A DNA stretch of 64,000 nt from contig NC_042999.1 in the NCBI RefSeq assembly GCF_006345805.1, forward strand, positions 6,200,001 to 6,264,000, written 5' to 3'. Both the position numbers and the translations under genes were made by a program. Within the stretch, counting starts at the first letter, position 1, and each line of letters starts with the position of its first letter. The notes under the pieces were generated by a model. The model searched no databases, was not told the origin of the DNA, and saw only the letters and a list, made by a program, of their open reading frames with translations. Positions 1 through 64,000 of this stretch are shown here, piece by piece. Source of the DNA: Octopus sinensis. Its lineage: Eukaryota.

Positions 1-288
1 TAAAAAGCAACATTTTCTTTCTTTCTTACAACTGCTGGCATATTTGGAAAACGGTCACATGTAAAATTAGACTCTATGAGAGTGTGTGTGTGTGTGTGTA
101 ATGTCCAGTGCTTAACTAGTTGGTACTTCTTGAACTGAAAAAGAATGGTCAGATATAAGTGGTCAAGATAAACATTTTCTGTTCTTGTAAAGGTTGTAAA
201 AGTCAAGAGTACCAAAAAAGTCCGTCATAAATGGAGCAGTACTTGGGATCTTACGATTCCATCAATGGTCAATCTATACAAACTTGTC

Positions 289-324
<36 letters not shown>

Positions 325-519
325 CACCCATTGACCAAAAATATATGTTGAAGTCATATAAACTTGAAAATAATTAAGATTATGCCAGTATTGGTCAAAG
401 GTTACAAAAGCTGTTTTGGAAAGAAAAAGTAGCCTGATTAGAACCTGCAACCGATGGACTTGTTTGGAATAATTACGTTTAAAACTTAGTTGAATATATG
501 TTGTGTACGAGGTTGCATC

Positions 520-880
520 ACATAATAATAATAATAATAATGAAATTATTGTATACAGTGCTCAGGTGCACCACAACTTGTTCAAAAGTGCATATAAAGC
601 ATATGCATTAATGTACAAATGTCTGGAAAGCGAACAGTGTATGAGTCAGATACATGCTTGTGTGTGTATGGAGGGGAGAAAATCAAGTGTAGTGTTGGCG
701 AATCTCAGAAAGCATGGAAGTTTTGAAGGATGCAGTGCTCCGACAACTAACAACTGATGCTGGCAGTTTGTTCCATGCTTCAGCAACTCTCAGCGTGAAG
801 ACAAACTAAAGGATTCGTTGGTCCAGGATCCATTCCAGTGTTGCTGATGCAGTCATCTCTATAAAAATGTTGTTGGTAGC
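520..880 (-). mobile_element. CR1/L2-type LINE 3' fragment with (ATT)n tail
   Basis: Minus frame FTLRVAEAWNKLPASVVSCRSTASFKTSM (CR1 ORF2 C-terminal WNxLP..VV...S...FK motif), then a UTR ending in TAA repeats at 520-541. Confidence 0.8.
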
Positions 881-986
881 AATAATTAAATATTGTTTTT
901 ATTATTTCTAATTTTCTTTGTAAGAGCTAGAAGGGGACAATCTGAAGCTATTTTTTGGCTCTAAACTCAGTGGTTTGTTTTTGTAG

Positions 987-1064
987 GACAACACAAGTTG
1001 CAGTGCTTTAGTTACCGACATACAACAGATACGGCAGCAAATCCAAACTGCTATGAACAACACA
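987..1064 (+). CDS. EEF1D: EF-1 delta exon (first in window; gene is 5'-partial): DNTSCSALVTDIQQIRQQIQTAMNNT
   Basis: ttgtag acceptor, gtgagt donor, 78 nt, phase 0-0. Resembles the EF1-delta N-terminal helix (human SVILRDIARARENIQKSL). In frame with the exon at 14019. Confidence 0.75.
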
Positions 1065-1319
1065 GTGAGTGTGACAACTTCTTCTTTAGTTGGTCTTCGT
1101 TGTAGTCCGTAAAATATATCACTGTGCCTTGCAGTAAATTTCACTTGAGTCTCTATGTTTTGTCTTCCCCTTTTGTTCCTTGCTATTCATCCAATTTCTC
1201 TGCTACCGTAAAGAGATAAAAATATACATGACCGTCTCCAGAGACAATTAATCCTCCCTCCCTCCCTCCCTCCTTGTCGATTTTGGGACTAAAATTGAAC
1301 CCTTAATACAAAGAATTTC

Positions 1320-1480
1320 AGAAATTTACCTCTTTTTTTTCACCAAATTCCTTAAACCATTGTAAGAATTCTTCTGATTTTTCAATGTCCTTACTGTAGA
1401 GAATTGCTAAACTCTCAGCAAGATGAATTTGTGGATACAGGTTCAAGTTCCGATGTGGTGCAGTGGTTCTAATGCTATAA
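1320..1480 (-). mobile_element. Degenerate LINE reverse-transcriptase remnant
   Basis: HLAESLAILYSKDIEKSEEFLQWFKEFGEKKEVNF resembles a decayed (Y)ADDLAIL...LQ......G...VN RT segment. Confidence 0.35.
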
Positions 1481-2880
1481 TATTCTACAGAACAGATATG
1501 TGCGGAACCATACGTCACTTTAGGATAGAATTTCTATTAAAGGCAAAAGAACTGGTCAGAGCTGATATATAACATTACAAACCCAATCAGTGATTGGCAT
1601 TTATTGGTAGATTATCCAGTGATCAATTATTTATGTTATAGGAAAGATAGACAGTTAATTAGTGAAAGTTAACGATCAATGGATGCTTGTCATTAATTCA
1701 GCAAAAGTCTTTTGCAACGTAAGTGATAAGAAATGGTTCTAATTAAGGCAGAGATGGTGACCACCTTGCTGAGAGTTATTCCATAGAGTTTAGCCTAAAA
1801 CCATCTTTATTGAAGACACCTCTGAAAGGTGTGGGGTACCTCAAAACGGTAGAGGAGTAGGAGCCAAAACCGGACGTGGTTCCTCCTGATGTCTTGAGCT
1901 AACTGGATCCTATAAAGGAGCTGTTGTGGTAGCAGACCACGAAACATGGTTGAAATTCCATTAAATATATGAAATGGAAATTTTCCCTCGCTTCAAGAAA
2001 GAAACTGTTACATAACTGTTTTTTGTATGTTTTGGTTGAAATATTACCAGGAATTGTTGGCCAGGTTCATTTTAGGCCATCATTCTATTTCCAGTGAAAA
2101 TTGATCCCTATTTTAAGAAATTATGTTGCATTTTTTTTTCCTGCTATGGGATGGGGAATAATATCACAGCAGATGGTGTGGGACCCTTGGTGTGAATTGT
2201 TCAAGACATGTAGCAAAGACAAAGGCTTTGGCGTTAGGCTGCAGCACATGTGGCTTTATGATGTGCTCAAATTATTACATCATCATAAGATGTTAATTAA
2301 TAATAATAAGACATTAATTTGTATTGGTTTACCATTATTACTTGATGATGATGTGGTTGACAATGGTTAATTAGTGTTCTCATGTCATTATTAATGTAAT
2401 TATCACTAGGAATAATTGGAAAAGGGGGATAGGACTATTTACCCTGACAACTCAATGGCAGATATTTAAATTTTCTGAAATCCATTGTTTGAAAAAAAGT
2501 TTAGTAAATCCGTACACAGCCTACCTCATAAATTTTGAGTAGAGAATTTGGATTTTCACTGGTAGCATTTATTCAGGTGGTGGAATGGTAGGATTATTAG
2601 CATGCCAGACAAAATGCTCAGTGGAATTTCTTCTGACTCTTTATATTCTGAGTTCAAATCCTACCAAGGTCCACTTTCCCTTTCATCCCTCCAGGGGTTG
2701 ATTTGACTTGCTCCCCCAAGCTTACTGGTCTTGTGCCAAAATTGTTATAAGGAAGTCTATTTGTGAAGTCAGCATCGATTAAAGCTAGATTTATGAATAA
2801 ATTATTGGAAGCCATTTCAGTATAGTCATTAGGTTGAGTAAAATAAAGAATAAAAGTGGCTGCCGAATTCCCTCTGTAAG

Positions 2881-3278
2881 ATCAAAATCGAATCCTAATC
2901 AAATGGAAATTGTAGTTGTGGCTGATGCCAGTGCCACCTGACTGGCTCCCCATGCTGGTGGCATGCAATAAGCATCATTCATGCATCAGTCATTGCCAGT
3001 GCCGCCTGACTGGCTCCCTGTGCTGGTGGCACGTAAAAAGCACCATCTGAACGTGGCCAATGCCAGGCCCACCTAACTGGCTCCCATGCTGGTGGCACGT
3101 AAAAAGCACCCACTACTCTTTCTCTCTTGGAGTGGTTGGCGTTAGGAAGGGTATCCAGCTGTAGAAACACTGCCAGATCAGACTGGAGCCCGGTTCAGTT
3201 TCCTGGCTTGCCAGTCCGCAGGCAAACCGTCCAACCCATACCATCATGGAAAATGGACTTTAAACGATGATGATGATT
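2881..3278 (+). mobile_element. RTE 3'UTR/tail fragment, representative of about 35 copies in the window
   Basis: Shared AAAGCACCCACTACACTC...GGAAGGGCATCCAG...CCAACCCATGCTAGCATGG...TTAAAC(GAT)n. Other copies at about 4043-4560(-), 9655-9959(+), 15045-15330(-), 16110-16555(-), 19520-19727(+), 20870-21300(+), 30890-31412(+), 31840-31990(+), 39100-39268(+), 43480-43675(+), 45085-45328(+), 50555-50830(-), 54005-54272(+), 54628-54785(+), 55890-56210(+), 56600-56750(+), 57478-57713(+), 59208-59545(-), 60125-60310(+), 62935-63300(+), 63660-64000(-). Confidence 0.85.
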
Positions 3279-5109
3279 CTTTAAACCTAATTTCATTTTT
3301 TTTTTTGTTTTATTTTTTAAGTTTTCTAAAAAATAATTCAATTTTTATATTCTAAGTTCTTACAACACACTGAAATAGAAAAACGGTTCCACTGTTTAAA
3401 TTGCCAAACAGGAACCCTCTATACACTAACATAGACTGATGCTAAAACTTAAGATTTAACACTGAAATTTGGAACTCCTCATCATCATCACTGCCATCTT
3501 CCATGCATGCATGGGTTGGACGGTTGGCAGGAGCCGGCCGGGTAGAAAAATTACCCCAGGAATTGTAACCATTTATTTACCGTTTGGAAGTCGTAAAATA
3601 TATAAAAACCGTTTGATTAGTGATTAGTGAACACCTTTGCATTTTACGACTTTGACTATTGTATGGTAACTTGGCAGAAACAGGTGAGTCTTGGACAAAA
3701 TACTTTACAAACTGATATTCCTCACTTCTGGATTCTAACTTCAGATTCATCTCCTCATTTCTTGAGAATAAGCAGCCAATTCCATTCACTTGACCCTTCC
3801 TCTGCAAGAGTGGTTCTTATCCATAATCAAAAGAATTCACTTTTTGTTTTTGATATATACATTGTTCAGTGTTAAGTCTTCAGAAAAGTCTATGGCTTGA
3901 GTGAGGAATTTGCTTTTACGTTACCATTATGCATTATGATGACAATGACGGCTGTTGCTGGTTTATCGCATCTGATGACGATCTGTTGATTCCGTTTTAC
4001 CATATTTTCATAACTTCACCAAAATACTGTTATGATGAAATCATCATCATCATCATTGTTTAATGTCCGCTTTCCATGGTAGCATGGGTTGGATGAATGA
4101 CTGAGGGCTGGCGAACCAAATGGCTGCACCAGGCTCCAATCTTGATCTGGCAGAGTTTCTACAGTTGGATGCTCTTCCTAATGCCAACCACTCCAAGAGT
4201 GTAGTGGGTGCTTTTACGTACCACCGACACGAGGGCTAGTCAGGTGGTACTGGCAACGACCTCGCTCGAATCTTTTTACACATGCCACTGGCACAGGTGC
4301 CAGTAAGGCAATGCTGGTAACGATCATGCTCGAATAGTGTCTTTCACGTGCCACCGGCACGGAGGCCAGATAGCTGCTCTGGCAGCGATCACACTTGGCT
4401 GGTGCTCTTAATACCCTGCTAGCACGGAGCTCGAGTGCCACTAAGGCGGTGCTGGTAATGATCACGCTCGAATGGTGCCTTTTAAGTGCCACTGGCACTG
4501 AAGCCGGTTAGCTGCTCTGTCAATGATCACACTCGTATGGTGCTCTTTGCACCCTGCTGAATCACAGTAATATTACAAGGTGAAATTAGCTTTGGAAAAG
4601 AAATTCAGGATTTAGTTTGGATAATGGATTCAACAGAGTGTTGGAGAAAATGGTTAAGATTTAGTTCCATCCACTTAAATTCTGATCAATAAAGTATCAA
4701 TTGGTCAAATTCTGTGATTGATTTCGTCAACTGTTCTAAAATATGTTACTTACTGCCAAAGTATTTGTTATAGCTTATCATGGTTTATATTATAATTGAA
4801 AATACAAAATATTAGACTTGTGTTATAATATTCTTTCTAATTTTGGCACAAGGGAAGGGAGCAAGTACTTGACAAAAGGATGAACAGCAAAGCTAGCCAT
4901 CATGGGATTTGAACTCACAATTTAAAGAGTTGGATGAAATACCCCTGAGCATTTTGGCTGATACACCAACTATTCTACCGGCTCACTGCCTTGTGTTTTG
5001 TTATAATATATTAGCTTACACTAGTTTAGTGCCAGTTATATTGTAGCATAAATTATTCAATGTGAATTTGGTTACTGAGTTACCATCCATTAAAAAAAAA
5101 ATTAATCTA

Positions 5110-5395
5110 CGAAGCAATTGCCCCAGGTCCCCTTCAGGGTTGGCGAAAGTGATGTGGTGGACAAAGAAAAACCTGGCTAATGACAGTCAAGGCTGATCTG
5201 GAACCCAACCTAGGCCCCCATATCTCCAGCGTTCGCTGCTGGAATAAAGAGTGGTTGGAGATCACACGGTCGTTAGCCTCAAATCGCCAGGCCTGGTCGG
5301 CGTTTGTGAGAGATGCAGCATTGAGGGTGAGTGAAGCCAGCTCAACCCACCCTGGGTGAATGCTGTCTCAACACAAGACAAGAAGAGTTACCATT
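5110..5395 (+). mobile_element. RTE-clade LINE 3' fragment
   Basis: GGQRKTWLMTVKADLEP..GP...WNKEWLEITRSLASNRQAWSAFVRD...STHPG* ORF2 end. Confidence 0.7.
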
Positions 5396-6674
5396 CATAG
5401 TAACAGTTGTGTAGTTACCATTCCTGGTAAGCAATAAAGACTAGGGTAGCAGAAGTAATCCGAGTTGAATGTCTTATTAACATTATTAGAATCTTAATGT
5501 CATTGTCTTTAATCGTCAATTTCCTAAGTCTAGCTAATAATTAGACATTAAAAGTAGTTTGGAATCCAAATATATTTGTTGGCCATGTATATAATTAGTA
5601 ATATTAAAGAGTAAAAAATATTTGTTAGAGGTTGAGACAATATTAACGACATTATTAATTGACCCCATCTTTCTTGGTGCAAATACTTGGATTGCTTTTG
5701 ACTTGAAACCCTAATGCTTAACTCTAATCTGAAACTTTTGCAAGCTTTTTTCCTTCTACTCATACAACAACATTCTCTTCATATAAATGCACTTCAACTT
5801 GCACTTGACAATTCCTTTCTCTCTTTTGCCAGTATTTGACTTTGGTGTCAGGGGTTGGTCCAGCACGTTAATATTTAGTATAAACTCCGAGGAAAAACTT
5901 TTGAAGATTTTTTTACTACTAAATCATTGAATCCTACACGTTTACGTCATTCTCTTTTATTTTAAAGTTGTTAATTAGAATAATTTACCAATTACAATGG
6001 AATAAATGGAAATCAGTTGAGAAGACGAAACTCTGTGAATATTTCACTGTAGCTTCAACTAATTATAATTTTAGTGAAATTAATAAATAGCTACAATTTC
6101 AGTCAAAGGTTTCTCTAATAATTGCCATTTTGCAATTTATTTTTTTTACCATTTTGCGAAGGAATTCTCTGCTGCATGTTGAGTAGAATGTTTGAATCCG
6201 ATAATCAAGATCTAATGCTTGAAAAAGAGGGTTTTCCAGGTTGATACACTGTATTGGATGTAACGTCAAGTTTGGGAGGTTAACCCTTTTGATACTAACC
6301 TACCTGGCACTTGCTCCTCATTCTAAAAACTTTCATCAATAGTTCACGTTAATTGATGTTCAAAATACCTGTTTAAATGGGACAAACTTGGTTTACTGAA
6401 TTCTTCGTTATTTTCAAAGTTAATTGAAACAAAAGCAGTGTGTTACGACAGGAATATTGTAAGAAGAGGGTTAACAGGAAAATATGGATGCAGTTGGCTG
6501 GTTTGGTTAGCCTGGTCTTTTGGTAGTTGGACAAGAATTGAAGAGTTTATTGATCTGATTGATAGCTTTTAAATATAGGCCTGGATATCAGTAGCTCTTT
6601 GGTTATCTTCATTTGAAAGGTTTACAGTAAAGACTAAAAGCACACTAACTCAGTTTTCACTGGTTTTATTACCA

Positions 6675-7055
6675 ACAACACTATGGCCCGGCATTGCTCG
6701 GGTTTGTTTCCTTTTTGACCCTTTAGAATTGGAATTTTTGAAAAGTAAAAATTTTGCATTATGTAGCTTGTGAACATTTTTCTGGTTGAAATACACAGAA
6801 AAATGGCAACACAGCAGTAAAAAAAATCGTAAAAAATAGGATTTTCATAGAAAAAAGCACCTTTTTGATGTAAATAATTTTTGGTGTTAACATGGTCCGA
6901 TTTGAATTTTTTCTTCTACGGAATGAAGAGCAAGCTTTCTTCTATCATACTCTCAATTTTTGTCAACTTGCGCTGCAGGGTCTCGGAGGAGATAGTGTTA
7001 GTTGAAGGCTACCAAACCTGCCATACACAGACAACCTCAGCTTTATACATAAAGA
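6675..7055 (-). mobile_element. Non-autonomous Helitron-like element
   Basis: Minus strand starts A|TCTTTATGTATAAA. Subterminal hairpin CCCGAGCAATGCCGGG at 6702-6687. Terminal CTAG is decayed. Confidence 0.6.
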
Positions 7056-8084
7056 TTAGTTTATAGACTTTATCCATTTTCTACAGCGCTCTCATGTTTT
7101 ACAATTATTTTCAAACTCAAAAGAATAAGTAAAACTACAATGTTATCCAAACTAGTTTCTTTGGACTTCATAAATCTGTCTTCAAATTTATCTTGAAATT
7201 CTATTGAAAGAGTTCTGAATCTCTCTACGATTGATAAGGATCTGAATGAGTAGGGTCACTGATATGAAGGAAATCCGTTTAAAGCATTGACTATCCCTCC
7301 CCACCCCCTGCTTCCCAAAACTTCAGGCTTTGTGCTTATAGTAGAAAGGATGATTGTTATTATTAAGGTGGTGAGCTGGCAGAATCGTTAGCATGCTGGG
7401 TGAAATGCTTAGCGCCATTTCTTCCGTTGTTACATTCTGAGTTCAAATTCCACTGAGGTCGACTTTGCCTTTCATCCTTTTGGGGGTCAATAAATTAAGT
7501 ACCAGTTATGCACTGGGGTTGATTTAATCGACTGGCTCCCCCCTCCCACCCAAATTTCAGCCCTTGTGCCTATAGTAGAAAGGATTATTATTATTATTAC
7601 TATTTGCTTTTGGGGACAACTCCTTCAGGGGTGATAAATTAGGTAATCAACTTATTCCTTCCTTGAAATTGCTGGCTTTGTGCCAAAATTTGAAACCGTT
7701 ATTTTTATTAACTAACACTGTGTTGCTAATTTATCCCCCCCAATCTGTTTCTGAAACTTTCTAATTAATCCGTTAAGAAATCTTAACTAAAATCTGCTCT
7801 GAAAACAAAATGTCTTCTTGTTGTTAACATTTTACTGCTTGCTGTTAATTATTATTATTATTATTATTGCATGATCGTTAAGTAAAGTTATTGTATTTTA
7901 AAGACACTGCTGGATTATTAACTTTTCACCTCTTTGCTGTTTCTTTCTGTTCTTCCGTTATGGTGTAACGAAGATTAAGGGTTCAGACGTCCAGTTCTTC
8001 CTTTTTGAAGACATTCATTATGTTGTTGATTAAAAATCTTTATTAATTGGGCAACAAACAAATTCTTTTTACCAACTCACAAGA

Positions 8085-8553
8085 TTAACCCTTTAGTGTT
8101 CAAACCGGCCATAACAGGCCCAAAATTTTCTACTTGTTTTATGTTGAAACTGGTCAGTCTGGCTGGCCTCTCACACCTACCCAACAATGTCGTTGGTAAA
8201 ATTTCATTGTTGAAATATACACTCACAAGGTTGAAATCATAAAGCTATAAGATAATGCGTGATTAAATTAAAACAATGTGAATAAGCAAACGTTACATTT
8301 GGCAGAATTATCTGAATGCTAAAGGGTTAACCCTTTAGTATTTAAACCAGCCATATCTGGCCAAAATATTTAATCTGTTTTATGTTCAAACTGACCAGAT
8401 CCAGGCCCTCACACCTACCCTACAATGTTATTCTACATTAAGTAATTACTCCATCAAGATCTTGAAGATATGAGATAATGCATGATTAATTCAAATCAAT
8501 GGGAATCAATAAGCATTATGTTTGATAGAATAATCTGAACACTAAAGGGTTAA
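8085..8553. mobile_element. Two tandem piggyBac-type MITEs (family F1) sharing a TTAA
   Basis: TTAA-CCCTTTAG...CTAAAGGG-TTAA ends; TTAA at 8085, 8327, 8550. Other F1 copies at 13585-13811, 27735-27953, 36346-36573, 46423-46651, 54893-55120. Partial copies near 21750, 35230, 40735, 41700, 58640. Confidence 0.8.
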
Positions 8554-10178
8554 ATGGATTAGTAAACTAGATAAAATGCCTTGTACTTCAAAACCTGCTT
8601 GAAAATCGTTCTTGAAGACCTGACCAAATTTACGGCAATCTGTCTTTAAAATCAGTTTAGCAGCATTTTCATTGCTTTCGTCCAAATTCACACCAGCCAC
8701 TGCTTTAATATATTTTATTCAGCTGTCGATCGTTGACTGTAGATAGATTTGCTGGCATTAAGGCTTATCACAGCACCTCATTCACAGCTAAATTTCTTTG
8801 TCTTGCATTTTCCATATTCCATTCTGTTTCTGCAAATGCTTTGCATGTCGTCTTTTGCTAATGTGAATGCATCGCATGTCGTCTTCCTTATTCTTTCACT
8901 AATCTTTGGCTCTGCTGTTTTCTCGTTAATTAAATGAATATTTGCTTTAATAATCTCAGTACTTTAATTTAAAAAAAAAAAATAAACAACTTTGTTTTAA
9001 TTACTGTTTGAAAAATGATTGCTAATTAATTGATTTCATGTCAGAAGTTCCAGTAAATCGTAAAGGAAAGTATCATAAATTAATTCATAAAATTATAGTT
9101 CGTTAACTGTTTTCAGTCTAAAAAAAATACATTTTAGTAATCAAAAGTTAATTTTAAAATAAATAAACTACTTAAATTTCAACGAGTTTAATTCCTATTA
9201 AAATAATTTCCAAAATCCATAATGGATTTTTTTTTTTATTAATTTATCAAAGACAATTTACATAAATGTTTATTCTATCAATTATTTCTTTCTTCCTACC
9301 ACTTTTTTTTTTTTTTTTGTAACTAGTTCCAAATCTCTACAATTCCTCGTATTTCTTGTAGAAAAAGTTATGCCTATTATGTTACATAATAAAACTCTAT
9401 ATTTTGAATTCAAGTCTAGTTTAGATTTTGCTTTATATTACCAGAAGGTTTATGGATTGGCAGACTCTGTGTGTGTTGTAGGTTCGGTGTCCCTGTGTGT
9501 TATAAAGAAAAGTTGGTGGCAAGCAGAGTTAGCTGCTTGTAAAACACCGCCTCAAAATCAGATTGGTTCGGCCAATCTAGAATTAATAGACAGACCTAAA
9601 CTTGTTAAACTATGTACCCATTCCATTACATTGTAAATTTATGTCGAATCTCTTCGCCTGTCAATGCAGCCATTATCAGGGGAGCCAGTGCCGCCTCAAC
9701 TGGCTTCTGTGCCGGTGGCACGTAAAATGCACCAATCCGACTGTGGCCGTTGCCAGCCTCGCCTGGCACCTGTGCAGGTGGCACATAAAAAGCACCCACT
9801 ACACTCACGGAGTGGTTGGCGTTAGGAAGGGCATCCAGCTGTAGAAACATTGCCAAATAAGACTGGAGTCTGGTGCAGCCTTCTGGCTTCCCAGATCCCC
9901 GGTCGAACCGTCCAACCCATGCTAGCATGGAGAACGGACGTTAAACGATGATGATGATGTACAAGAGATGACTTGGGTATATTGTCCCTTCTTTAATTTG
10001 TGGTTTTGTGCTGATGCAAGAAATTATATGGTGAATATTTAATGGTGGCACTTAATTTCTGAGAACTGAAAATAGAATCCTTATCTTGTATATCTATCTT
10101 TCTGCCTACCCCCCCATTTTATGTTCATTTTTTTTTTCCATCCTGCCATGTATTGAACAAGTATCACCTCTTATGATC

Positions 10179-10648
10179 TTAACCCATTCGTTACCAATCC
10201 GGCTGAAACCGGCTCTTGCTCTGAGTACAAATGTCTTGTTTTCATAAGTTCTGAATTAAAATCTTCCACCAAGCCTTAGTCACAATTTATGTTCCTAACA
10301 CTAGCTTAATGATAACTAAGTTATTTTACGAAATTCTTTGTTATATTTAAAATTAATTAAAGGAAACAGAGCATCTCAAAAGAAATATGGTAGCAAAAGA
10401 GTTAAAGTCACCATGATATTTTTGACCCTTTTGATACCAACCCGGCTGAAATCACCTTTGGCTCTGAGTACAAATGTCTTGTTTTATAAGTTCTGAATTA
10501 AAATCTTCCACCAAGCCTTAGTCACAATTTATGTTCCTAACACTAGCTGAACGATAACCAAGTTATCTTACTAAATTCTTTGTTACATTTAAATTAATTG
10601 AAAGAAACACAGAGCATCTCAAAATAGATAAGGTAACGAATGGGTTAA
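10179..10648. mobile_element. Two piggyBac-type MITEs (family F2)
   Basis: TTAA-CCC(T/A)TT(T/C)G...AA(A/T)G(G/A)G-TTAA ends; copies 10179-10405 and 10422-10648. Partial F2 near 50420-50557; a related TTAA element at 6282-6475. Confidence 0.75.
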
Positions 10649-13600
10649 AGAAACCAAAACACAATAAAGAGAACTGACCAAGTTTACTCTCTCTCTCTCT
10701 CTCTCTCTGTTTCTCTCTCACTCTCTCTCCTTTTTGTTTTAGAGCTAGCAATGTCCACTCTCTATTTTTGATTTGGTTTTACAGCCACATCTCTCCCATC
10801 ACCCACCACCTTACAGTCAGGTGGCTAGAATCCATTTCATTGTGCCACTGGAACCAAATGGGTTGTCTTTCATGCCACAGTCCCTCATTATCTTATTTAC
10901 AGTTGCTACTCCCCAACTTTCTTTGTTACTGGGGCTGGGATTTTTTTAAACCATGAATAGCTATGAGGGTCCACCCAATTAAAATCGAAATCCTAGGGGT
11001 CCAAATGTAAAAAAGGGTTGAGCATCATTGCTCTATACAACATGACTGGAGAAATCAATCAACCAGCATTTAATCATTAAATATTGATCAATTCAATCAA
11101 CTTGTCGTGTTTAATTCTTTACTTCATTTAAACTTGCCATTTTATTAGACTTATCCAAACTTGCTAAACTGAGTTTGGATTAAGGTAGATTGAGGTTTGG
11201 AGATTAGGAAAATAATTGGTTCCCAAATAAAACGATTGAAATTAATTTCTTCCTTGTGTCCATCAAATGTTGTTTTCTCTCTTTTTTTTTCTCCTAAGCT
11301 GCTCAGGGAGAAGGTAATTATTTTCTTTTTTGTTTTGTTTATATGTGAATAGGTGAGTAGTGAGATCATCTGGCAGGGCATGGAAGGACTCTGAGAGGAT
11401 GTTGTATTTATGGCTGTGTGGTAAAGAAGTTTGCTCCCCAACCACATGGTTCTGGGTTCAGTCCCACTTGCACGACATCTTGGGCAAGTGTCTTCTATAA
11501 CCACAGGTCGACCAAAACCTTCACTGGATTTGGCAAATAGAAACTGCAAGAAGCCCATTGTATGTGTGTGTATCCCTTATAACTACTTGACCACTGGTGT
11601 TGGTTTGTTTATGTCCCTGTAATGTAGCTGTTCTGCAAAAGTGACCGATCGAACAAGTACCAGAATAAGTTCTGGGGTCGATTCATTTGACTAAAATTCT
11701 TCAAGATGGTGCTTGTTTGTTTGTTTGTTTGTTGAGCGAAGCAGTCTTCGTCCCAGTGGGAGAAGTCCGAAACGTGGTCCTTTGCTATTCATAAGACCCG
11801 CAGAAGAGAAAGCAGGTCAACCCCCGGCACCGAGAGCATCGACGGATGGCTTGAATGCGCATCCAGGCTCAGCGGTTGCGTAGGAAGTCGGGGGCAAGAA
11901 GCAGGAAAAAAGAGTGAGAAAAAGTTGGGGCGAAAGAGTACAAGAGGGGTCACCCCCCACCCACCCCACCCTGCCGGAGCCTCATGGAGCTTTGGGTATT
12001 TTCGCTCAATAAACACACACAACGCCCGGTCTGGGAATCAAAACCGCGATCCTCCGACCGCGAGTCTGCTGCCCTAACCATTGGGCCATTGCGCCTCCTC
12101 AAGGTGGTGCTCTAGCATGGCCACAATCTAATGACTGAAGTGAGATAAAAATATGAGTATTTTCTCTTTGATTCCAATCACAAGACTCTGCTATATTCTT
12201 GGTTTTCATTGCACTTTCCTTTGTATCCTTCTACAAAACATGGCTCTTCTCTCTTCTTGTGCAATTCTTTAATTAACAGTCCAATTTCTGCTGTAATTGT
12301 GGCTACTTACTAATGACTAATATTTAGTCATTAATAGTCATTACAAGAGAAATAATACTCCTTTGCACCAATTGTGTGCTAATCTTTCTTGGATTCCAAT
12401 TTGTAATTATTGGTATATTTATTTGTGTTTTAGAGAAATTCTTCACTTTGGTTGCTCCAGTTTCTTTCTTTCTTATTCATCTCTTTCATTTTGATCCATC
12501 ATCTTTAATCATTTTACTGATTTCATTCATTTCACTTTTTCATCTTGTATCTCCTTCAGTTATATACCATGCCCTATTTATATTTTATTCCCTGTTTTCC
12601 CAGTCATCGTAGTTTATTATTTGTGCAGTCAGTAAAGGTTTTTCTCTGCCACTCTGTAAATAAGTTTGTCAACCAAAGTGAACAGGTATTTGTGACCAGA
12701 TTTTCTTCCTCTGGATAATGTGTTCTGATCTTCCTGCAGTGAAGTTGATTTGTCCATTCCTCTAAGATCTGTAAATATATAGGAATAATATTCTCAAGCT
12801 GTACCAAATACTTTACAAAAGTTAATTAATTAAAAGGCGTCCATATTACATGGCTGTGTAAATCATCAATCTTCAACATCCATGTTCCATGCTGACATGG
12901 GTTGGGCAATTCTCGAAACCCAATGAGTCTGGGTTGACTTTGCCTTTCATCCTTTCGGGGTTGATGAATTAAGTACCAGTTACGCACTGGGGTCGATATA
13001 ATCGACTTAATCCGTTTGTCTGTACTTGTTTGTCCTCTCTGTGTTTAGCCCCTTGTGGGTAGTTAAGAAATAGGTATTAATGGCTTGATGCCCTTCCTAA
13101 TACCAACCACTATACAGTTATACTGGTTATACTCTCTCTCTCTCTCTCGTGGCACAAGTATTTACGATGTCACAACACAGCTTGTAAGACCAAAGATCCC
13201 CTTTGTCTGAATGAGGCAATAGTAGAGAGATGGTTGGTGGCTTTGTGCTAGACGAGAGAAGGGGGCCAAAACAGAACAGGTTTCTTGCTGGTAGTGAAGC
13301 TACATGACAACTCACATTATTGAAGAGTGGCTTTGGAAGGACCAAGGGGGAGCTGGAAAGTGATAAAATAGTAAAGGTGTGGTCTCGGGGTTGAGGTACA
13401 AGGTAAAGTTTTTGTTACAAAAAAATTTTGTCAACTTTCTTGTTTTAGTTACAAATTCTTAAACTGATTTTTATTTCAGTGCACCTTGCTTATTATTTGT
13501 TGTTGTTATTGCACCAATTGTAATTTCTTTTCTAATTGTTTACTGAGATGAAGTATATTTATTAACAATCAACGTATGTGCTTCTTAACCCTTTAGCATC

Positions 13601-14018
13601 TAAACTGGCCGTATCTGGTCCAAATATTCTGCCTGTTTTACATTAAGACTGACCAGATTCAGCCTCTCACACCTACCCTACAATGTCATTCTAAAAATAT
13701 ACAAACACACCATTGAAATCTCAAAGCTACAAGATTATCCAAGATTAATTCAAAACAATGAATAAATAAGGATTTACCTTTGACAAAGAATTCTGAATGC
13801 TAAAGGGTTAAAGAGGTCATGTCTGTTGTTTCTTGTTGCATTCTATAAAACCTTTTTTACTTACAATGTTCTTTCATCCCAAACGTGTTAAAAGCGCTTC
13901 TTGATGGCTTCAGACTAATGTGTCTCTTGTAAATTGTTGAATTAACGATTTGACTTAAATATTATTTGTAAAACCTCAATAGTCTACAGAACAAATTGAA
14001 TGCCTTGTTTCTTTTTAG

Positions 14019-14103
14019 GGAGAAGAGAACGCTGGTGCGCAAACAGTTGGTCTTGAACAACGAGTCAGTCTATTAGAAAAAGAAAATAGGGAATTAAAAA
14101 AAG
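14019..14103 (+). CDS. EEF1D: EF-1 delta exon, start of leucine zipper: GEENAGAQTVGLEQRVSLLEKENRELKK
   Basis: ctttttag acceptor, gtcagt donor, 85 nt, phase 0-1. Heptad pattern typical of the delta-specific leucine zipper. Confidence 0.85.
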
Positions 14104-15615
14104 GTCAGTTCCGTTTGCTTGATTATAAAAGGGTTCACTTTGTTGCTAGCACTAATGACTGAGGGCTTTTATCAACCCTTTTACCACAGTTAACCACCTT
14201 GGCAGGCGCCCACCTGATATAGGTCATTTCTATTGTAATATTGTATGTTAAATGTAAGGCAGCGAGCTGACAGAAATGTTAGCACACCAGGTGGAATGCT
14301 TAGCGGTATTTTGCCCATTGCTACGTTCTGAGTTCAAATTCCACCAAGGTCAACTTTGCCTTTCATCCTTTTGAGGTCGATAAATTATGTACCAGTGAAA
14401 CACTGGGGTCGATGTAATCGATTATCTCCCTCCCCCAGATTTCAGGCCTTGTGCCTTTGTAGAAGAGATTGTTGCTATTTAAGGTGGCGGGGCTGGCAGA
14501 AACGTTAGCACACCGGGCGAAATACTTAGCGGTATTTCATCTGTCTTCATTTTCTGAGTTCAAATTCCACCGAGGTCAACTTTACCTTTCATCCTTTTAG
14601 GGTCGATAAATTTAGTACCTGTTGTGTACTGGAGTCAATCTAATTGACTTAATCCCCTCCCAAATATTTCGGGCCTTGTACCTAGAGTAGAAAAGAGTAT
14701 AAAGATTGTGGTCAATAAACAAAGTTAATGTAAATATGGTAGCAGTGAGGGCCTTTTGCTAATCTTTGTATATTTGAAAATTTCAGGGTCTAAAACTGTG
14801 GTTCTTAACCCTTTTGTGCGTATGGACCCATTTCATTTCTATTTTACTCTTCTGGGCCCTCAGAGCCATTTGATGTTTAGATGCAATCCTACAATATTTT
14901 CATAATTAAATATTTATTAAGAATTGTATAAAAAGATTAAAATATTTTGTGTATTGCAGAAATATAAGCAAATTATTGCAGCAAAATCTTAGAGACCCTG
15001 AAAGGGTCATATGCATCCAGATTGAGAACTAATGTTATCGTCTAACGTCTGCTTTCCATGCTGGCATGGGTTGGACGGTTTGTCTGAGAACTGGCAAGCC
15101 AAGAGGCTGCACCAGGCTCCTCCAATCTCCTCTGGCAAGGTTTCTACAGCTGGATGCCCTGCCTAATGCCAACCACTCTGAGAGTGTAGTGTGTTTTTAC
15201 ATACCACTGGCATGGGAGCCATTCAGGTGGCACTGGCATCAGCCATACTCAAATGGTGCTTTTTACGCGGCACTGGGATCAGCCACGCTCAAATGATGCT
15301 TTTTGCATGTCACTGGCACAGGTGCCAGTCTAATCCATCAAATTTGTATCTGAAAACTGGATTACTTTTTAAATGTAATAATATACTCTTTTACTTGTTT
15401 CAGTCATTTGACTGCGGCCATGCTGGAGTACCACCTTTAGTCGAGCAAATCGACCCCAGGACTTATTCTTTGTAAGCCCAGTACTTATTCTATCGGTTTC
15501 TTTTGCCGAACTGCTAAGTGACGGGGACGTAAACACACCAGCATCAGTTGTCAAGCAATGCTAGGGGGACAAACACAGACACACAAACACACACACACAC
15601 ACATATATATATACA

Positions 15616-15648
<33 letters not shown>

Positions 15649-17253
15649 GACAGGCTTCTTTCAGTTTCCGTCTACCAAATCCACTCACAAAGCATTGGTT
15701 GGCCCAGGGCTAGAGCAGAAGACACTTGCCCAAGATGCCATGCAGTGGGACTGAACCCGGAACCATGTGGTTGGTTAGCAAGCTACTTACCACACAGCCA
15801 CTCCTGCGCCTATCTTGATAATTAATGTCTAAAGAATCAGTTATTTGGACGTAGGTTTGTGTACACACACACACACACACACACACAACACACACACACA
15901 CATGGCTGTGCTTAGACACAAATTTTGGCTTTATTTTTTACCATCAAAGCAATCAGAATTTTGATATGTCTCCTGATTACCTTGACCCCAGTATCTGACT
16001 GGTACTTCATTTGACCTGAATAGAATTTGAACTTTGAATATAAGCAAGCTGGAAGAGATGCTGCCAAGAGTTTTGTTCTGTTGAAGAACTTCAGCCAGTT
16101 TGCTGCAATCATCATCATCATTTAACGTCCATTCTGCATGCTAGCATGGGTTGGACGGTTCGACCGGGGATCTGGGAAGCCAGAAGGCTGCACCAGGCTC
16201 CAGTCTTATCTGGCAATGTTTCTACAGCTGGATGCCCTTCCTAACGCCAACCATTCCGTGAGTGTAGTGGGTGCTTTTTATGTGCCACCTGCACAGGTGC
16301 CAGGCGAGGCTGGCAACGGCCACGGTCGGATTGGTGTGTTTTATGTGCCACCGGCACGGAAGCCAGCCGAGGCGGCGCTGGCATCGGCCACGAGTCGGAT
16401 AGTGCTTTTTACGTACCACCAGACCAGGGATCCTGGCTGGTTCAATTCGATTTCGCTTTCGCTTGCCTCAACATGTCTTCACAAGCAAAGGGGGTTGGCA
16501 CGGGTGCCTGTCGTACGGTCGGATTGGTGTATTTTACGTGCCACTGGCACGGAATAATGATGATAATCGTCTCTGCTGTAGGCACAAGGCCTGAAATTTG
16601 TGGGGTGGGAGTGAGTTAATCCCATTAACCCCAGTGCATCACTGGTACTTTGTCTTTCATCCTTTCAGGGTTTATAAATTAAAGTTGACCTCAGGACATA
16701 GAGACAGACAAAATGCTGCTAAGTTCACCGCTTTAATAATAATAATGATGATGATAATCCTTTCTACTGGAAGCATAAGGCTTCAAATTTGGGGGAAGGG
16801 ATTAAGTCGACTTCATTGAAACCCCCCAGTGCATAACTGGTACTTAATTTATCGACCCCCGAAAGGATGAAAGGCAAAGTCGACCTTGGCGGAATTTGAA
16901 CTCACAACGTAACGGCAGCCGAAATACTGCTAAGCATTTCGCCCAACGTGCTAACGATTCTGCCAACTCGCTGCCTTAATAATAATAATAATGATAATAA
17001 TAATCCTTTCTACTATAGGCACAAGGCCTGAAATTTTAAGGGAGAACAAAGTCGCTTACATTGATCCCAGTACTTGACTGGTACTTAATTTATTGACCCC
17101 AAAAGGATGAAAGGCAAAGTTGACCTTGGTGGAATTTGAACTCAGAACGTAGCATTGGGTGAAATACTGCATTTTGTCCAGCGTGCTAATGGTTCTGCCT
17201 TGATGGTGATATAATGATCATTTTTAAGCAAGGTAATATCTCTTTATTTTCAG

Positions 17254-17438
17254 CTGTTGAAGAACTAAGAAAAGTGACCAGTGCCTTAAATCTTCAGTTA
17301 AGATCTGGAGCTAAAGCCAATGTTGAAGTTGACAAAAACAGCAATAACATTGTAACCAAGATGGACGTAGAAGGAACCGAACATTCAGAAGAGGAGGAGG
17401 ATGATGATATCGATCTTTTTAACTCTGATGAAGAAGAG
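17254..17438 (+). CDS. EEF1D: EF-1 delta exon: (A)VEELRKVTSAL...SEEEEDDDIDLFNSDEEE
   Basis: ttttcag acceptor, gtaaca donor, 185 nt, phase 1-0. Acidic DDDIDLFxSDEE motif of the EF1B/D family. Confidence 0.93.
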
Positions 17439-17982
17439 GTAACACGTCTGACTTTTAATGTTCTCTTTCGTTTCCACATTTAAAGCTTACTCTTTTACTT
17501 GTTTCAGTCATTTGACTGCGGCCATGCTGGAGCACCGCCTTTAGTCGAGCAAATCGACCCCGGGACTTATTCTTTGTAAGCCCAGTACTTATTCAGTCGG
17601 TCTCTTTTGCCGAACCGCTAAGTGACGGGGACGTAAACACACCAGCATTGGTTGTCAAGCAATGCTAGGGGGACAAACACATACACACACACACACGCAC
17701 AGATATATATATATATACATACATATATACGACAGGCTTCTTTCAGTTTCTGTCTACCAAATCCACTGACATGGCATTGGTCGGCCCGGGGCTATAGCAG
17801 AAGACACTTGCCCAAGATGCCACGCAGTGGGACTGAACCCGGAACCATGTGGTTGGTTAGCAAGCTACTTACCACACAGCCACTCCTGTGCCATTTCTTG
17901 TTTTCTTTGATTTCATGTCCAATTACATTTCTTGCATAATCTCTCCATTACAAAAACTTGTTTTTCGTGTTTCCCTGTAAAG

Positions 17983-18046
17983 GATGAAGCAAAAGTCCGA
18001 GAAAGAGAAGAAAGAATTAAAGCATACCAATTGAAAAAATCTAAAA
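17983..18046 (+). CDS. EEF1D: EF-1 delta exon: DEAKVREREERIKAYQLKKSK
   Basis: aag acceptor, gtaagt donor, 64 nt, phase 0-1. Matches the family REER..Y..KK.KKP helix. Confidence 0.93.
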
Positions 18047-18374
18047 GTAAGTCTGTGTGTCCTTCCTTACTAAATCTTGATCTTTTTTGTTTTTTCTTGG
18101 GAGAGAGAGAGTGGATGGGGTCTGGGTTGTTTTCTTGGATTTGTCCATATTCTTGAAGTATGAATAAAACAATAGATCAAGCACTTTTAGATGCTAGCTT
18201 CACTTTCACTGGTGTCTTTCTTCCATCCAGCTCCCAACAGCACAAAATAGTTCCTGCTGGAATGTGTGTCCTCGATACAGGCCTTTGGCTTTTCCAGTTT
18301 TCAGTCAAACCGATCCACCCCCCCCCCCCATGCCAGCACGGAAGATGAACATTAAATAATGAAATAAAGAAATT

Positions 18375-19400
18375 TTGATGACTGTGCTGGTATGGTCATG
18401 TGATGCATACGGGCGAGGACAGCTGTGTGAAGGATTGCCAATCCCTAACTATGGAGGAAACCTGTGGTAGAGGTAGATGAAGGAAGACATGGGACGAGGT
18501 GGTGATGCATGATCTCCGGACTTTGGGCCTCACAAAGGCAATGACTAGTGACCAAGACCTTTGGTGATGTGCTGTGCTTGAGAAGACCCATCAAGCCAAA
18601 TAAAATTGCAGTTGTGGCAGATACTGGTGTCACGCAAATGACACTTGTGCCGGTGGCACATAAAAGCACCTTTTGATCGTTGGGCCTCACAGGAGTAAGA
18701 ACTGAGACCATTTGGCATTATGCTGTGCTTCGAGTGTTGGGCTTCACAATGTCCAAATGGGTGCCATTTGGCCTTATGTCATGCTTGAAAAGAAGACCCA
18801 TGAAGCCAAGTAAAATTGCAGTTGTGGTAGATGCCAATGTCACGCAAATGACACCTGTGCCGGTGGCACATAAAAGCACTTCTTGAGCATTGGGCCTGAC
18901 AGGAGTAAGAACTGAGAGCATTCGGCATTATGCTGTGCTTGAGAAGAAGACAAATCAAGCCAAGTAAAACCAGTCATAGTAGATACCTATTTCTTTACTA
19001 CCCTAAAGGGGCTAAACACAGAGAGGACAAACAAAGGGATTAAGTCGATTATATCGACCTCAGTGCGTAACTGGTACTTGTTTAATTGACTCCGAAAGGA
19101 TGAAAGGCAAAATTGACCTCAGCGGAATTTGGACTCGGAACGTAACGCCAGACGAAATACGGCTACACATTTCGCCCGGCGTGCTAACGGTTCTGCCAGC
19201 TCGCCGCCCTGTCATAGTAGATACCAGTGTCATGCTAATGGCACCCATGTTGGTGGCACATAAAAGCACTCGTTGCACTCTCGGAGTGGTTGGCATTAGG
19301 AAGGGCATCCAGCCAAAACAGACACTGAAGCCTGGTGAAGTTGTCTGCTTAACCAGCTCCTCTCTAACCCATGCCAGCATAAACAACGGACGTTAAATGG
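18375..19400 (+). mobile_element. Older RTE 3' end with tandemly repeated ORF2 terminus, interrupted by SINE B (18988-19210)
   Basis: RKTWDEVVMHDLRTLGL then repeated LGLTG...WHYAVLEK units. 15-bp TSD GTCATAGTAGATACC around the SINE (18973-18987, 19211-19225). Confidence 0.75.
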
Positions 19401-19762
19401 TGATGTCTTCTATATTTGTTGGACTGGTTTCCTCCTCTTGATTGTTGCTTTCGCTATGTTTCACCTGTTTCTGTTCCATCTTTCTTCAGGTGTTTCGTGG
19501 TTCACCATTCCGACTGATACAAAACCAGCCTCATCTGGCACCTGTGTCGGTGGCACATAAAATCACCCACTACACTCTCGGAGTGGTTGGCATTAGGAAG
19601 GGCATCCAGCTGTAGAAACACTGCCAGATCTGACTGGCCTAGTGCAGCCTTCTGGCTTCCCAGACCCTAGTTGAACCGTCCAACCCATGCTAGCATGGAA
19701 AGCGGACACTAAACGATGATGATGATGCAATAAGGAATTTTCGTATTTTTTGTCTTTCACAG

Positions 19763-19888
19763 AACCTGCATTGATTGCCAAGTCATCAGTTACCCTTGAT
19801 GTCAAGCCGTGGGACGATGAGACGGACATGAAGAAGGTGGAAGAATGTGTTCGTACCATAGAGATGGACGGTTTGTTATGGGGTGCTT
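19763..19888 (+). CDS. EEF1D: EF-1 delta GEF-domain exon: (K)[41 protein letters not shown]
   Basis: ttcacag acceptor, gtaagt donor, 126 nt, phase 1-1. Diagnostic [16 protein letters not shown] motif. Confidence 0.97.
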
Positions 19889-20204
19889 GTAAGTAGTTTT
19901 TCTTTAAAGCTAATCTGTTTTTAATAGAATGGTTGTATACTGACAATCTAACGTGAACATGACAGTAGGGGGTACACCACCACTGTTTAGCCCTAGGAAG
20001 CATCGACACCTCCTGATGGCTTTGACACATTTTTTCCTGTGTCCTTATATATATTTACGAAGGGGGAAACAAACACCCCCAGCAGCCCGGTGCTGCATCT
20101 AGGGACACGTGTTTCAGGATGATTGTCCTTCGTCAGCCCAGAGAATTTTAAAACTTGTATTCAATTTTTAAATATTTTCCAGTTGTTATGTTGTTAGTTA
20201 CCAT

Positions 20205-20480
20205 TTGTAAATAATAATAATTAATTCATTTATTGGCCACAAGGGCTAACAAAAATCAAATAAAAAATGTAAGGACAAAACACAGGACAAAAGTTACAAA
20301 AAGTGTTTTGTCCGTTTGAAAAGTTCGTGTAAAAAGGCAAGATAACAACGAAAATATAACAAGTGAAAACTCCCAATAGGGGGAGGTGCTTCGAAGGGTT
20401 ACTCGTGGAAAAACCCATAAAAGCCTGGTCAAAAAGAGAGCCCTTTTTTCCTTTTATATTTCCTTTTTTTACAGGTGTAT
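20205..20480 (-). mobile_element. Probable LINE 3'UTR fragment ending AATAAA-(ATT)n
   Basis: Pyrimidine-rich UTR-like sequence ending ttagcccttgtggccaataaatgaattaattattatt on the minus strand; no ORF left. Confidence 0.45.
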
Positions 20481-21894
20481 CATAATAATAATAATGACAA
20501 TGGCAGTGTAATTGATAGTTGTTCAACCATTTTCTTTGGTGCTGCAACTCCATTGTTGTTCGTGTACCCTGCTCCTTAAATTAACACCTGTCTATGGGTT
20601 TCTGAGAGGGGTTAGTGTGAATACCTTTATAATTACTCAGACTCTTTGTCTCACCATCAGGAATGAAACTGTTACTAAAACGTCCATCCAAACCATGGTG
20701 GATAAGAATTTTGTTAAATTATAGTTTAGAAATAAATGTTCCTGGTTCAAATCCAGCCTGGCTTGCAGTACACATCTGGGAACAATTTGAAAATTTATTA
20801 TAACGTGAGTTCGTGGCTGTTTCCTGCACCAGCTGCACATAGAAGCCCCAGCCCTTCCAAAGTGCCTTAGATCGCAGGACGGCCTGCTGTACTTACCTTG
20901 GATCGTAGGGCGACCTGCTGTGCTTGAGGAGACCTATTGCGTCAAGTACATCAATATCAAAAAATCAAATGGAAATTGTAGTTGTGATGCCTGTGCCGTT
21001 GGCACATAAAATGCACCATCCGTACGTGGCCGATGCCAGCCCCACCTTGGCTGGCTTCCATGTCGGTGACACGTAAAAAGCACCAGCTGATCATGGCCGT
21101 TGCCAGCTTCACCTGTGCCGGTGGCACGTAAAAAGCACCCACTACACTCACGGAGTGGTTGGCGTTAGGAAGGGCACCCGGCTGTAGAAACACTGCCAGA
21201 TCAGACTGGAGCCTGGTGCAGCCTTCTGGCTTCCCAGACCCCGGTTGAACCGTCCAACCCATGCTAACATGGAAGACGGACGTTAAATGAGATGATGATG
21301 ATTATTGTAGACTATGTAGCACAATTTATTGAATTTCCTCTGGTTAGAGCAATTTCTCTCCGAAGTTTGTTGACCCAATCGGTAAAGACAACAATTAGTT
21401 TCACAACCTGCAGATGGTACTTCCTTAATTGAGGGCCCAGTAAAATAGATATTTTTAAAGCATTTTGGCTTAATGTTAATTATTCTCCGTGAAGTTGAAA
21501 GCAAATTCCCTTCTAACATATCTTTCATGCCATTTATTGGTGTCTTGTTGATCAGGAGTCTTAATCTCTAAGACCCTGATAATTCTTCGATGCAGAATTT
21601 CTGGTCCAGATTATTGATAGTTTTGGCATGGCAGTCATGATAGGAAATATCAAATTTGTCCAAATTTTCTGTCCACGCATGGCAGATTTAATAATTGATA
21701 GAAGACAATGTTAAAACTGCCCTTTGATGTACACAGATTCCCAGCTCTAACTGAACCCTTCAACATTTAAACCGGCCTTGACTGGCCTCAATATTTTATG
21801 TTTTACATTCAAATTGGCCAGCTCCAGCCTCTCACACCTACTCTGCAATGTCATTCTAAATGTAAACAATCACATTGTCGAAATCTTGAACTTG

Positions 21895-22135
21895 TGACTG
21901 TGTCTGCATACCAGAATTCATCTAACAGCTGCAAGACAGGGCCTCAAGCTCAATTCAGATGGCTATGTGAAGTTGCTGGAAGGCCATATGGTGTGGCAGT
22001 AGGATATTTGACTCTGCTATAATTCTGGAAAGAGAAGTGATTGTTGGAGAATATCTATGACCTCATCAGCCCCAATTTCTGGCCTCTTAATTCCCACCTG
22101 ATTGTAATCCTTTGAATTACCATGTGTGGGGTGTA
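21895..22135 (+). mobile_element. Tc1/maT-type transposase remnant (second copy at 24715-24960)
   Basis: GLKLNSDGYVKLLE and WPLNS(P)PDCNPLNYHVWGV motifs. The two copies are colinear. Confidence 0.65.
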
Positions 22136-22759
22136 ATACACAATTAATTCAATGTAAATAAATAACAGAAGAATATGAATGCGAAAGAGTTTAAGTTTGA
22201 CTTTAATCACAATACAAAATTGTTTTGTGTTTCTAAATTAATAATTCCATTGGCTGACTAATTAGATTTGGTTAAGTGCATGCGCAATGGCCCAGTGGTT
22301 TGGGCAGCGGACTCGCGGTCGTAGGATCGCGGTTTCGATTCCCAGACCGGGCATTGTGAGTCTTTATTGAGCGAAAACAGCTAAAGCTCCACGAGGCTCC
22401 GGCAGGGGATGGTGGTGATCCCTGCTGTACTCTTTCACCACAACTTTCTCGCACTCTTACTTCCTGTTTCTGTTGTACCTGTATTTCAAAGGGCCGGCCT
22501 TGTCACTCTCTGTATCACGCTGAATATCCCCGAGAACTACGTTAAGGGTACACGTGTCTGTGGAGTGCTCAGCCACTTACACATTAATTTCACGAGCAGG
22601 CTGTTCCGTTGATCGGATCAACCGGAACCCTCGTCGTCGTAACCGACGAGTGCTTCCATCCATCAGATTTGGTTAATTCTAATTAATTTGTAATTGCTGT
22701 CCCCTTCTCCTAAATTCAGTATTTTGCACTGCTTAACTTTTGTCCTTTTTAAATTCCAG

Positions 22760-22875
22760 CCAAGTTGTCACCTCTTGCTTATGGAATAATGAAACTGACA
22801 ATCTTGTGTGTTGTGGAAGACGAAAAAGTCAGTGTGGATGACTTACAAGAAAAAATTTGTGAATTTGAAGATTAT
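22760..22875 (+). CDS. EEF1D: EF-1 delta GEF-domain exon: (S)KLSPLAYGIMKLTILCVVEDEKVSVDDLQEKICEFEDY
   Basis: ttccag acceptor, gtaagt donor, 116 nt, phase 1-0. YGI.KL.I.CVVED.KV motif. Confidence 0.97.
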
Positions 22876-23135
22876 GTAAGTAACCTTGAAATAATAGCAA
22901 TTAAAACTGTGTGTTGTTTGTTCATTTACCCCTAGCAATCACCATTGAAGAATGGACCCTGTCAAAGGCTTCCTCCAGCTCAATGAATGCCCAAGTATAA
23001 GTATTCTTCTTCAGCTAAATGCTTCTCCTGCAGTTGCCTCACCAGGATGGAGAACATCAGAGGTACTCGTCCCTGGCACCAAACCAAACCACATCTCATC
23101 AAGGCTAATCTTTTCTGGTTCAGTAATAACTCTTT

Positions 23136-23695
23136 GTGTGCCGGTGGCATGTAAAAAGCACCATCTGAACGTGGCCGATGCCAGCGCCACCTAGACTGGC
23201 TTCCGTGCTGGTGGCACGTAAAAAGTACTGTCCAAATCGTGGCCGATGCCAGCGCTGCCTCGACTGGCTTCCGTGCCGGTGGCACATAAAATGCACCATC
23301 CAAATCGTGGCCGATGCCAGCGCTGCCTCGACTGGCTTCCGTGCCGGTGGCACATAAAATGCACCATCCAAATCGTGGCCGATGCCAGCGCTGCCTCGAC
23401 TGGCTTCCGTGCCGGTGGCACATAAAATGCACCATCCAAATCGTGGCCGATGCCAGCGCTGCCTCGACTGGCTTCCGTGCCGGTGGCACATAAAAAGCAC
23501 CATCCAAATCGTGGCCGATGCCAGCCTCACCTGGCACCTGTGCAGGTGGCACGTAAAAAGCACCCACTACACTCATGGAGTGGTTGGCGTTAGGAAGGGC
23601 ATCCAGCTGTAGAAACACTGCCAGATCAGACTGGAGCCTGGTGCAGCCTTCTGGCTTCCCAGATCCCCGGTTAAACGATGATGATGATGATGATC
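23136..23695 (+). mobile_element. RTE 3'UTR fragment with a 7-unit ~68-bp tandem array, in the last EEF1D intron
   Basis: GTGC(C/T/A)GGTGGCA units at 23138, 23205, 23273, 23341, 23409, 23477, 23540, then the common RTE tail and (GAT)n. Confidence 0.85.
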
Positions 23696-24057
23696 TTTCA
23701 TAGCCTGATCCAGCAATTTATTGTCGATAATTACTTGTAAGACATCTCAGTTGTCTTTCGTTTTGGGATTTGGTTTGCAAGATTCTTTATGAGTTTGTGT
23801 GTTGAAGCATATTCTATTGTGTCTGGGGAGACTCATTTTCTGTTTGTGCCTTATGTCACTCACTCACCGGTAAAATTTCCACGTTTTTCTTATTTTTATT
23901 GTCCTAAAATTTTAGGACATTAAAATTAGAAAAAAGTGGAAATTTTACCAGTGAGTGTGTTACATAATAAGGCACAAAAAGAAAATGACTCTCCCCAGAC
24001 ACAATAGAATCTCAGTTGTCTTAATTCATTAATTCTCTTTAATTAATTTTATTTCAG

Positions 24058-24096
24058 GTTCAAAGTGTGGATATTGCAGCTTTCAATAAAATCTGA
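24058..24096 (+). CDS. EEF1D: EF-1 delta terminal coding exon: VQSVDIAAFNKI*
   Basis: atttcag acceptor. Conserved family C-terminus VQSVDIAAFNKI followed by TGA. Confidence 0.97.
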   Translation, partial: VQSVDIAAFNKI

Positions 24097-24136
24097 GGCA
24101 GAGTTCAAGACCCATGTTTATTTAAAGAGCTCATAA

Positions 24137-24142
24137 AATAAA
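24137..24142 (+). promoter_or_regulatory. Polyadenylation signal of EEF1D
   Basis: AATAAA 41 nt after the stop codon, followed by T-rich sequence. Confidence 0.6.
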
Positions 24143-25279
24143 GTTCTTCAAAAATAATTTGTTTTATTTTTTAATTTGAAACAGAATTTGTATGAACAGA
24201 CATCTATCAATTTCTATTAGGATATATTTAAACAGTGCGGGAAATGTGTTTGATTAACTTAAGTTTCATAATTGTTTATGTGTGAAATTAGGTATGTTTT
24301 AAGCTGTCTTCACCTTTGCTGAAAATATGGAACCCTCTCCATTTGTAGTGTTGGTCAATGTTTGAAGCTTTCCAAATTAGACGGGTCTAACAGGAAAGCT
24401 GTGTGTGTGTGTGTTATACAGGGGAAGGAGTTAAATGTTTTTGGGCTAAATTTGGACAATTTTATCAGGAATGGTTTGTTGTATTGGTTGAACAGTCAAT
24501 GGTGTTGGAGAGCATAGAGGTTAAATAGTTGACACGGAGGACTGGAAGCCATTTGAATGTTGGAAAGGAGTTACTTGTATCATGAGGATGGATTTGTAGT
24601 GGGTATCAAAATGCTGACATAATGACTGCTGCTCAATGCCCTGTGGTCACTAAAGGCTGTAAGGTGTGACGTGGACAGCTGCAATGGAGACTATGAAGCT
24701 GTGGCCAGCAGGCATCTGACTGTGTCTGCATGCCAGAATTCATCTGACGGCTGCAGGACAGGGCCTCAGGCTCAATTCGGATGACTATGTGAAGTTGCTG
24801 GAAGGCCATACGTGTGGCAGTAGGATATTTGACTCTGCCATAACTCTGGAAAGAGAAGTGGTTGTTGGAGAATATCTATGACCCCCATCAGCCCCAATTT
24901 CTGGCCTCTTAATTCCCGCCTGATTGTAATCCTGTGAATTACCATGTGTGGGGTGTGGTTAGGAAAGGCCTCAACTGCTCTGCCTGAAACACTAAGGTCA
25001 AGCTGATGATGATGTTGCCAGATACAGTGAGGAATATGGTTCTGGGGTTGATTTGGGGCCATGAAAGAAGCAGAGGGTGGCTACTTTGAGTAAATTATCT
25101 CTCAGCCATAATTTGATATTACACTTTTACATATTTGTCATTTTGACTGGCCATGCTGGAGCACTGCCGTTTAGCTGAAGAAATCAACCCCTGGACTTAG
25201 TCTATCGTTCGTCTCTTTTGCCAAACTGCTAAGTTATGGGGATGCAAATACACCATCGATTGTCAAGTGATGGTGGAGG

Positions 25280-25316
<37 letters not shown>

Positions 25317-25500
25317 CTTCTTTCAGTTTCCATTAGCAAATCCACTCAAAGCTTGGTTGGCCCAAATCTATAGTAGAAGACACTTGCCCAGGGGAACTGA
25401 ACCTGGATCCCTGTGGTTCAGAAGTAAGCTTCTTACCCCACAGCCATGCCTTTGGTTTCTTTTAAATACTTTTCTTTTTGGATGGAATATTGTTTTCTAC

Positions 25501-26240
25501 ATAATTTACAATGGATGGAGAGGGGTCCACGTTTGTTGTTACCACAATGTTTCGGCTGATGTACTCTCCAGCCTTCATCAGCTGTTCTGGTCGAATTTCA
25601 AACCCAACCTTTTATTTGATTAATGGGGTACACTGTTCTCATTCTTAAGGCTTGTTGTTGTTATTTAATAGAAAAAATTAAAAGCAGTACATGCTCCTAA
25701 GCAGACCTTGTGCAGATATGAATGTAATATGGGAACCATGCTGGGCGAAATGCTTAGCAGTATTTCATGTCTTTACGTTTTGAGTTCAAATTCCGCTGAG
25801 GTTGGCTGTCATTAATCCTTTCAGGCTCGATAAATTAAGTACCAGTTGTGTACTGGGGTTGATCTAATTGACTGCCCTTCCCCAAAATTTTGTACCTTAG
25901 AGTAAAAAAGAATGTGGGAACTTGTATTAAGAAGAGATAAAACATTAAGTTTATAAGTCCCAAAATTCACTTTATAATTGCCCACAGGCATATGGCGTAG
26001 AGTGGGCTACTAACCCTTGGATTGTAAGTTCAATCCCAGGCAAGGAGTTGAAAAATAACATCAACATACCTTAGGATGTACCCCATCAGTTAAATAATGG
26101 GTTGGGTTGGAAATTCCACCAGAAAACCTGAGGAGGGCTGGAGAATACATCAGCTGAAACACTATGGTAACAACAAACAAGATGATGTGTGTCCAACTAA
26201 TGGAAATAATCTACTTCATTTCTCATCTCTGAAATATATA
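25501..26240 (+). mobile_element. Family E locus 1 (inverted arm, SINE B insert, decayed tRNA head, forward arm, tail)
   Basis: Inverted arm 25501-25666, head 25987-26045 (GGCTACTAACCC), forward arm 26051-26210, tail 26211-26240. Confidence 0.65.
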
Positions 26241-26826
26241 TTAGTATTATGGTTTTCTTTTATGCAAATTGTCGAATTTAGCCTGAACTCCCTGTAATTA
26301 TCCAAGCTTGTTTCATAAAATAAAAAAAATGGTGGTAGTGACTCAGTTGCTCAAACAACAGAATTTCTGTGATCTTGGTTGAGTATACCACAGACACCCA
26401 TCTTGGCAAAATATTGCAGTGTAGGCTTTTTGAATTTCAGATGTAATCTACCTAGTCAGCTTCTATATTTTCATCTACCCCAATTTTACCCATAACATAT
26501 TGCTTTGACAAGTTGTCCAAGATAGAATGCAGAGGACTTGAACCTGGGATCTCATGATTGTGAAACTCCTCAATGATCCTACTACACCTCCTGCATATAA
26601 TCATCAGATTGCAGCCATGCTGGAGCACCACCATTAGGAATTGTAGCTGAATAAATCAACTCCAGTACTTTTTAAAGTCTGATTCTATCGGTTCATTTTG
26701 CTGAACTGCTAGGTTCCATGGCTGTAAGCACACCAACACCAGTTGTCAAGGCCTGGTGGGAGACAGATACACACATAGGATGGACTTTTTTCAGTTTGTC
26801 TACCGAATCCACTCATGAGGCTGTTT

Positions 26827-26864
26827 TTTTTCTGAAGAAGAGCATAGGCTCGAAACGTAGAAGA
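26827..26864 (+). ncRNA. Minimal hammerhead ribozyme-like motif (second family) in a ~130-bp insert within SINE A
   Basis: CTGAAGA-A-GAGC-atag-GCTC-GAAA-C-GT-A, with a weak U-rich/GAAGA helix I. Confidence 0.5.
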
Positions 26865-27989
26865 CTTTCTATTCCTGAGCGTTATACTAATACATCTGTT
26901 TGTTGTCTACACCACCTGTCTTCATTTTTTTTTTTTTTTTTTTGTGAACCCTCCCCCTATAGTAGAAGACACTTGCTCTCTAGTGCCATGCAGTGGAGCT
27001 GAACCTAGAACCATGTGAATGGGAAGCAAGCTTCTTACCACACAGCCATTCCTGTATCCAAGTAGTTGAAATAAGGCAAGGTGTGGGGTGTAATAAGACT
27101 GATAGAATTAAATTCATTAGTGAATTCAAATAGGCGCAGGAGTGGCTGTGTGGTAAGTAGCTTGCTAACCAACCACATGGTTCCGGGTTCAGTCCCACTG
27201 CGTGGCATCTTGGGCAAGTGTCTTCGGCTATAGCCCCGGGCCGACCAATGCCTTGTGAGTGGATTTGGTAGACGGAAATTGAAAGAAGCCCGTCGTATAT
27301 ATATATGTGTGTGTGTGTGTGTGTTTGTCCCCCTAGCATTGCTTGACAACTGATGCTGGTGTGTTTACGTCCCCGCCACTTAGCGGTTCGGCAAAAGAGA
27401 CCGATAGAATAAGTACTGGGCTTACAATAGAATAAGTCCCGGGGTCGATTTGCTCGACTAAAGGCGGTGCTCCAGCATGGCCGCAGTCAAATGACTGAAA
27501 CAAGTAAGAGTAAAAGAGAGAGAGGTCAGTTTACAATTATGATTGTCTGTTGAGTTCCTCTAACTTTAAGATAAAACTAATTGCTAATAAACCAACTTGT
27601 TTTGGGTTTTTTATCTATTCACATCTTACATTTCATGTTTCTGGGTCCCAACTTTCTGTTCATGAACATCCTCTTTGGCTGGGTTTGAACTCAGAGCTTT
27701 TACTTACTCAAAATTTAATGCATAGCAATGAATGATAACCCTTCAGTGTTTAAACTGGCCCAATATATTCTACATGTTTTATATTCAAACTGGCGATGTC
27801 TAGCCTCTCACACCTAACCTACAATGCCATTCTAAAAATAAGTAATCACATCATTGAAACCTCAAAGCTGTAAGATGATCCAGGATTAATTCAAAACAAT
27901 TTGAGTGGAAAAGTATTACATTTAACAGAGTAATCTGAACACTAAGGGGTTAAAGTAGAGGCGAGTTCACCAGAGCTTGCTTTCTCAGC

Positions 27990-28770
27990 CCACTCTTACT
28001 TATCGTTGTTCTCCAAGCCATAAGAGGAGGAATCTAAGACTGGCTGCCCCTGGGAGCTACTGTTTGTTCTCATAGTGGAAGCTGTAAGAAAATTAGAACA
28101 GAAATTCCAAGCATGGAAACCAAACTGGGAGTGAAAAGGCCCTTAAGTTAACAAAGACCCAAGTTCCAGTAAGCAAGAACACAGGACTCTATTCTCAAGT
28201 AAATGGCCCTGTTTGATATGCAGGAAAGGTGTAAGGAGGGATTTCAATGATTCGCCCAGGGCAAGATATGGGCAAAAGAGGTGCAGTGGAATCACAAGAA
28301 GGTAAACAGAAGAATTGAATTTGTATGTGGACGATGTGCAGGAGCAATAAACACCAAGGACATATGGGGAACGGACTTTTTCAAATGGCCTGGAGGATCC
28401 CTAGAGGTAGTCTCAGGTCATCTGATGAATTAGCAGAGGAGGAATTTCGATTGTATGATGCTTGTTTATTAAACAGCAGTGAGATAGCGACCCTGAATGC
28501 AGAAAATATGTGAACCCTAGAGTGGGAGAAAGCTTTTACGCTCCATTGGATATGCAACATCAGCAAGAAAGCGAGACGACTGTGTTGGTTTAGTCATGCA
28601 AATCCTTATGATGAGGGCAGCTCACTGGAAGTGGATGCTATTAGTGAAAGAAAACAATAAAGTAGTGAAAGATGAGCCCCAGAGAAGCAAGATGGATGAT
28701 TTGCTGTACTTGTGAAGTACATCCATCATGGCAACAATGAGACCCAAAAAGCAATTTGTTTAGGTTTGTA
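27990..28770 (+). mobile_element. Highly degenerate RTE ORF2 remnant
   Basis: SKWPCLICRKGV and GRCAGAINTK segments are colinear with the knuckle region of the 48.4-49.9 kb RTE; many stops. Confidence 0.5.
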
Positions 28771-28783
28771 CCTGCTAAGCTTA

Positions 28784-29164
28784 GGAGGAAGGAAGCACTC
28801 CGTTGGTTACGACGACGAGGGTTCCGGTTGATCCGACCAACGGAACAGCCTGCTCGTGAAATTAACGTGTAAGTGGCTGAGCACTCCACAGACACGTGTA
28901 CCCTTAACGTAGTTCTCGGGGATATTCAGCGTGACACAGAGAGTGACAAGGCCGGCCCTTTGAAATACAGGTACAACAGAAACAGGGAGTGAGAGAAAGT
29001 TGTGGTGAAAGAGTACAGCAGGGATCACCACCATCCCCTGCCGGAGCCTCGTGGAGCTTTTTTAGGTGTTTTCGCTCAATAAACACTCACAACACCCGGT
29101 CTGGGAACTGAAACCGCGATCCTATGACAGCGAGTCCGCTGCCCTAACCACTGGGCCTCCACTG
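28784..29164 (-). mobile_element. tRNA-derived SINE family D (young)
   Basis: 13-bp TSD CCTGCTAAGCTTA at 28771-28783 and 29165-29177. Near-identical copies at 22281-22660(+) and 40285-40670(-). Same head on other bodies at 11745-12100(-) and 56340-56580(+). Confidence 0.85.
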
Positions 29165-30729
29165 CCTGCTAAGCTTAATTGCTACACCATTCTGCTCATT
29201 CAAGATTTCTCAATCCCTTGTCACCCCCCCTAACACCCATCATCCCCAATGGCATTACTCTGCTCCTGTACTCACTGGAATCAGCATATGCTACACCCCA
29301 CCCTCAAACCACTTCCCTTTCTGCACTACTTTCCCCTCCAATCACCTTTCTGTGCCTCCAGTTATCTCACCCTTTCCTGCCACACTCTATCTTAACACCT
29401 TTGCTATCATTCTCAACACCCTCGTCCCATCCCCTCATCCCTACCACTACATCTCCCTCCCAACCACTCCTACACTTTGCACACCATCCTCATCCTTGAG
29501 CCACTCCTATCCCTCTCACCCTACCCCATCAAATGTACTCCCCTCACTGATCTACTATCTGTGCAGCCTAACATTCCTGTACCCCTCAGATTGCTCTGAC
29601 ACCCGTTCACCCTGATATTAATTGGGTGGTAGCCATATATCTCCTGCATAGCAAGACACCTGTGCTTGTCCTTCACAGCACCTGGCATAAATCTCCTCCC
29701 CACCTCTCAAATACTCTCTTCTCACCAAATCCTTTGGCATTCAGAATACTCCATCGAATGTAAACCTGCTTTTATTCATATCATTTTCAATTAATCACGA
29801 ATTATCTGAGTTTGGAAATTTCACTCATACGATTACTCTTTTACTTGATTCTGTCATTTGACTGTGGCCATGCTGGAGCACCGCCTTTAGCTGACCAAAT
29901 CGACCCCGGGACTTTTTTTTTGTAAGCCCAGTACTTATTCTATCGGTCGCTTTTGCTGAACCGCTAAATGACGGGGACGTAAACACACCAGCATCGGTTG
30001 TCAAGCAATGCTAGGGGGACAAACACAGACACACACATCTATATATATATATATACATACGATGGGCTTCTTTCAGTTTCCGTCTACCAAATCCACTCAC
30101 AAGGCATTGATCGACTCGGGGCTATAGCAGAAGACACTTGCCCAAGATGCCACGCAGTGGGACTGAACCCGGAACCATGTGGTTGGTTAGCAAGCTACTT
30201 ACCACACAGCCACTTCCGCGCCTTTAGACGTTAAATAATAATAATGATATTTTTTAAACATAGAAACCATTTCAAATGCACCAGAAAAGAAATGGCATCA
30301 ATTAATAAAATGCCAAAACTAAAACATTGATAATAATAAGAGCACTCAGAGAGTGCAAGCTTCCACCAGGGCAATACCAACGTCCTCTCAACGATAAGCC
30401 GGAGATGATTTTTAAAATGAGAATATCTGTTAAAAACTCGACTGCTTTCACAAACAAGAATACTAAAAATGAACCCAACTGCACTCAAAAATTAAGTAAC
30501 AGAACTGGAAAAATAATCCAGAATCCTTGTCTGGTACCGGATTGATCCCAAAATCTTATCAGTTTGTGCCAGTCACGAGGCCAAACAACTCTAAAAATTT
30601 CATCTGAATCCATCCAGTGGTTCTTGAGATATCTGGTCCACAGACAAACAAACAAATGTGACTGAAAACCTTTGCTAAGACGGAGATAATAAAAACAGAA
30701 TAAAAATAAAAGTATGTAATAAAGAGTGT

Positions 30730-30735
30730 TTTATT
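30730..30735 (-). promoter_or_regulatory. Polyadenylation signal of the UBF-like gene
   Basis: AATAAA on the minus strand just after the predicted stop. Confidence 0.55.
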
Positions 30736-30757
30736 AAAAGAAATGTCTTGATGATGA

Positions 30758-30830
30758 TCATGTTGTTGTCGCTGCTGCAGGAGTAGAAACTGTTCTCATT
30801 TTGTTGGTCCTTGAATTTAGGGATTTTTGC
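30758..30830 (-). CDS. UBTF: UBF-like terminal exon: (M)QKSLNSRTNKMRTVSTPAAATTT*
   Basis: attttcag acceptor, phase-2 compatible, TGA at 30760-30758, AATAAA 23 nt further on. Confidence 0.72.
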
Positions 30831-32023
30831 CTGAAAATGAAATATAACTAAATATACAAAGACATTCTATATTTTAATATTACATAAAGTGAAATTCGAT
30901 GACGGGCACGAGCACCATATGAGTGTGATCGTTGACAGAGTGGCTAACTGGCTTCCGTGCCAGTGGCACATAAAAGGCACCATTCGAGTGTGATCGTTAC
31001 CAGTGTCGCCTTACTGGCACCTGTGTCCCATGCTAGTAGGGTGCCAAGAGCACCATCCGAGAGTGATCGTTGCCAGAGCAGCCAACCGGCTTCCGTGCTG
31101 GTGGCACATAAAAGGTACCACTCGAGCGGGATCGTTACCAACGCCGCCTTACTGGCGCCTGTGCCGGTGGCATGTGTAAAAAGATTCGAGCGAGGTCATT
31201 GTCAGTACCGCCTGACTGGCCCCCATGCCGCAGGCATGTAAAAAGCACCCACTCCACTCTCAGAGTGGTTTGCGTTGGGAAGGGCATCCAGCTGTAGAAA
31301 CTCTGCCAGATCAAGACTGGAGCCTGGTGCAGCCATCTGGTTCGCCAGTCCTCAGTCAAACCGTCCAACCCATGCTAGCATGGAAAGAGGACATTAAATG
31401 ATGATGATGATGATATTTAAAAGGTTGCAAGCTGGCAGAATCATTAGCACAGGTAAAAATGCTCAGTGGCATCTTGTCTGCCTTTACATTCTGAGTTCAA
31501 AGGCTGCCGAGGGTGAATTTGCCTTTCATCGTTTCCAGAGTTGACTTTAAACCACCCCACGCCCGAAATTGCTGGCCTTGTGCCAAATATGAAATCAATG
31601 TCACCAATTGGTTTGAAATTGTAGCACAACACCAGCAATTTCAGGGCTAGGCTAAAGTGATTACATTGACCCCAAAGTACCCAGTACTCAACAGGTACTT
31701 ATTTTATTAACTTTAAAAGGCAAAGCCAACCACAGTAGAATTTGAACTTGGAACATAAAGATGGACAAAACGCTGCTAAGCAATTTGCCTGGTCTGCTCA
31801 CAGTTCTGCCAGTTCACCACTTTTTCTTCTTTAAACCCATTAAAAGCCAAAGTGGTTGGCATTATGAAGGGCATCCAGCTATAGAAACATTGCCAGATTG
31901 TATTGGAGCCTGGTGCAGCCTTCTGGCTCACCAGCCCCCAGTCAAACTGCCCAACCCATGCCTGCATGGAAAGTGGATGTTAAACGATGAGGATTAACAA
32001 TAACTATCAACTGTCTCGTTAAA

Positions 32024-33210
32024 TTAGGTTGTCAGGAAAGTTCTTGCGTAATTTTTAATTTTGATTTTAAATTATGTATTTTCAAATTGCTTTGACTTTA
32101 TATATCATTTTAAAGTCTGTTCTTTGCTCTATCTAATCGTGTTACTCTTTTTCTTTTTAAATAACGAGGCCATTTTGCAAATTTGCACAACTTTCTTATT
32201 CCATTTCAAGCTAAGCCGAAAAGGCTGCTGAAACAGCTCACAATACCAACAATGTATTTGACCCAGGAACCACAAATGAACCATTAGCAAAAATGGTGGT
32301 TCAAGAAATTTCGTACTGGTCGGCCATCGGATGTTGACAATGATCAACTAAGAGCCTTAGTCACAGCCAATCCAGGCACAACCGTTCAAGAGCTTGCTTC
32401 TGAATTAGACGTAACGTATATGACAATTTCCAACCGCTTGAAAGAGATAGCAAAAACATAAATACTTGAGAAATGGGTGCTGCACGAATTGAACAACAAC
32501 CAAAAGAAAAAAAAAACGCCGTTTTGAAGTGTCATCTTCTCTTCTTTTACACAACTGGATTGTGACTTGTGATGAAAAGTAGATTCTTTACGACAACCAG
32601 TGATGCTCAGCTCAGTGGTTGGATGCTGACAAAGCTCCACGGCACTTCCCGAAGCGAAATTTGCACTAAAAGAAGGTCATGGTGACTGTTTGGTGGTCTG
32701 CGGCTGGTCTCATCCATCACAGATTTTGGGATCCAAGCAAAACCATTACGGTGGAGAAGTACTGTCAGCAAATGGATGAAATGCATAAGAAACTCCAACA
32801 ACAGTCAGTATTGGTCAATAGAAAAGGACCAATTCTTCTCCATGAAAATGCTTGGCCACATGTCACACAACTGACCCTACAGAAGTTGAATGAATTGGGC
32901 TACGAAACTCTGCCTCATCTGCCATACTCACCAGACCTCTCGCCTACAGATTACCACTTTTTCAAGCATCTCGACAACTTCCTGTGTGAGAAATGTTTCA
33001 AAAACCAAGACAATGCCATACACGCCTTCAACGACTCCATCGCCACCAGAACGCAGGATTTTTACGCTACCGGCATAAATAAACTTGTTTTGCGTTGGCA
33101 AAAGTGTGTTGATTCTGATGGTGTTTACTTTGAATAATAAAGTTTTGTTTGAGTTGAGATATGTAAATCTGAATTTAAAGGTTAAAAGCCGCAAGCTCTT
33201 GACAACCTAA
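32024..33210 (+). mobile_element. Mariner transposon, Hsmar1-like (cecropia-type), defective
   Basis: TIRs TTAGGTTGTC.../...GACAACCTAA followed by TA. ORF 32679-33137 with YSPDLSPTDYHFFKHLDNFL. 5' part has stops and frameshifts; HDNARPH is altered to HENAWPH. Confidence 0.92.
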
Positions 33211-33468
33211 TAAAATATAAACCTGATTTAACAACCAAAGATTCTATTTTTATGGAATTTGTTCTTTGAAATTTAGGTGGGAAACTTCATTTGTAGCCCC
33301 CTTTCATATCCCCATCACATCTTAGATGCCACTAACGGAATTATCATCACTGAGATCTGGCCTTCCTTCCTGCTAGTCAAATATTGGGGCTCTGCCCAAG
33401 GACATGGCCACCACCACCTGTTTCTCAATAATCGATCAAACAATAGAATAAAAATGATTGTGAATTAC

Positions 33469-33612
33469 ATTGCTTTCCTCTGCTTTTTGTACGATTGCTG
33501 TGAAGCTTTCGGCAGCATTTTCCACCGTTCCTGAAGAGCTTTATATTTTTCAGCTTTGTCAAGACCAGGTAAAGAATCTTTATTTTCACTGTAGTATAAC
33601 AAAAACGCAGAT
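33469..33612 (-). CDS. UBTF: UBF-like HMG box C: SAFLLYYSENKDSLPGLDKAEKYKALQERWKMLPKASQQSYKKQRKA
   Basis: ctttccag acceptor, gtaatt donor, 144 nt, phase 2-2. Canonical SAF....W..L....Y HMG pattern. Confidence 0.9.
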
Positions 33613-33739
33613 CTGGAAAGAAAAAAAAAAATTACAGAAAGTAGTAAGAATAATGAAACTTAAGAAAAAATCTTCCACTCTAACAAAATATTCTGTCTCT
33701 ACAACAACCATGTTCACCATGTGGTAAATATAAAAGAAG

Positions 33740-34154
33740 GCGGCGAGCTGGCAGCAATGTTAGCATGCTGGGCGAAATGCTTAGCAGTATTTCGTCTGCC
33801 GTTATGTTCTGAGTTCAAATTCCACCGAGGTCGACTTTGCCTTTCATCCTTTCGGTGTCGATAAATTAAGTACCAGTTATGCACTGGAGTCGATATAATC
33901 AAATTAATCCCTTTCTCTGTCCTTGTTTGTCCCTTCTGTGTTTAGCCCCTTGTGGGTAGTAAAGAAATAGGTGTTTCGTCTGTCTTTACATTCTGAGTTC
34001 AAATTCCACCAAGGGCGACTTTGCCTTTCATCCTTTCGGGGTCAATTAAATAAGTACCAGTTATGCACTGGAGTCGATATAATCAAATTAATCCCTTTCT
34101 CTGTCCTTGTTTGTCCCTTCTGTGTTTAGCCTCTTGTGGGTAGTAAAGAAATAG
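33740..34154 (+). mobile_element. tRNA-derived SINE family B (Meta-domain-like body), head + duplicated body
   Basis: GGCGGCGAGCTGGCAG head, GAGTTCAAATTCC B box, GCCTTTCATCCTTTCGGGGTCGATAAA body. 16-bp TSD at 33724-33739 and 34155-34170. Other copies at about 2575-2745(+), 4850-4990(-), 7365-7590(+), 12925-13075(+), 14255-14697(+, x2), 16570-17205(-, x3), 18988-19210(-), 25735-25915(+), 31420-31620(+), 31640-31815(-), 35533-35728(+), 46060-46260(-), 58780-58950(-), 61730-61820(-). Confidence 0.85.
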
Positions 34155-34396
34155 GTAAATATAAAAGAAGTACTTGGAGAGTATCATAAGTTGAAACCAT
34201 TCCTATCCGAGAAGAGCCAAGAAAATAGCAATTTCAATATTCTCTCTTTTACTTGTTTCAGTCATTTGACTGCGGCCATGTTGGAGCACCGCCTTTAGTC
34301 AAGCAATTCGACCCCGGGACTTATTCTTTGTAAGCCCAGTACTTATTTTATTGGTCTCTTTTGCCGAACCGCTAAATGACGGGGACGTACACACAA

Positions 34397-34451
<55 letters not shown>

Positions 34452-34674
34452 CGACAGGCTTCTTTCAGTTTCCGTCTACCAAATCCACTCAGAAGGCATT
34501 GGTCGGCCCGGGGCTATAGCAAAAGACACTTGCCCAAGATGCCACGCAGTGGGACTGAACCCGGAACCATGTGGTTGGTTAGCAAGCTACTTACCACACA
34601 GCCACTCCTGCGCCTATCTACACACTTTCCTCAGAAATTTACAAAGTAGAGTCAATAAAGAAATAGCTACTTAC

Positions 34675-34692
34675 GCAGGTTGATTCTTTTTC
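34675..34692 (-). CDS. UBTF: UBF-like 18-nt micro-exon: KKNQP(A)
   Basis: ttttctag acceptor, gtaagt donor, phase 2-2. Supplies the Pro that precedes the SAF motif of HMG box C. Confidence 0.78.
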
Positions 34693-35344
34693 CTAGAAAA
34701 AAGAAAATATTTCCAATTAATATGGTGCCATAATAATGTTAACACATTTCAACAATGTAAGAAAGGTTACAAGCAACAATGTCTTGTCTGATTCTGGCAG
34801 AGGGAAACAAATTTTTACAGTTTTATTCCCAATATTAATTTCTTGTGGGTCCCTTGTTGATAAAAGTGAGGTAAATGAACAGTCAAGTTGTTAGGCTCAC
34901 AACTAAAACATTGTCAGCTCAATCCCTTCATTTCACATGGCCTCAGCCTTCTCGACTGTCACCTAAGTACCCGGGGTAGCTCTCTCTCTTTCTGCCCTTC
35001 CACCTGCAATGTCCTGCTGAGAGAATGTCCATGTATGTACAGGCACTTAAAATACCAAGCAAAATCATAATACAAAAACTGTCCAGCCATAGCCACCACC
35101 CCTACCCCATCACACTCTCTCATCCCATGACTCACTGTCTCCTTCCTCTCCTTCTACTCACTCTCCTTCTTGTAGCATCTCATTGTTTTGTATTAATCAT
35201 GCATAATCTTGTAGCCTTGAGTTTACAATGATGTGATTGTTTATTTTTAGAATGAAATTGTGGGTTAGGTGTGAGAGGCTAGATCTGGCCTGTTTGAACA
35301 TAAAACAGAATATTTTGACTGGAGTTTAAATACTAAAGGGTCAC

Positions 35345-35982
35345 ATTATTTATAGTTGATGGACAGGTGTCTTCACCTCGTTTGTTGTTACCATAATGTT
35401 TCAGCTGATGTATTCTCCAGCCTTCATCAGGTGTTCTGGTGGAATTTCCAACCCAACCCTTTATATAACAAATGGGGGTACACTGTTCTCATCCCAAAGA
35501 CATGCTGCTGATGTTATTTTTCTGTTAGTATCATAGGGCAGCAAGCTGGCAGAATTGTTAGTGCTCGGAGCGAAATGCTTAGCAGTGTTTCATCTGCCAT
35601 TACATTCTGAGTTCAAATTTCACCAAGATCAACTTTGCCTTTCATTCTTTCGGGGTCAATTAAATAAGTACTAGTTATACATTATGCCTGTCTTTGTTTA
35701 GCCCCCTGTGGGCAATAAAAGAAATAAATATTATTATATTATATTGTTAATATTATAAGCACATGGATTCTAAAAATGATATTAACAGAAAAATAACATC
35801 GGCAACATACATTAGGAATGAAAACAGTCAAATAAAGGGTTGGGTTCAAAATTCTACCCGGACACCTGATGAAGGCTGGAGAGTACACCAGCTGAAATGT
35901 TGTGGTAACAACAAACAAGACGAGGACACATATCCGACCATTGTAAATAATGTACAGAATTCCTCATGTCAGAAATATAGAA
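35345..35982 (+). mobile_element. Family E locus 2 (inverted arms; SINE B in the centre)
   Basis: Inverted arm 35345-35522, forward arm 35788-35951, tail 35952-35982. CTGATGA-AGGCTG...CAGCT-GAAA in both arms. Confidence 0.7.
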
Positions 35983-36235
35983 TAGTATTACTAAAGGGTC
36001 GAATAATGAACAGCAGAATGGCCAGAAAATTCACTTGTAAAGTATTGGCCACAGCAGCTCCGTGGTAGATTGACCCCAAAACCCTACAGACACACACACA
36101 CGTTGTCTCAGTTCCACATCCAGCAGTTTCCATGTTACTCAAATCATTCATCTTGTGATTTTCTCGAAAAATAATCCTGAATTATTCTGTGATTGAAAAA
36201 TTAAAAATGTTTAGAAATAATTCAGAGATACTTAC

Positions 36236-36252
36236 TCTAATTTCAGTTGTTC
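36236..36252 (-). CDS. UBTF: UBF-like 17-nt micro-exon: EQLKL(E)
   Basis: Long pyrimidine tract + ccacag, gtaagt donor, phase 0-2. Confidence 0.78.
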
Positions 36253-36569
36253 CTGTGGAAAAAGAAAAAAACAAAAGCAAATGTTACAAAGCTTCTTTCA
36301 ATGAGATGACAAAATGAAAGCGAAAACGTTGGTCAGTTCAACTCTCTAACCCTTTAGTGTTCAGATTACTCTGTTAAATGTAATATTTTTTTACTTAAAT
36401 TATTTTTAATTAATCATGCATTATCTTATAGCTTTGAGGTTTCAATGACGTGATTGTTCATGTTTAGAATGTCAATGTAGATTAGGTGTGAGAGCCCTGA
36501 TCTGGTCAGTTTAAACATAAAATTGGTAGAAAACTTCGGCCGGATATGGCCAGTTTAAACACTAAAGGG

Positions 36570-37247
36570 TTAACATTCAGCATATTCTGTCAAATGCTTA
36601 TTTGTTCACATTGGTGTGACTTAATCCTGCATTAATCTCATAGCTTCAAGATTTCGATAATGTCACTGCTTATAGAACGACATTGTAGGGTTGATGTGAA
36701 AGGCTGAATCTGGCTGGTTTAACCCTTTTGTCACTAACCCAGCTGAAACCAGCTCTGGCTCTCAGTATAAATGTCATGTTTTCATAAATTCTGAATTAAA
36801 ATCTTCCACCCAACCATAGTCACGATTTATGTTCCTAACACTAGCTTAATGATAACTATGTTATTTTACTAAATGTTTTGCAATATTTAAAATTAATTGA
36901 AAGAAACACAGTAACAAAAGGGTTAAAGTTGGAGAGAGAGAGAGAGAGAATAAGGTGGGCCTTAACCCTTTTGATACCAACCCAGCTGAAACCTCTTCTG
37001 GTTCTGTAGTACAAATGTCTTGTTTTCATAAGGTTCGAATTAAAATCTTCCACCAAACCTTAGTCCCAATTTATGTTCCTAACACTAGCTTAATGATAAC
37101 TAAGTTATTTTACTAAATGTTTTGCAATATTTAAAATTAATTGAAAGAAACACAGAGCATCTCAAAATAAATACAGTAACGAAAGGGTTAAGCAAAACAA
37201 GTAGAATAATTGGACCAGATACGGTCAGTCTAAATGCTAAAGGGTCA
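36570..37247. mobile_element. F1 MITE interrupted at an internal TTAA by an F2-spacer-F2 composite (36719-37191)
   Basis: F1 sequence stops at ggtt|TTAA (36719) and resumes after TTAA at 37188-37191. Confidence 0.7.
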
Positions 37248-37480
37248 ATACACAAATAAAAAAAAAACTACAAATCAACACAAAAATGCCTTTCAGGTGG
37301 GTCACGTCTCCAAGAATAATTCCACAGACTTTGAGCCTGTATTTCAAGAACTCATTAAAACTTTAATATGAAAGGTAACCCATTTTTAATTATTACTTTT
37401 GATTGTTATTTGAGAGACAGCATCATTATTATTTAGTTTTACTGCTGGAATCAGTTTTACCTTTCACTGGTTTAAATATA

Positions 37481-38752
37481 TTAGGTCATCCCATATATAA
37501 TGCAGATTCTTTTATTTTTCAAAATTAAGATACACAAAGTTCTTTTCTCATCTAAAATATACTCCCCTTCATTTTTATACAATGCTCTTCCATCTATCTG
37601 GTAGACTTGCAAGGACCCTCTTCCAAAATTTCCTTCTCTGTGACGAAAATTATTCCTCCAGTACTGTACTGACCTCGTCAACAGAATTTATATTTTTTCC
37701 GTCCAAATGATTTTGAAGACTGCAGAATAAATGATAATCAGATGGGGCAATGTTCGGCGAATATGGTGGGTGGGGGTATTGTTTCCCACTCAAACTGCTC
37801 CAGCCTTTCGAATGTCATCCTCGCTGTATGTGGCTGGGCATTATCCTGATGGAAGAATACCTTTTGTCTTGAAAGCAAAGATGGTTGTTTTCCTTCTAGC
37901 ACTGACTTAAGCTGCTCACAGTAGATCTTCCTTGTTATCGTTTGGTTTGGGTTTAAAAGTTCAAAGTGGACTAAACCTTTCATGGTCCAACAAGCAGATA
38001 ACAACACCTTACGTGGGTGAAGACCTTCTTTAGCCTGGGGTGCCAGTGTTTCTCCTTTCCCTACTCACTATCTTCGGCGCTTGACATTTTTATAGAGAAC
38101 CCATTTCTCATCACCAGTCACTATTCGGTCCAAAAAAGGTTCATTCATGAGACGTGACAGCAAAGAAGAGCACACATTCACTCTCAGTGCATGATTAGGC
38201 TCAGAAAGTTTGTGAGGAACCCATTGACCCAATTTACTGACTTTTCCGATGGCAAGCAGGTGTCGATAAATGGTTGACTGACCAAATCCAAGCTTCTCAG
38301 TTAGATCTTCAAAAGTTACAATGGGATTTTGTTCCACCAGGGTTTGCAGGACATCCTCATCAAGCTCTACAGATCTTCCAGGATGAGGCCCATCTTCTAG
38401 GCTGTAGTTTCAGGCTCAGAATTTCTGGAACCACTGTTGGCACTGGCTTACACTTATTGTCCAATCCCCATATACTGCATTAATAATCTTTGCACTTTCC
38501 ATTGCATTGTTGCCTTTATTGAACTCATAAAGCAAAATATGCCAAATATGCTCCTTTGTCATTTCCATCATAGCTTTGGAAAAATAACTGTTAAAATTGA
38601 ACTGCACTCTTTAAAACTTGCACTAAGAATAAGTACAAGTTAAAACTACTACCTGCTTTTATAGCAAGTTGATGCAGGTAGTTTATCCCGTCCCCCTCCG
38701 ACTTTTAGTTCACGCAAGTGAAAAAAACCGCATTATTTACAGGATGACCCAA
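37481..38752 (-). mobile_element. Full-length (1272 bp) mariner transposon, frameshifted
   Basis: TIRs TTAGGTCATCC/TTGGGTCATCC with TA on both sides. Fragments WVPHKL, IVTGDEKW, HQDNAQPH, and C-terminal LPDRWKSIV...EGEYILD. Confidence 0.92.
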
Positions 38753-38919
38753 TAATACTTATGCACACACTGGTCTAAATATGTATGGTCAGATGCTAGT
38801 CTAAATGATATACGAATCATAGACTGGTCTAAAAAGAATTTACAACCAAATTTAAACTGCACATTCACACAATTGAATTTGAAAGGTATTAACAACAATA
38901 GAAAATATTAAGTACCTAC

Positions 38920-39012
38920 CTCTACCAATTTAGTATTTACTGATGATAAACATTCTTCGGGAGACAATTTACTAACGTACTCAGAAACTTTTTCTTGGTA
39001 CTCTATTCTTTC
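38920..39012 (-). CDS. UBTF: UBF-like exon: ERIEYQEKVSEYVSKLSPEECLSSVNTKLVE
   Basis: ttttttag acceptor, gtaggt donor, 93 nt, phase 0-0. Compare human KKDYEVELLRFLESLPEEE. Confidence 0.87.
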
Positions 39013-39464
39013 CTAAAAAAAGAAAAAATTTTTTTTAAATCTTCGCAACTATAAAAAATTCAGATGTGAAAGAAATGGGGACACTTCAATGGTCAAGTAA
39101 AAGTTACTGGTCTTTGGCGTTAAGAAGGGTATCCAGCTGTAGAAACTGCCAAATCAAGATTGGAACCTGGTGCAGCCATCTGGTTCGCCAGCCCTCAGTC
39201 AAAATCGTCCAACCCATGCTAGCATGGAAAACGGACGCTTAATGATGATGATGATGATGATGATGATAGTCACTGCTTCCATATAACCATAAAAGCCACA
39301 CAATCATAATTCTTTTACTTATAAATTCCAAATTTTTCAGCTCATTTAATAATAATAACAGACAAAAAACAATGAGAGATGAATGTCCCAGGAGATCAGC
39401 CGAATGGGGGTCACTTTATATCTTGTGGCCAAACATCAAATTATTAACAAAAACAGCAAATATA

Positions 39465-39996
39465 CAAGGTGTTCAAAAAGTCTCTCCGCAGGGAATTTTG
39501 CTAACCCTGCGCACCACCATGGTGCTACTTCAAGAATTTTATGGTGAATGGATTATTTCGAAGGGACTGTGGCCACCAAGATCACCTGATTTAACACCGC
39601 CAGACTTTTTTGTCTGGGGAGCACCATTCGAGTGTGATCGTTACCAGCATCGCCTTACTGGCACCTGTGCCGGTGGCATGTGTAAAAAGATTCATGCGAG
39701 GTCGTTGCCAGTACCGCCTAACTGGCTCCTGCACCGGTGGCACGTAAAATGCACCCGCTACACTCTCGTAGTGGTTGGCATTATGAAGGGCATCCTGCTG
39801 TAGAAACTCTGCCAGATCAGAGTGGAGCCTGGTGCAGCCATCTGGTTCACCAGCCCTCAGTCAAATCGTCCAACCCATGCTAGCATGGAAAGCGGACATT
39901 AAACGATGACGATGAGCAAGTAAAATATCAGTGTACAAGAATCACCCCTAAAACCATTAAATACATACTGTGCAGAGAGACTTTTAGAACACCCTG
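39465..39996 (+). mobile_element. Internally deleted Tc1/maT-type DNA transposon with a nested RTE tail (39620-39915)
   Basis: TIRs CA(A/G)GGTGTTC(A/T)AAAAGTCTCTC. WPPRSPDLTPPDFFVWG before the insert, SVYKNHP after it. Confidence 0.75.
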
Positions 39997-40046
39997 CATA
40001 AACAATCTCTCATGTCCCACTGAAACAGACAATGTTAACACTTTAC

Positions 40047-40188
40047 CATTTTACTTCTATTTTCATAATCTTCTTTCACAGCTGCTGGTAATTCATTGAA
40101 AATTTTACTAAGTCCTTTCATTCTGTTGGTGCCTTTCACATCAACAAGGAGATGGCTAGACATTTTGATAAACAATCCAAAACCATTA
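40047..40188 (-). CDS. UBTF: UBF-like HMG box B: (C)NGFGLFIKMSSHLLVDVKGTNRMKGLSKIFNELPAAVKEDYENRSKM
   Basis: ttttgcag acceptor, gtaaag donor, 142 nt, phase 2-0. Compare UBF box 3 NSYSLY...[21 protein letters not shown]. Confidence 0.9.
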
Positions 40189-40850
40189 CTGCAAAATAAA
40201 AATAAACAAAATTCTATGAGGTTGAACATAGCTTGCTGAATAAACACCAATGTATTACTGGTAATTCCATGTCTAATGGATGGATGGAAGCACTCCGTCG
40301 GTTATGACGACGAGGGTTCCAGTTGATCCGATCAACGGAACAGCCTGCTCGTGAAATTAACGTGTAAGTGGCTGAGCACTCCACAGACACGTGCACCCTT
40401 AACGTAGTTCTCGGGGATATTCAGCGTGACAGAGAGTGACAAGGCCGGCCCTTTGAAATACAGGTACAACAGAAACAGGAAGTAAGAGTGAGAGAAAGTT
40501 GTGGTGAAAGAGTACAGCAGGGATCACCACCACCCCCTGCCGGAGCCTCGTGGAGCTTTTTTAGATGTTTTCGCTCAATAAACACTCACAACGCCCGGTC
40601 TGGGAATCGAAATCGCGATCCTACGACCGCGAGTCCGCTGCCCTAACCACTGGGCCATTGCGCCTCCACTTTCCATGTGATTATAGCAATATGCTCAGAT
40701 CGGTTTGCTCTTTGATTAATCATTAGGTGTCTAAAACCTTTGGCATTCAGATTGCTTTTCAAATGCAATGCTTATCTTATCCACATTGTCTTGAAATAAT
40801 CATGCATTGACTCGTAGCTTCAAGATTTCAATGATGTGATTGTTTATACG

Positions 40851-41222
40851 TTATTTACATTCGACTGATATTTGTCCTCATCTTCTTTGTTGTTAACACA
40901 ATGTTTTGGCTGATATACTCTCCGGCCTTCATCAGGTGTCTTGGGGAAATTTCGAACCTGGTTTCTCATTCCTAAGGCGTAGTGGTTAAGAGCGCGGGCT
41001 ACTAACCCCAAGATTCCGAGTTCGATTCCGGGTAGTGACCTGAATAATAATAACATCAAAAAATACCTTAGGAATGAGAACCCAGGTCTGAAATTTCCCC
41101 CAAGACACCTGATGAAGGCTGGAGGGTACATCAGCCGAAACGTGTTAACAACAAACAAGATGAGGACAAATATCCATCAAATGTAAATAATGTACATAAT
41201 TCCTCATCTCTTAAATATAGAA
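40851..41222 (+). mobile_element. Family E: tRNA-headed element with inverted hammerhead-motif arms (Penelope-like architecture)
   Basis: Inverted arm 40851-40977, tRNA-like head 40976-41040, forward arm 41066-41190, unpaired tail 41191-41222. Confidence 0.75.
41104..41146 (+). ncRNA. Minimal type I hammerhead ribozyme-like motif (family E)
   Basis: GACAC-CTGATGA-A-GGCTG-(10 nt)-CAGCC-GAAA-CGTGTT. This copy lacks 3 nt at the cleavage site relative to sister copies; activity untested. Confidence 0.55.
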
Positions 41223-41432
41223 TCTCTTTCTCTCTTTTACTTGTTTCAGTCATTTGACTGCGGCCATACTGGAGCACAGCCTTTAATTGAGCAACTCGAC
41301 CCCGGGACTTATTCTTTTGTAAGCCCAGTACTTATTCTATCGGTTCTTTTGCCGAACCGCTAAGTAACGGGGATATAAACACACCAGCATCGGTTGTCAA
41401 GCAATGCTAGGGGATCAAACACAGACACACAA

Positions 41433-41446
<14 letters not shown>

Positions 41447-41510
<64 letters not shown>
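41447..41510. repeat. (TA)n microsatellite inside SINE A; similar tracts at 34405-34445, 25285-25312, 15590-15645
   Basis: Direct inspection. Confidence 0.9.
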
Positions 41511-41515
<5 letters not shown>

Positions 41516-42519
41516 CATACATATATACGACGGGCTTCTTTCAGTTTCCGCCTACCAAATCCACTCACAAGGCTTTGGTTGGCCTGAGGCTATAGTAGAA
41601 GACACTTGCCCAAGATGTCACGCAGTGGGACTGAACCCGGAACCGTGTGGTTGGTAAGCAAGCTACTTACCACACAGCCACTCCTGCACCTGTGTGATTC
41701 TTTATTTTCAGAATGACATTGTAGAGTTGGTGTGAGGGACCTGATCTGACCAGTTTAAACATAAAACAGGTAGAATATTTTGGGCCAGACATGGTCAGTC
41801 TAAATAGCAAAGGGTCAAATGTAGATTACTATGACTGAAAGCTTTCGGTGCTCTGACCTTCCATGGCTCAACTGGTTCTGTATTTATAGAGCAAGAGTAA
41901 TTAGCTTTGTGAAGGAGTTTGGCTCAAGAATGCAAGGTCACAAGTTCAATACCTGGCATGCATTGTGTCCTTGAACAAGACACTTTATTACACAGTGCTC
42001 CAGTCTACCCAGCTGGCAAAAATGATAGCACCTGTTTTGAAGGGCCAACCATGTCATATTCTGAGTCACACTAAATCTCACTGTGAACCAATGTCTGTGG
42101 AGTACTCGGCCACTTGCACCTTTGATCAACTGGAACCCTCGTCATCATAACTAATGAAGTGCCAGATTTAGTTGGCCAGGGATGTATCCTGGTCACTAAT
42201 CAAGTCACTCTTCATCTTTCAGTTGCAGACAAATTCTCTTGTAATTTTCGGTACTCATTGCTAACATCTGGTTGTAAAATAAAAGGCTCTGTCCAGGGAT
42301 ACAAAATATTGCCAGTAGGTGATCCAAACTTATAAATTACAAAGTGCGAATATTTTATTCATGACAACTCATTTTCACAGATCATAAATGAAATCAGTTG
42401 ATTACTTCAAATTAAGATTGTTGCACATTGGACTTTTATGAAATTATTAGCAGGCGTGGTTGTGTGGTAAGAAGCTTGCTTCACAACCACATGGTTCTGG
42501 GTTCAGTCCCACAGCATGC

Positions 42520-42940
42520 CACAGTCAAACCAATTCTACTAGATGGCTCAGAAACCTGGACGTTATCAAAGAAGCTTGAGAGGCGGTTGGATGGCACCTA
42601 CACTTGCCTCTTTATGAGAGCTCAAACTCTCTCGTGGAAGCGTCATCCAACCAAAGTACAAATATATGGGAAACTACCACCTGTGTCATCTCTTATGAAA
42701 GGTAGAAGAGTCCAGTTTGCTGGACATTGTTGTAGAGCTGAAAACGAGGTAATTTCTACTCTTCTCCTCTGGAAGCCATCTGCTCGCGATACCAGAGGGC
42801 GCACACTCTCCTACCTTGATGTAATCTCCAGGGATACAGGCATCCAGCAACAGGACCCCTGTAATGCCATGATGGACCGTGAAGTCTGGCATAACATAGT
42901 AAATTCCATTGTCTTGACCACGGTCGAACAATGATGATGC
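42520..42940 (+). mobile_element. RTE-X-like LINE 3' fragment nested in a SINE A (42450-43200)
   Basis: ILLDGSETWTLSKKLERRLDGTYT..RRVQFAGHC..LLWKP..GRTLSYLD..DREVW frame, short (ATG)n tail. Confidence 0.75.
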
Positions 42941-43249
42941 ATGGCACTTTGGGCAAATATCTTCTACTATAGCCTCAGGCCAACCAAAGCCTTCAGAGTG
43001 GATATGGTAGACAGAAGCTGAAAGAAGCCCATTGCGTGTTTGTGTGTTTTTGCGTCCGCTGCCATTGCTTGATAACCAATGTTGGTATGTTTATGTCCCC
43101 GTAACATAGTGATGTGGTACAAGAGACTGACAGAATAATTCATTCAACAAAACATTCTTCTAGGCAGTGCCCCAGCATGGCCACAGTCTGAGTGAAACGA
43201 AAGAAAAATGAACCCATTATTATTTGAGATAAAAGAAAAATATTTTTAC

Positions 43250-43365
43250 CAGCAAGGCTTCTCAGGGAGACCGGTCCTTCTAAGAAGCATTTTCTGTTCA
43301 AGTTTTGTGAAAAAAGGTTTCGCTGTAAACTCTGGGTGCAATTTTTTGTATTCCTCGGCTTCGTC
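43250..43365 (-). CDS. UBTF: UBF-like linker exon: DEAEEYKKLHPEFTAKPFFTKLEQKMLLRRTGLPEKPC
   Basis: ttgttatag acceptor, gtaaaa donor, 116 nt, phase 0-2. Matches the UBF box2-box3 linker (KHPE...LTKAERQL...GRPTKP). Confidence 0.9.
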
Positions 43366-45554
43366 CTATAACAAAATAAAGTTTTAGATTTACATTTAGA
43401 ACCATGTTGCAGAACTTAAAATCCTTCTTTTGTCAATAAATTATAACTCATTCCTCATCAGCTCTGATTTTGTGCCACATGAAATGTGCCAGTGCTGTGT
43501 AAATGCACCAGTGCCAATGGCATGTGATAAGGACCCAGCACACTTTGTAAAGTGGTTGGCATTAGGAAGGACATCCAGAAGCATAAACAGACAACTGGAG
43601 TCTGGAGAACTCCTGTCAAACAGTCCAACCCATGCCAGCATAGAAAACGGATGTTACATGATGATGATGATGATGAAATTTATAAGCTCACATTGTTGAC
43701 ATGTATTTTCATTTGCTGGAGCTAGAGGAAGGACCACTGCAGGATGGTCTTAGAATGGTGAGTGTGGGGAAAGTCATAAGCATGGAGAAAATTTCAGAGG
43801 GAAACATTTTAGGAAGGAAGGATTGGACACAGTGATAAACATACAACCTGCAGAAGGAACAAGAATGATGAGAGGAAGAGAGAGAGAGAGACAACAGGAG
43901 GATGGGAATGTCTGAGTGGAGGTAACAGGAATCCATTTACCTCTGAGGAGTAGAGGCCATTATATTAGAGAGAGAGGGAGGACGGAGAGAGAGAGAGAGA
44001 GAGCAATGGGTCAGAAGCTAAAGTGTAACAGTGATTTCATGCCAATCTGTCTGGTGGCCATTTTATGAATGCATTCTAAGACATTTAAATAGAAAATAAT
44101 AGCAAATCAGAAACTGAAGAATAAATAACTTTTTACAAACATTATGGAATTTACCAGACCATGTACAAATAAATGACAATTGGTTGCATTGCAAATTTTA
44201 CAAACTCATACAACAGCACTGATCAGAACCTGTCCTCTTTCACACTGGAACCGTCTTTTATCAACCAAGACCTTGTGCTGTTCTTGAGAAGACGACCCAT
44301 CAAGCCAAGTCATGGCAGATGGTGGTGTCACGCAAACTGGCACCCAATACACTCTCAGGAGTGGTTAGGAAGGAAATCCAGCTGTAGAAACCATGCCAAA
44401 TTGGACTGGAGTCTGGTGCAGACCTTCAGCTTACCCTTTTACCCCTGCATAACCCTTAAAATAAATTACATGTCTAAAGGAACTCCTCTACAAAAAGAAC
44501 TATATACTATATATTTTTCATATGTTTTTCATCATAGGTCACAGGGTAAACATCATATATCTTAGGCCAACAGGTTTTGGGGTCAGATGATATACTCTCT
44601 CTCTATATATATATATATATATGAATCCTTTAAGGTTACCATCAACCCTTAATTCCATCTTTCCGCCATTGTTCTCACCATCTACACCGGATATGCCCTC
44701 CTCCTCCCCCACCACCATTACGTGTGTCTCTCCCTCCTACCCCTCCCCCTCACATGCTTTCACTGTGTACTACCCTTCCCCCCCACCAAGACAAGCTGCT
44801 AGCGCCGCAGCTCATCAACCGCCCCACTGATCTTACGTTACCTCCTGTTTTGAATCTGTCACTGCCTCAATCCGACTATCTCCTTCCAGTCCCCTCCCCG
44901 CCTCGTGATATCCTACGTTTTTATTTCTTATGAACCTGCACCAACCCTTCCCTGTCATCATTCCTCCTTACCCCAACCTTCCCCACTGGTGCTTCCCTAT
45001 GTTACCTGCACCACCCCCCACTATCTCTCCCTCTCTTTTCACTGGTGGAACCTTCCTCAGCTGGTCCCCCCCCCAACTCAACTCTAGTAAAGCTCGAACC
45101 GATCGTGACCGATGCCAGACCCCCCGGCCCCTGTGCAGGTGGCACGTAAAAAGCACCCACTCCACTCGCGGAGTGGTTGGCGTTAGGAAGGGCATCCAGC
45201 CGTAGAAACTCTGCCAGATCAGACTGGAGCCTGGAGCGGCCCCTGGCTTCCCAGACCCCGGTCAAACCGTCCAACCCGTGCTAGCGCGGAAAACGGACGT
45301 TAAACGATGATGATGATGATGATGATGGCTGCCCCCTTGTTATCGAGTATGGCCATTGCACGAAGCTTAACTGTTATTGGTGCTGTGATAGAATGTGACT
45401 TTTTAACCCAGTTAAAGATCTACAATGTCTTGTACAGAATTGGAAACTAAAACCTTTACCGGCAATAGCCGGCTGTAGTTGTAACTGGGCTTCATGTACC
45501 TTTGCTCCTGCCAAATTACACTCTCTTCCACATGCCTGACAGTGGTCAGGTTGT

Positions 45555-45845
45555 CACTCATCTGTCTCGCTTTATGACTACGAAGATGACTCTTGAGTCC
45601 AGCTTTACTGAGGCAGGGTCTTGCACAGACACTGCATGTCAGCATCATAGGAAGACCCTTCTCATCTGGAAGTATAACAGCGATGCCCTTCCTGACATCC
45701 CTCCTTACTTTCTCATGCGCAACTCGAGATTTCTCAAAAGTAGCTGTCCCCTCATGCACAATCCTTCTCCACCTGCTACACTCAATAGCTATGCCCTCTC
45801 ATGTGTCAGGAGAAATGCAAGCATCTCTTAAGGAAGCCTTCAGCA
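45555..45845 (-). mobile_element. RTE-1/BovB-like LINE 3' fragment with a C-terminal zinc finger
   Basis: WRRIVHEGTATFE...CSVCARPCLSKAGLKSHLRSH. Confidence 0.7.
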
Positions 45846-45857
45846 AGTCCTTATACC

Positions 45858-45888
<31 letters not shown>

Positions 45889-46771
45889 AATAAATATTAG
45901 AGAATAAATCCAAATTTACAGGGAAAATCAGATTTAGGATTGAATCCAATTTTATAGTAAAATATTATATAATATTAATTAATATTATATATATATATAT
46001 AATCATCATCATCATTGTTTAACGTCCATTTTCCATGCTGGCATAGGTGGGATGGTTCAATATTCATTTGTTTATTGCCCGCAGGGGCTAAACATAGAAA
46101 GGACAAACAAGGACAGACAAAGGGTTTAAGTCAATTACATCGACACCAGTGCATAACTGGTACTTATTTAATCGACACCGAAAGGATGAAAGGTAAAGTC
46201 AACCTCGGCAGAATTTGAACCCAGAATGTAAAGACAGACGAAATACTGTTAAGCATCTTGCTGCCTTTACTACAATATTACAACAACCAATAAGTTGTGC
46301 ATGTATAGTAATAATACAATCAAGAAATTAGCATTAGCTTACCTCACTCTTTCTAAAGGAACCGTTAGGAACCTTTTGTAGAACCCTAGGGTTCTGAGGA
46401 ACCCTGATTGAAAAATGTTGCTTTAACCCTTTAGTGTTCAGATTATTCCATCAAACATAATGCCTATTGATTCCCATTGATTTGAATTAATCATACATTA
46501 TCTCATATCTTCAAGATCTTGATGGTGTAATTACTTAATGTAGAATAACATTGTAGGGTTGGTGTGAGAGCCTGGATCTTGTCAGTTTGAACATAAAACA
46601 GATTAGCTATTTTGGCCGGATATATACCCGGTTTGAACACTAAAGGGTTAATCTAATCAAATTCCATTTCCTAAAGTCTTGCTGTTCCTCTTAACGGTTG
46701 GAGAATAAAAAAAGTCCTTAATATATTTTGGTACAATTCAAAAAATAAAAAAAAACAATGAAATAACCTAC

Positions 46772-46882
46772 CAAGTACTTCTTTTCCCAATCTACTGCCT
46801 GCATAATATATTTCATCTTCTTTTTATCGTCCAAAGTCACCCACTGTTTTGTTATAAGGTTCAATATTTCGATTTGGCGAAG
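46772..46882 (-). CDS. UBTF: UBF-like HMG box A, second half: LRQIEILNLITKQWVTLDDKKKMKYIMQAVDWEKKYL
   Basis: ttttcag acceptor, gtaggt donor, 111 nt, phase 0-0. KQW..L..KKK.KY HMG helix 2-3 pattern. Confidence 0.92.
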
Positions 46883-48419
46883 CTGAAAAGGGGCAGAAAA
46901 AAGATTGCATTACATTTTCTTGTAAAAGAAAAAAAAAAGAGAAAATATTTTAACTGTGGTTAAATTTTCCTGCAAACGTCTCCACAAAATTTTGAAACAA
47001 AAACGTGGGTGAATACAGTAAAATCTGAATTTTAATATGACCATAGTTAAAATTATACAATCACACCAACTTTTTCCTGTTGGCATTGGCAAGAAAGTCA
47101 GAAAATGTAACTGTAATGACAGATTTGTGGATCTTTGTGATTATCAAAACCTCCGTCGTCATCGTTTTAACGGCCGCTTTCCATGCTAGAATGGGTTGGA
47201 CAGTTCAACTGGGGTCTGGGAAACCAGGAGGCTGCACCAGGCCCAGTCTGATCTGGCAGTGTTTCTACAACTGGATGCCCTTCCTAACGCCAACCACTCC
47301 GTGAGTGTAGTGGGTGCTTTTTACGTGCCAGGTGAGGCTGGCAACAGCCACGATCGGTTGGTGCTTTTTACGTGCCACTGGCATGGAGGCCAGTCAAGGC
47401 GGCGCTGGCAATGGTCATGTTCGGATGGTTCTTTTACATGCCACTGGCACTGGTATCACAACTACAATTTCCATTGATTTTTGATCGATTTCGATTTCAC
47501 TTGCCTCAACAGGTCTTCGCAAGCAGAGTTTAGTGTCCAATGAAGGAAAGGTATGCATAAGTGAACTGGCTACATCCCAGGTAAAGGCCACAGGTTATGG
47601 TCTCACTTGTCCTGCCGGGTCTTCTCACGCACAGCATACTTCCAAAGGTCTCGGTCACTAGTCATTGCCTCGGAAATGACAGGCATGACAAACTTATAGA
47701 ACAGAAATTACATCAGTCCCAGTTGGCTGTCCATTGTAGGTCAATGTTGACTGTTCTGTCCAGAACGAAATGCCTTAGACCAGTAAAGGCAGTTGGCATT
47801 GTCCTTCCACCAGAATGCCTCTCTGGGTCTCCCTGCCAAGTACCAAGTGGTGTACCAGAGAGCAATGGACACAGTCAATATCAAAGAAGCACTGCATAAG
47901 CAGCTCACTTGCTAGTCAACACACAATCATTGTCTGGTGGTATAGATCTTCCACTTGGCCACATTAACCTTCAACCTTGCTGGTTATCCAACATCCTGCT
48001 GTCAGAGTGTTCACCATATCCCTGGCAGAAGAGGATAAGTGGTTGCTAGCACTTGCCTAAAGTGCCACCCCAGTGTACAGATGGAAAGGGCAACTTACTC
48101 TGCCTTTTATGGCCTGTGCCACTGACATGGATGCTGCACAGTATGGAATTAGTTCTTGTAATGCAATGATGATAAAGGCTGGGGAAGGTGTCTGCTGAAA
48201 ATGTGAGGTGAAAGTTCCAGAATTTATTTGAGCAATAAACTCAAATGCGCAGGAGTGGCTGTGTGGTAAGTAGCTTGCTAACCAACCAAATGGTTCCGGG
48301 TTCAGTCCCACTGCGTGGTATCTTGGGCAAGTGTCTTCTGCTATAGCCCTGGGCCGACCAATGCCTTGAGTGGATTTGGTAGACGGAAACTGAAAGAAAC
48401 CTGTCGTATATATGTATAT

Positions 48420-49854
48420 CATCATCATCATCATCATCATTTAGCATCCGTTTTCTATGCTAGCATGGGTTGGACGGTTCTACTGGGGTCTGTGAAGCCA
48501 GAAGGCTTCATCAGGCCCAGTCAAATCTGGCAGTGTTTCTACGGCTGGATGCCCTTCCTAACGCCAACCACTCCGAGAGTGTAGTGGGTGCTTTTTACGT
48601 GCCACCCGCACAGGTGCCAGACAGAGCTGGCAAACGGCCACGAACGGATGGTGCTTTTTTATGTGCCACCAGCACGAGGGCCAGGCGAGGTTGGCAACGG
48701 ACACGAAACGGGGCGGTGCTGGCAACGGTCGCGAAACGGAAGGTTCTCTTACATGCCACCGGCACTGGTAACACATCTGCAATTTCCATTGATCGATTTC
48801 GATTCTGATCCTCACTTGCCTCAACAGGTCTTCACAAGTAGAGTCTTGTGTCCCAAGAAGGGAAGGTATGCATACGTAGGCTGGCTCCATCCCATGTAGA
48901 AGGCCACGGGTTATGGACTCACTTGTCCTGCCGGGTCTTCTCGCGCACAGCACACTTCCAGAGGACTCGGTCTCTAGTCATTTCCTCAGTGAGACCTAAA
49001 GTTCGAAGGCCGTGCTTCACCAACTCGTCCCAGGTTTTCCTGGGTCTGCCTCTTCCACAGGTTCCCTCAACCGCTAGGGTGTGGCACTTTTTCACACAAC
49101 TATCTTCATCCATTCTCGCCACATGACCATACCAGCGCAAACGTCTCTCTTGCACACCACAACTGATGCTTCTTAGGTCCAGCTTTTCTCTCAAGGTACT
49201 TACACTCTGCCGAGTGTGAGTACCGGCATTACGCATCCATCGGAGCATACTGGCTTCATTTCTTGCGAGCTTACGCATATTCTCAGCAGTCACGGCCCAT
49301 GTTTCACTGCCATGTAGCATGGCTGTTCGTACACACGCATCATACAGTCTGCCTTTCACTCTGTGCGAGAGGCCTTTTGTCACCAGCAGAGGTAAGAGCT
49401 CTCTGAACTTTGCCCAAGCTATTCTTACTCTAGCAGTTACACTTTCAGCACACCCGCCCCCGCTGCTGACTTGGTCACCTAGGTAACGGAAACTATCAAC
49501 TATTTCTAGTTTTTCTCCCTGGAAAGTGACGGAAGTTGGTCTCAGAGCATTTTCAGTGTTTATTGTTCCTGAGTATCTGCCACATACAAAAACCATCTTC
49601 CTAGTTAGCCTTCCTTTGACATTGCTGCACCTCTTATGTGTCCATAGCTTACACTTGGTGCATCTTATAGAGTTTCTACCTACACCTTTTCTACAGATCG
49701 AGCAGGGCCATCTACCTGAAGGCGTTTGTGATTTGTCTACCTTCCTACTGATTATGACTTTGGTTTTAGCTAGATTGACTTTGAGGCCCTTTGATTCTAA
49801 TCCTTGTTTCCACACCTGAAACTTCTCCTCCAGTTCTGATAGCGACTCAGCATC
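48420..49854 (-). mobile_element. 5'-truncated RTE-clade LINE with open ORF2 3' part, 3'UTR repeats and (GAT)n tail
   Basis: Open frame 49850-48919 with GLKVNLAKT, C-x2-C knuckle, FRYLG, LHGSETW, RRLRWYGHV, RGRPRKTW. 10-bp TSD ATATGTATAT at 48410-48419 and 49855-49864. Confidence 0.93.
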
Positions 49855-50110
49855 ATATGTATATATATATATATGTGTATGTGTGTGTGTTTGTCCCCCT
49901 AGCATTGCTTGACAATGCTGGTGTGTTTACGTCCCCGTCACTTAGTGGTTCGGCAAAAGAGACTGATAGAATAAGTACTGGGCTTACAAAGAATAAGTCC
50001 TGGGGTCGATTTGGTCGACTAAAGGTGGTGCTCCAGCATGGCCGCAGTCAAATGACTGAAACAAGTAAAAGATTAAAGAGTAAGAGTAAATGAAAAAAAA
50101 AAAAACTTAC

Positions 50111-50198
50111 ATGTGGAAATTTCTTGAATGCTTTTTTATAATGCGAATCTATGTACAATTTTAATGGAGTCATCGGTTTTGGCTTCGTTATTGCTTTG
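50111..50198 (-). CDS. UBTF: UBF-like HMG box A, first half: KAITKPKPMTPLKLYIDSHYKKAFKKFPH
   Basis: ataacag acceptor, gtaagt donor, 88 nt, phase 2-0. P-K-P-x-T-P HMG-box start. Confidence 0.88.
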
Positions 50199-51074
50199 CT
50201 GTTATGGAAAAAGAAATAATCTTGATTAGCAAAAATTGGAAAAAAAAAAAATAAATAAAAGGGGGGGACATACAAAACCCAGTAGATGTAGGGGTTGTGA
50301 CATTCAAGCCTTTCTCAACAATAGTGTAGTAGAAATGAAATGAGTAAATAAATTTTTGAATCCAGAACAAAGAACTTGGTTCATCTGCCACTTGGCACTG
50401 CTCCAGCTAGAAAACTACTGCCACTTTAGTCACAATTTAGGTTCCTAACACTAGCTTTTAATGATATATAAGGTACTTTACTAAATTCCTTCTTATATTT
50501 AAAGTAATTGAAAGAAACAGAGAGCATCTTAAATAAATACAGTAACGAAAGGGTTAACATCCATTTTCCATGCTGGTATGGGTTGGATGGTTTGACTGTG
50601 GTCTGGAGAGCCAGCGGCTGAACAAGGCTCCAGTCTGATCTAGCAATGTTCCTACAGCTGGATGCCCTTCCTAACACCAACTACTCTGACAGTGTAGGGT
50701 ACTTTTTATGTGTCACTGGCACAGGGGCCAGTAAGGTAGACTTGGCATCAAACACATTCAGATGATGCTTTTTACGTGCCATCAGTACGGGAGCCAGTCA
50801 GGAGGCACCAGTTTCACTTGACTCAACAGGTCTTTCTTTATAGAATAGAAAAATAGTCAAGATAAGTGTATCGGTCATCCTTATTTATCAGCTACAGACA
50901 CACCTCTCACATGTTTAGCTGTCAGTTGTGAATATGACCTGGTAGTGGGTCTCCTCTGGTTTTGGTGCTTTAGGTGGCCTAGATACCCTGCTGCCCTTCA
51001 AGTTCCTCTGCAGGCATATGATTTTTGCTCATGGATGCTGGTGCCACATAAAAAAACCACCCGTACCAGTGCCC

Positions 51075-51602
51075 TCATCATCGTTTAACATCCGTTTTCC
51101 ATGCTAGCATGGGTTGGACGGTTCAACTGGGGTCTGGGAAGCCAGGAGGCTGCATCAGGCTCCAGTGTGACCTGGCAGTGTTTCTACAGCTGGATGCCCT
51201 TCCTAACGCCAACCACTCCGTGAGTGTAGTGGGTGCTTTTTACATGCCAGTCGAGGCTGGCAACGGCCACCGGCACGGAGGCCAGTCAAAGCGGCACTGG
51301 CAATGGCCATGTTCGGATGGTGCTTTTTATGTGCCACCGGCACTGGTATCACAACTACAATTTCTATTGATTTTGATTTCACTTGCCTTAACAGGTCTTC
51401 GCAAGCAGAGTTTTGTGTCCCAAGAAGGAAAGGTATGTATAAGTGAACTGGATACATCCCAGGTAAAGGCTACAGGTTATGGTCTCACTTGTCCTGCCGG
51501 GTCTTCTCATGCACAGCATATTTCCAAAGGTTTCGGTCGCTAGTCATTGCCTCGGTGAGACCTAATGTTCGAAGGTCGTGCTTCACCACCTCGTCCCAGG
51601 TT
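51075..51602 (-). mobile_element. RTE LINE 3' end (a close relative lies at 47155-47665, minus)
   Basis: TWDEVVKHDLRTLGLTEAM ORF2 end, hairpin-repeat UTR, (GAT)n tail. Confidence 0.85.
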
Positions 51603-51669
51603 GTAAATACATATGTACCAGTACCACATAAACACACCTGCACTGGTGCAGTGTAAATGTTACCTGTAT

Positions 51670-52468
51670 CAGGTAACATGTGGTGTGCAAGAGAGACGTC
51701 TACGCTGGTATGGACATGTGGTAAGAATGAAGATAGTTGTGTAAAAAAGTGCCACACCCTAGCGGTTGAGGGAACCTGTGGAAGTGGTAGACCCAGGAAA
51801 ACCTGGGATGAGGTGGTGAAGCACGACCTTCGCTCTTTAGGTCCCACCGAGAAAATGACTATAGACCGAGACCTTTGGAAGTATGCTGTGCGTGAGAAGA
51901 CCCGGCAGGACAAGTGAGGCCATTACCCGTGGCCCCTACCTGGGACGTAGTCAGTCCACCTGTGCATACCTTCCTTCTTGAGACACATAACTCTACTTGT
52001 GAAGACCTGTTGAGGCAAGTGAAAATCAAAGAATCAAAAATCAAATCAAAATCGAAATCGATCAACATCATTGGAATTTGTAGTTTGTGGTACCAGTGCC
52101 GGTGAAAACCATCAGAATGTGGCGGTAGCCAGCACCGTATCGACTGGCCTCCGTGCTGGTGGTACATAACACCATCCGATCGTGGCCGTGCCAGCCTCGC
52201 CTGGCCTCCGTGCTGGTGGCATGTAAAAAGTACCATCCGAGCGTGGACGTTTGCCAGCCTCGTCTGGCATCTGTGTCGGTGGCACATAAAAAAGCACCCA
52301 CTACACTCTCGGAGTGGTTGGCGTTAGGAAGGGCATCCAGCTGTAGAAACACTGCCAGATCAGACTGGAGCCCGGTTCAGCCTCCTGTCTTCCCAGACCC
52401 CAGTCAAACCATCCAACCCATGCTAACAGGGAAAGCAGACGTTAAACGATGATGATGATGATGATGAT
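51670..52468 (+). mobile_element. RTE LINE 3' end
   Basis: EDSCVKKCHTLAVEGTCGSGRPRKTWDEVVKHDL...EKTRQDK*, UTR, (GAT)n tail. Confidence 0.88.
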
Positions 52469-52766
52469 CAGTGTCACATAAAACACAACTGTACTGGTGT
52501 TATGCAGAAGCACAATCTGCAAAGTGGGGTTGGCATTAGGAAAGGTACCCAGCCATAGAAACCATGCCAAAACAACTCTTCAGCTGGTCAGCAATTATCA
52601 GGCCATCCAACCCATGCCAGCATAGAAAACTGACAACATTAAATGATGAGAATGATGATGAATTGATTACTGAAAATGTTAAGAAAACGAAGGAGTTAAC
52701 TGAGTATGTCTTAAAACCCTGCTTCAAGCACAAGTTGTATTGGTCAACACAGTGTGTCATCCAGGT

Positions 52767-53600
52767 TTAACCCTTTTGTTACCCTATTCTTGTTGAGATG
52801 CTCTGTTTCTTTCAATTAATTTTAACCCTTTCGTTACTATATTTCGGACCAAAATACATCCCTCATGAGTTTCAATAAAATTATAAAATAATCATGAATT
52901 TAGACTAGTTTCATTAAACAACTTTTTTACTCATCAACATATTAATGTGATATTTGAAACATAATTAAAGAAAGGGTTCTTAATCAATTCTATAACTTTT
53001 GTTTCAAAATGACTCTAATTACAGTAAATCAAGGTTAACTGAGCAAAAGGTAAAAATATTAAAATTTTGCTTAAACATCACATTTAAATAACAATGGATA
53101 CTCTCAGCCAGCTAAGGCTGGGTTGGTCTTATGAGCCAAATAATTTTTCGGACGCCTACAACTGGGTTAGTATCAAAAGGGTTAATTATAACAAAGAATT
53201 TAGTAAAATAACTTAGTTATCATTCAGCTTAGGAACATAAATTGTGACTAAGGTTTGGTGGAAAATTTTAATTCAGAACTTATGAAAACAAGACATTTGT
53301 ACTACAGAGCCAGAGGCGGTTTCAGCCAGGTTGGTATCAAGAGTTAAGGCCTGCTTTATTCTCTCTCTTTCAACTTTAATCCTTTCCATATTTCTGTTGA
53401 GATGCTCTGTGTTTCTTTCAATTAATTTTAAATATAACAAAGAATTTAGTAAAATAACTTAGTTATCATTCAGCTAGTGTTAGGAACATAAATTGTGATT
53501 AAGATTTGGTGGAAGATTTTAATTCAAAACTTATGAAAACAAGCCATTTGTACCTCAGAGCCAGAGGCGGTTTCAGCTGGGTTGGTAGCGAAAGGGTTAA
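52767..53600. mobile_element. F2-spacer-F2 composite with a third TTAA MITE (F3, 52822-53185) nested in one arm
   Basis: TTAA junctions at 52767, 52822, 53182, 53344, 53376, 53597; CCCTTT/AAAGGG-type termini. Confidence 0.7.
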
Positions 53601-53791
53601 GGAGCTGCAAAAGGGGAAATAGACCAGAGAAAGGGTTATTCCTAAAATATTAACAGAGAGATTTATAGTAAAAGCAGAGCTTGTTTTTAGAGGTTAATTA
53701 ATGAGCTGTTGATTATTAAATATCTTAATCTATATTTGATATGTTAATTAGTTTTAGAGATTACAAAAAGAGAAAAAGAAAAGATACATAC

Positions 53792-53811
53792 GTTTTGGAA
53801 GTGTTTAATGT
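53792..53811 (-). CDS. UBTF: UBF-like 20-nt micro-exon: TLNTSK(T)
   Basis: Long pyrimidine tract + ttttcag, gtatgt donor. Phase 0-2 is exactly what is needed to join the flanking exons. Confidence 0.8.
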
Positions 53812-53901
53812 CTGAAAATAAAAAGAGGAAAAAGAAACTGTGAAACAGCAATAATCTTTAAAGCAAAGGAGATCAATGCATGTGTGTGCGTGTGTGAGAG
53901 G

Positions 53902-53936
<35 letters not shown>

Positions 53937-55147
53937 TCAGAGGGCTTATTTTTTTTATTGTTTCAACCATTATACTGTGGCCATGCTGGAGCACTGCCTT
54001 AAAAAATTGTGCCAAGAGCACCATCCGACAGTGATCGTTGCCAGAGCAGCCAACTGGCTTCCGTGACAGTGGCACGTAAAAGGGCACCATTCGAACGTGA
54101 TCATTACCAACGTCGCCTTACTGGAACTTGTGCCCGTGCTAGTAGGGTGCCAAGAGTACCATCTGAGCATGATCGTTGCCAGAGCAGCCACCCAACTGGC
54201 TTCCCAGACCCCGGTCAAACCGTCCAACCCGTGCTAGCGCGGAAAACGGACGTTAAACGATGATGATGATGACGTCCATAGGAAGAAGTGAGAAATTGTA
54301 TTTTTAAAAGCTGCAGATAAGAAAGCAGTCACATTTTGGAATGAATGAATGCCCTGATGGCTGCAAGAAGCCCTGTTTTGTCTTTTTTATGTCCAGCCTG
54401 ACAAAAAACCCTCAAGTTGTCTGGAATGATAGAATAATAAGAGGAACCTTGAAGAAGTTCTGTCACCCGGGTGGCCATATCTGGTGCTAGATGAATCAAA
54501 GCAGTCAAATCAGCCTCTAGTCACATGTTAAAGACTTAAAAAGGTAAGGATCGACTGAATCATGCAGTCATGAGCTGAGATGGTCCTGGTTGGAATGTCT
54601 CTGAACATAGGTCTGATCAAAGCTGATCGGTGGCACATAAAAAGCACCCACTACACTCACGGAGTGGTAGGCGTTAGGAAGGGCATCCAGCTGTAGAAAC
54701 ACTGCCAGATCAGACTGGGCCCGATGCAGCCTTCTGGCTTCCTAGACCCCAGTTGAACCGTCCAACCCATGCTAGCATGGAAACAAAGTGACTACAGTTC
54801 ACATCCGCAGGAAGAAGTTGCAGGAAGCGCATTGTGATCAGCAAGGTATGAACGACATCTGACAGTCTACTCGGTCATATGATCATAATGAATTAACCCT
54901 TTAGCGTTCTAATTAATATGTCAGAAGTAATCCTTATTCATTAACATCTTAAAAAATTAATCTGGTATTATCTTGTAGCTTCAAGATTTGAAAGATGTAA
55001 TTGTTTATTTTTAGAATGACATTGCAGGGTAGGTGTGAGAGTCTGGTTCTGGCCAGTTTGAGCATAAAATGAGTAGAATGTTCGGGCCGGATATACCCGG
55101 TTTAAACACTGAAGGGTTAACTCAGTTACTATCAGTAGAGAGCGAAA

Positions 55148-55526
55148 TCTTTATATATAAAAGTAAGGTTGTGTGTCTGTTTCCTACGATTTAGATTCCT
55201 AACTACTCCCACATTTTGCGGTGCAGTTTAACCAAAACCAGGTATCTTATAGTCGTGATTCATATCGAGCCCTTCTGGGTATTAGCGCATGTCTACGATG
55301 AGTCTACGATTTAAAAAAAAATTTACCATCATTTTTTTCGCTATTATATAAGGGAAGTAACTCTCTAAAAATGTCTACGATGAGTCAACGATTTAAAAAA
55401 AAGTTTACCATCATTTTTTTCCCATTTTTAATACATTTTTTTGATATTTTTTAGCTATAACTCTCTAAAAATGCTTATATAGTTATTTCCCTTACAAACC
55501 CGAGCAACGCCGGGCGATACTGCTAG
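55148..55526 (+). mobile_element. Non-autonomous Helitron
   Basis: A|TC start, hairpin CCCGAGCAACGCCGGG at 55499-55514, CTAG|T end, internal ~75-bp duplication. Confidence 0.8.
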
Positions 55527-55707
55527 TATTTTATGATTTCTTGCGAAATAGATAAAGGTTAGAAATATGTGTGAAATAAAGAGATCTGCACCAAAAAACA
55601 GACTGAACTGTTGGGAAAGTAGTGTGTGTGTGTGTGTGTGTGTGTGTAAAAGATGGGATTAAGAGCAAGAACATTGAATGAGAGGACAAAACTGGAGCTA
55701 AATTTAC

Positions 55708-55764
55708 CGGTAATATCCTGATAGCATCTTTTACGATTTCCAACATTGTCCGAATCTTGCGAAC
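55708..55764 (-). CDS. UBTF: UBF-like exon: VRKIRTMLEIVKDAIRILP
   Basis: ttttaaag acceptor, gtaaat donor, 57 nt, phase 0-0. Compare human VRKFRTLTELILDAQ. Confidence 0.9.
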
Positions 55765-56806
55765 CTTTAAAACATAAATAAATAAAAGGTCAAGCAAAAA
55801 GTGTAGAAAAAACAAAACGGTTATTATTTGCAGCAGATAATTAAATAATGAAATAATTGTTAACAAAGTTTCTAATTAGAATTGTAGTTAAGACACCTGT
55901 GCCGGTGACACATTTAAAAAGCACCGTCCAAACGTGGAAGTTACCAGCGCCGCCTGACTGGCATCTGTGTTGGCGACACGCAAAGGCACCAACCGATCGT
56001 GGCCGTTTGCCAGCCCCGTCTGGCCCCTGTGCCGGTGGCACGTAAAAAAGCACCCACTACACTCATGGAGTGGTTGGCGTTAGGAAGGGCATCCAGCTGT
56101 AGAAACACTGCCAGATCAGACTGGAGCCTGGTGTAGCCTCCTGGCTTCACAGACCCCGGTCGAACAGTCCAACCCATGCTAGCATGGAAAACGGATGTTT
56201 GATGATGATGAACTTATGTTCCAAATATTAATCGTTCTAGTGTCAATTAATTGCTTGGACCAATTTACACACAAACTACAATCTTAATCTTTACACACAC
56301 ACACACATATATGTGTGTGTGTAGGTGCAACGGCCCACTTGTTAGGGCAGCGGACTCGTGGTCGGAGGATTGCGGTTTCGAATCCCAGACTGGGTGTTGT
56401 GTATATTTATTGTGCGAAAACACCTAAGGCTCCAGCAGGAGGTGGTGGCAACCCCTGTTGTTCTCTTGTTTCTTGAGTAACGCTGCGATGGACTGGCGTC
56501 CCATCCAGCTGGGTGGAACACATACAACATAGAAACTGGGCCCACGAGCCTGGCTAGGCTTGAAAAGGGCGCATAAATAAAAATTTGTATATATACTCTC
56601 GGGGTGGTTGGCATTAGGAAGGGCATCTAGCTGTAGAAACACTGCCAGATCAGATTGGGGCCTGGTGCAGCCTCCTGGCTTCCCAGACCCCAGTCGAACC
56701 ATCCAACCCCTGCCAGCATGGAAAATGGATGTTAAACGATGATGATGATGATTATATTGAAAAAAGGGTAGAAAGGTTTTTGTGCTGTTTTGAATCGAAA
56801 ACTTAC

Positions 56807-56979
56807 TTTTGCTACAGCCGCTGTATACATAGCCTTACAGTCTTCAGGTGTGTAGGAATCAAACTGGACCCGTTCCCAAAGTTCTTCAGTTTTTATCTTT
56901 GTAGTGTCTGATAAATTGTTTTGAAGAGAAACTAAAAGTCTTAATACGTCTTCCTTTGGCCACGTCTGTTCTCGGTTTC
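56807..56979 (-). CDS. UBTF: UBF-like N-terminal dimerisation-domain exon: (R)NREQTWPKEDVLRLLVSLQNNLSDTTKIKTEELWERVQFDSYTPEDCKAMYTAAVAK
   Basis: cttgcag acceptor, gtaagt donor, 173 nt, phase 1-0. Aligns by eye with human UBF WSQEDMLTLLECMKNNL...WEKVAFKDFSGDMCK. Confidence 0.9.
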
Positions 56980-57289
56980 CTGCAAGATTTAGAAATAAAA
57001 TCTTATAACAAATACAAAGGGAAAAAAGCTATGTCTGAGTTTTCCATGTTTCTCACATCAACATTCTTGTTACTATATTTCTAACTAAAATACACACTTT
57101 TATCAGTTCCAATTAAATTATAAATTAAATCAAATATTTAGACCCGTTTTGTGCAAAAATTCTAACTTATATTTATTTATATATCAATACAGTGGTTGGA
57201 ATACACACCAGAACGTTCTTATACAAATCTAGAGTTGAATTTTTGCCTGAAAATTACTAAAATTACATGTAAATTCAATGAAACTTAAT

Positions 57290-57445
57290 TGTTCAGCATT
57301 CAGATTACTCGTGCCAGTCACAAGGCCAAACATCCCTGAAAGTTTCATCCAAATCCATCCAGTGGTTCTTGAGATATCTTGTCCACGGACAAACAAACAC
57401 GACTGAAAACAATACCTCTGCCTTTGCTAAGAAGGAGGTAAAAAG
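57290..57445 (-). mobile_element. Helentron-associated (DINE-1/HINE-like) element; second copy at about 30480-30692
   Basis: Subterminal inverted repeat ACCTCT(G)CC...AAGGAGGT, (AAAC)n tract, and GGATGGATTTGGATGAAACTT core shared by both copies. Confidence 0.55.
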
Positions 57446-59595
57446 CAAAAATACTGTCCTTTCTTGAATATTTAAATGGCCACGATCACATAAAAGCACC
57501 AACTGATCGTGGCCGTTTGCAAGCCTCATGTGGGCCCCATGCTGGTGGCACGTAAAAAGCACCCACTACACTCACGGAGCGGAAGGGCATCCAGCTGTAG
57601 AAACACTGCCAGATCAGACTGGAGCCTGGTGCAGCCTCCTGGATTCCCAGACCCCGGTCGAACCGTCCAACCCGAGCTAGCATGGAAAACGGACGTTAAA
57701 CGATGATGATGATGGAGCTAAACTAAAAGATACTCACTTGATATCAAAAACTTTGACTTTTCATTTTCTTCTTTTTCTTTCTTTTGACCTTAAAATAAAA
57801 AAGAAATATATATATATATGAATATGTTATTGTTACTAGTTGAGGAACTAAAGTTTAATTACTAAATATAGCCACACCATGGCTGCGTGGCAAAACGTTT
57901 GTTTCTCAACAACATGGTTCCAGGTTCGGTCCTACTGCATGGCACCTTGGGCAAGTGTCTTCTAATGATAGACTGGAGCCAGTTAGTGTTATGATTAGAT
58001 CTGATAGATGGAAACTGAAAGAAGCCTGTTGTGTGTGCGTGTATATTTGTCCTCTCACAATGGCTGTCAAACAGTGTCGGTTTGTTTATGTCCTTGTAAC
58101 TTAGTGGTTGGGCAAAAGAGAATGATTGAAGAAGTACCAGGCTTAGAAAAAAGTACTGGGTACAATTTATTTCATTCAACCCTTTCAAGGTAGTGCTCCA
58201 GCATGGCCGCTGTCCAATGACGGAACCATGGCCTTCATGATGGGATGCATTTTGGGGGGGCCATGGGTTTTTGTCTTTTTAAACTCAAAATGGGACAGAG
58301 AGCAAAAAAGACCATGTAGATTAAACAAAATTTCTACTGACTAATGATTAAAATGACAAAAAAAAAAAAAAGACTACAAAATGGATTAACCATTAATATT
58401 TAAACTAGTCAAAATGGATTACTTCCTAAAGAACACAGAGTCGCTTTCCCAGTTTCTCTGGGATGCCGGTCCTTCACAAGACCACCCGTTTTGCCAGCTG
58501 AGTGAACTGGACAAACATGAAATGAAGTGTTTAGCTAAAGAACACAACGCATTGCCCAGTCCAGGAATTGAAACCTCAATTTTACAATCATGAGCTCAAC
58601 ATCCAAACCATTAATCCACGTGCCAAAATATCTTACCTCTTTTATGTACCAATTTGGCCAGAATTGACCTCTCAGATAACCCTAACCCTAGAATGTCATT
58701 CTAAATATAAGCCAGTGGTTCCTAACCAGTTAACTATCAAGGTGTTGGGAAGGGCATCCAGCTGTAAAAAGCTTTTCTACTCTAGGCACAATGCCCAAAA
58801 TTTGGGGGCAGGAAGCTAGTCGATTTGATTGACCCCAAAAGGATAAAAGACAAAGTTGACCATGGCAGAATTTGAACTCAGAATGTAAAGAGACAAAATA
58901 CTGCTAAGCATTTCGCCTGGTGTACTAACGTTTCTGCCAGCTCACCGCCTTATCTTTGTATAATAACAGCTGAGATAGATGTTGGAGAATTGATTGGTAC
59001 AGGCTTCTGCCTGGCTGGCTCCTGTCAAACGGTCCCACCCATGCCAGTATGGAAGAGAGACATTAAATGATTATGATGATGAATGGTTATGAAAATGCAG
59101 GTGAAATGGAACCACCACCACTGACATAAACTCTACCTAATACAACAACTTCAACTATAAATAGTCCAAGTCCTATAATTTTTCTCTAAAAACAGTTATT
59201 CAGCAAAATCATCATCATCATTTAACGTCCGTTTTCCATGCTGGCATGGGTTGGACGGTTCGACCGGAATCTGGGAAGCCAGGAGGCTGCACCGGGCTCC
59301 AATCTTGATTTGGCAGTGTTTCTACAGCTGGATGCCCTTCCAAACGCCAACCACTCCGTGAGTGTAGTGGGTGTTTTTTACGTGCCAGGCGGGGCTGGCA
59401 AACGGCCACACATAATTGGCTGGTGCTTTTACGTGTCACCAACACGGACGCCAGTCAGGCGGCGCTGGCAACTGCCACGTTCGGACGGTGCTTTTAACGC
59501 GTCACCGGCACGGGGAGGGTATCTTAACTGCAATTTCCATTTGATTTTCATAAATGAAAACATTTAATCTCATTCTAATGTAAAAATCAACTCAC

Positions 59596-59799
59596 GTTCT
59601 TTCATTTTATTGTTCCCTTTGCTAGCATCGTCACTACTAACTGCGTAGTCACCATCACCAACGTCCATACTTCTTTCCAATTTCACATCAGCATCATTTT
59701 GCAATATTTCCTCTGCCTCCTCCTCCTCCACCTCCTCTTCATCCTTTTTGTGTTTTTTATGTTTCTTTTTCTTTTTCTTCACTGCCACCTCTCCATCAA
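59596..59799 (-). CDS. UBTF: UBF-like exon: (V)DGEVAVKKKKKKHKKHKKDEEEVEEEEAEE...NNKMKE
   Basis: tttgcag acceptor, gtgagt donor, 204 nt, phase 1-1. Basic cluster followed by acidic tract. Confidence 0.8.
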
Positions 59800-60361
59800 C
59801 TGCAAACAACAAAGCAATCAGATTTTACAGACAAAAAAGCTAATTCTATTCTGTAGCGAAATTCTAATGACCCTTGGTTCTAACGATGGTCCTATGGCTA
59901 CAATAAGTGCCTATTACAAGTTATAATTTTATTTGATTTTCATTTTGATGAATGAGTATTTATTAATCTAATCTTAATTCACTTTAATACTTCTACTAAT
60001 TTAGTAATTCAAGTAGTATTATCTGTAATGTAAGTACGACATTCTGGCCTTCCCTACTGAAGGTTGAGGGCAGTAATTCTTCAAGTGAGATGCTTCTCAA
60101 TTGAGCCAAATATTTAATATATTTCCAATGCTGGTGCCACATAAAAAGCATCAGTACACTTTGAGTAGTTGGCATGAGGAAGGGCATCCAGCCATAGAAA
60201 CCATGCCAGAAGAAACAATGGAGCCTGGTGTGCTCCCCCAGCCTTGCCAACCACCATCAAATCATCCATGCCAGCATAGAAAATGGACATATGATGATGA
60301 AGATATTGATGCCTGAGAAAAGTGGGATCTTTTCGATTTGGCTGCTAATTTCAATTTCATA

Positions 60362-60685
60362 TTCAGTTTAATGATACATTTTTATAGGGTAATCAATGCT
60401 ATGAAAATCATTTTCATTATAAATCAATAAATAAATAGTTATTAGCTAATAAAGTTTGAAAATTTTGGGTTCAGTGTAATGATACATTTTTATAGGGTAA
60501 TCAATGCCATGAAAATCATTTTCATTATAAATCAATAAATAAATAGTTATTAGCTAATAAAGTTTGAAAATTTTGGATTCAGTGTAATGATACATTTTTA
60601 TAAGGTAATCAATGCCATGAAAATCATTTTCATTATAAATCAATAAATAAACAGTTATTAGCTAATAAAGTTTGAAAATTTTGGG
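60362..60685. repeat. AT-rich tandem repeat, 3 x 108 bp
   Basis: Units start at 60362, 60470 and 60578 and differ by only a few substitutions. Confidence 0.92.
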
Positions 60686-61891
60686 TAATTTTAGCCAATC
60701 ATAAGCCACAGACGCATTCATGCCTGTTTCCATAGTAACCGGCAGAACATGAGAACTCTTTTGTCTGCGAGAAAGCACTCATTGACAGATATATTGAAAC
60801 CACTTGTTGACACTGTATTCTACTGTTTTACCCACCTGGAAATTTCACCATCCTGTTTGATTATAGCAGCAAGCTCTAGTAATCTCGCATCTATAATGGA
60901 GACACTGAGAGCAGAAGATCAAGGCATATTGAATGCTTAAAACTACAAAAGACGTGTTGTTTACTCATTTTCCACATGTACAATATAAATACTGACAACA
61001 TGTGCCATTTACAGGATGTTGACAAAATGTGCTGTCACACAAAATGACAGCTTCCAAATCCTGTTTCCTAACTGGGTGAAAATGATCAAACTTTAAACCT
61101 CTATAACTTTTTTTTACAAATTTTTCTGGAAAAAGTGAAATAAATCCAGCAATTCACCTTGGAAAACTACATTAATGTACCAAATTTTGAAATTTTCGAT
61201 ACATTTTAATTGCTGAAACCTTTGCAGCCAAATGGAAAAAATCCGAAACATATAATGTTATTAAAGAGATATTTTGTTGTGTCTAGAGAGAATCATTCTA
61301 GAAAAGAGAATGACTCTCCCCAGACACAACAAAACATGTGGTAAGTAGCTTGCTTACGAACCACATGGTTCCAGGTTCAGTCCCACTAGATGGCACCTTG
61401 GGCAAGTGTCTTCAACTATAGCCTCAGGCCAACCAACACCTTGTGAGTGGATTTGGTAGACGGAACGTGAAAGAAGCCTGTCGTATATATGTATGTGTGT
61501 GTATATTTTCGTGTGCTTTTTTGCGACCTTCCCCACCAACATCGCGTGACAACCGATGTTAGTGTGTTTATGTCCCCGTCACTTAGCGGTTCAGCAAAAG
61601 AGACCGATAGAATAAGTACTGGGCTTACAAAGAGTGAGCCCTGGGGTCGATTTGCTCGACTGAAGGGGGTGCTCCAGCATGGCCACAGTCACATGACTGA
61701 AACAAGTAAAAGAGTAGAAGAGAGAGCAGTACTTAACTGGTACTTGTTTTATTGACCCTGAAAGCCACCCACAGCAGAACTTGAACTCAGAATGTAGAGA
61801 TAGACAAAATACTAAGCATCCCCCACCACTAATACTGAAGCTTTAAAAATCTGAGGGAAAAACTGAGTATAATTACAACAACTATAATTAT

Positions 61892-62290
61892 AGGCGCAGG
61901 AGTGGCTGTGTGGTAAGTAGCTTGCTAACCAACCACATGGTTCCAGGTTCAGTCCCACTGCGTGGCATCTTGGGCAAGTGTCTTCTGCTATAGCCCCGGG
62001 CCGACCAATGCCTTGTGAGTGGATTTGGTAGACGGAAACTGAAAGAAGCCTGTCGTATATATGTATATATATATACATATATGTGTGTGTGTGTGTTTGT
62101 GTTTGTCCCCCTAGCATTGCTTGACAACCGATGCTGGTGTGTTTATGTCCCCGTCACTTAGCGGTTTGGCAAAAGAGACCGATAGAATAAGTACTGGGCT
62201 TACAAAGAATAAGTCCCGGGGTCGATTTGCTCGACTAAAGGCGGTGCTCCAGCATGGCCGCAGTCAAATGACTGAAACAAGTAAAAGAGT
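61892..62290 (+). mobile_element. tRNA-derived SINE family A (CORE-like body, central (TA)n/(CA)n), representative copy
   Basis: A box GGCTGTGTGGTAAG, B box GGTTCAGTCC, tail AAACAAGTAAAAGAGT. Other copies at 11400-11720(+), 15384-15811(-), 17488-17892(-), 25130-25450(-), 26595-27060(-), 27132-27522(+), 29834-30223(-), 34241-34615(-), 41224-41690(-), 42450-43200(+), 48244-50090(+, split by RTE), 57875-58230(+), 61335-61720(+). Confidence 0.88.
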
Positions 62291-62324
62291 AACTAAATCT
62301 GTAGAAAAACAAGCAAAAACTCAC

Positions 62325-62435
62325 CCTCGTCAACGTCATTGTCTTTGTTAACGACGTCTCCGGTGTTACTTTCTTCGTTTTCCTCTGCGATTGATCCATG
62401 TTTTTTACTCCTTCTTCTTTTCTTTTTCTTTGAAA
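62325..62435 (-). CDS. UBTF: UBF-like gene, first exon in window (5'-partial): SKKKKRRRSKKHGSIAEENEESNTGDVVNKDNDVDE
   Basis: ttctttcag acceptor, gtgagt donor, 111 nt, phase 1-1. In frame with the 59799 exon. Linked to the gene by phase and composition only. Confidence 0.7.
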
Positions 62436-64000
62436 CTGAAAGAAACAATTCATTAAATTACCATCTCATCTCACCCACAGCCCCCCCCCCCCATTACCCA
62501 TCGTAGATGGGGGAGCACTGGGAGTGAAGTGTGGACGACACCCTCCAGTCTCTTTTCCTTCATTGCTCCCACTGCTGCCACCCAGCCTTCTACCTCATTT
62601 TCTCTCAATGTCCTCTCCCCTACACCATTTTTACCTCATCAATTTCCACCCTTCCCCAACAACAACAGCAATAACCACCACTACCACCACCACCATCATC
62701 GTTTAATGTCCGTTTTCCATACTAGCATGGGTTGGACAGTTCAATTGGGGTATTTTGCAGAAAAATCTGTCAGTGGCCAGCAATGAGACTCGAACTCACA
62801 TCCTTGTGATTATGCATCAAGTGTTTTACCTTTAAGCTAAACTGCCCGTGAATTTCCATAATACAAAAGGACAACAATTTTGCTTTAAATTTCTTTTCCT
62901 TTTCTTTTATTTCTTAATCAAAATCAAAAGTGAAAATCAAAATTAAAATCGATCAACATCAATGGAAATTGTAGCTGTGATACCATAGCCGGTGGCACAT
63001 AAGAGAACCGTCGAACGTGGCCGTTGCCAGCGTCGTCCCGACTGGCTTCCATGCCGGTGGCATGTAAAAAGCACCATCCAATCATGGCCGTTAGCCAGCC
63101 TCAACTGGCACCTGTGCTGGTGGCACAAAAAAAGCACCCACTACACTCATGGAGTGGTTGGTGTTAGGAAGGGCATCCAGCCGTAGAAACATTGCCTGAT
63201 CAGACTGGGCCTGGTGCAGCCTTCTGGCTTCCCAGACCCCAGTTGCACCGTCCAACCCATGCCAGCATGGAAAGCGGACGCTAAATGATGATGATGATGA
63301 TTGCTTCATATAATTTCATTTTAAGTTTTATAAATATTTTTTTCCTGTATGAAATTAGTATTAATTTCATCATTTTGAATAAATGCCAAGAAATTTTGCT
63401 AAATGTTAAACCCTATTCATCATAAGTATACTATCACCTGATTGACCAGACTATTGGATCTTGTCATACCTCACTGGTCACAATGCACTTTGCATCATTT
63501 TAGCTTCCAAATGATGCCACCCCATTGGCTAAGTGAACAGGCTAATATTCCTCCTGATCAGAAGACCAGTCCATTGCAGCGTTACCCATTCAGAGTTTGT
63601 ATTACCCATGGTGGCAAAATTATACTCCTAAAGTTGACTGACGTAAGACGAGTAACTCTAATCATCATCATCATCATCGTTTAACGTCCGTTTTCCGCGC
63701 TAGCAAGGGTTGGACGGTTCGACCGGGGTCTGGGAAGCCAGGGGCTGCACCAGGCTCCAGTCTGATTTGGCAGTGTTTCTACGGCTGGATGCCCTTCCTA
63801 ACGCCAACCACTCCACAAGTGTAGTGGGTGCTTTTTACGTGCCACCTGCACAGGGGCCAGGGGGGGTCTGGCATCGGCCACGATCGGTTGGTGATTTTAA
63901 CGTGCCACCGGCACAGAAGCCAGTCGAGGCGGCGCTGGCATCGGCCACGTTCGGGTGGTGCTTTTTATGTGCCACCGGCAAAGAAGCCAGTCGAGGCGGC

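Follow-up and report, generated by a model that had tools for sequence, protein, structure and literature searches.

A coleoid cephalopod UBF/UBTF orthologue with three HMG boxes, probably reduced by domain loss

UBF is an HMG-box architectural, DNA-bending factor for ribosomal RNA genes and RNA polymerase I (Pol I). In vertebrates, the core composed of the N-terminal domain (NTD) and boxes 1-3 forms an 'enhancesome', and the acidic C-terminal tail is thought to contact the initiation factor SL1. Reviews describe UBF as found throughout metazoans, and models of how Pol I enhancesomes and active NORs are assembled take as their reference the vertebrate layout, in which a dimerisation domain and box 1 come first and the acidic tail closes the protein (PMC4973289, PMC10435976, PMC3905846). 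Yeast Hmo1, a functional analogue of the N-terminal part of UBF (PMC3905846), also combines a dimerisation module, HMG-box DNA binding and lysine-rich regions, but it has only one canonical box, and the comparison with the protein described here is one of layout.

Among the closest systems are the canonical lophotrochozoan UBFs (Lingula anatina, Ridgeia piscesae, Capitella teleta, Lineus, Tubulanus and Haliotis asinina), with the architecture NTD-b1-b2-b3-b4-b6 (b, HMG box) and, except in Haliotis, an acidic/Ser tail on two further exons. The octopus gene shares with them a basic/acidic N-terminal extension on phase-1 exons, but it carries microexons in place of the box-1 and box-4 exon pairs, and its stop codon lies shortly after the last box. 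Compared with vertebrate UBF/UBTF, its best non-cephalopod match in reciprocal searches, the octopus protein has a homologous NTD, box 2, box2-box3 linker (TKAEQ..GxPxKPP motif), box 3 with an LSPEE-type motif, and terminal box. In contrast, it lacks box 1, the most canonical vertebrate box, and its first box is of the box-2 type; it has three boxes instead of five or six, without box 4 or 5; and the acidic, Ser-rich C-terminal tail is absent. The N-terminal extension reaches ~230-270 residues in cephalopods, versus ~15 in vertebrate UBF.

Gene model and transcripts

The window, i.e. the whole 64-kb stretch of Octopus sinensis DNA analysed, contains on its minus strand (62435-30758) 15 exons with canonical GT-AG introns, which form one ORF of 471 residues. 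The protein comprises, in order, lysine/acidic blocks, the UBF N-terminal dimerisation domain, three HMG boxes (A to C) and a 24-residue tail. All these parts had been listed in an initial annotation of the sequence, and all are present at the positions given there. We consider it probable (about 0.85) that the locus represents the 3' three-quarters of the coleoid UBF/UBTF orthologue, NTD-b2-linker-b3-b6 plus the short tail, reduced by loss from a lophotrochozoan ancestor. The features are as follows.

62325..62435, minus strand: internal exon, the first coding one in the window, phase 1-1, K/R block then acidic block; acceptor ttctttcag at 62435, aligns to O. bimaculoides cDNA contig L003
59596..59799, minus strand: N-terminal extension exon, KKKKKKHKKHKK then acidic and Ser/Asp patch; splice borders, L003 alignment
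57738..57788, minus strand: in-frame 51-nt exon QKKEKEENEKSKFLIS, phase 1-1, third exon of the KKKK/acidic region; exact peptide match to O. vulgaris model P0003, splice sites, cDNA alignment
56807..56979, minus strand: UBF N-terminal (dimerisation) domain, part 1; tblastn against vertebrate UBTF, E 5e-07, and NTD HMM
55708..55764, minus strand: N-terminal domain, part 2 (VRKIRTMLEIVKDAIRILP); splice sites, intron-phase comparison
53792..53811, minus strand: 20-nt microexon (TLNTSK+AC), phase 0 in / 2 out, in the slot that canonical UBF genes fill with a pair of box-1 exons; Argonauta counterpart
50111..50198, minus strand: box A (classed as box 2), first part; N-half 19.2 bits with the box-2 HMM, -1.7 with box 1
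46772..46882, minus strand: box A, second part, 37 codons; C-half 42.8 bits as box 2, 21.9 as box 1
43250..43365, minus strand: end of box A and box2-box3 linker (HPEF..TKLEQKM..GLPEKP); linker HMM, phase-2 intron as in canonical genes
40047..40188, minus strand: box B (classed as box 3), first part; class HMMs b3 42.6, b6 38.4, b1 24.0
38920..39012, minus strand: end of box B and LSPEE motif; splice sites, exon comparison
36236..36252, minus strand: 17-nt microexon (EQLKL+GA), phase 0 in / 2 out, in the slot that canonical genes fill with a pair of box-4 exons; Argonauta counterpart
34675..34692, minus strand: 18-nt microexon (KKNQP), phase 2-2, counterpart of the '..GEPKKPP' exon before the last box; splice sites, phases
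33469..33612, minus strand: box C (terminal box, b6/b3 type); class HMMs b6 33.7, b3 29.3, b4 22.5
30758..30830, minus strand: last coding exon, short Ser/Thr/Ala tail; stop TGA 30760-30758, aligned to the 3' end of L003
30730..30735, minus strand: AATAAA polyadenylation signal 23 nt past the stop; L003 has the same signal 2 nt before its end

The model is 5'-incomplete: at position 62435 a splice acceptor interrupts a codon, in place of a start codon, and what had been described as the N-terminus is therefore part of a longer extension. Its first ~110-145 residues are encoded past the end of the window, where the remaining ~4 coding exons are placed beyond base 64000, and can be seen in O. 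vulgaris P0003, in O. bimaculoides P0001 and in exons 1-4 of the Argonauta gene. The exon at 62325-62435 is 100% identical to residues 145-169 of P0003, a model that is otherwise mis-spliced and truncated. On the minus strand of the entire window, the exon at 59596-59799 is the only open stretch dense in acidic residues. The initial annotation suggested that acidic function may have moved to the N-terminus; an N-terminal extension of basic and acidic character is frequent among invertebrate UBFs whose acidic tail is intact.

The NTD (residues 123-199 of the window model) scores 68.9 bits with an HMM obtained by iteration on 177 members of the family and is covered by a BLASTP alignment to shark UBF (E 1e-29). 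In an AlphaFold2 model of the O. bimaculoides core (mean pLDDT 76.7), the structure prediction called for by the initial annotation, the NTD has four helices and each of the three boxes has three; Foldseek searches with this model matched tandem HMG-box proteins and UBF boxes.

At the 3' end, the tail counted from the split Met codon has 24 residues, MQKSLNSRTNKMRTVSTPAAATTT. Measured by the HMM box envelope it is 13 residues long, with 0 Asp/Glu in the best 30-residue window versus 21-24 in vertebrates. A six-frame HMM scan of both strands of the 64 kb revealed no HMG-box signal outside the model's own exons, and a minus-strand scan found no acidic ORF downstream of the stop. The gene is bounded on its 3' side by a convergent EF-1beta gene, an arrangement also found in Argonauta.

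RefSeq models of the same gene exist in Argonauta and in O. bimaculoides, with the name 'nucleolar transcription factor 1' given to one of the O. bimaculoides isoforms, and the C-terminal architecture is common to O. bimaculoides isoforms X1-X7 (480-621 residues) and the Argonauta model. Contig L003 of O. bimaculoides (1893 nt) contains the uninterrupted coding sequence of isoform X4 and matches 12 window exons, which confirms how the exons are spliced and that the 3' end is short. The octopus layout recurs in the decapodiform transcripts P0024/P0172, which are 79% identical to an Acanthosepion pharaonis protein. Three HMG boxes, a charged N-terminal extension and no acidic C-terminal tail, as initially proposed, are upheld by the HMM scans, the acidic scan and the cDNA, and neither the cDNA contigs nor the window scans disclose exons for an additional box or an acidic tail. 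The dN/dS ratio with O. bimaculoides is ~0.5 in the core, which points to weak constraint.

Orthology, box classes and exon skeleton

A profile search over 1.84e9 representative proteins retrieved UBFs of Ridgeia, Haliotis, Branchiostoma, Saccoglossus, Acanthaster, mites, Lingula, Capitella and nemerteans. The best non-cephalopod matches are vertebrate UBTF, invertebrate 'nucleolar transcription factor 1' proteins and unnamed orthologues, in agreement with the UBF identity proposed at the outset. The cephalopod proteins are placed within the mollusc UBF clade, beside Haliotis and heterobranch gastropods (SH-aLRT 94 and 91); neither the tree nor the profile and BLAST matches place the protein outside UBTF. 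As judged from these comparisons, the gene is a coleoid cephalopod UBF/UBTF orthologue.

Three boxes are detected with Pfam HMG_box (E 7.4e-10), and they score 48.8, 39.6 and 33.6 bits with an iterated box HMM. Box-class HMMs were built from 81 canonical UBFs, and in cross-validation boxes 1 and 2 were correctly distinguished in 162/162 cases. Box A scores 55.6 bits as box 2 versus 38.0 as box 1, and its two halves are both box-2-like in three octopod sequences. The intron that follows ..FPH is at the box-2 position, in phase 0, and the counterpart of the 37-codon second exon is equally long in Lingula and spans 37-38 codons in Ridgeia and Haliotis. The initial annotation likened the last part of box A and the adjoining linker to the box2-box3 region; this was borne out by linker HMMs, with 44.1 bits as box2-box3 versus 9.5 as box1-box2 for the window and, across sequences, 39-44 bits versus 2-9.5 bits or less. 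On the class HMMs for both halves, the A-B linker and the intron positions and phases, box A is box 2. Its margin of box 2 over box 1 is nevertheless smaller than that of typical box 2 (median +46, minimum +12.4): +17.6 bits for the window sequence, +8.5 for O. bimaculoides and +4.7 for the decapodiform. Box B is classed by its profile scores as box 3, with 10.4 bits against the box-2 HMM. Box C is classed as the terminal, 6-type box, although it is divergent and b6 and b3 are not separable by sequence alone; a phase-2 intron lies immediately 5' of SAF/SGY, a position shared with box 6 but not with box 4.

The exon skeleton was compared with the three mapped loci of Lingula, Ridgeia and Haliotis. 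Intron positions and phases are identical around the NTD, box 2, the linker, box 3 and box 6, with shared junctions NTD1/NTD2 (phase 0, directly after NTD part 1), b2a/b2b (0), b2/linker (0), linker/b3 (2), b3a/b3b (0) and pre-b6/b6 (2). The box-1 and box-4 exon pairs of these genes are replaced in octopus by microexons of identical phases, and the box-1 pair has no counterpart and no intronic relic in the octopus gene.

Alternative explanations

The initial annotation took box A to represent boxes 1 and 2 at once, whether as a pre-duplication state or through fusion. Its position immediately after the NTD, the motif KKKMKYI, as in vertebrate box 1, the reduced box-2 margin and the marginally box-1-like N-half of the decapodiform box A (15.8 versus 12.2) would all fit. 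However, KKKMKYI is also present in box 2 of Ridgeia, octopod box A scores as box 2 in both halves, its introns are at both box-2 positions with none at the box-1 position, and the box-1 slot holds a separate microexon. Furthermore, boxes 1 and 2 are found together in Haliotis (a gastropod), Ridgeia and Capitella (annelids), Lingula (a brachiopod), nemerteans, mites and deuterostomes; the duplication is therefore older than cephalopods, and the cephalopod state is a secondary loss of box 1, as well as of box 4 and the tail. Contradicted by this coexistence, the half-box HMMs and the introns, the pre-duplication or fusion origin was rejected as very unlikely. It is highly improbable as well that box A is box 1, with box 2 lost and the boxes in collinear register (A=1, B=2, C=3). 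Box A does adjoin the NTD, and the collinear BLASTP alignment to shark UBF (109 bits) has a slightly higher total score than the shifted one, but this is because it includes the NTD. That register is at odds with the linker scores, with the preference of box B for box 3 over box 2, and with the phase-2 intron KP(P)/xNG[FY] before box B, which is the box-3 junction; most invertebrate UBFs in the profile search align their box2-box3 region to A-B.

The octopus gene might instead be a reduced paralogue, similar to vertebrate UBTF-like genes, with a canonical UBF harbouring box 1 and an acidic tail elsewhere in cephalopod genomes. Three-box UBTF-like paralogues occur in fish, e.g. Anableps P0023 (NTD-b1-b3-b6), and a dN/dS of ~0.5 would suit a less constrained copy. 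We regard this as improbable, given that no second cephalopod UBF appears among the ~35 named proteins in the top 150 profile matches, that the cephalopod proteins sit where the species tree expects the orthologue, that the EF-1beta synteny is common to Octopus and Argonauta, and that the gene goes by nucleolar transcription factor 1 in RefSeq. Finally, missed exons or a misassembled window could be suspected, as three microexons of 17-20 nt are easily overlooked and the O. vulgaris model is itself faulty. Such an artefact is hardly credible: independent cDNA contigs of O. bimaculoides and a decapodiform give the same layout in one ORF, the 64 kb hold no HMG-box fragment (both strands) or acidic fragment (minus strand) outside the model, and an AATAAA signal follows the stop codon.

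Evolution of UBF and consequences for Pol I

Reduction by loss, our preferred explanation, would start from a gene of the lophotrochozoan ancestor that had 18 coding exons for NTD-b1-b2-b3-b4-b6 plus acidic tail. The cephalopod line would have lost the tail exons and the exon pairs of boxes 1 and 4, with microexons that keep the original intron phases now representing the two pairs. The N-terminal extension would have expanded from 2 to ~7 phase-1 cassette exons, most with a lysine block and an acidic block. By analogy with the vertebrate NTD-boxes 1-3 core, the protein would dimerise via its four-helix NTD, and each monomer would bend rDNA with three HMG boxes. The lysine blocks may mediate nuclear or nucleolar targeting, and the acidic and Ser-Asp blocks of the extension are the sole candidate substitute for the missing tail. 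From orthology, the protein is predicted to be a Pol I architectural factor that localises to the nucleolus, binds rDNA and stimulates Pol I. More speculatively, and rather unlikely, coleoid rDNA transcription could rely on a UBF without box 1 and acidic tail, the role of the tail having moved to an expanded array of alternatively spliced N-terminal lysine/acidic cassettes, through which splicing could tune Pol I activation.

Heterobranch gastropod UBFs (Aplysia californica, Biomphalaria, Elysia, Plakobranchus), sister to the cephalopod proteins in the tree, also have three boxes. Unlike those of cephalopods, these are a divergent box in the place of box 1, b2 and b3, without a terminal box. 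The two groups dropped different boxes, and their reductions to three boxes are therefore independent. Aplysia UBF has alternating KKKK / SDSDEE blocks, C-terminal there and N-terminal in octopus. The Daphnia pulex gene model likewise lacks box 1.

The gene was already known as a RefSeq model, and the result is a moderate one in comparative genomics, not a new system. It shows the UBF layout to be plastic across 177 relatives, with NTD-b2-b3-b6 in cephalopods and NTD-b1-b2-b3 in heterobranch gastropods; the invariant core consists of the NTD, box 2, the linker and box 3, with box 1 outside it. The conversion of exon pairs into phase-preserving microexons is a clear case of domain loss within a conserved gene skeleton. 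Reduced UBFs are natural deletion mutants with which to ask which boxes rDNA looping needs and which region contacts SL1. If our reading is correct, coleoid UBF dispenses with parts held central to DNA binding and SL1 contact in vertebrates.

Gene model, transcripts and genomic context

We built an exon model from stop-free stretches and splice-site scores, guided by homologous proteins. It comprises 15 exons from 62435 to 30758 (-), every border of which is AG/GT, and the joined exons form a single 471-codon frame that ends with a TGA codon (30760-30758, -) followed by AATAAA (30735-30730, -). The encoded protein contains, in order:

two lysine/arginine blocks, with an acidic block after each
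the product of an in-frame 51-nt exon
the UBF N-terminal domain (dimerisation domain, hereafter NTD)
three HMG boxes (A, B and C)
a Ser/Thr/Ala tail of 24 residues

Pfam recognises three HMG_box stretches in the window protein, which score 48.8, 39.6 and 33.6 bits (boxes A, B and C, respectively) with an iterated box HMM. The NTD scores 68.9 bits with an HMM generated from 177 relatives; no Pfam model recognises it, PF14887 (HMG_box_5) gave no match to the window protein, and a PDB sequence search returned generic HMG-box matches only. With the 15-exon frame, the NTD and the three boxes, the features and coordinates proposed in the initial annotation are correct. The charged N-terminal blocks that it described are also present, but the protein does not start at 62435 (-), which is a splice acceptor located mid-codon. 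Because the O. vulgaris, O. bimaculoides and Argonauta proteins harbour ~110-145 further upstream residues, coded in Argonauta by four more exons over about 20 kb, the gene start lies beyond the window. Of the public models, that of O. vulgaris (P0003, 343 aa) is mis-spliced and cut short immediately before box A: its last residues, 'IISFSITAKQ', come from intron sequence that is read when an alternative acceptor at 50220 is used (window 50191-50220, -).

The seven O. bimaculoides RefSeq isoforms (480-621 aa) have the dimerisation domain, the three boxes and a short C-terminus in common and differ only in their N-terminal cassettes. An assembled O. bimaculoides cDNA contig (L003, run SRR32601320, 1893 nt) carries isoform X4 in a single ORF, and its 3' end lies 2 nt past AATAAA. 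It aligns with 12 exons of the window at 77-92% identity, the gaps between blocks being the three microexons of 17, 18 and 20 nt. Decapodiform cDNA contigs (P0024 and P0172), 79% identical to a protein of Acanthosepion pharaonis, show the same layout. The window model and the cDNAs of both groups thus agree on a protein with three boxes and no acidic tail, as first proposed. No additional exon that could encode a missing box or an acidic tail was found, either in the window or in transcripts. A six-frame scan of 3351 stop-free window fragments with box-class HMMs confined the HMG-box signal to four exons of the model, with E > 0.2 elsewhere. Vertebrate-UBF tblastn and six-frame HMM searches of the 64 kb revealed no box-1 relics, extra boxes or acidic tail below E 0.2 outside the model, and on the minus strand of the window no open stretch other than the N-terminal exon is dense in acidic residues.

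An elongation factor 1-beta (EF-1beta) gene lies about 8 kb downstream, in convergent orientation to the UBF gene. The same neighbour is found in the same orientation in Argonauta hians, and synteny is therefore conserved. The EF-1beta exons and the repeats and short ORFs noted in the window are:

19762-19899 (+), EF-1beta exon (EF1_GNE, Pfam E 8e-12)
22753-22881 (+), EF-1beta exon (EF1_GNE, Pfam E 3e-11)
32679-33137 (+), mariner-type transposase remnant in a UBF intron (Pfam Transposase_1, E 3e-13)
37741-38409 (-), mariner-type transposase remnant in a UBF intron (Pfam Transposase_1, E 3e-13)
48922-49926 (-), 335-aa ORF with a weak PHD/C1-like finger
near 51488-51922 (-), 47606-47707 (-) and 18382-18588 (+), related copies of the 335-aa ORF
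45415-45798 (-), 128-aa ORF in a UBF intron, weakly matching a C2H2 zinc finger (E 0.002)
29998-30234, 34351-34683, 41394-41657, 48057-48440 and 61812-62127 (both orientations), examples of a high-copy short repeat

The C-terminal motif of the 335-aa ORF, '..RPRKTWDE.VKHDLRTLGLTE.MT.DR.LWK.AV.EKTRQDK', has several copies in the window and recurs in the Argonauta flank; this ORF and its copies probably represent a retroelement family. The short repeat, translated as '..YQIHSQGIGRPGAIAEDTCPRCHAVGLNPEPCGWLASYLPHSHS', occurs in both orientations, usually adjoins a (TA/TATA)n tract read as 'YIYIYI', is present in the Argonauta locus as well and looks like a SINE-like element. The 128-aa C2H2-like ORF may be repeat-derived.

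Box identity and exon skeleton

Stable classes (b1, b2 and b3) emerge for the first three boxes of 81 canonical family members, and class HMMs told b1 and b2 apart in all 162 cases of a four-fold cross-validation. The window boxes were scored as follows:

Class HMM scores of the three boxes
Box A: best b2, 55.6 bits; b1, 38.0
Box B: best b3, 42.6 bits; b6, 38.4; b2, 10.4
Box C: best b6, 33.7 bits; b3, 29.3; b4, 22.5

Collinear profile alignments had hinted that box C might be box 4, but both the class scores and the intron position before SAF/SGY argue against this assignment. The initial annotation had proposed that a single box stands in for boxes 1 and 2, either as a pre-duplication state or through fusion. 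With HMMs for half boxes, box A being divided at its exon border, its N-terminal half scores 19.2 bits for b2 versus -1.7 for b1, and its C-terminal half 42.8 versus 21.9. A chimaera of a box-1 N-half and a box-2 C-half is thereby ruled out for octopods, where the idea of a fusion is left without support as both halves are b2-like. The linker between boxes A and B similarly fits the b2-b3 linker HMM (44.1 bits) better than that of b1-b2 (9.5 bits). As the b2 margin of box A is below that of a typical box 2, and as the N-half of the decapodiform box A is ambiguous in class, we also turned to gene structure.

We mapped UBF exons on the Haliotis, Argonauta, Lingula and Ridgeia genomic loci and resolved the intron phases. 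Lingula, Ridgeia and Haliotis have an 18-exon skeleton in common:

N-terminal extension: two exons, phase 1
NTD: two exons, phases 0, 0
box 1: two exons, phase 0 in, 2 out
linker and box 2: three exons, phases 0, 0, 2
box 3: two exons, phases 0, 0
box 4: two exons, phase 0 in, 2 out
'..GEPKKPP' exon: one exon, phase 2 to 2
box 6: one exon, phase 2 on entry
tail: remaining exons, the last two acidic/Ser in Lingula and Ridgeia

In octopus and Argonauta, junctions and phases match this skeleton for the NTD, box 2, the linker, box 3, the pre-box-6 exon and box 6. The slots of the box-1 and box-4 exon pairs are occupied by microexons of 20 and 17 nt, respectively, both with phase 0 in and 2 out, and the reading frame ends a short way past the last box. 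The introns of box A occupy both box-2 positions, and the box-1 position has no intron. Altogether, these features point to an NTD-b2-b3-b6 architecture. Since b1 and b2 coexist in brachiopod, annelid and nemertean UBFs and in that of the gastropod Haliotis, a pre-duplication state is excluded. Judging from the exon skeleton, the layout arose from an ancestor with box 1, box 4 and a tail, through their loss, and this account takes the place of the evolutionary scenario first envisaged.

Orthology and diversity of UBF layouts

An exhaustive profile search, queried with segments of the O. bimaculoides and Argonauta proteins, yielded 445 matches at E<=1e-3. Named UBFs among the best matches include those of Ridgeia, Haliotis, Branchiostoma, Saccoglossus, Acanthaster, Tetranychus, Blomia, Lingula, Capitella, Lineus, Tubulanus, Aplysia and Biomphalaria, among others. 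Outside cephalopods, vertebrate UBTFs are the closest proteins. In a tree based on the NTD and the box2-box3 region, the cephalopod proteins group together (SH-aLRT 97), nested in a clade of molluscs that also includes Haliotis and heterobranch gastropods (SH-aLRT 94 and 91), which in this phylogeny is where an orthologue should fall. The profile matches, the vertebrate UBTF proximity and the tree placement all bear out the proposed UBF orthology. A second, canonical UBF gene elsewhere in cephalopod genomes is unlikely, as none appears among the roughly 35 named proteins in the top matches. A word-indexed search with Haliotis UBF matched only Haliotis proteins and one weevil protein, a result that has no bearing on such a second gene. 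UBF is known across metazoans, with the exception of Drosophila and C. elegans (PMC4973289). Our literature searches found no report on cephalopod UBF or on mollusc UBF architecture, and RefSeq models already reflect the orthology as well as the layout of three boxes and no tail.

Layouts vary among the 177 relatives that we tabulated, 1-2-3, 1-2-3-6, 1-2-3-4-6 and 1-2-3-4-5-6 being common. Tails shorter than 40 aa are found in 42 of the 177, some of which are probably partial models, and N-terminal extensions of at least 40 aa in 87. Heterobranch gastropod UBFs have three boxes like those of coleoids but keep b1-b2-b3; that of Aplysia (P0078, NTD-b1-b2-b3) carries a C-terminal tail of alternating lysine (KKKK)/SDSDEE repeats. 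The Daphnia pulex protein (P0082, NTD-b2-b3-b6) also lacks box 1, its first box being b2, although this is an old automatic gene model to be taken with caution. Fish UBTF-like paralogues, such as that of Anableps (P0023, NTD-b1-b3-b6), lack box 2 instead. Within this sample, it is the absence of box 1, of box 4 and of a tail, combined with a long extension, that is coleoid-specific.

N-terminal extension, evolution and predicted function

The coleoid extension reaches 228 aa ahead of the NTD (O. bimaculoides X3). It is encoded by ~7 phase-1 cassette exons in cephalopods, versus two exons in Lingula, Ridgeia and Haliotis, suggesting that these exons originated through tandem duplication. All introns of the extension are in phase 1 except the first one of Argonauta (window 62435-57738 (-); Argonauta locus L002 10001-32797). 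Most of these exons encode a lysine block and then an acidic block, with up to 15-17 Asp/Glu per 30 residues, and the differences between O. bimaculoides isoforms X1-X7 correspond to such lysine/acidic cassettes.

The protein evolves fast for a core transcription factor (whole CDS, window versus L003). Relative to O. bimaculoides, dS is 0.24 and dN/dS is 0.58 overall; values of 0.27 in the NTD and about 0.5 in the core indicate purifying but weak constraint.

The AlphaFold2 model of the O. bimaculoides core (mean pLDDT 76.7) predicts an NTD of four helices and three boxes of three helices each. Foldseek matches are tandem HMG-box proteins (HMGB1, TFAM and Abf2) and boxes 3, 4 and 6 of mouse UBF. 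In vertebrates, the dimerisation domain and the first boxes are enough for rDNA binding and bending. The 360-degree enhancesome loop is made by a dimer, with three boxes per monomer (PMC10435976), and loss of box 2 inactivates UBF2 in a yeast assay (PMC3905846). The acidic tail is thought to work via contact with the initiation factor SL1 (PMC3905846, PMC1635259). Unlike vertebrate UBF, the octopus protein has no such tail, and its N-terminal acidic and Ser-Asp blocks would be the sole candidate substitute. Because the dimerisation domain and three boxes, box 2 among them, are retained, an enhancesome-like role of the octopus protein is plausible on the basis of orthology and structure prediction.
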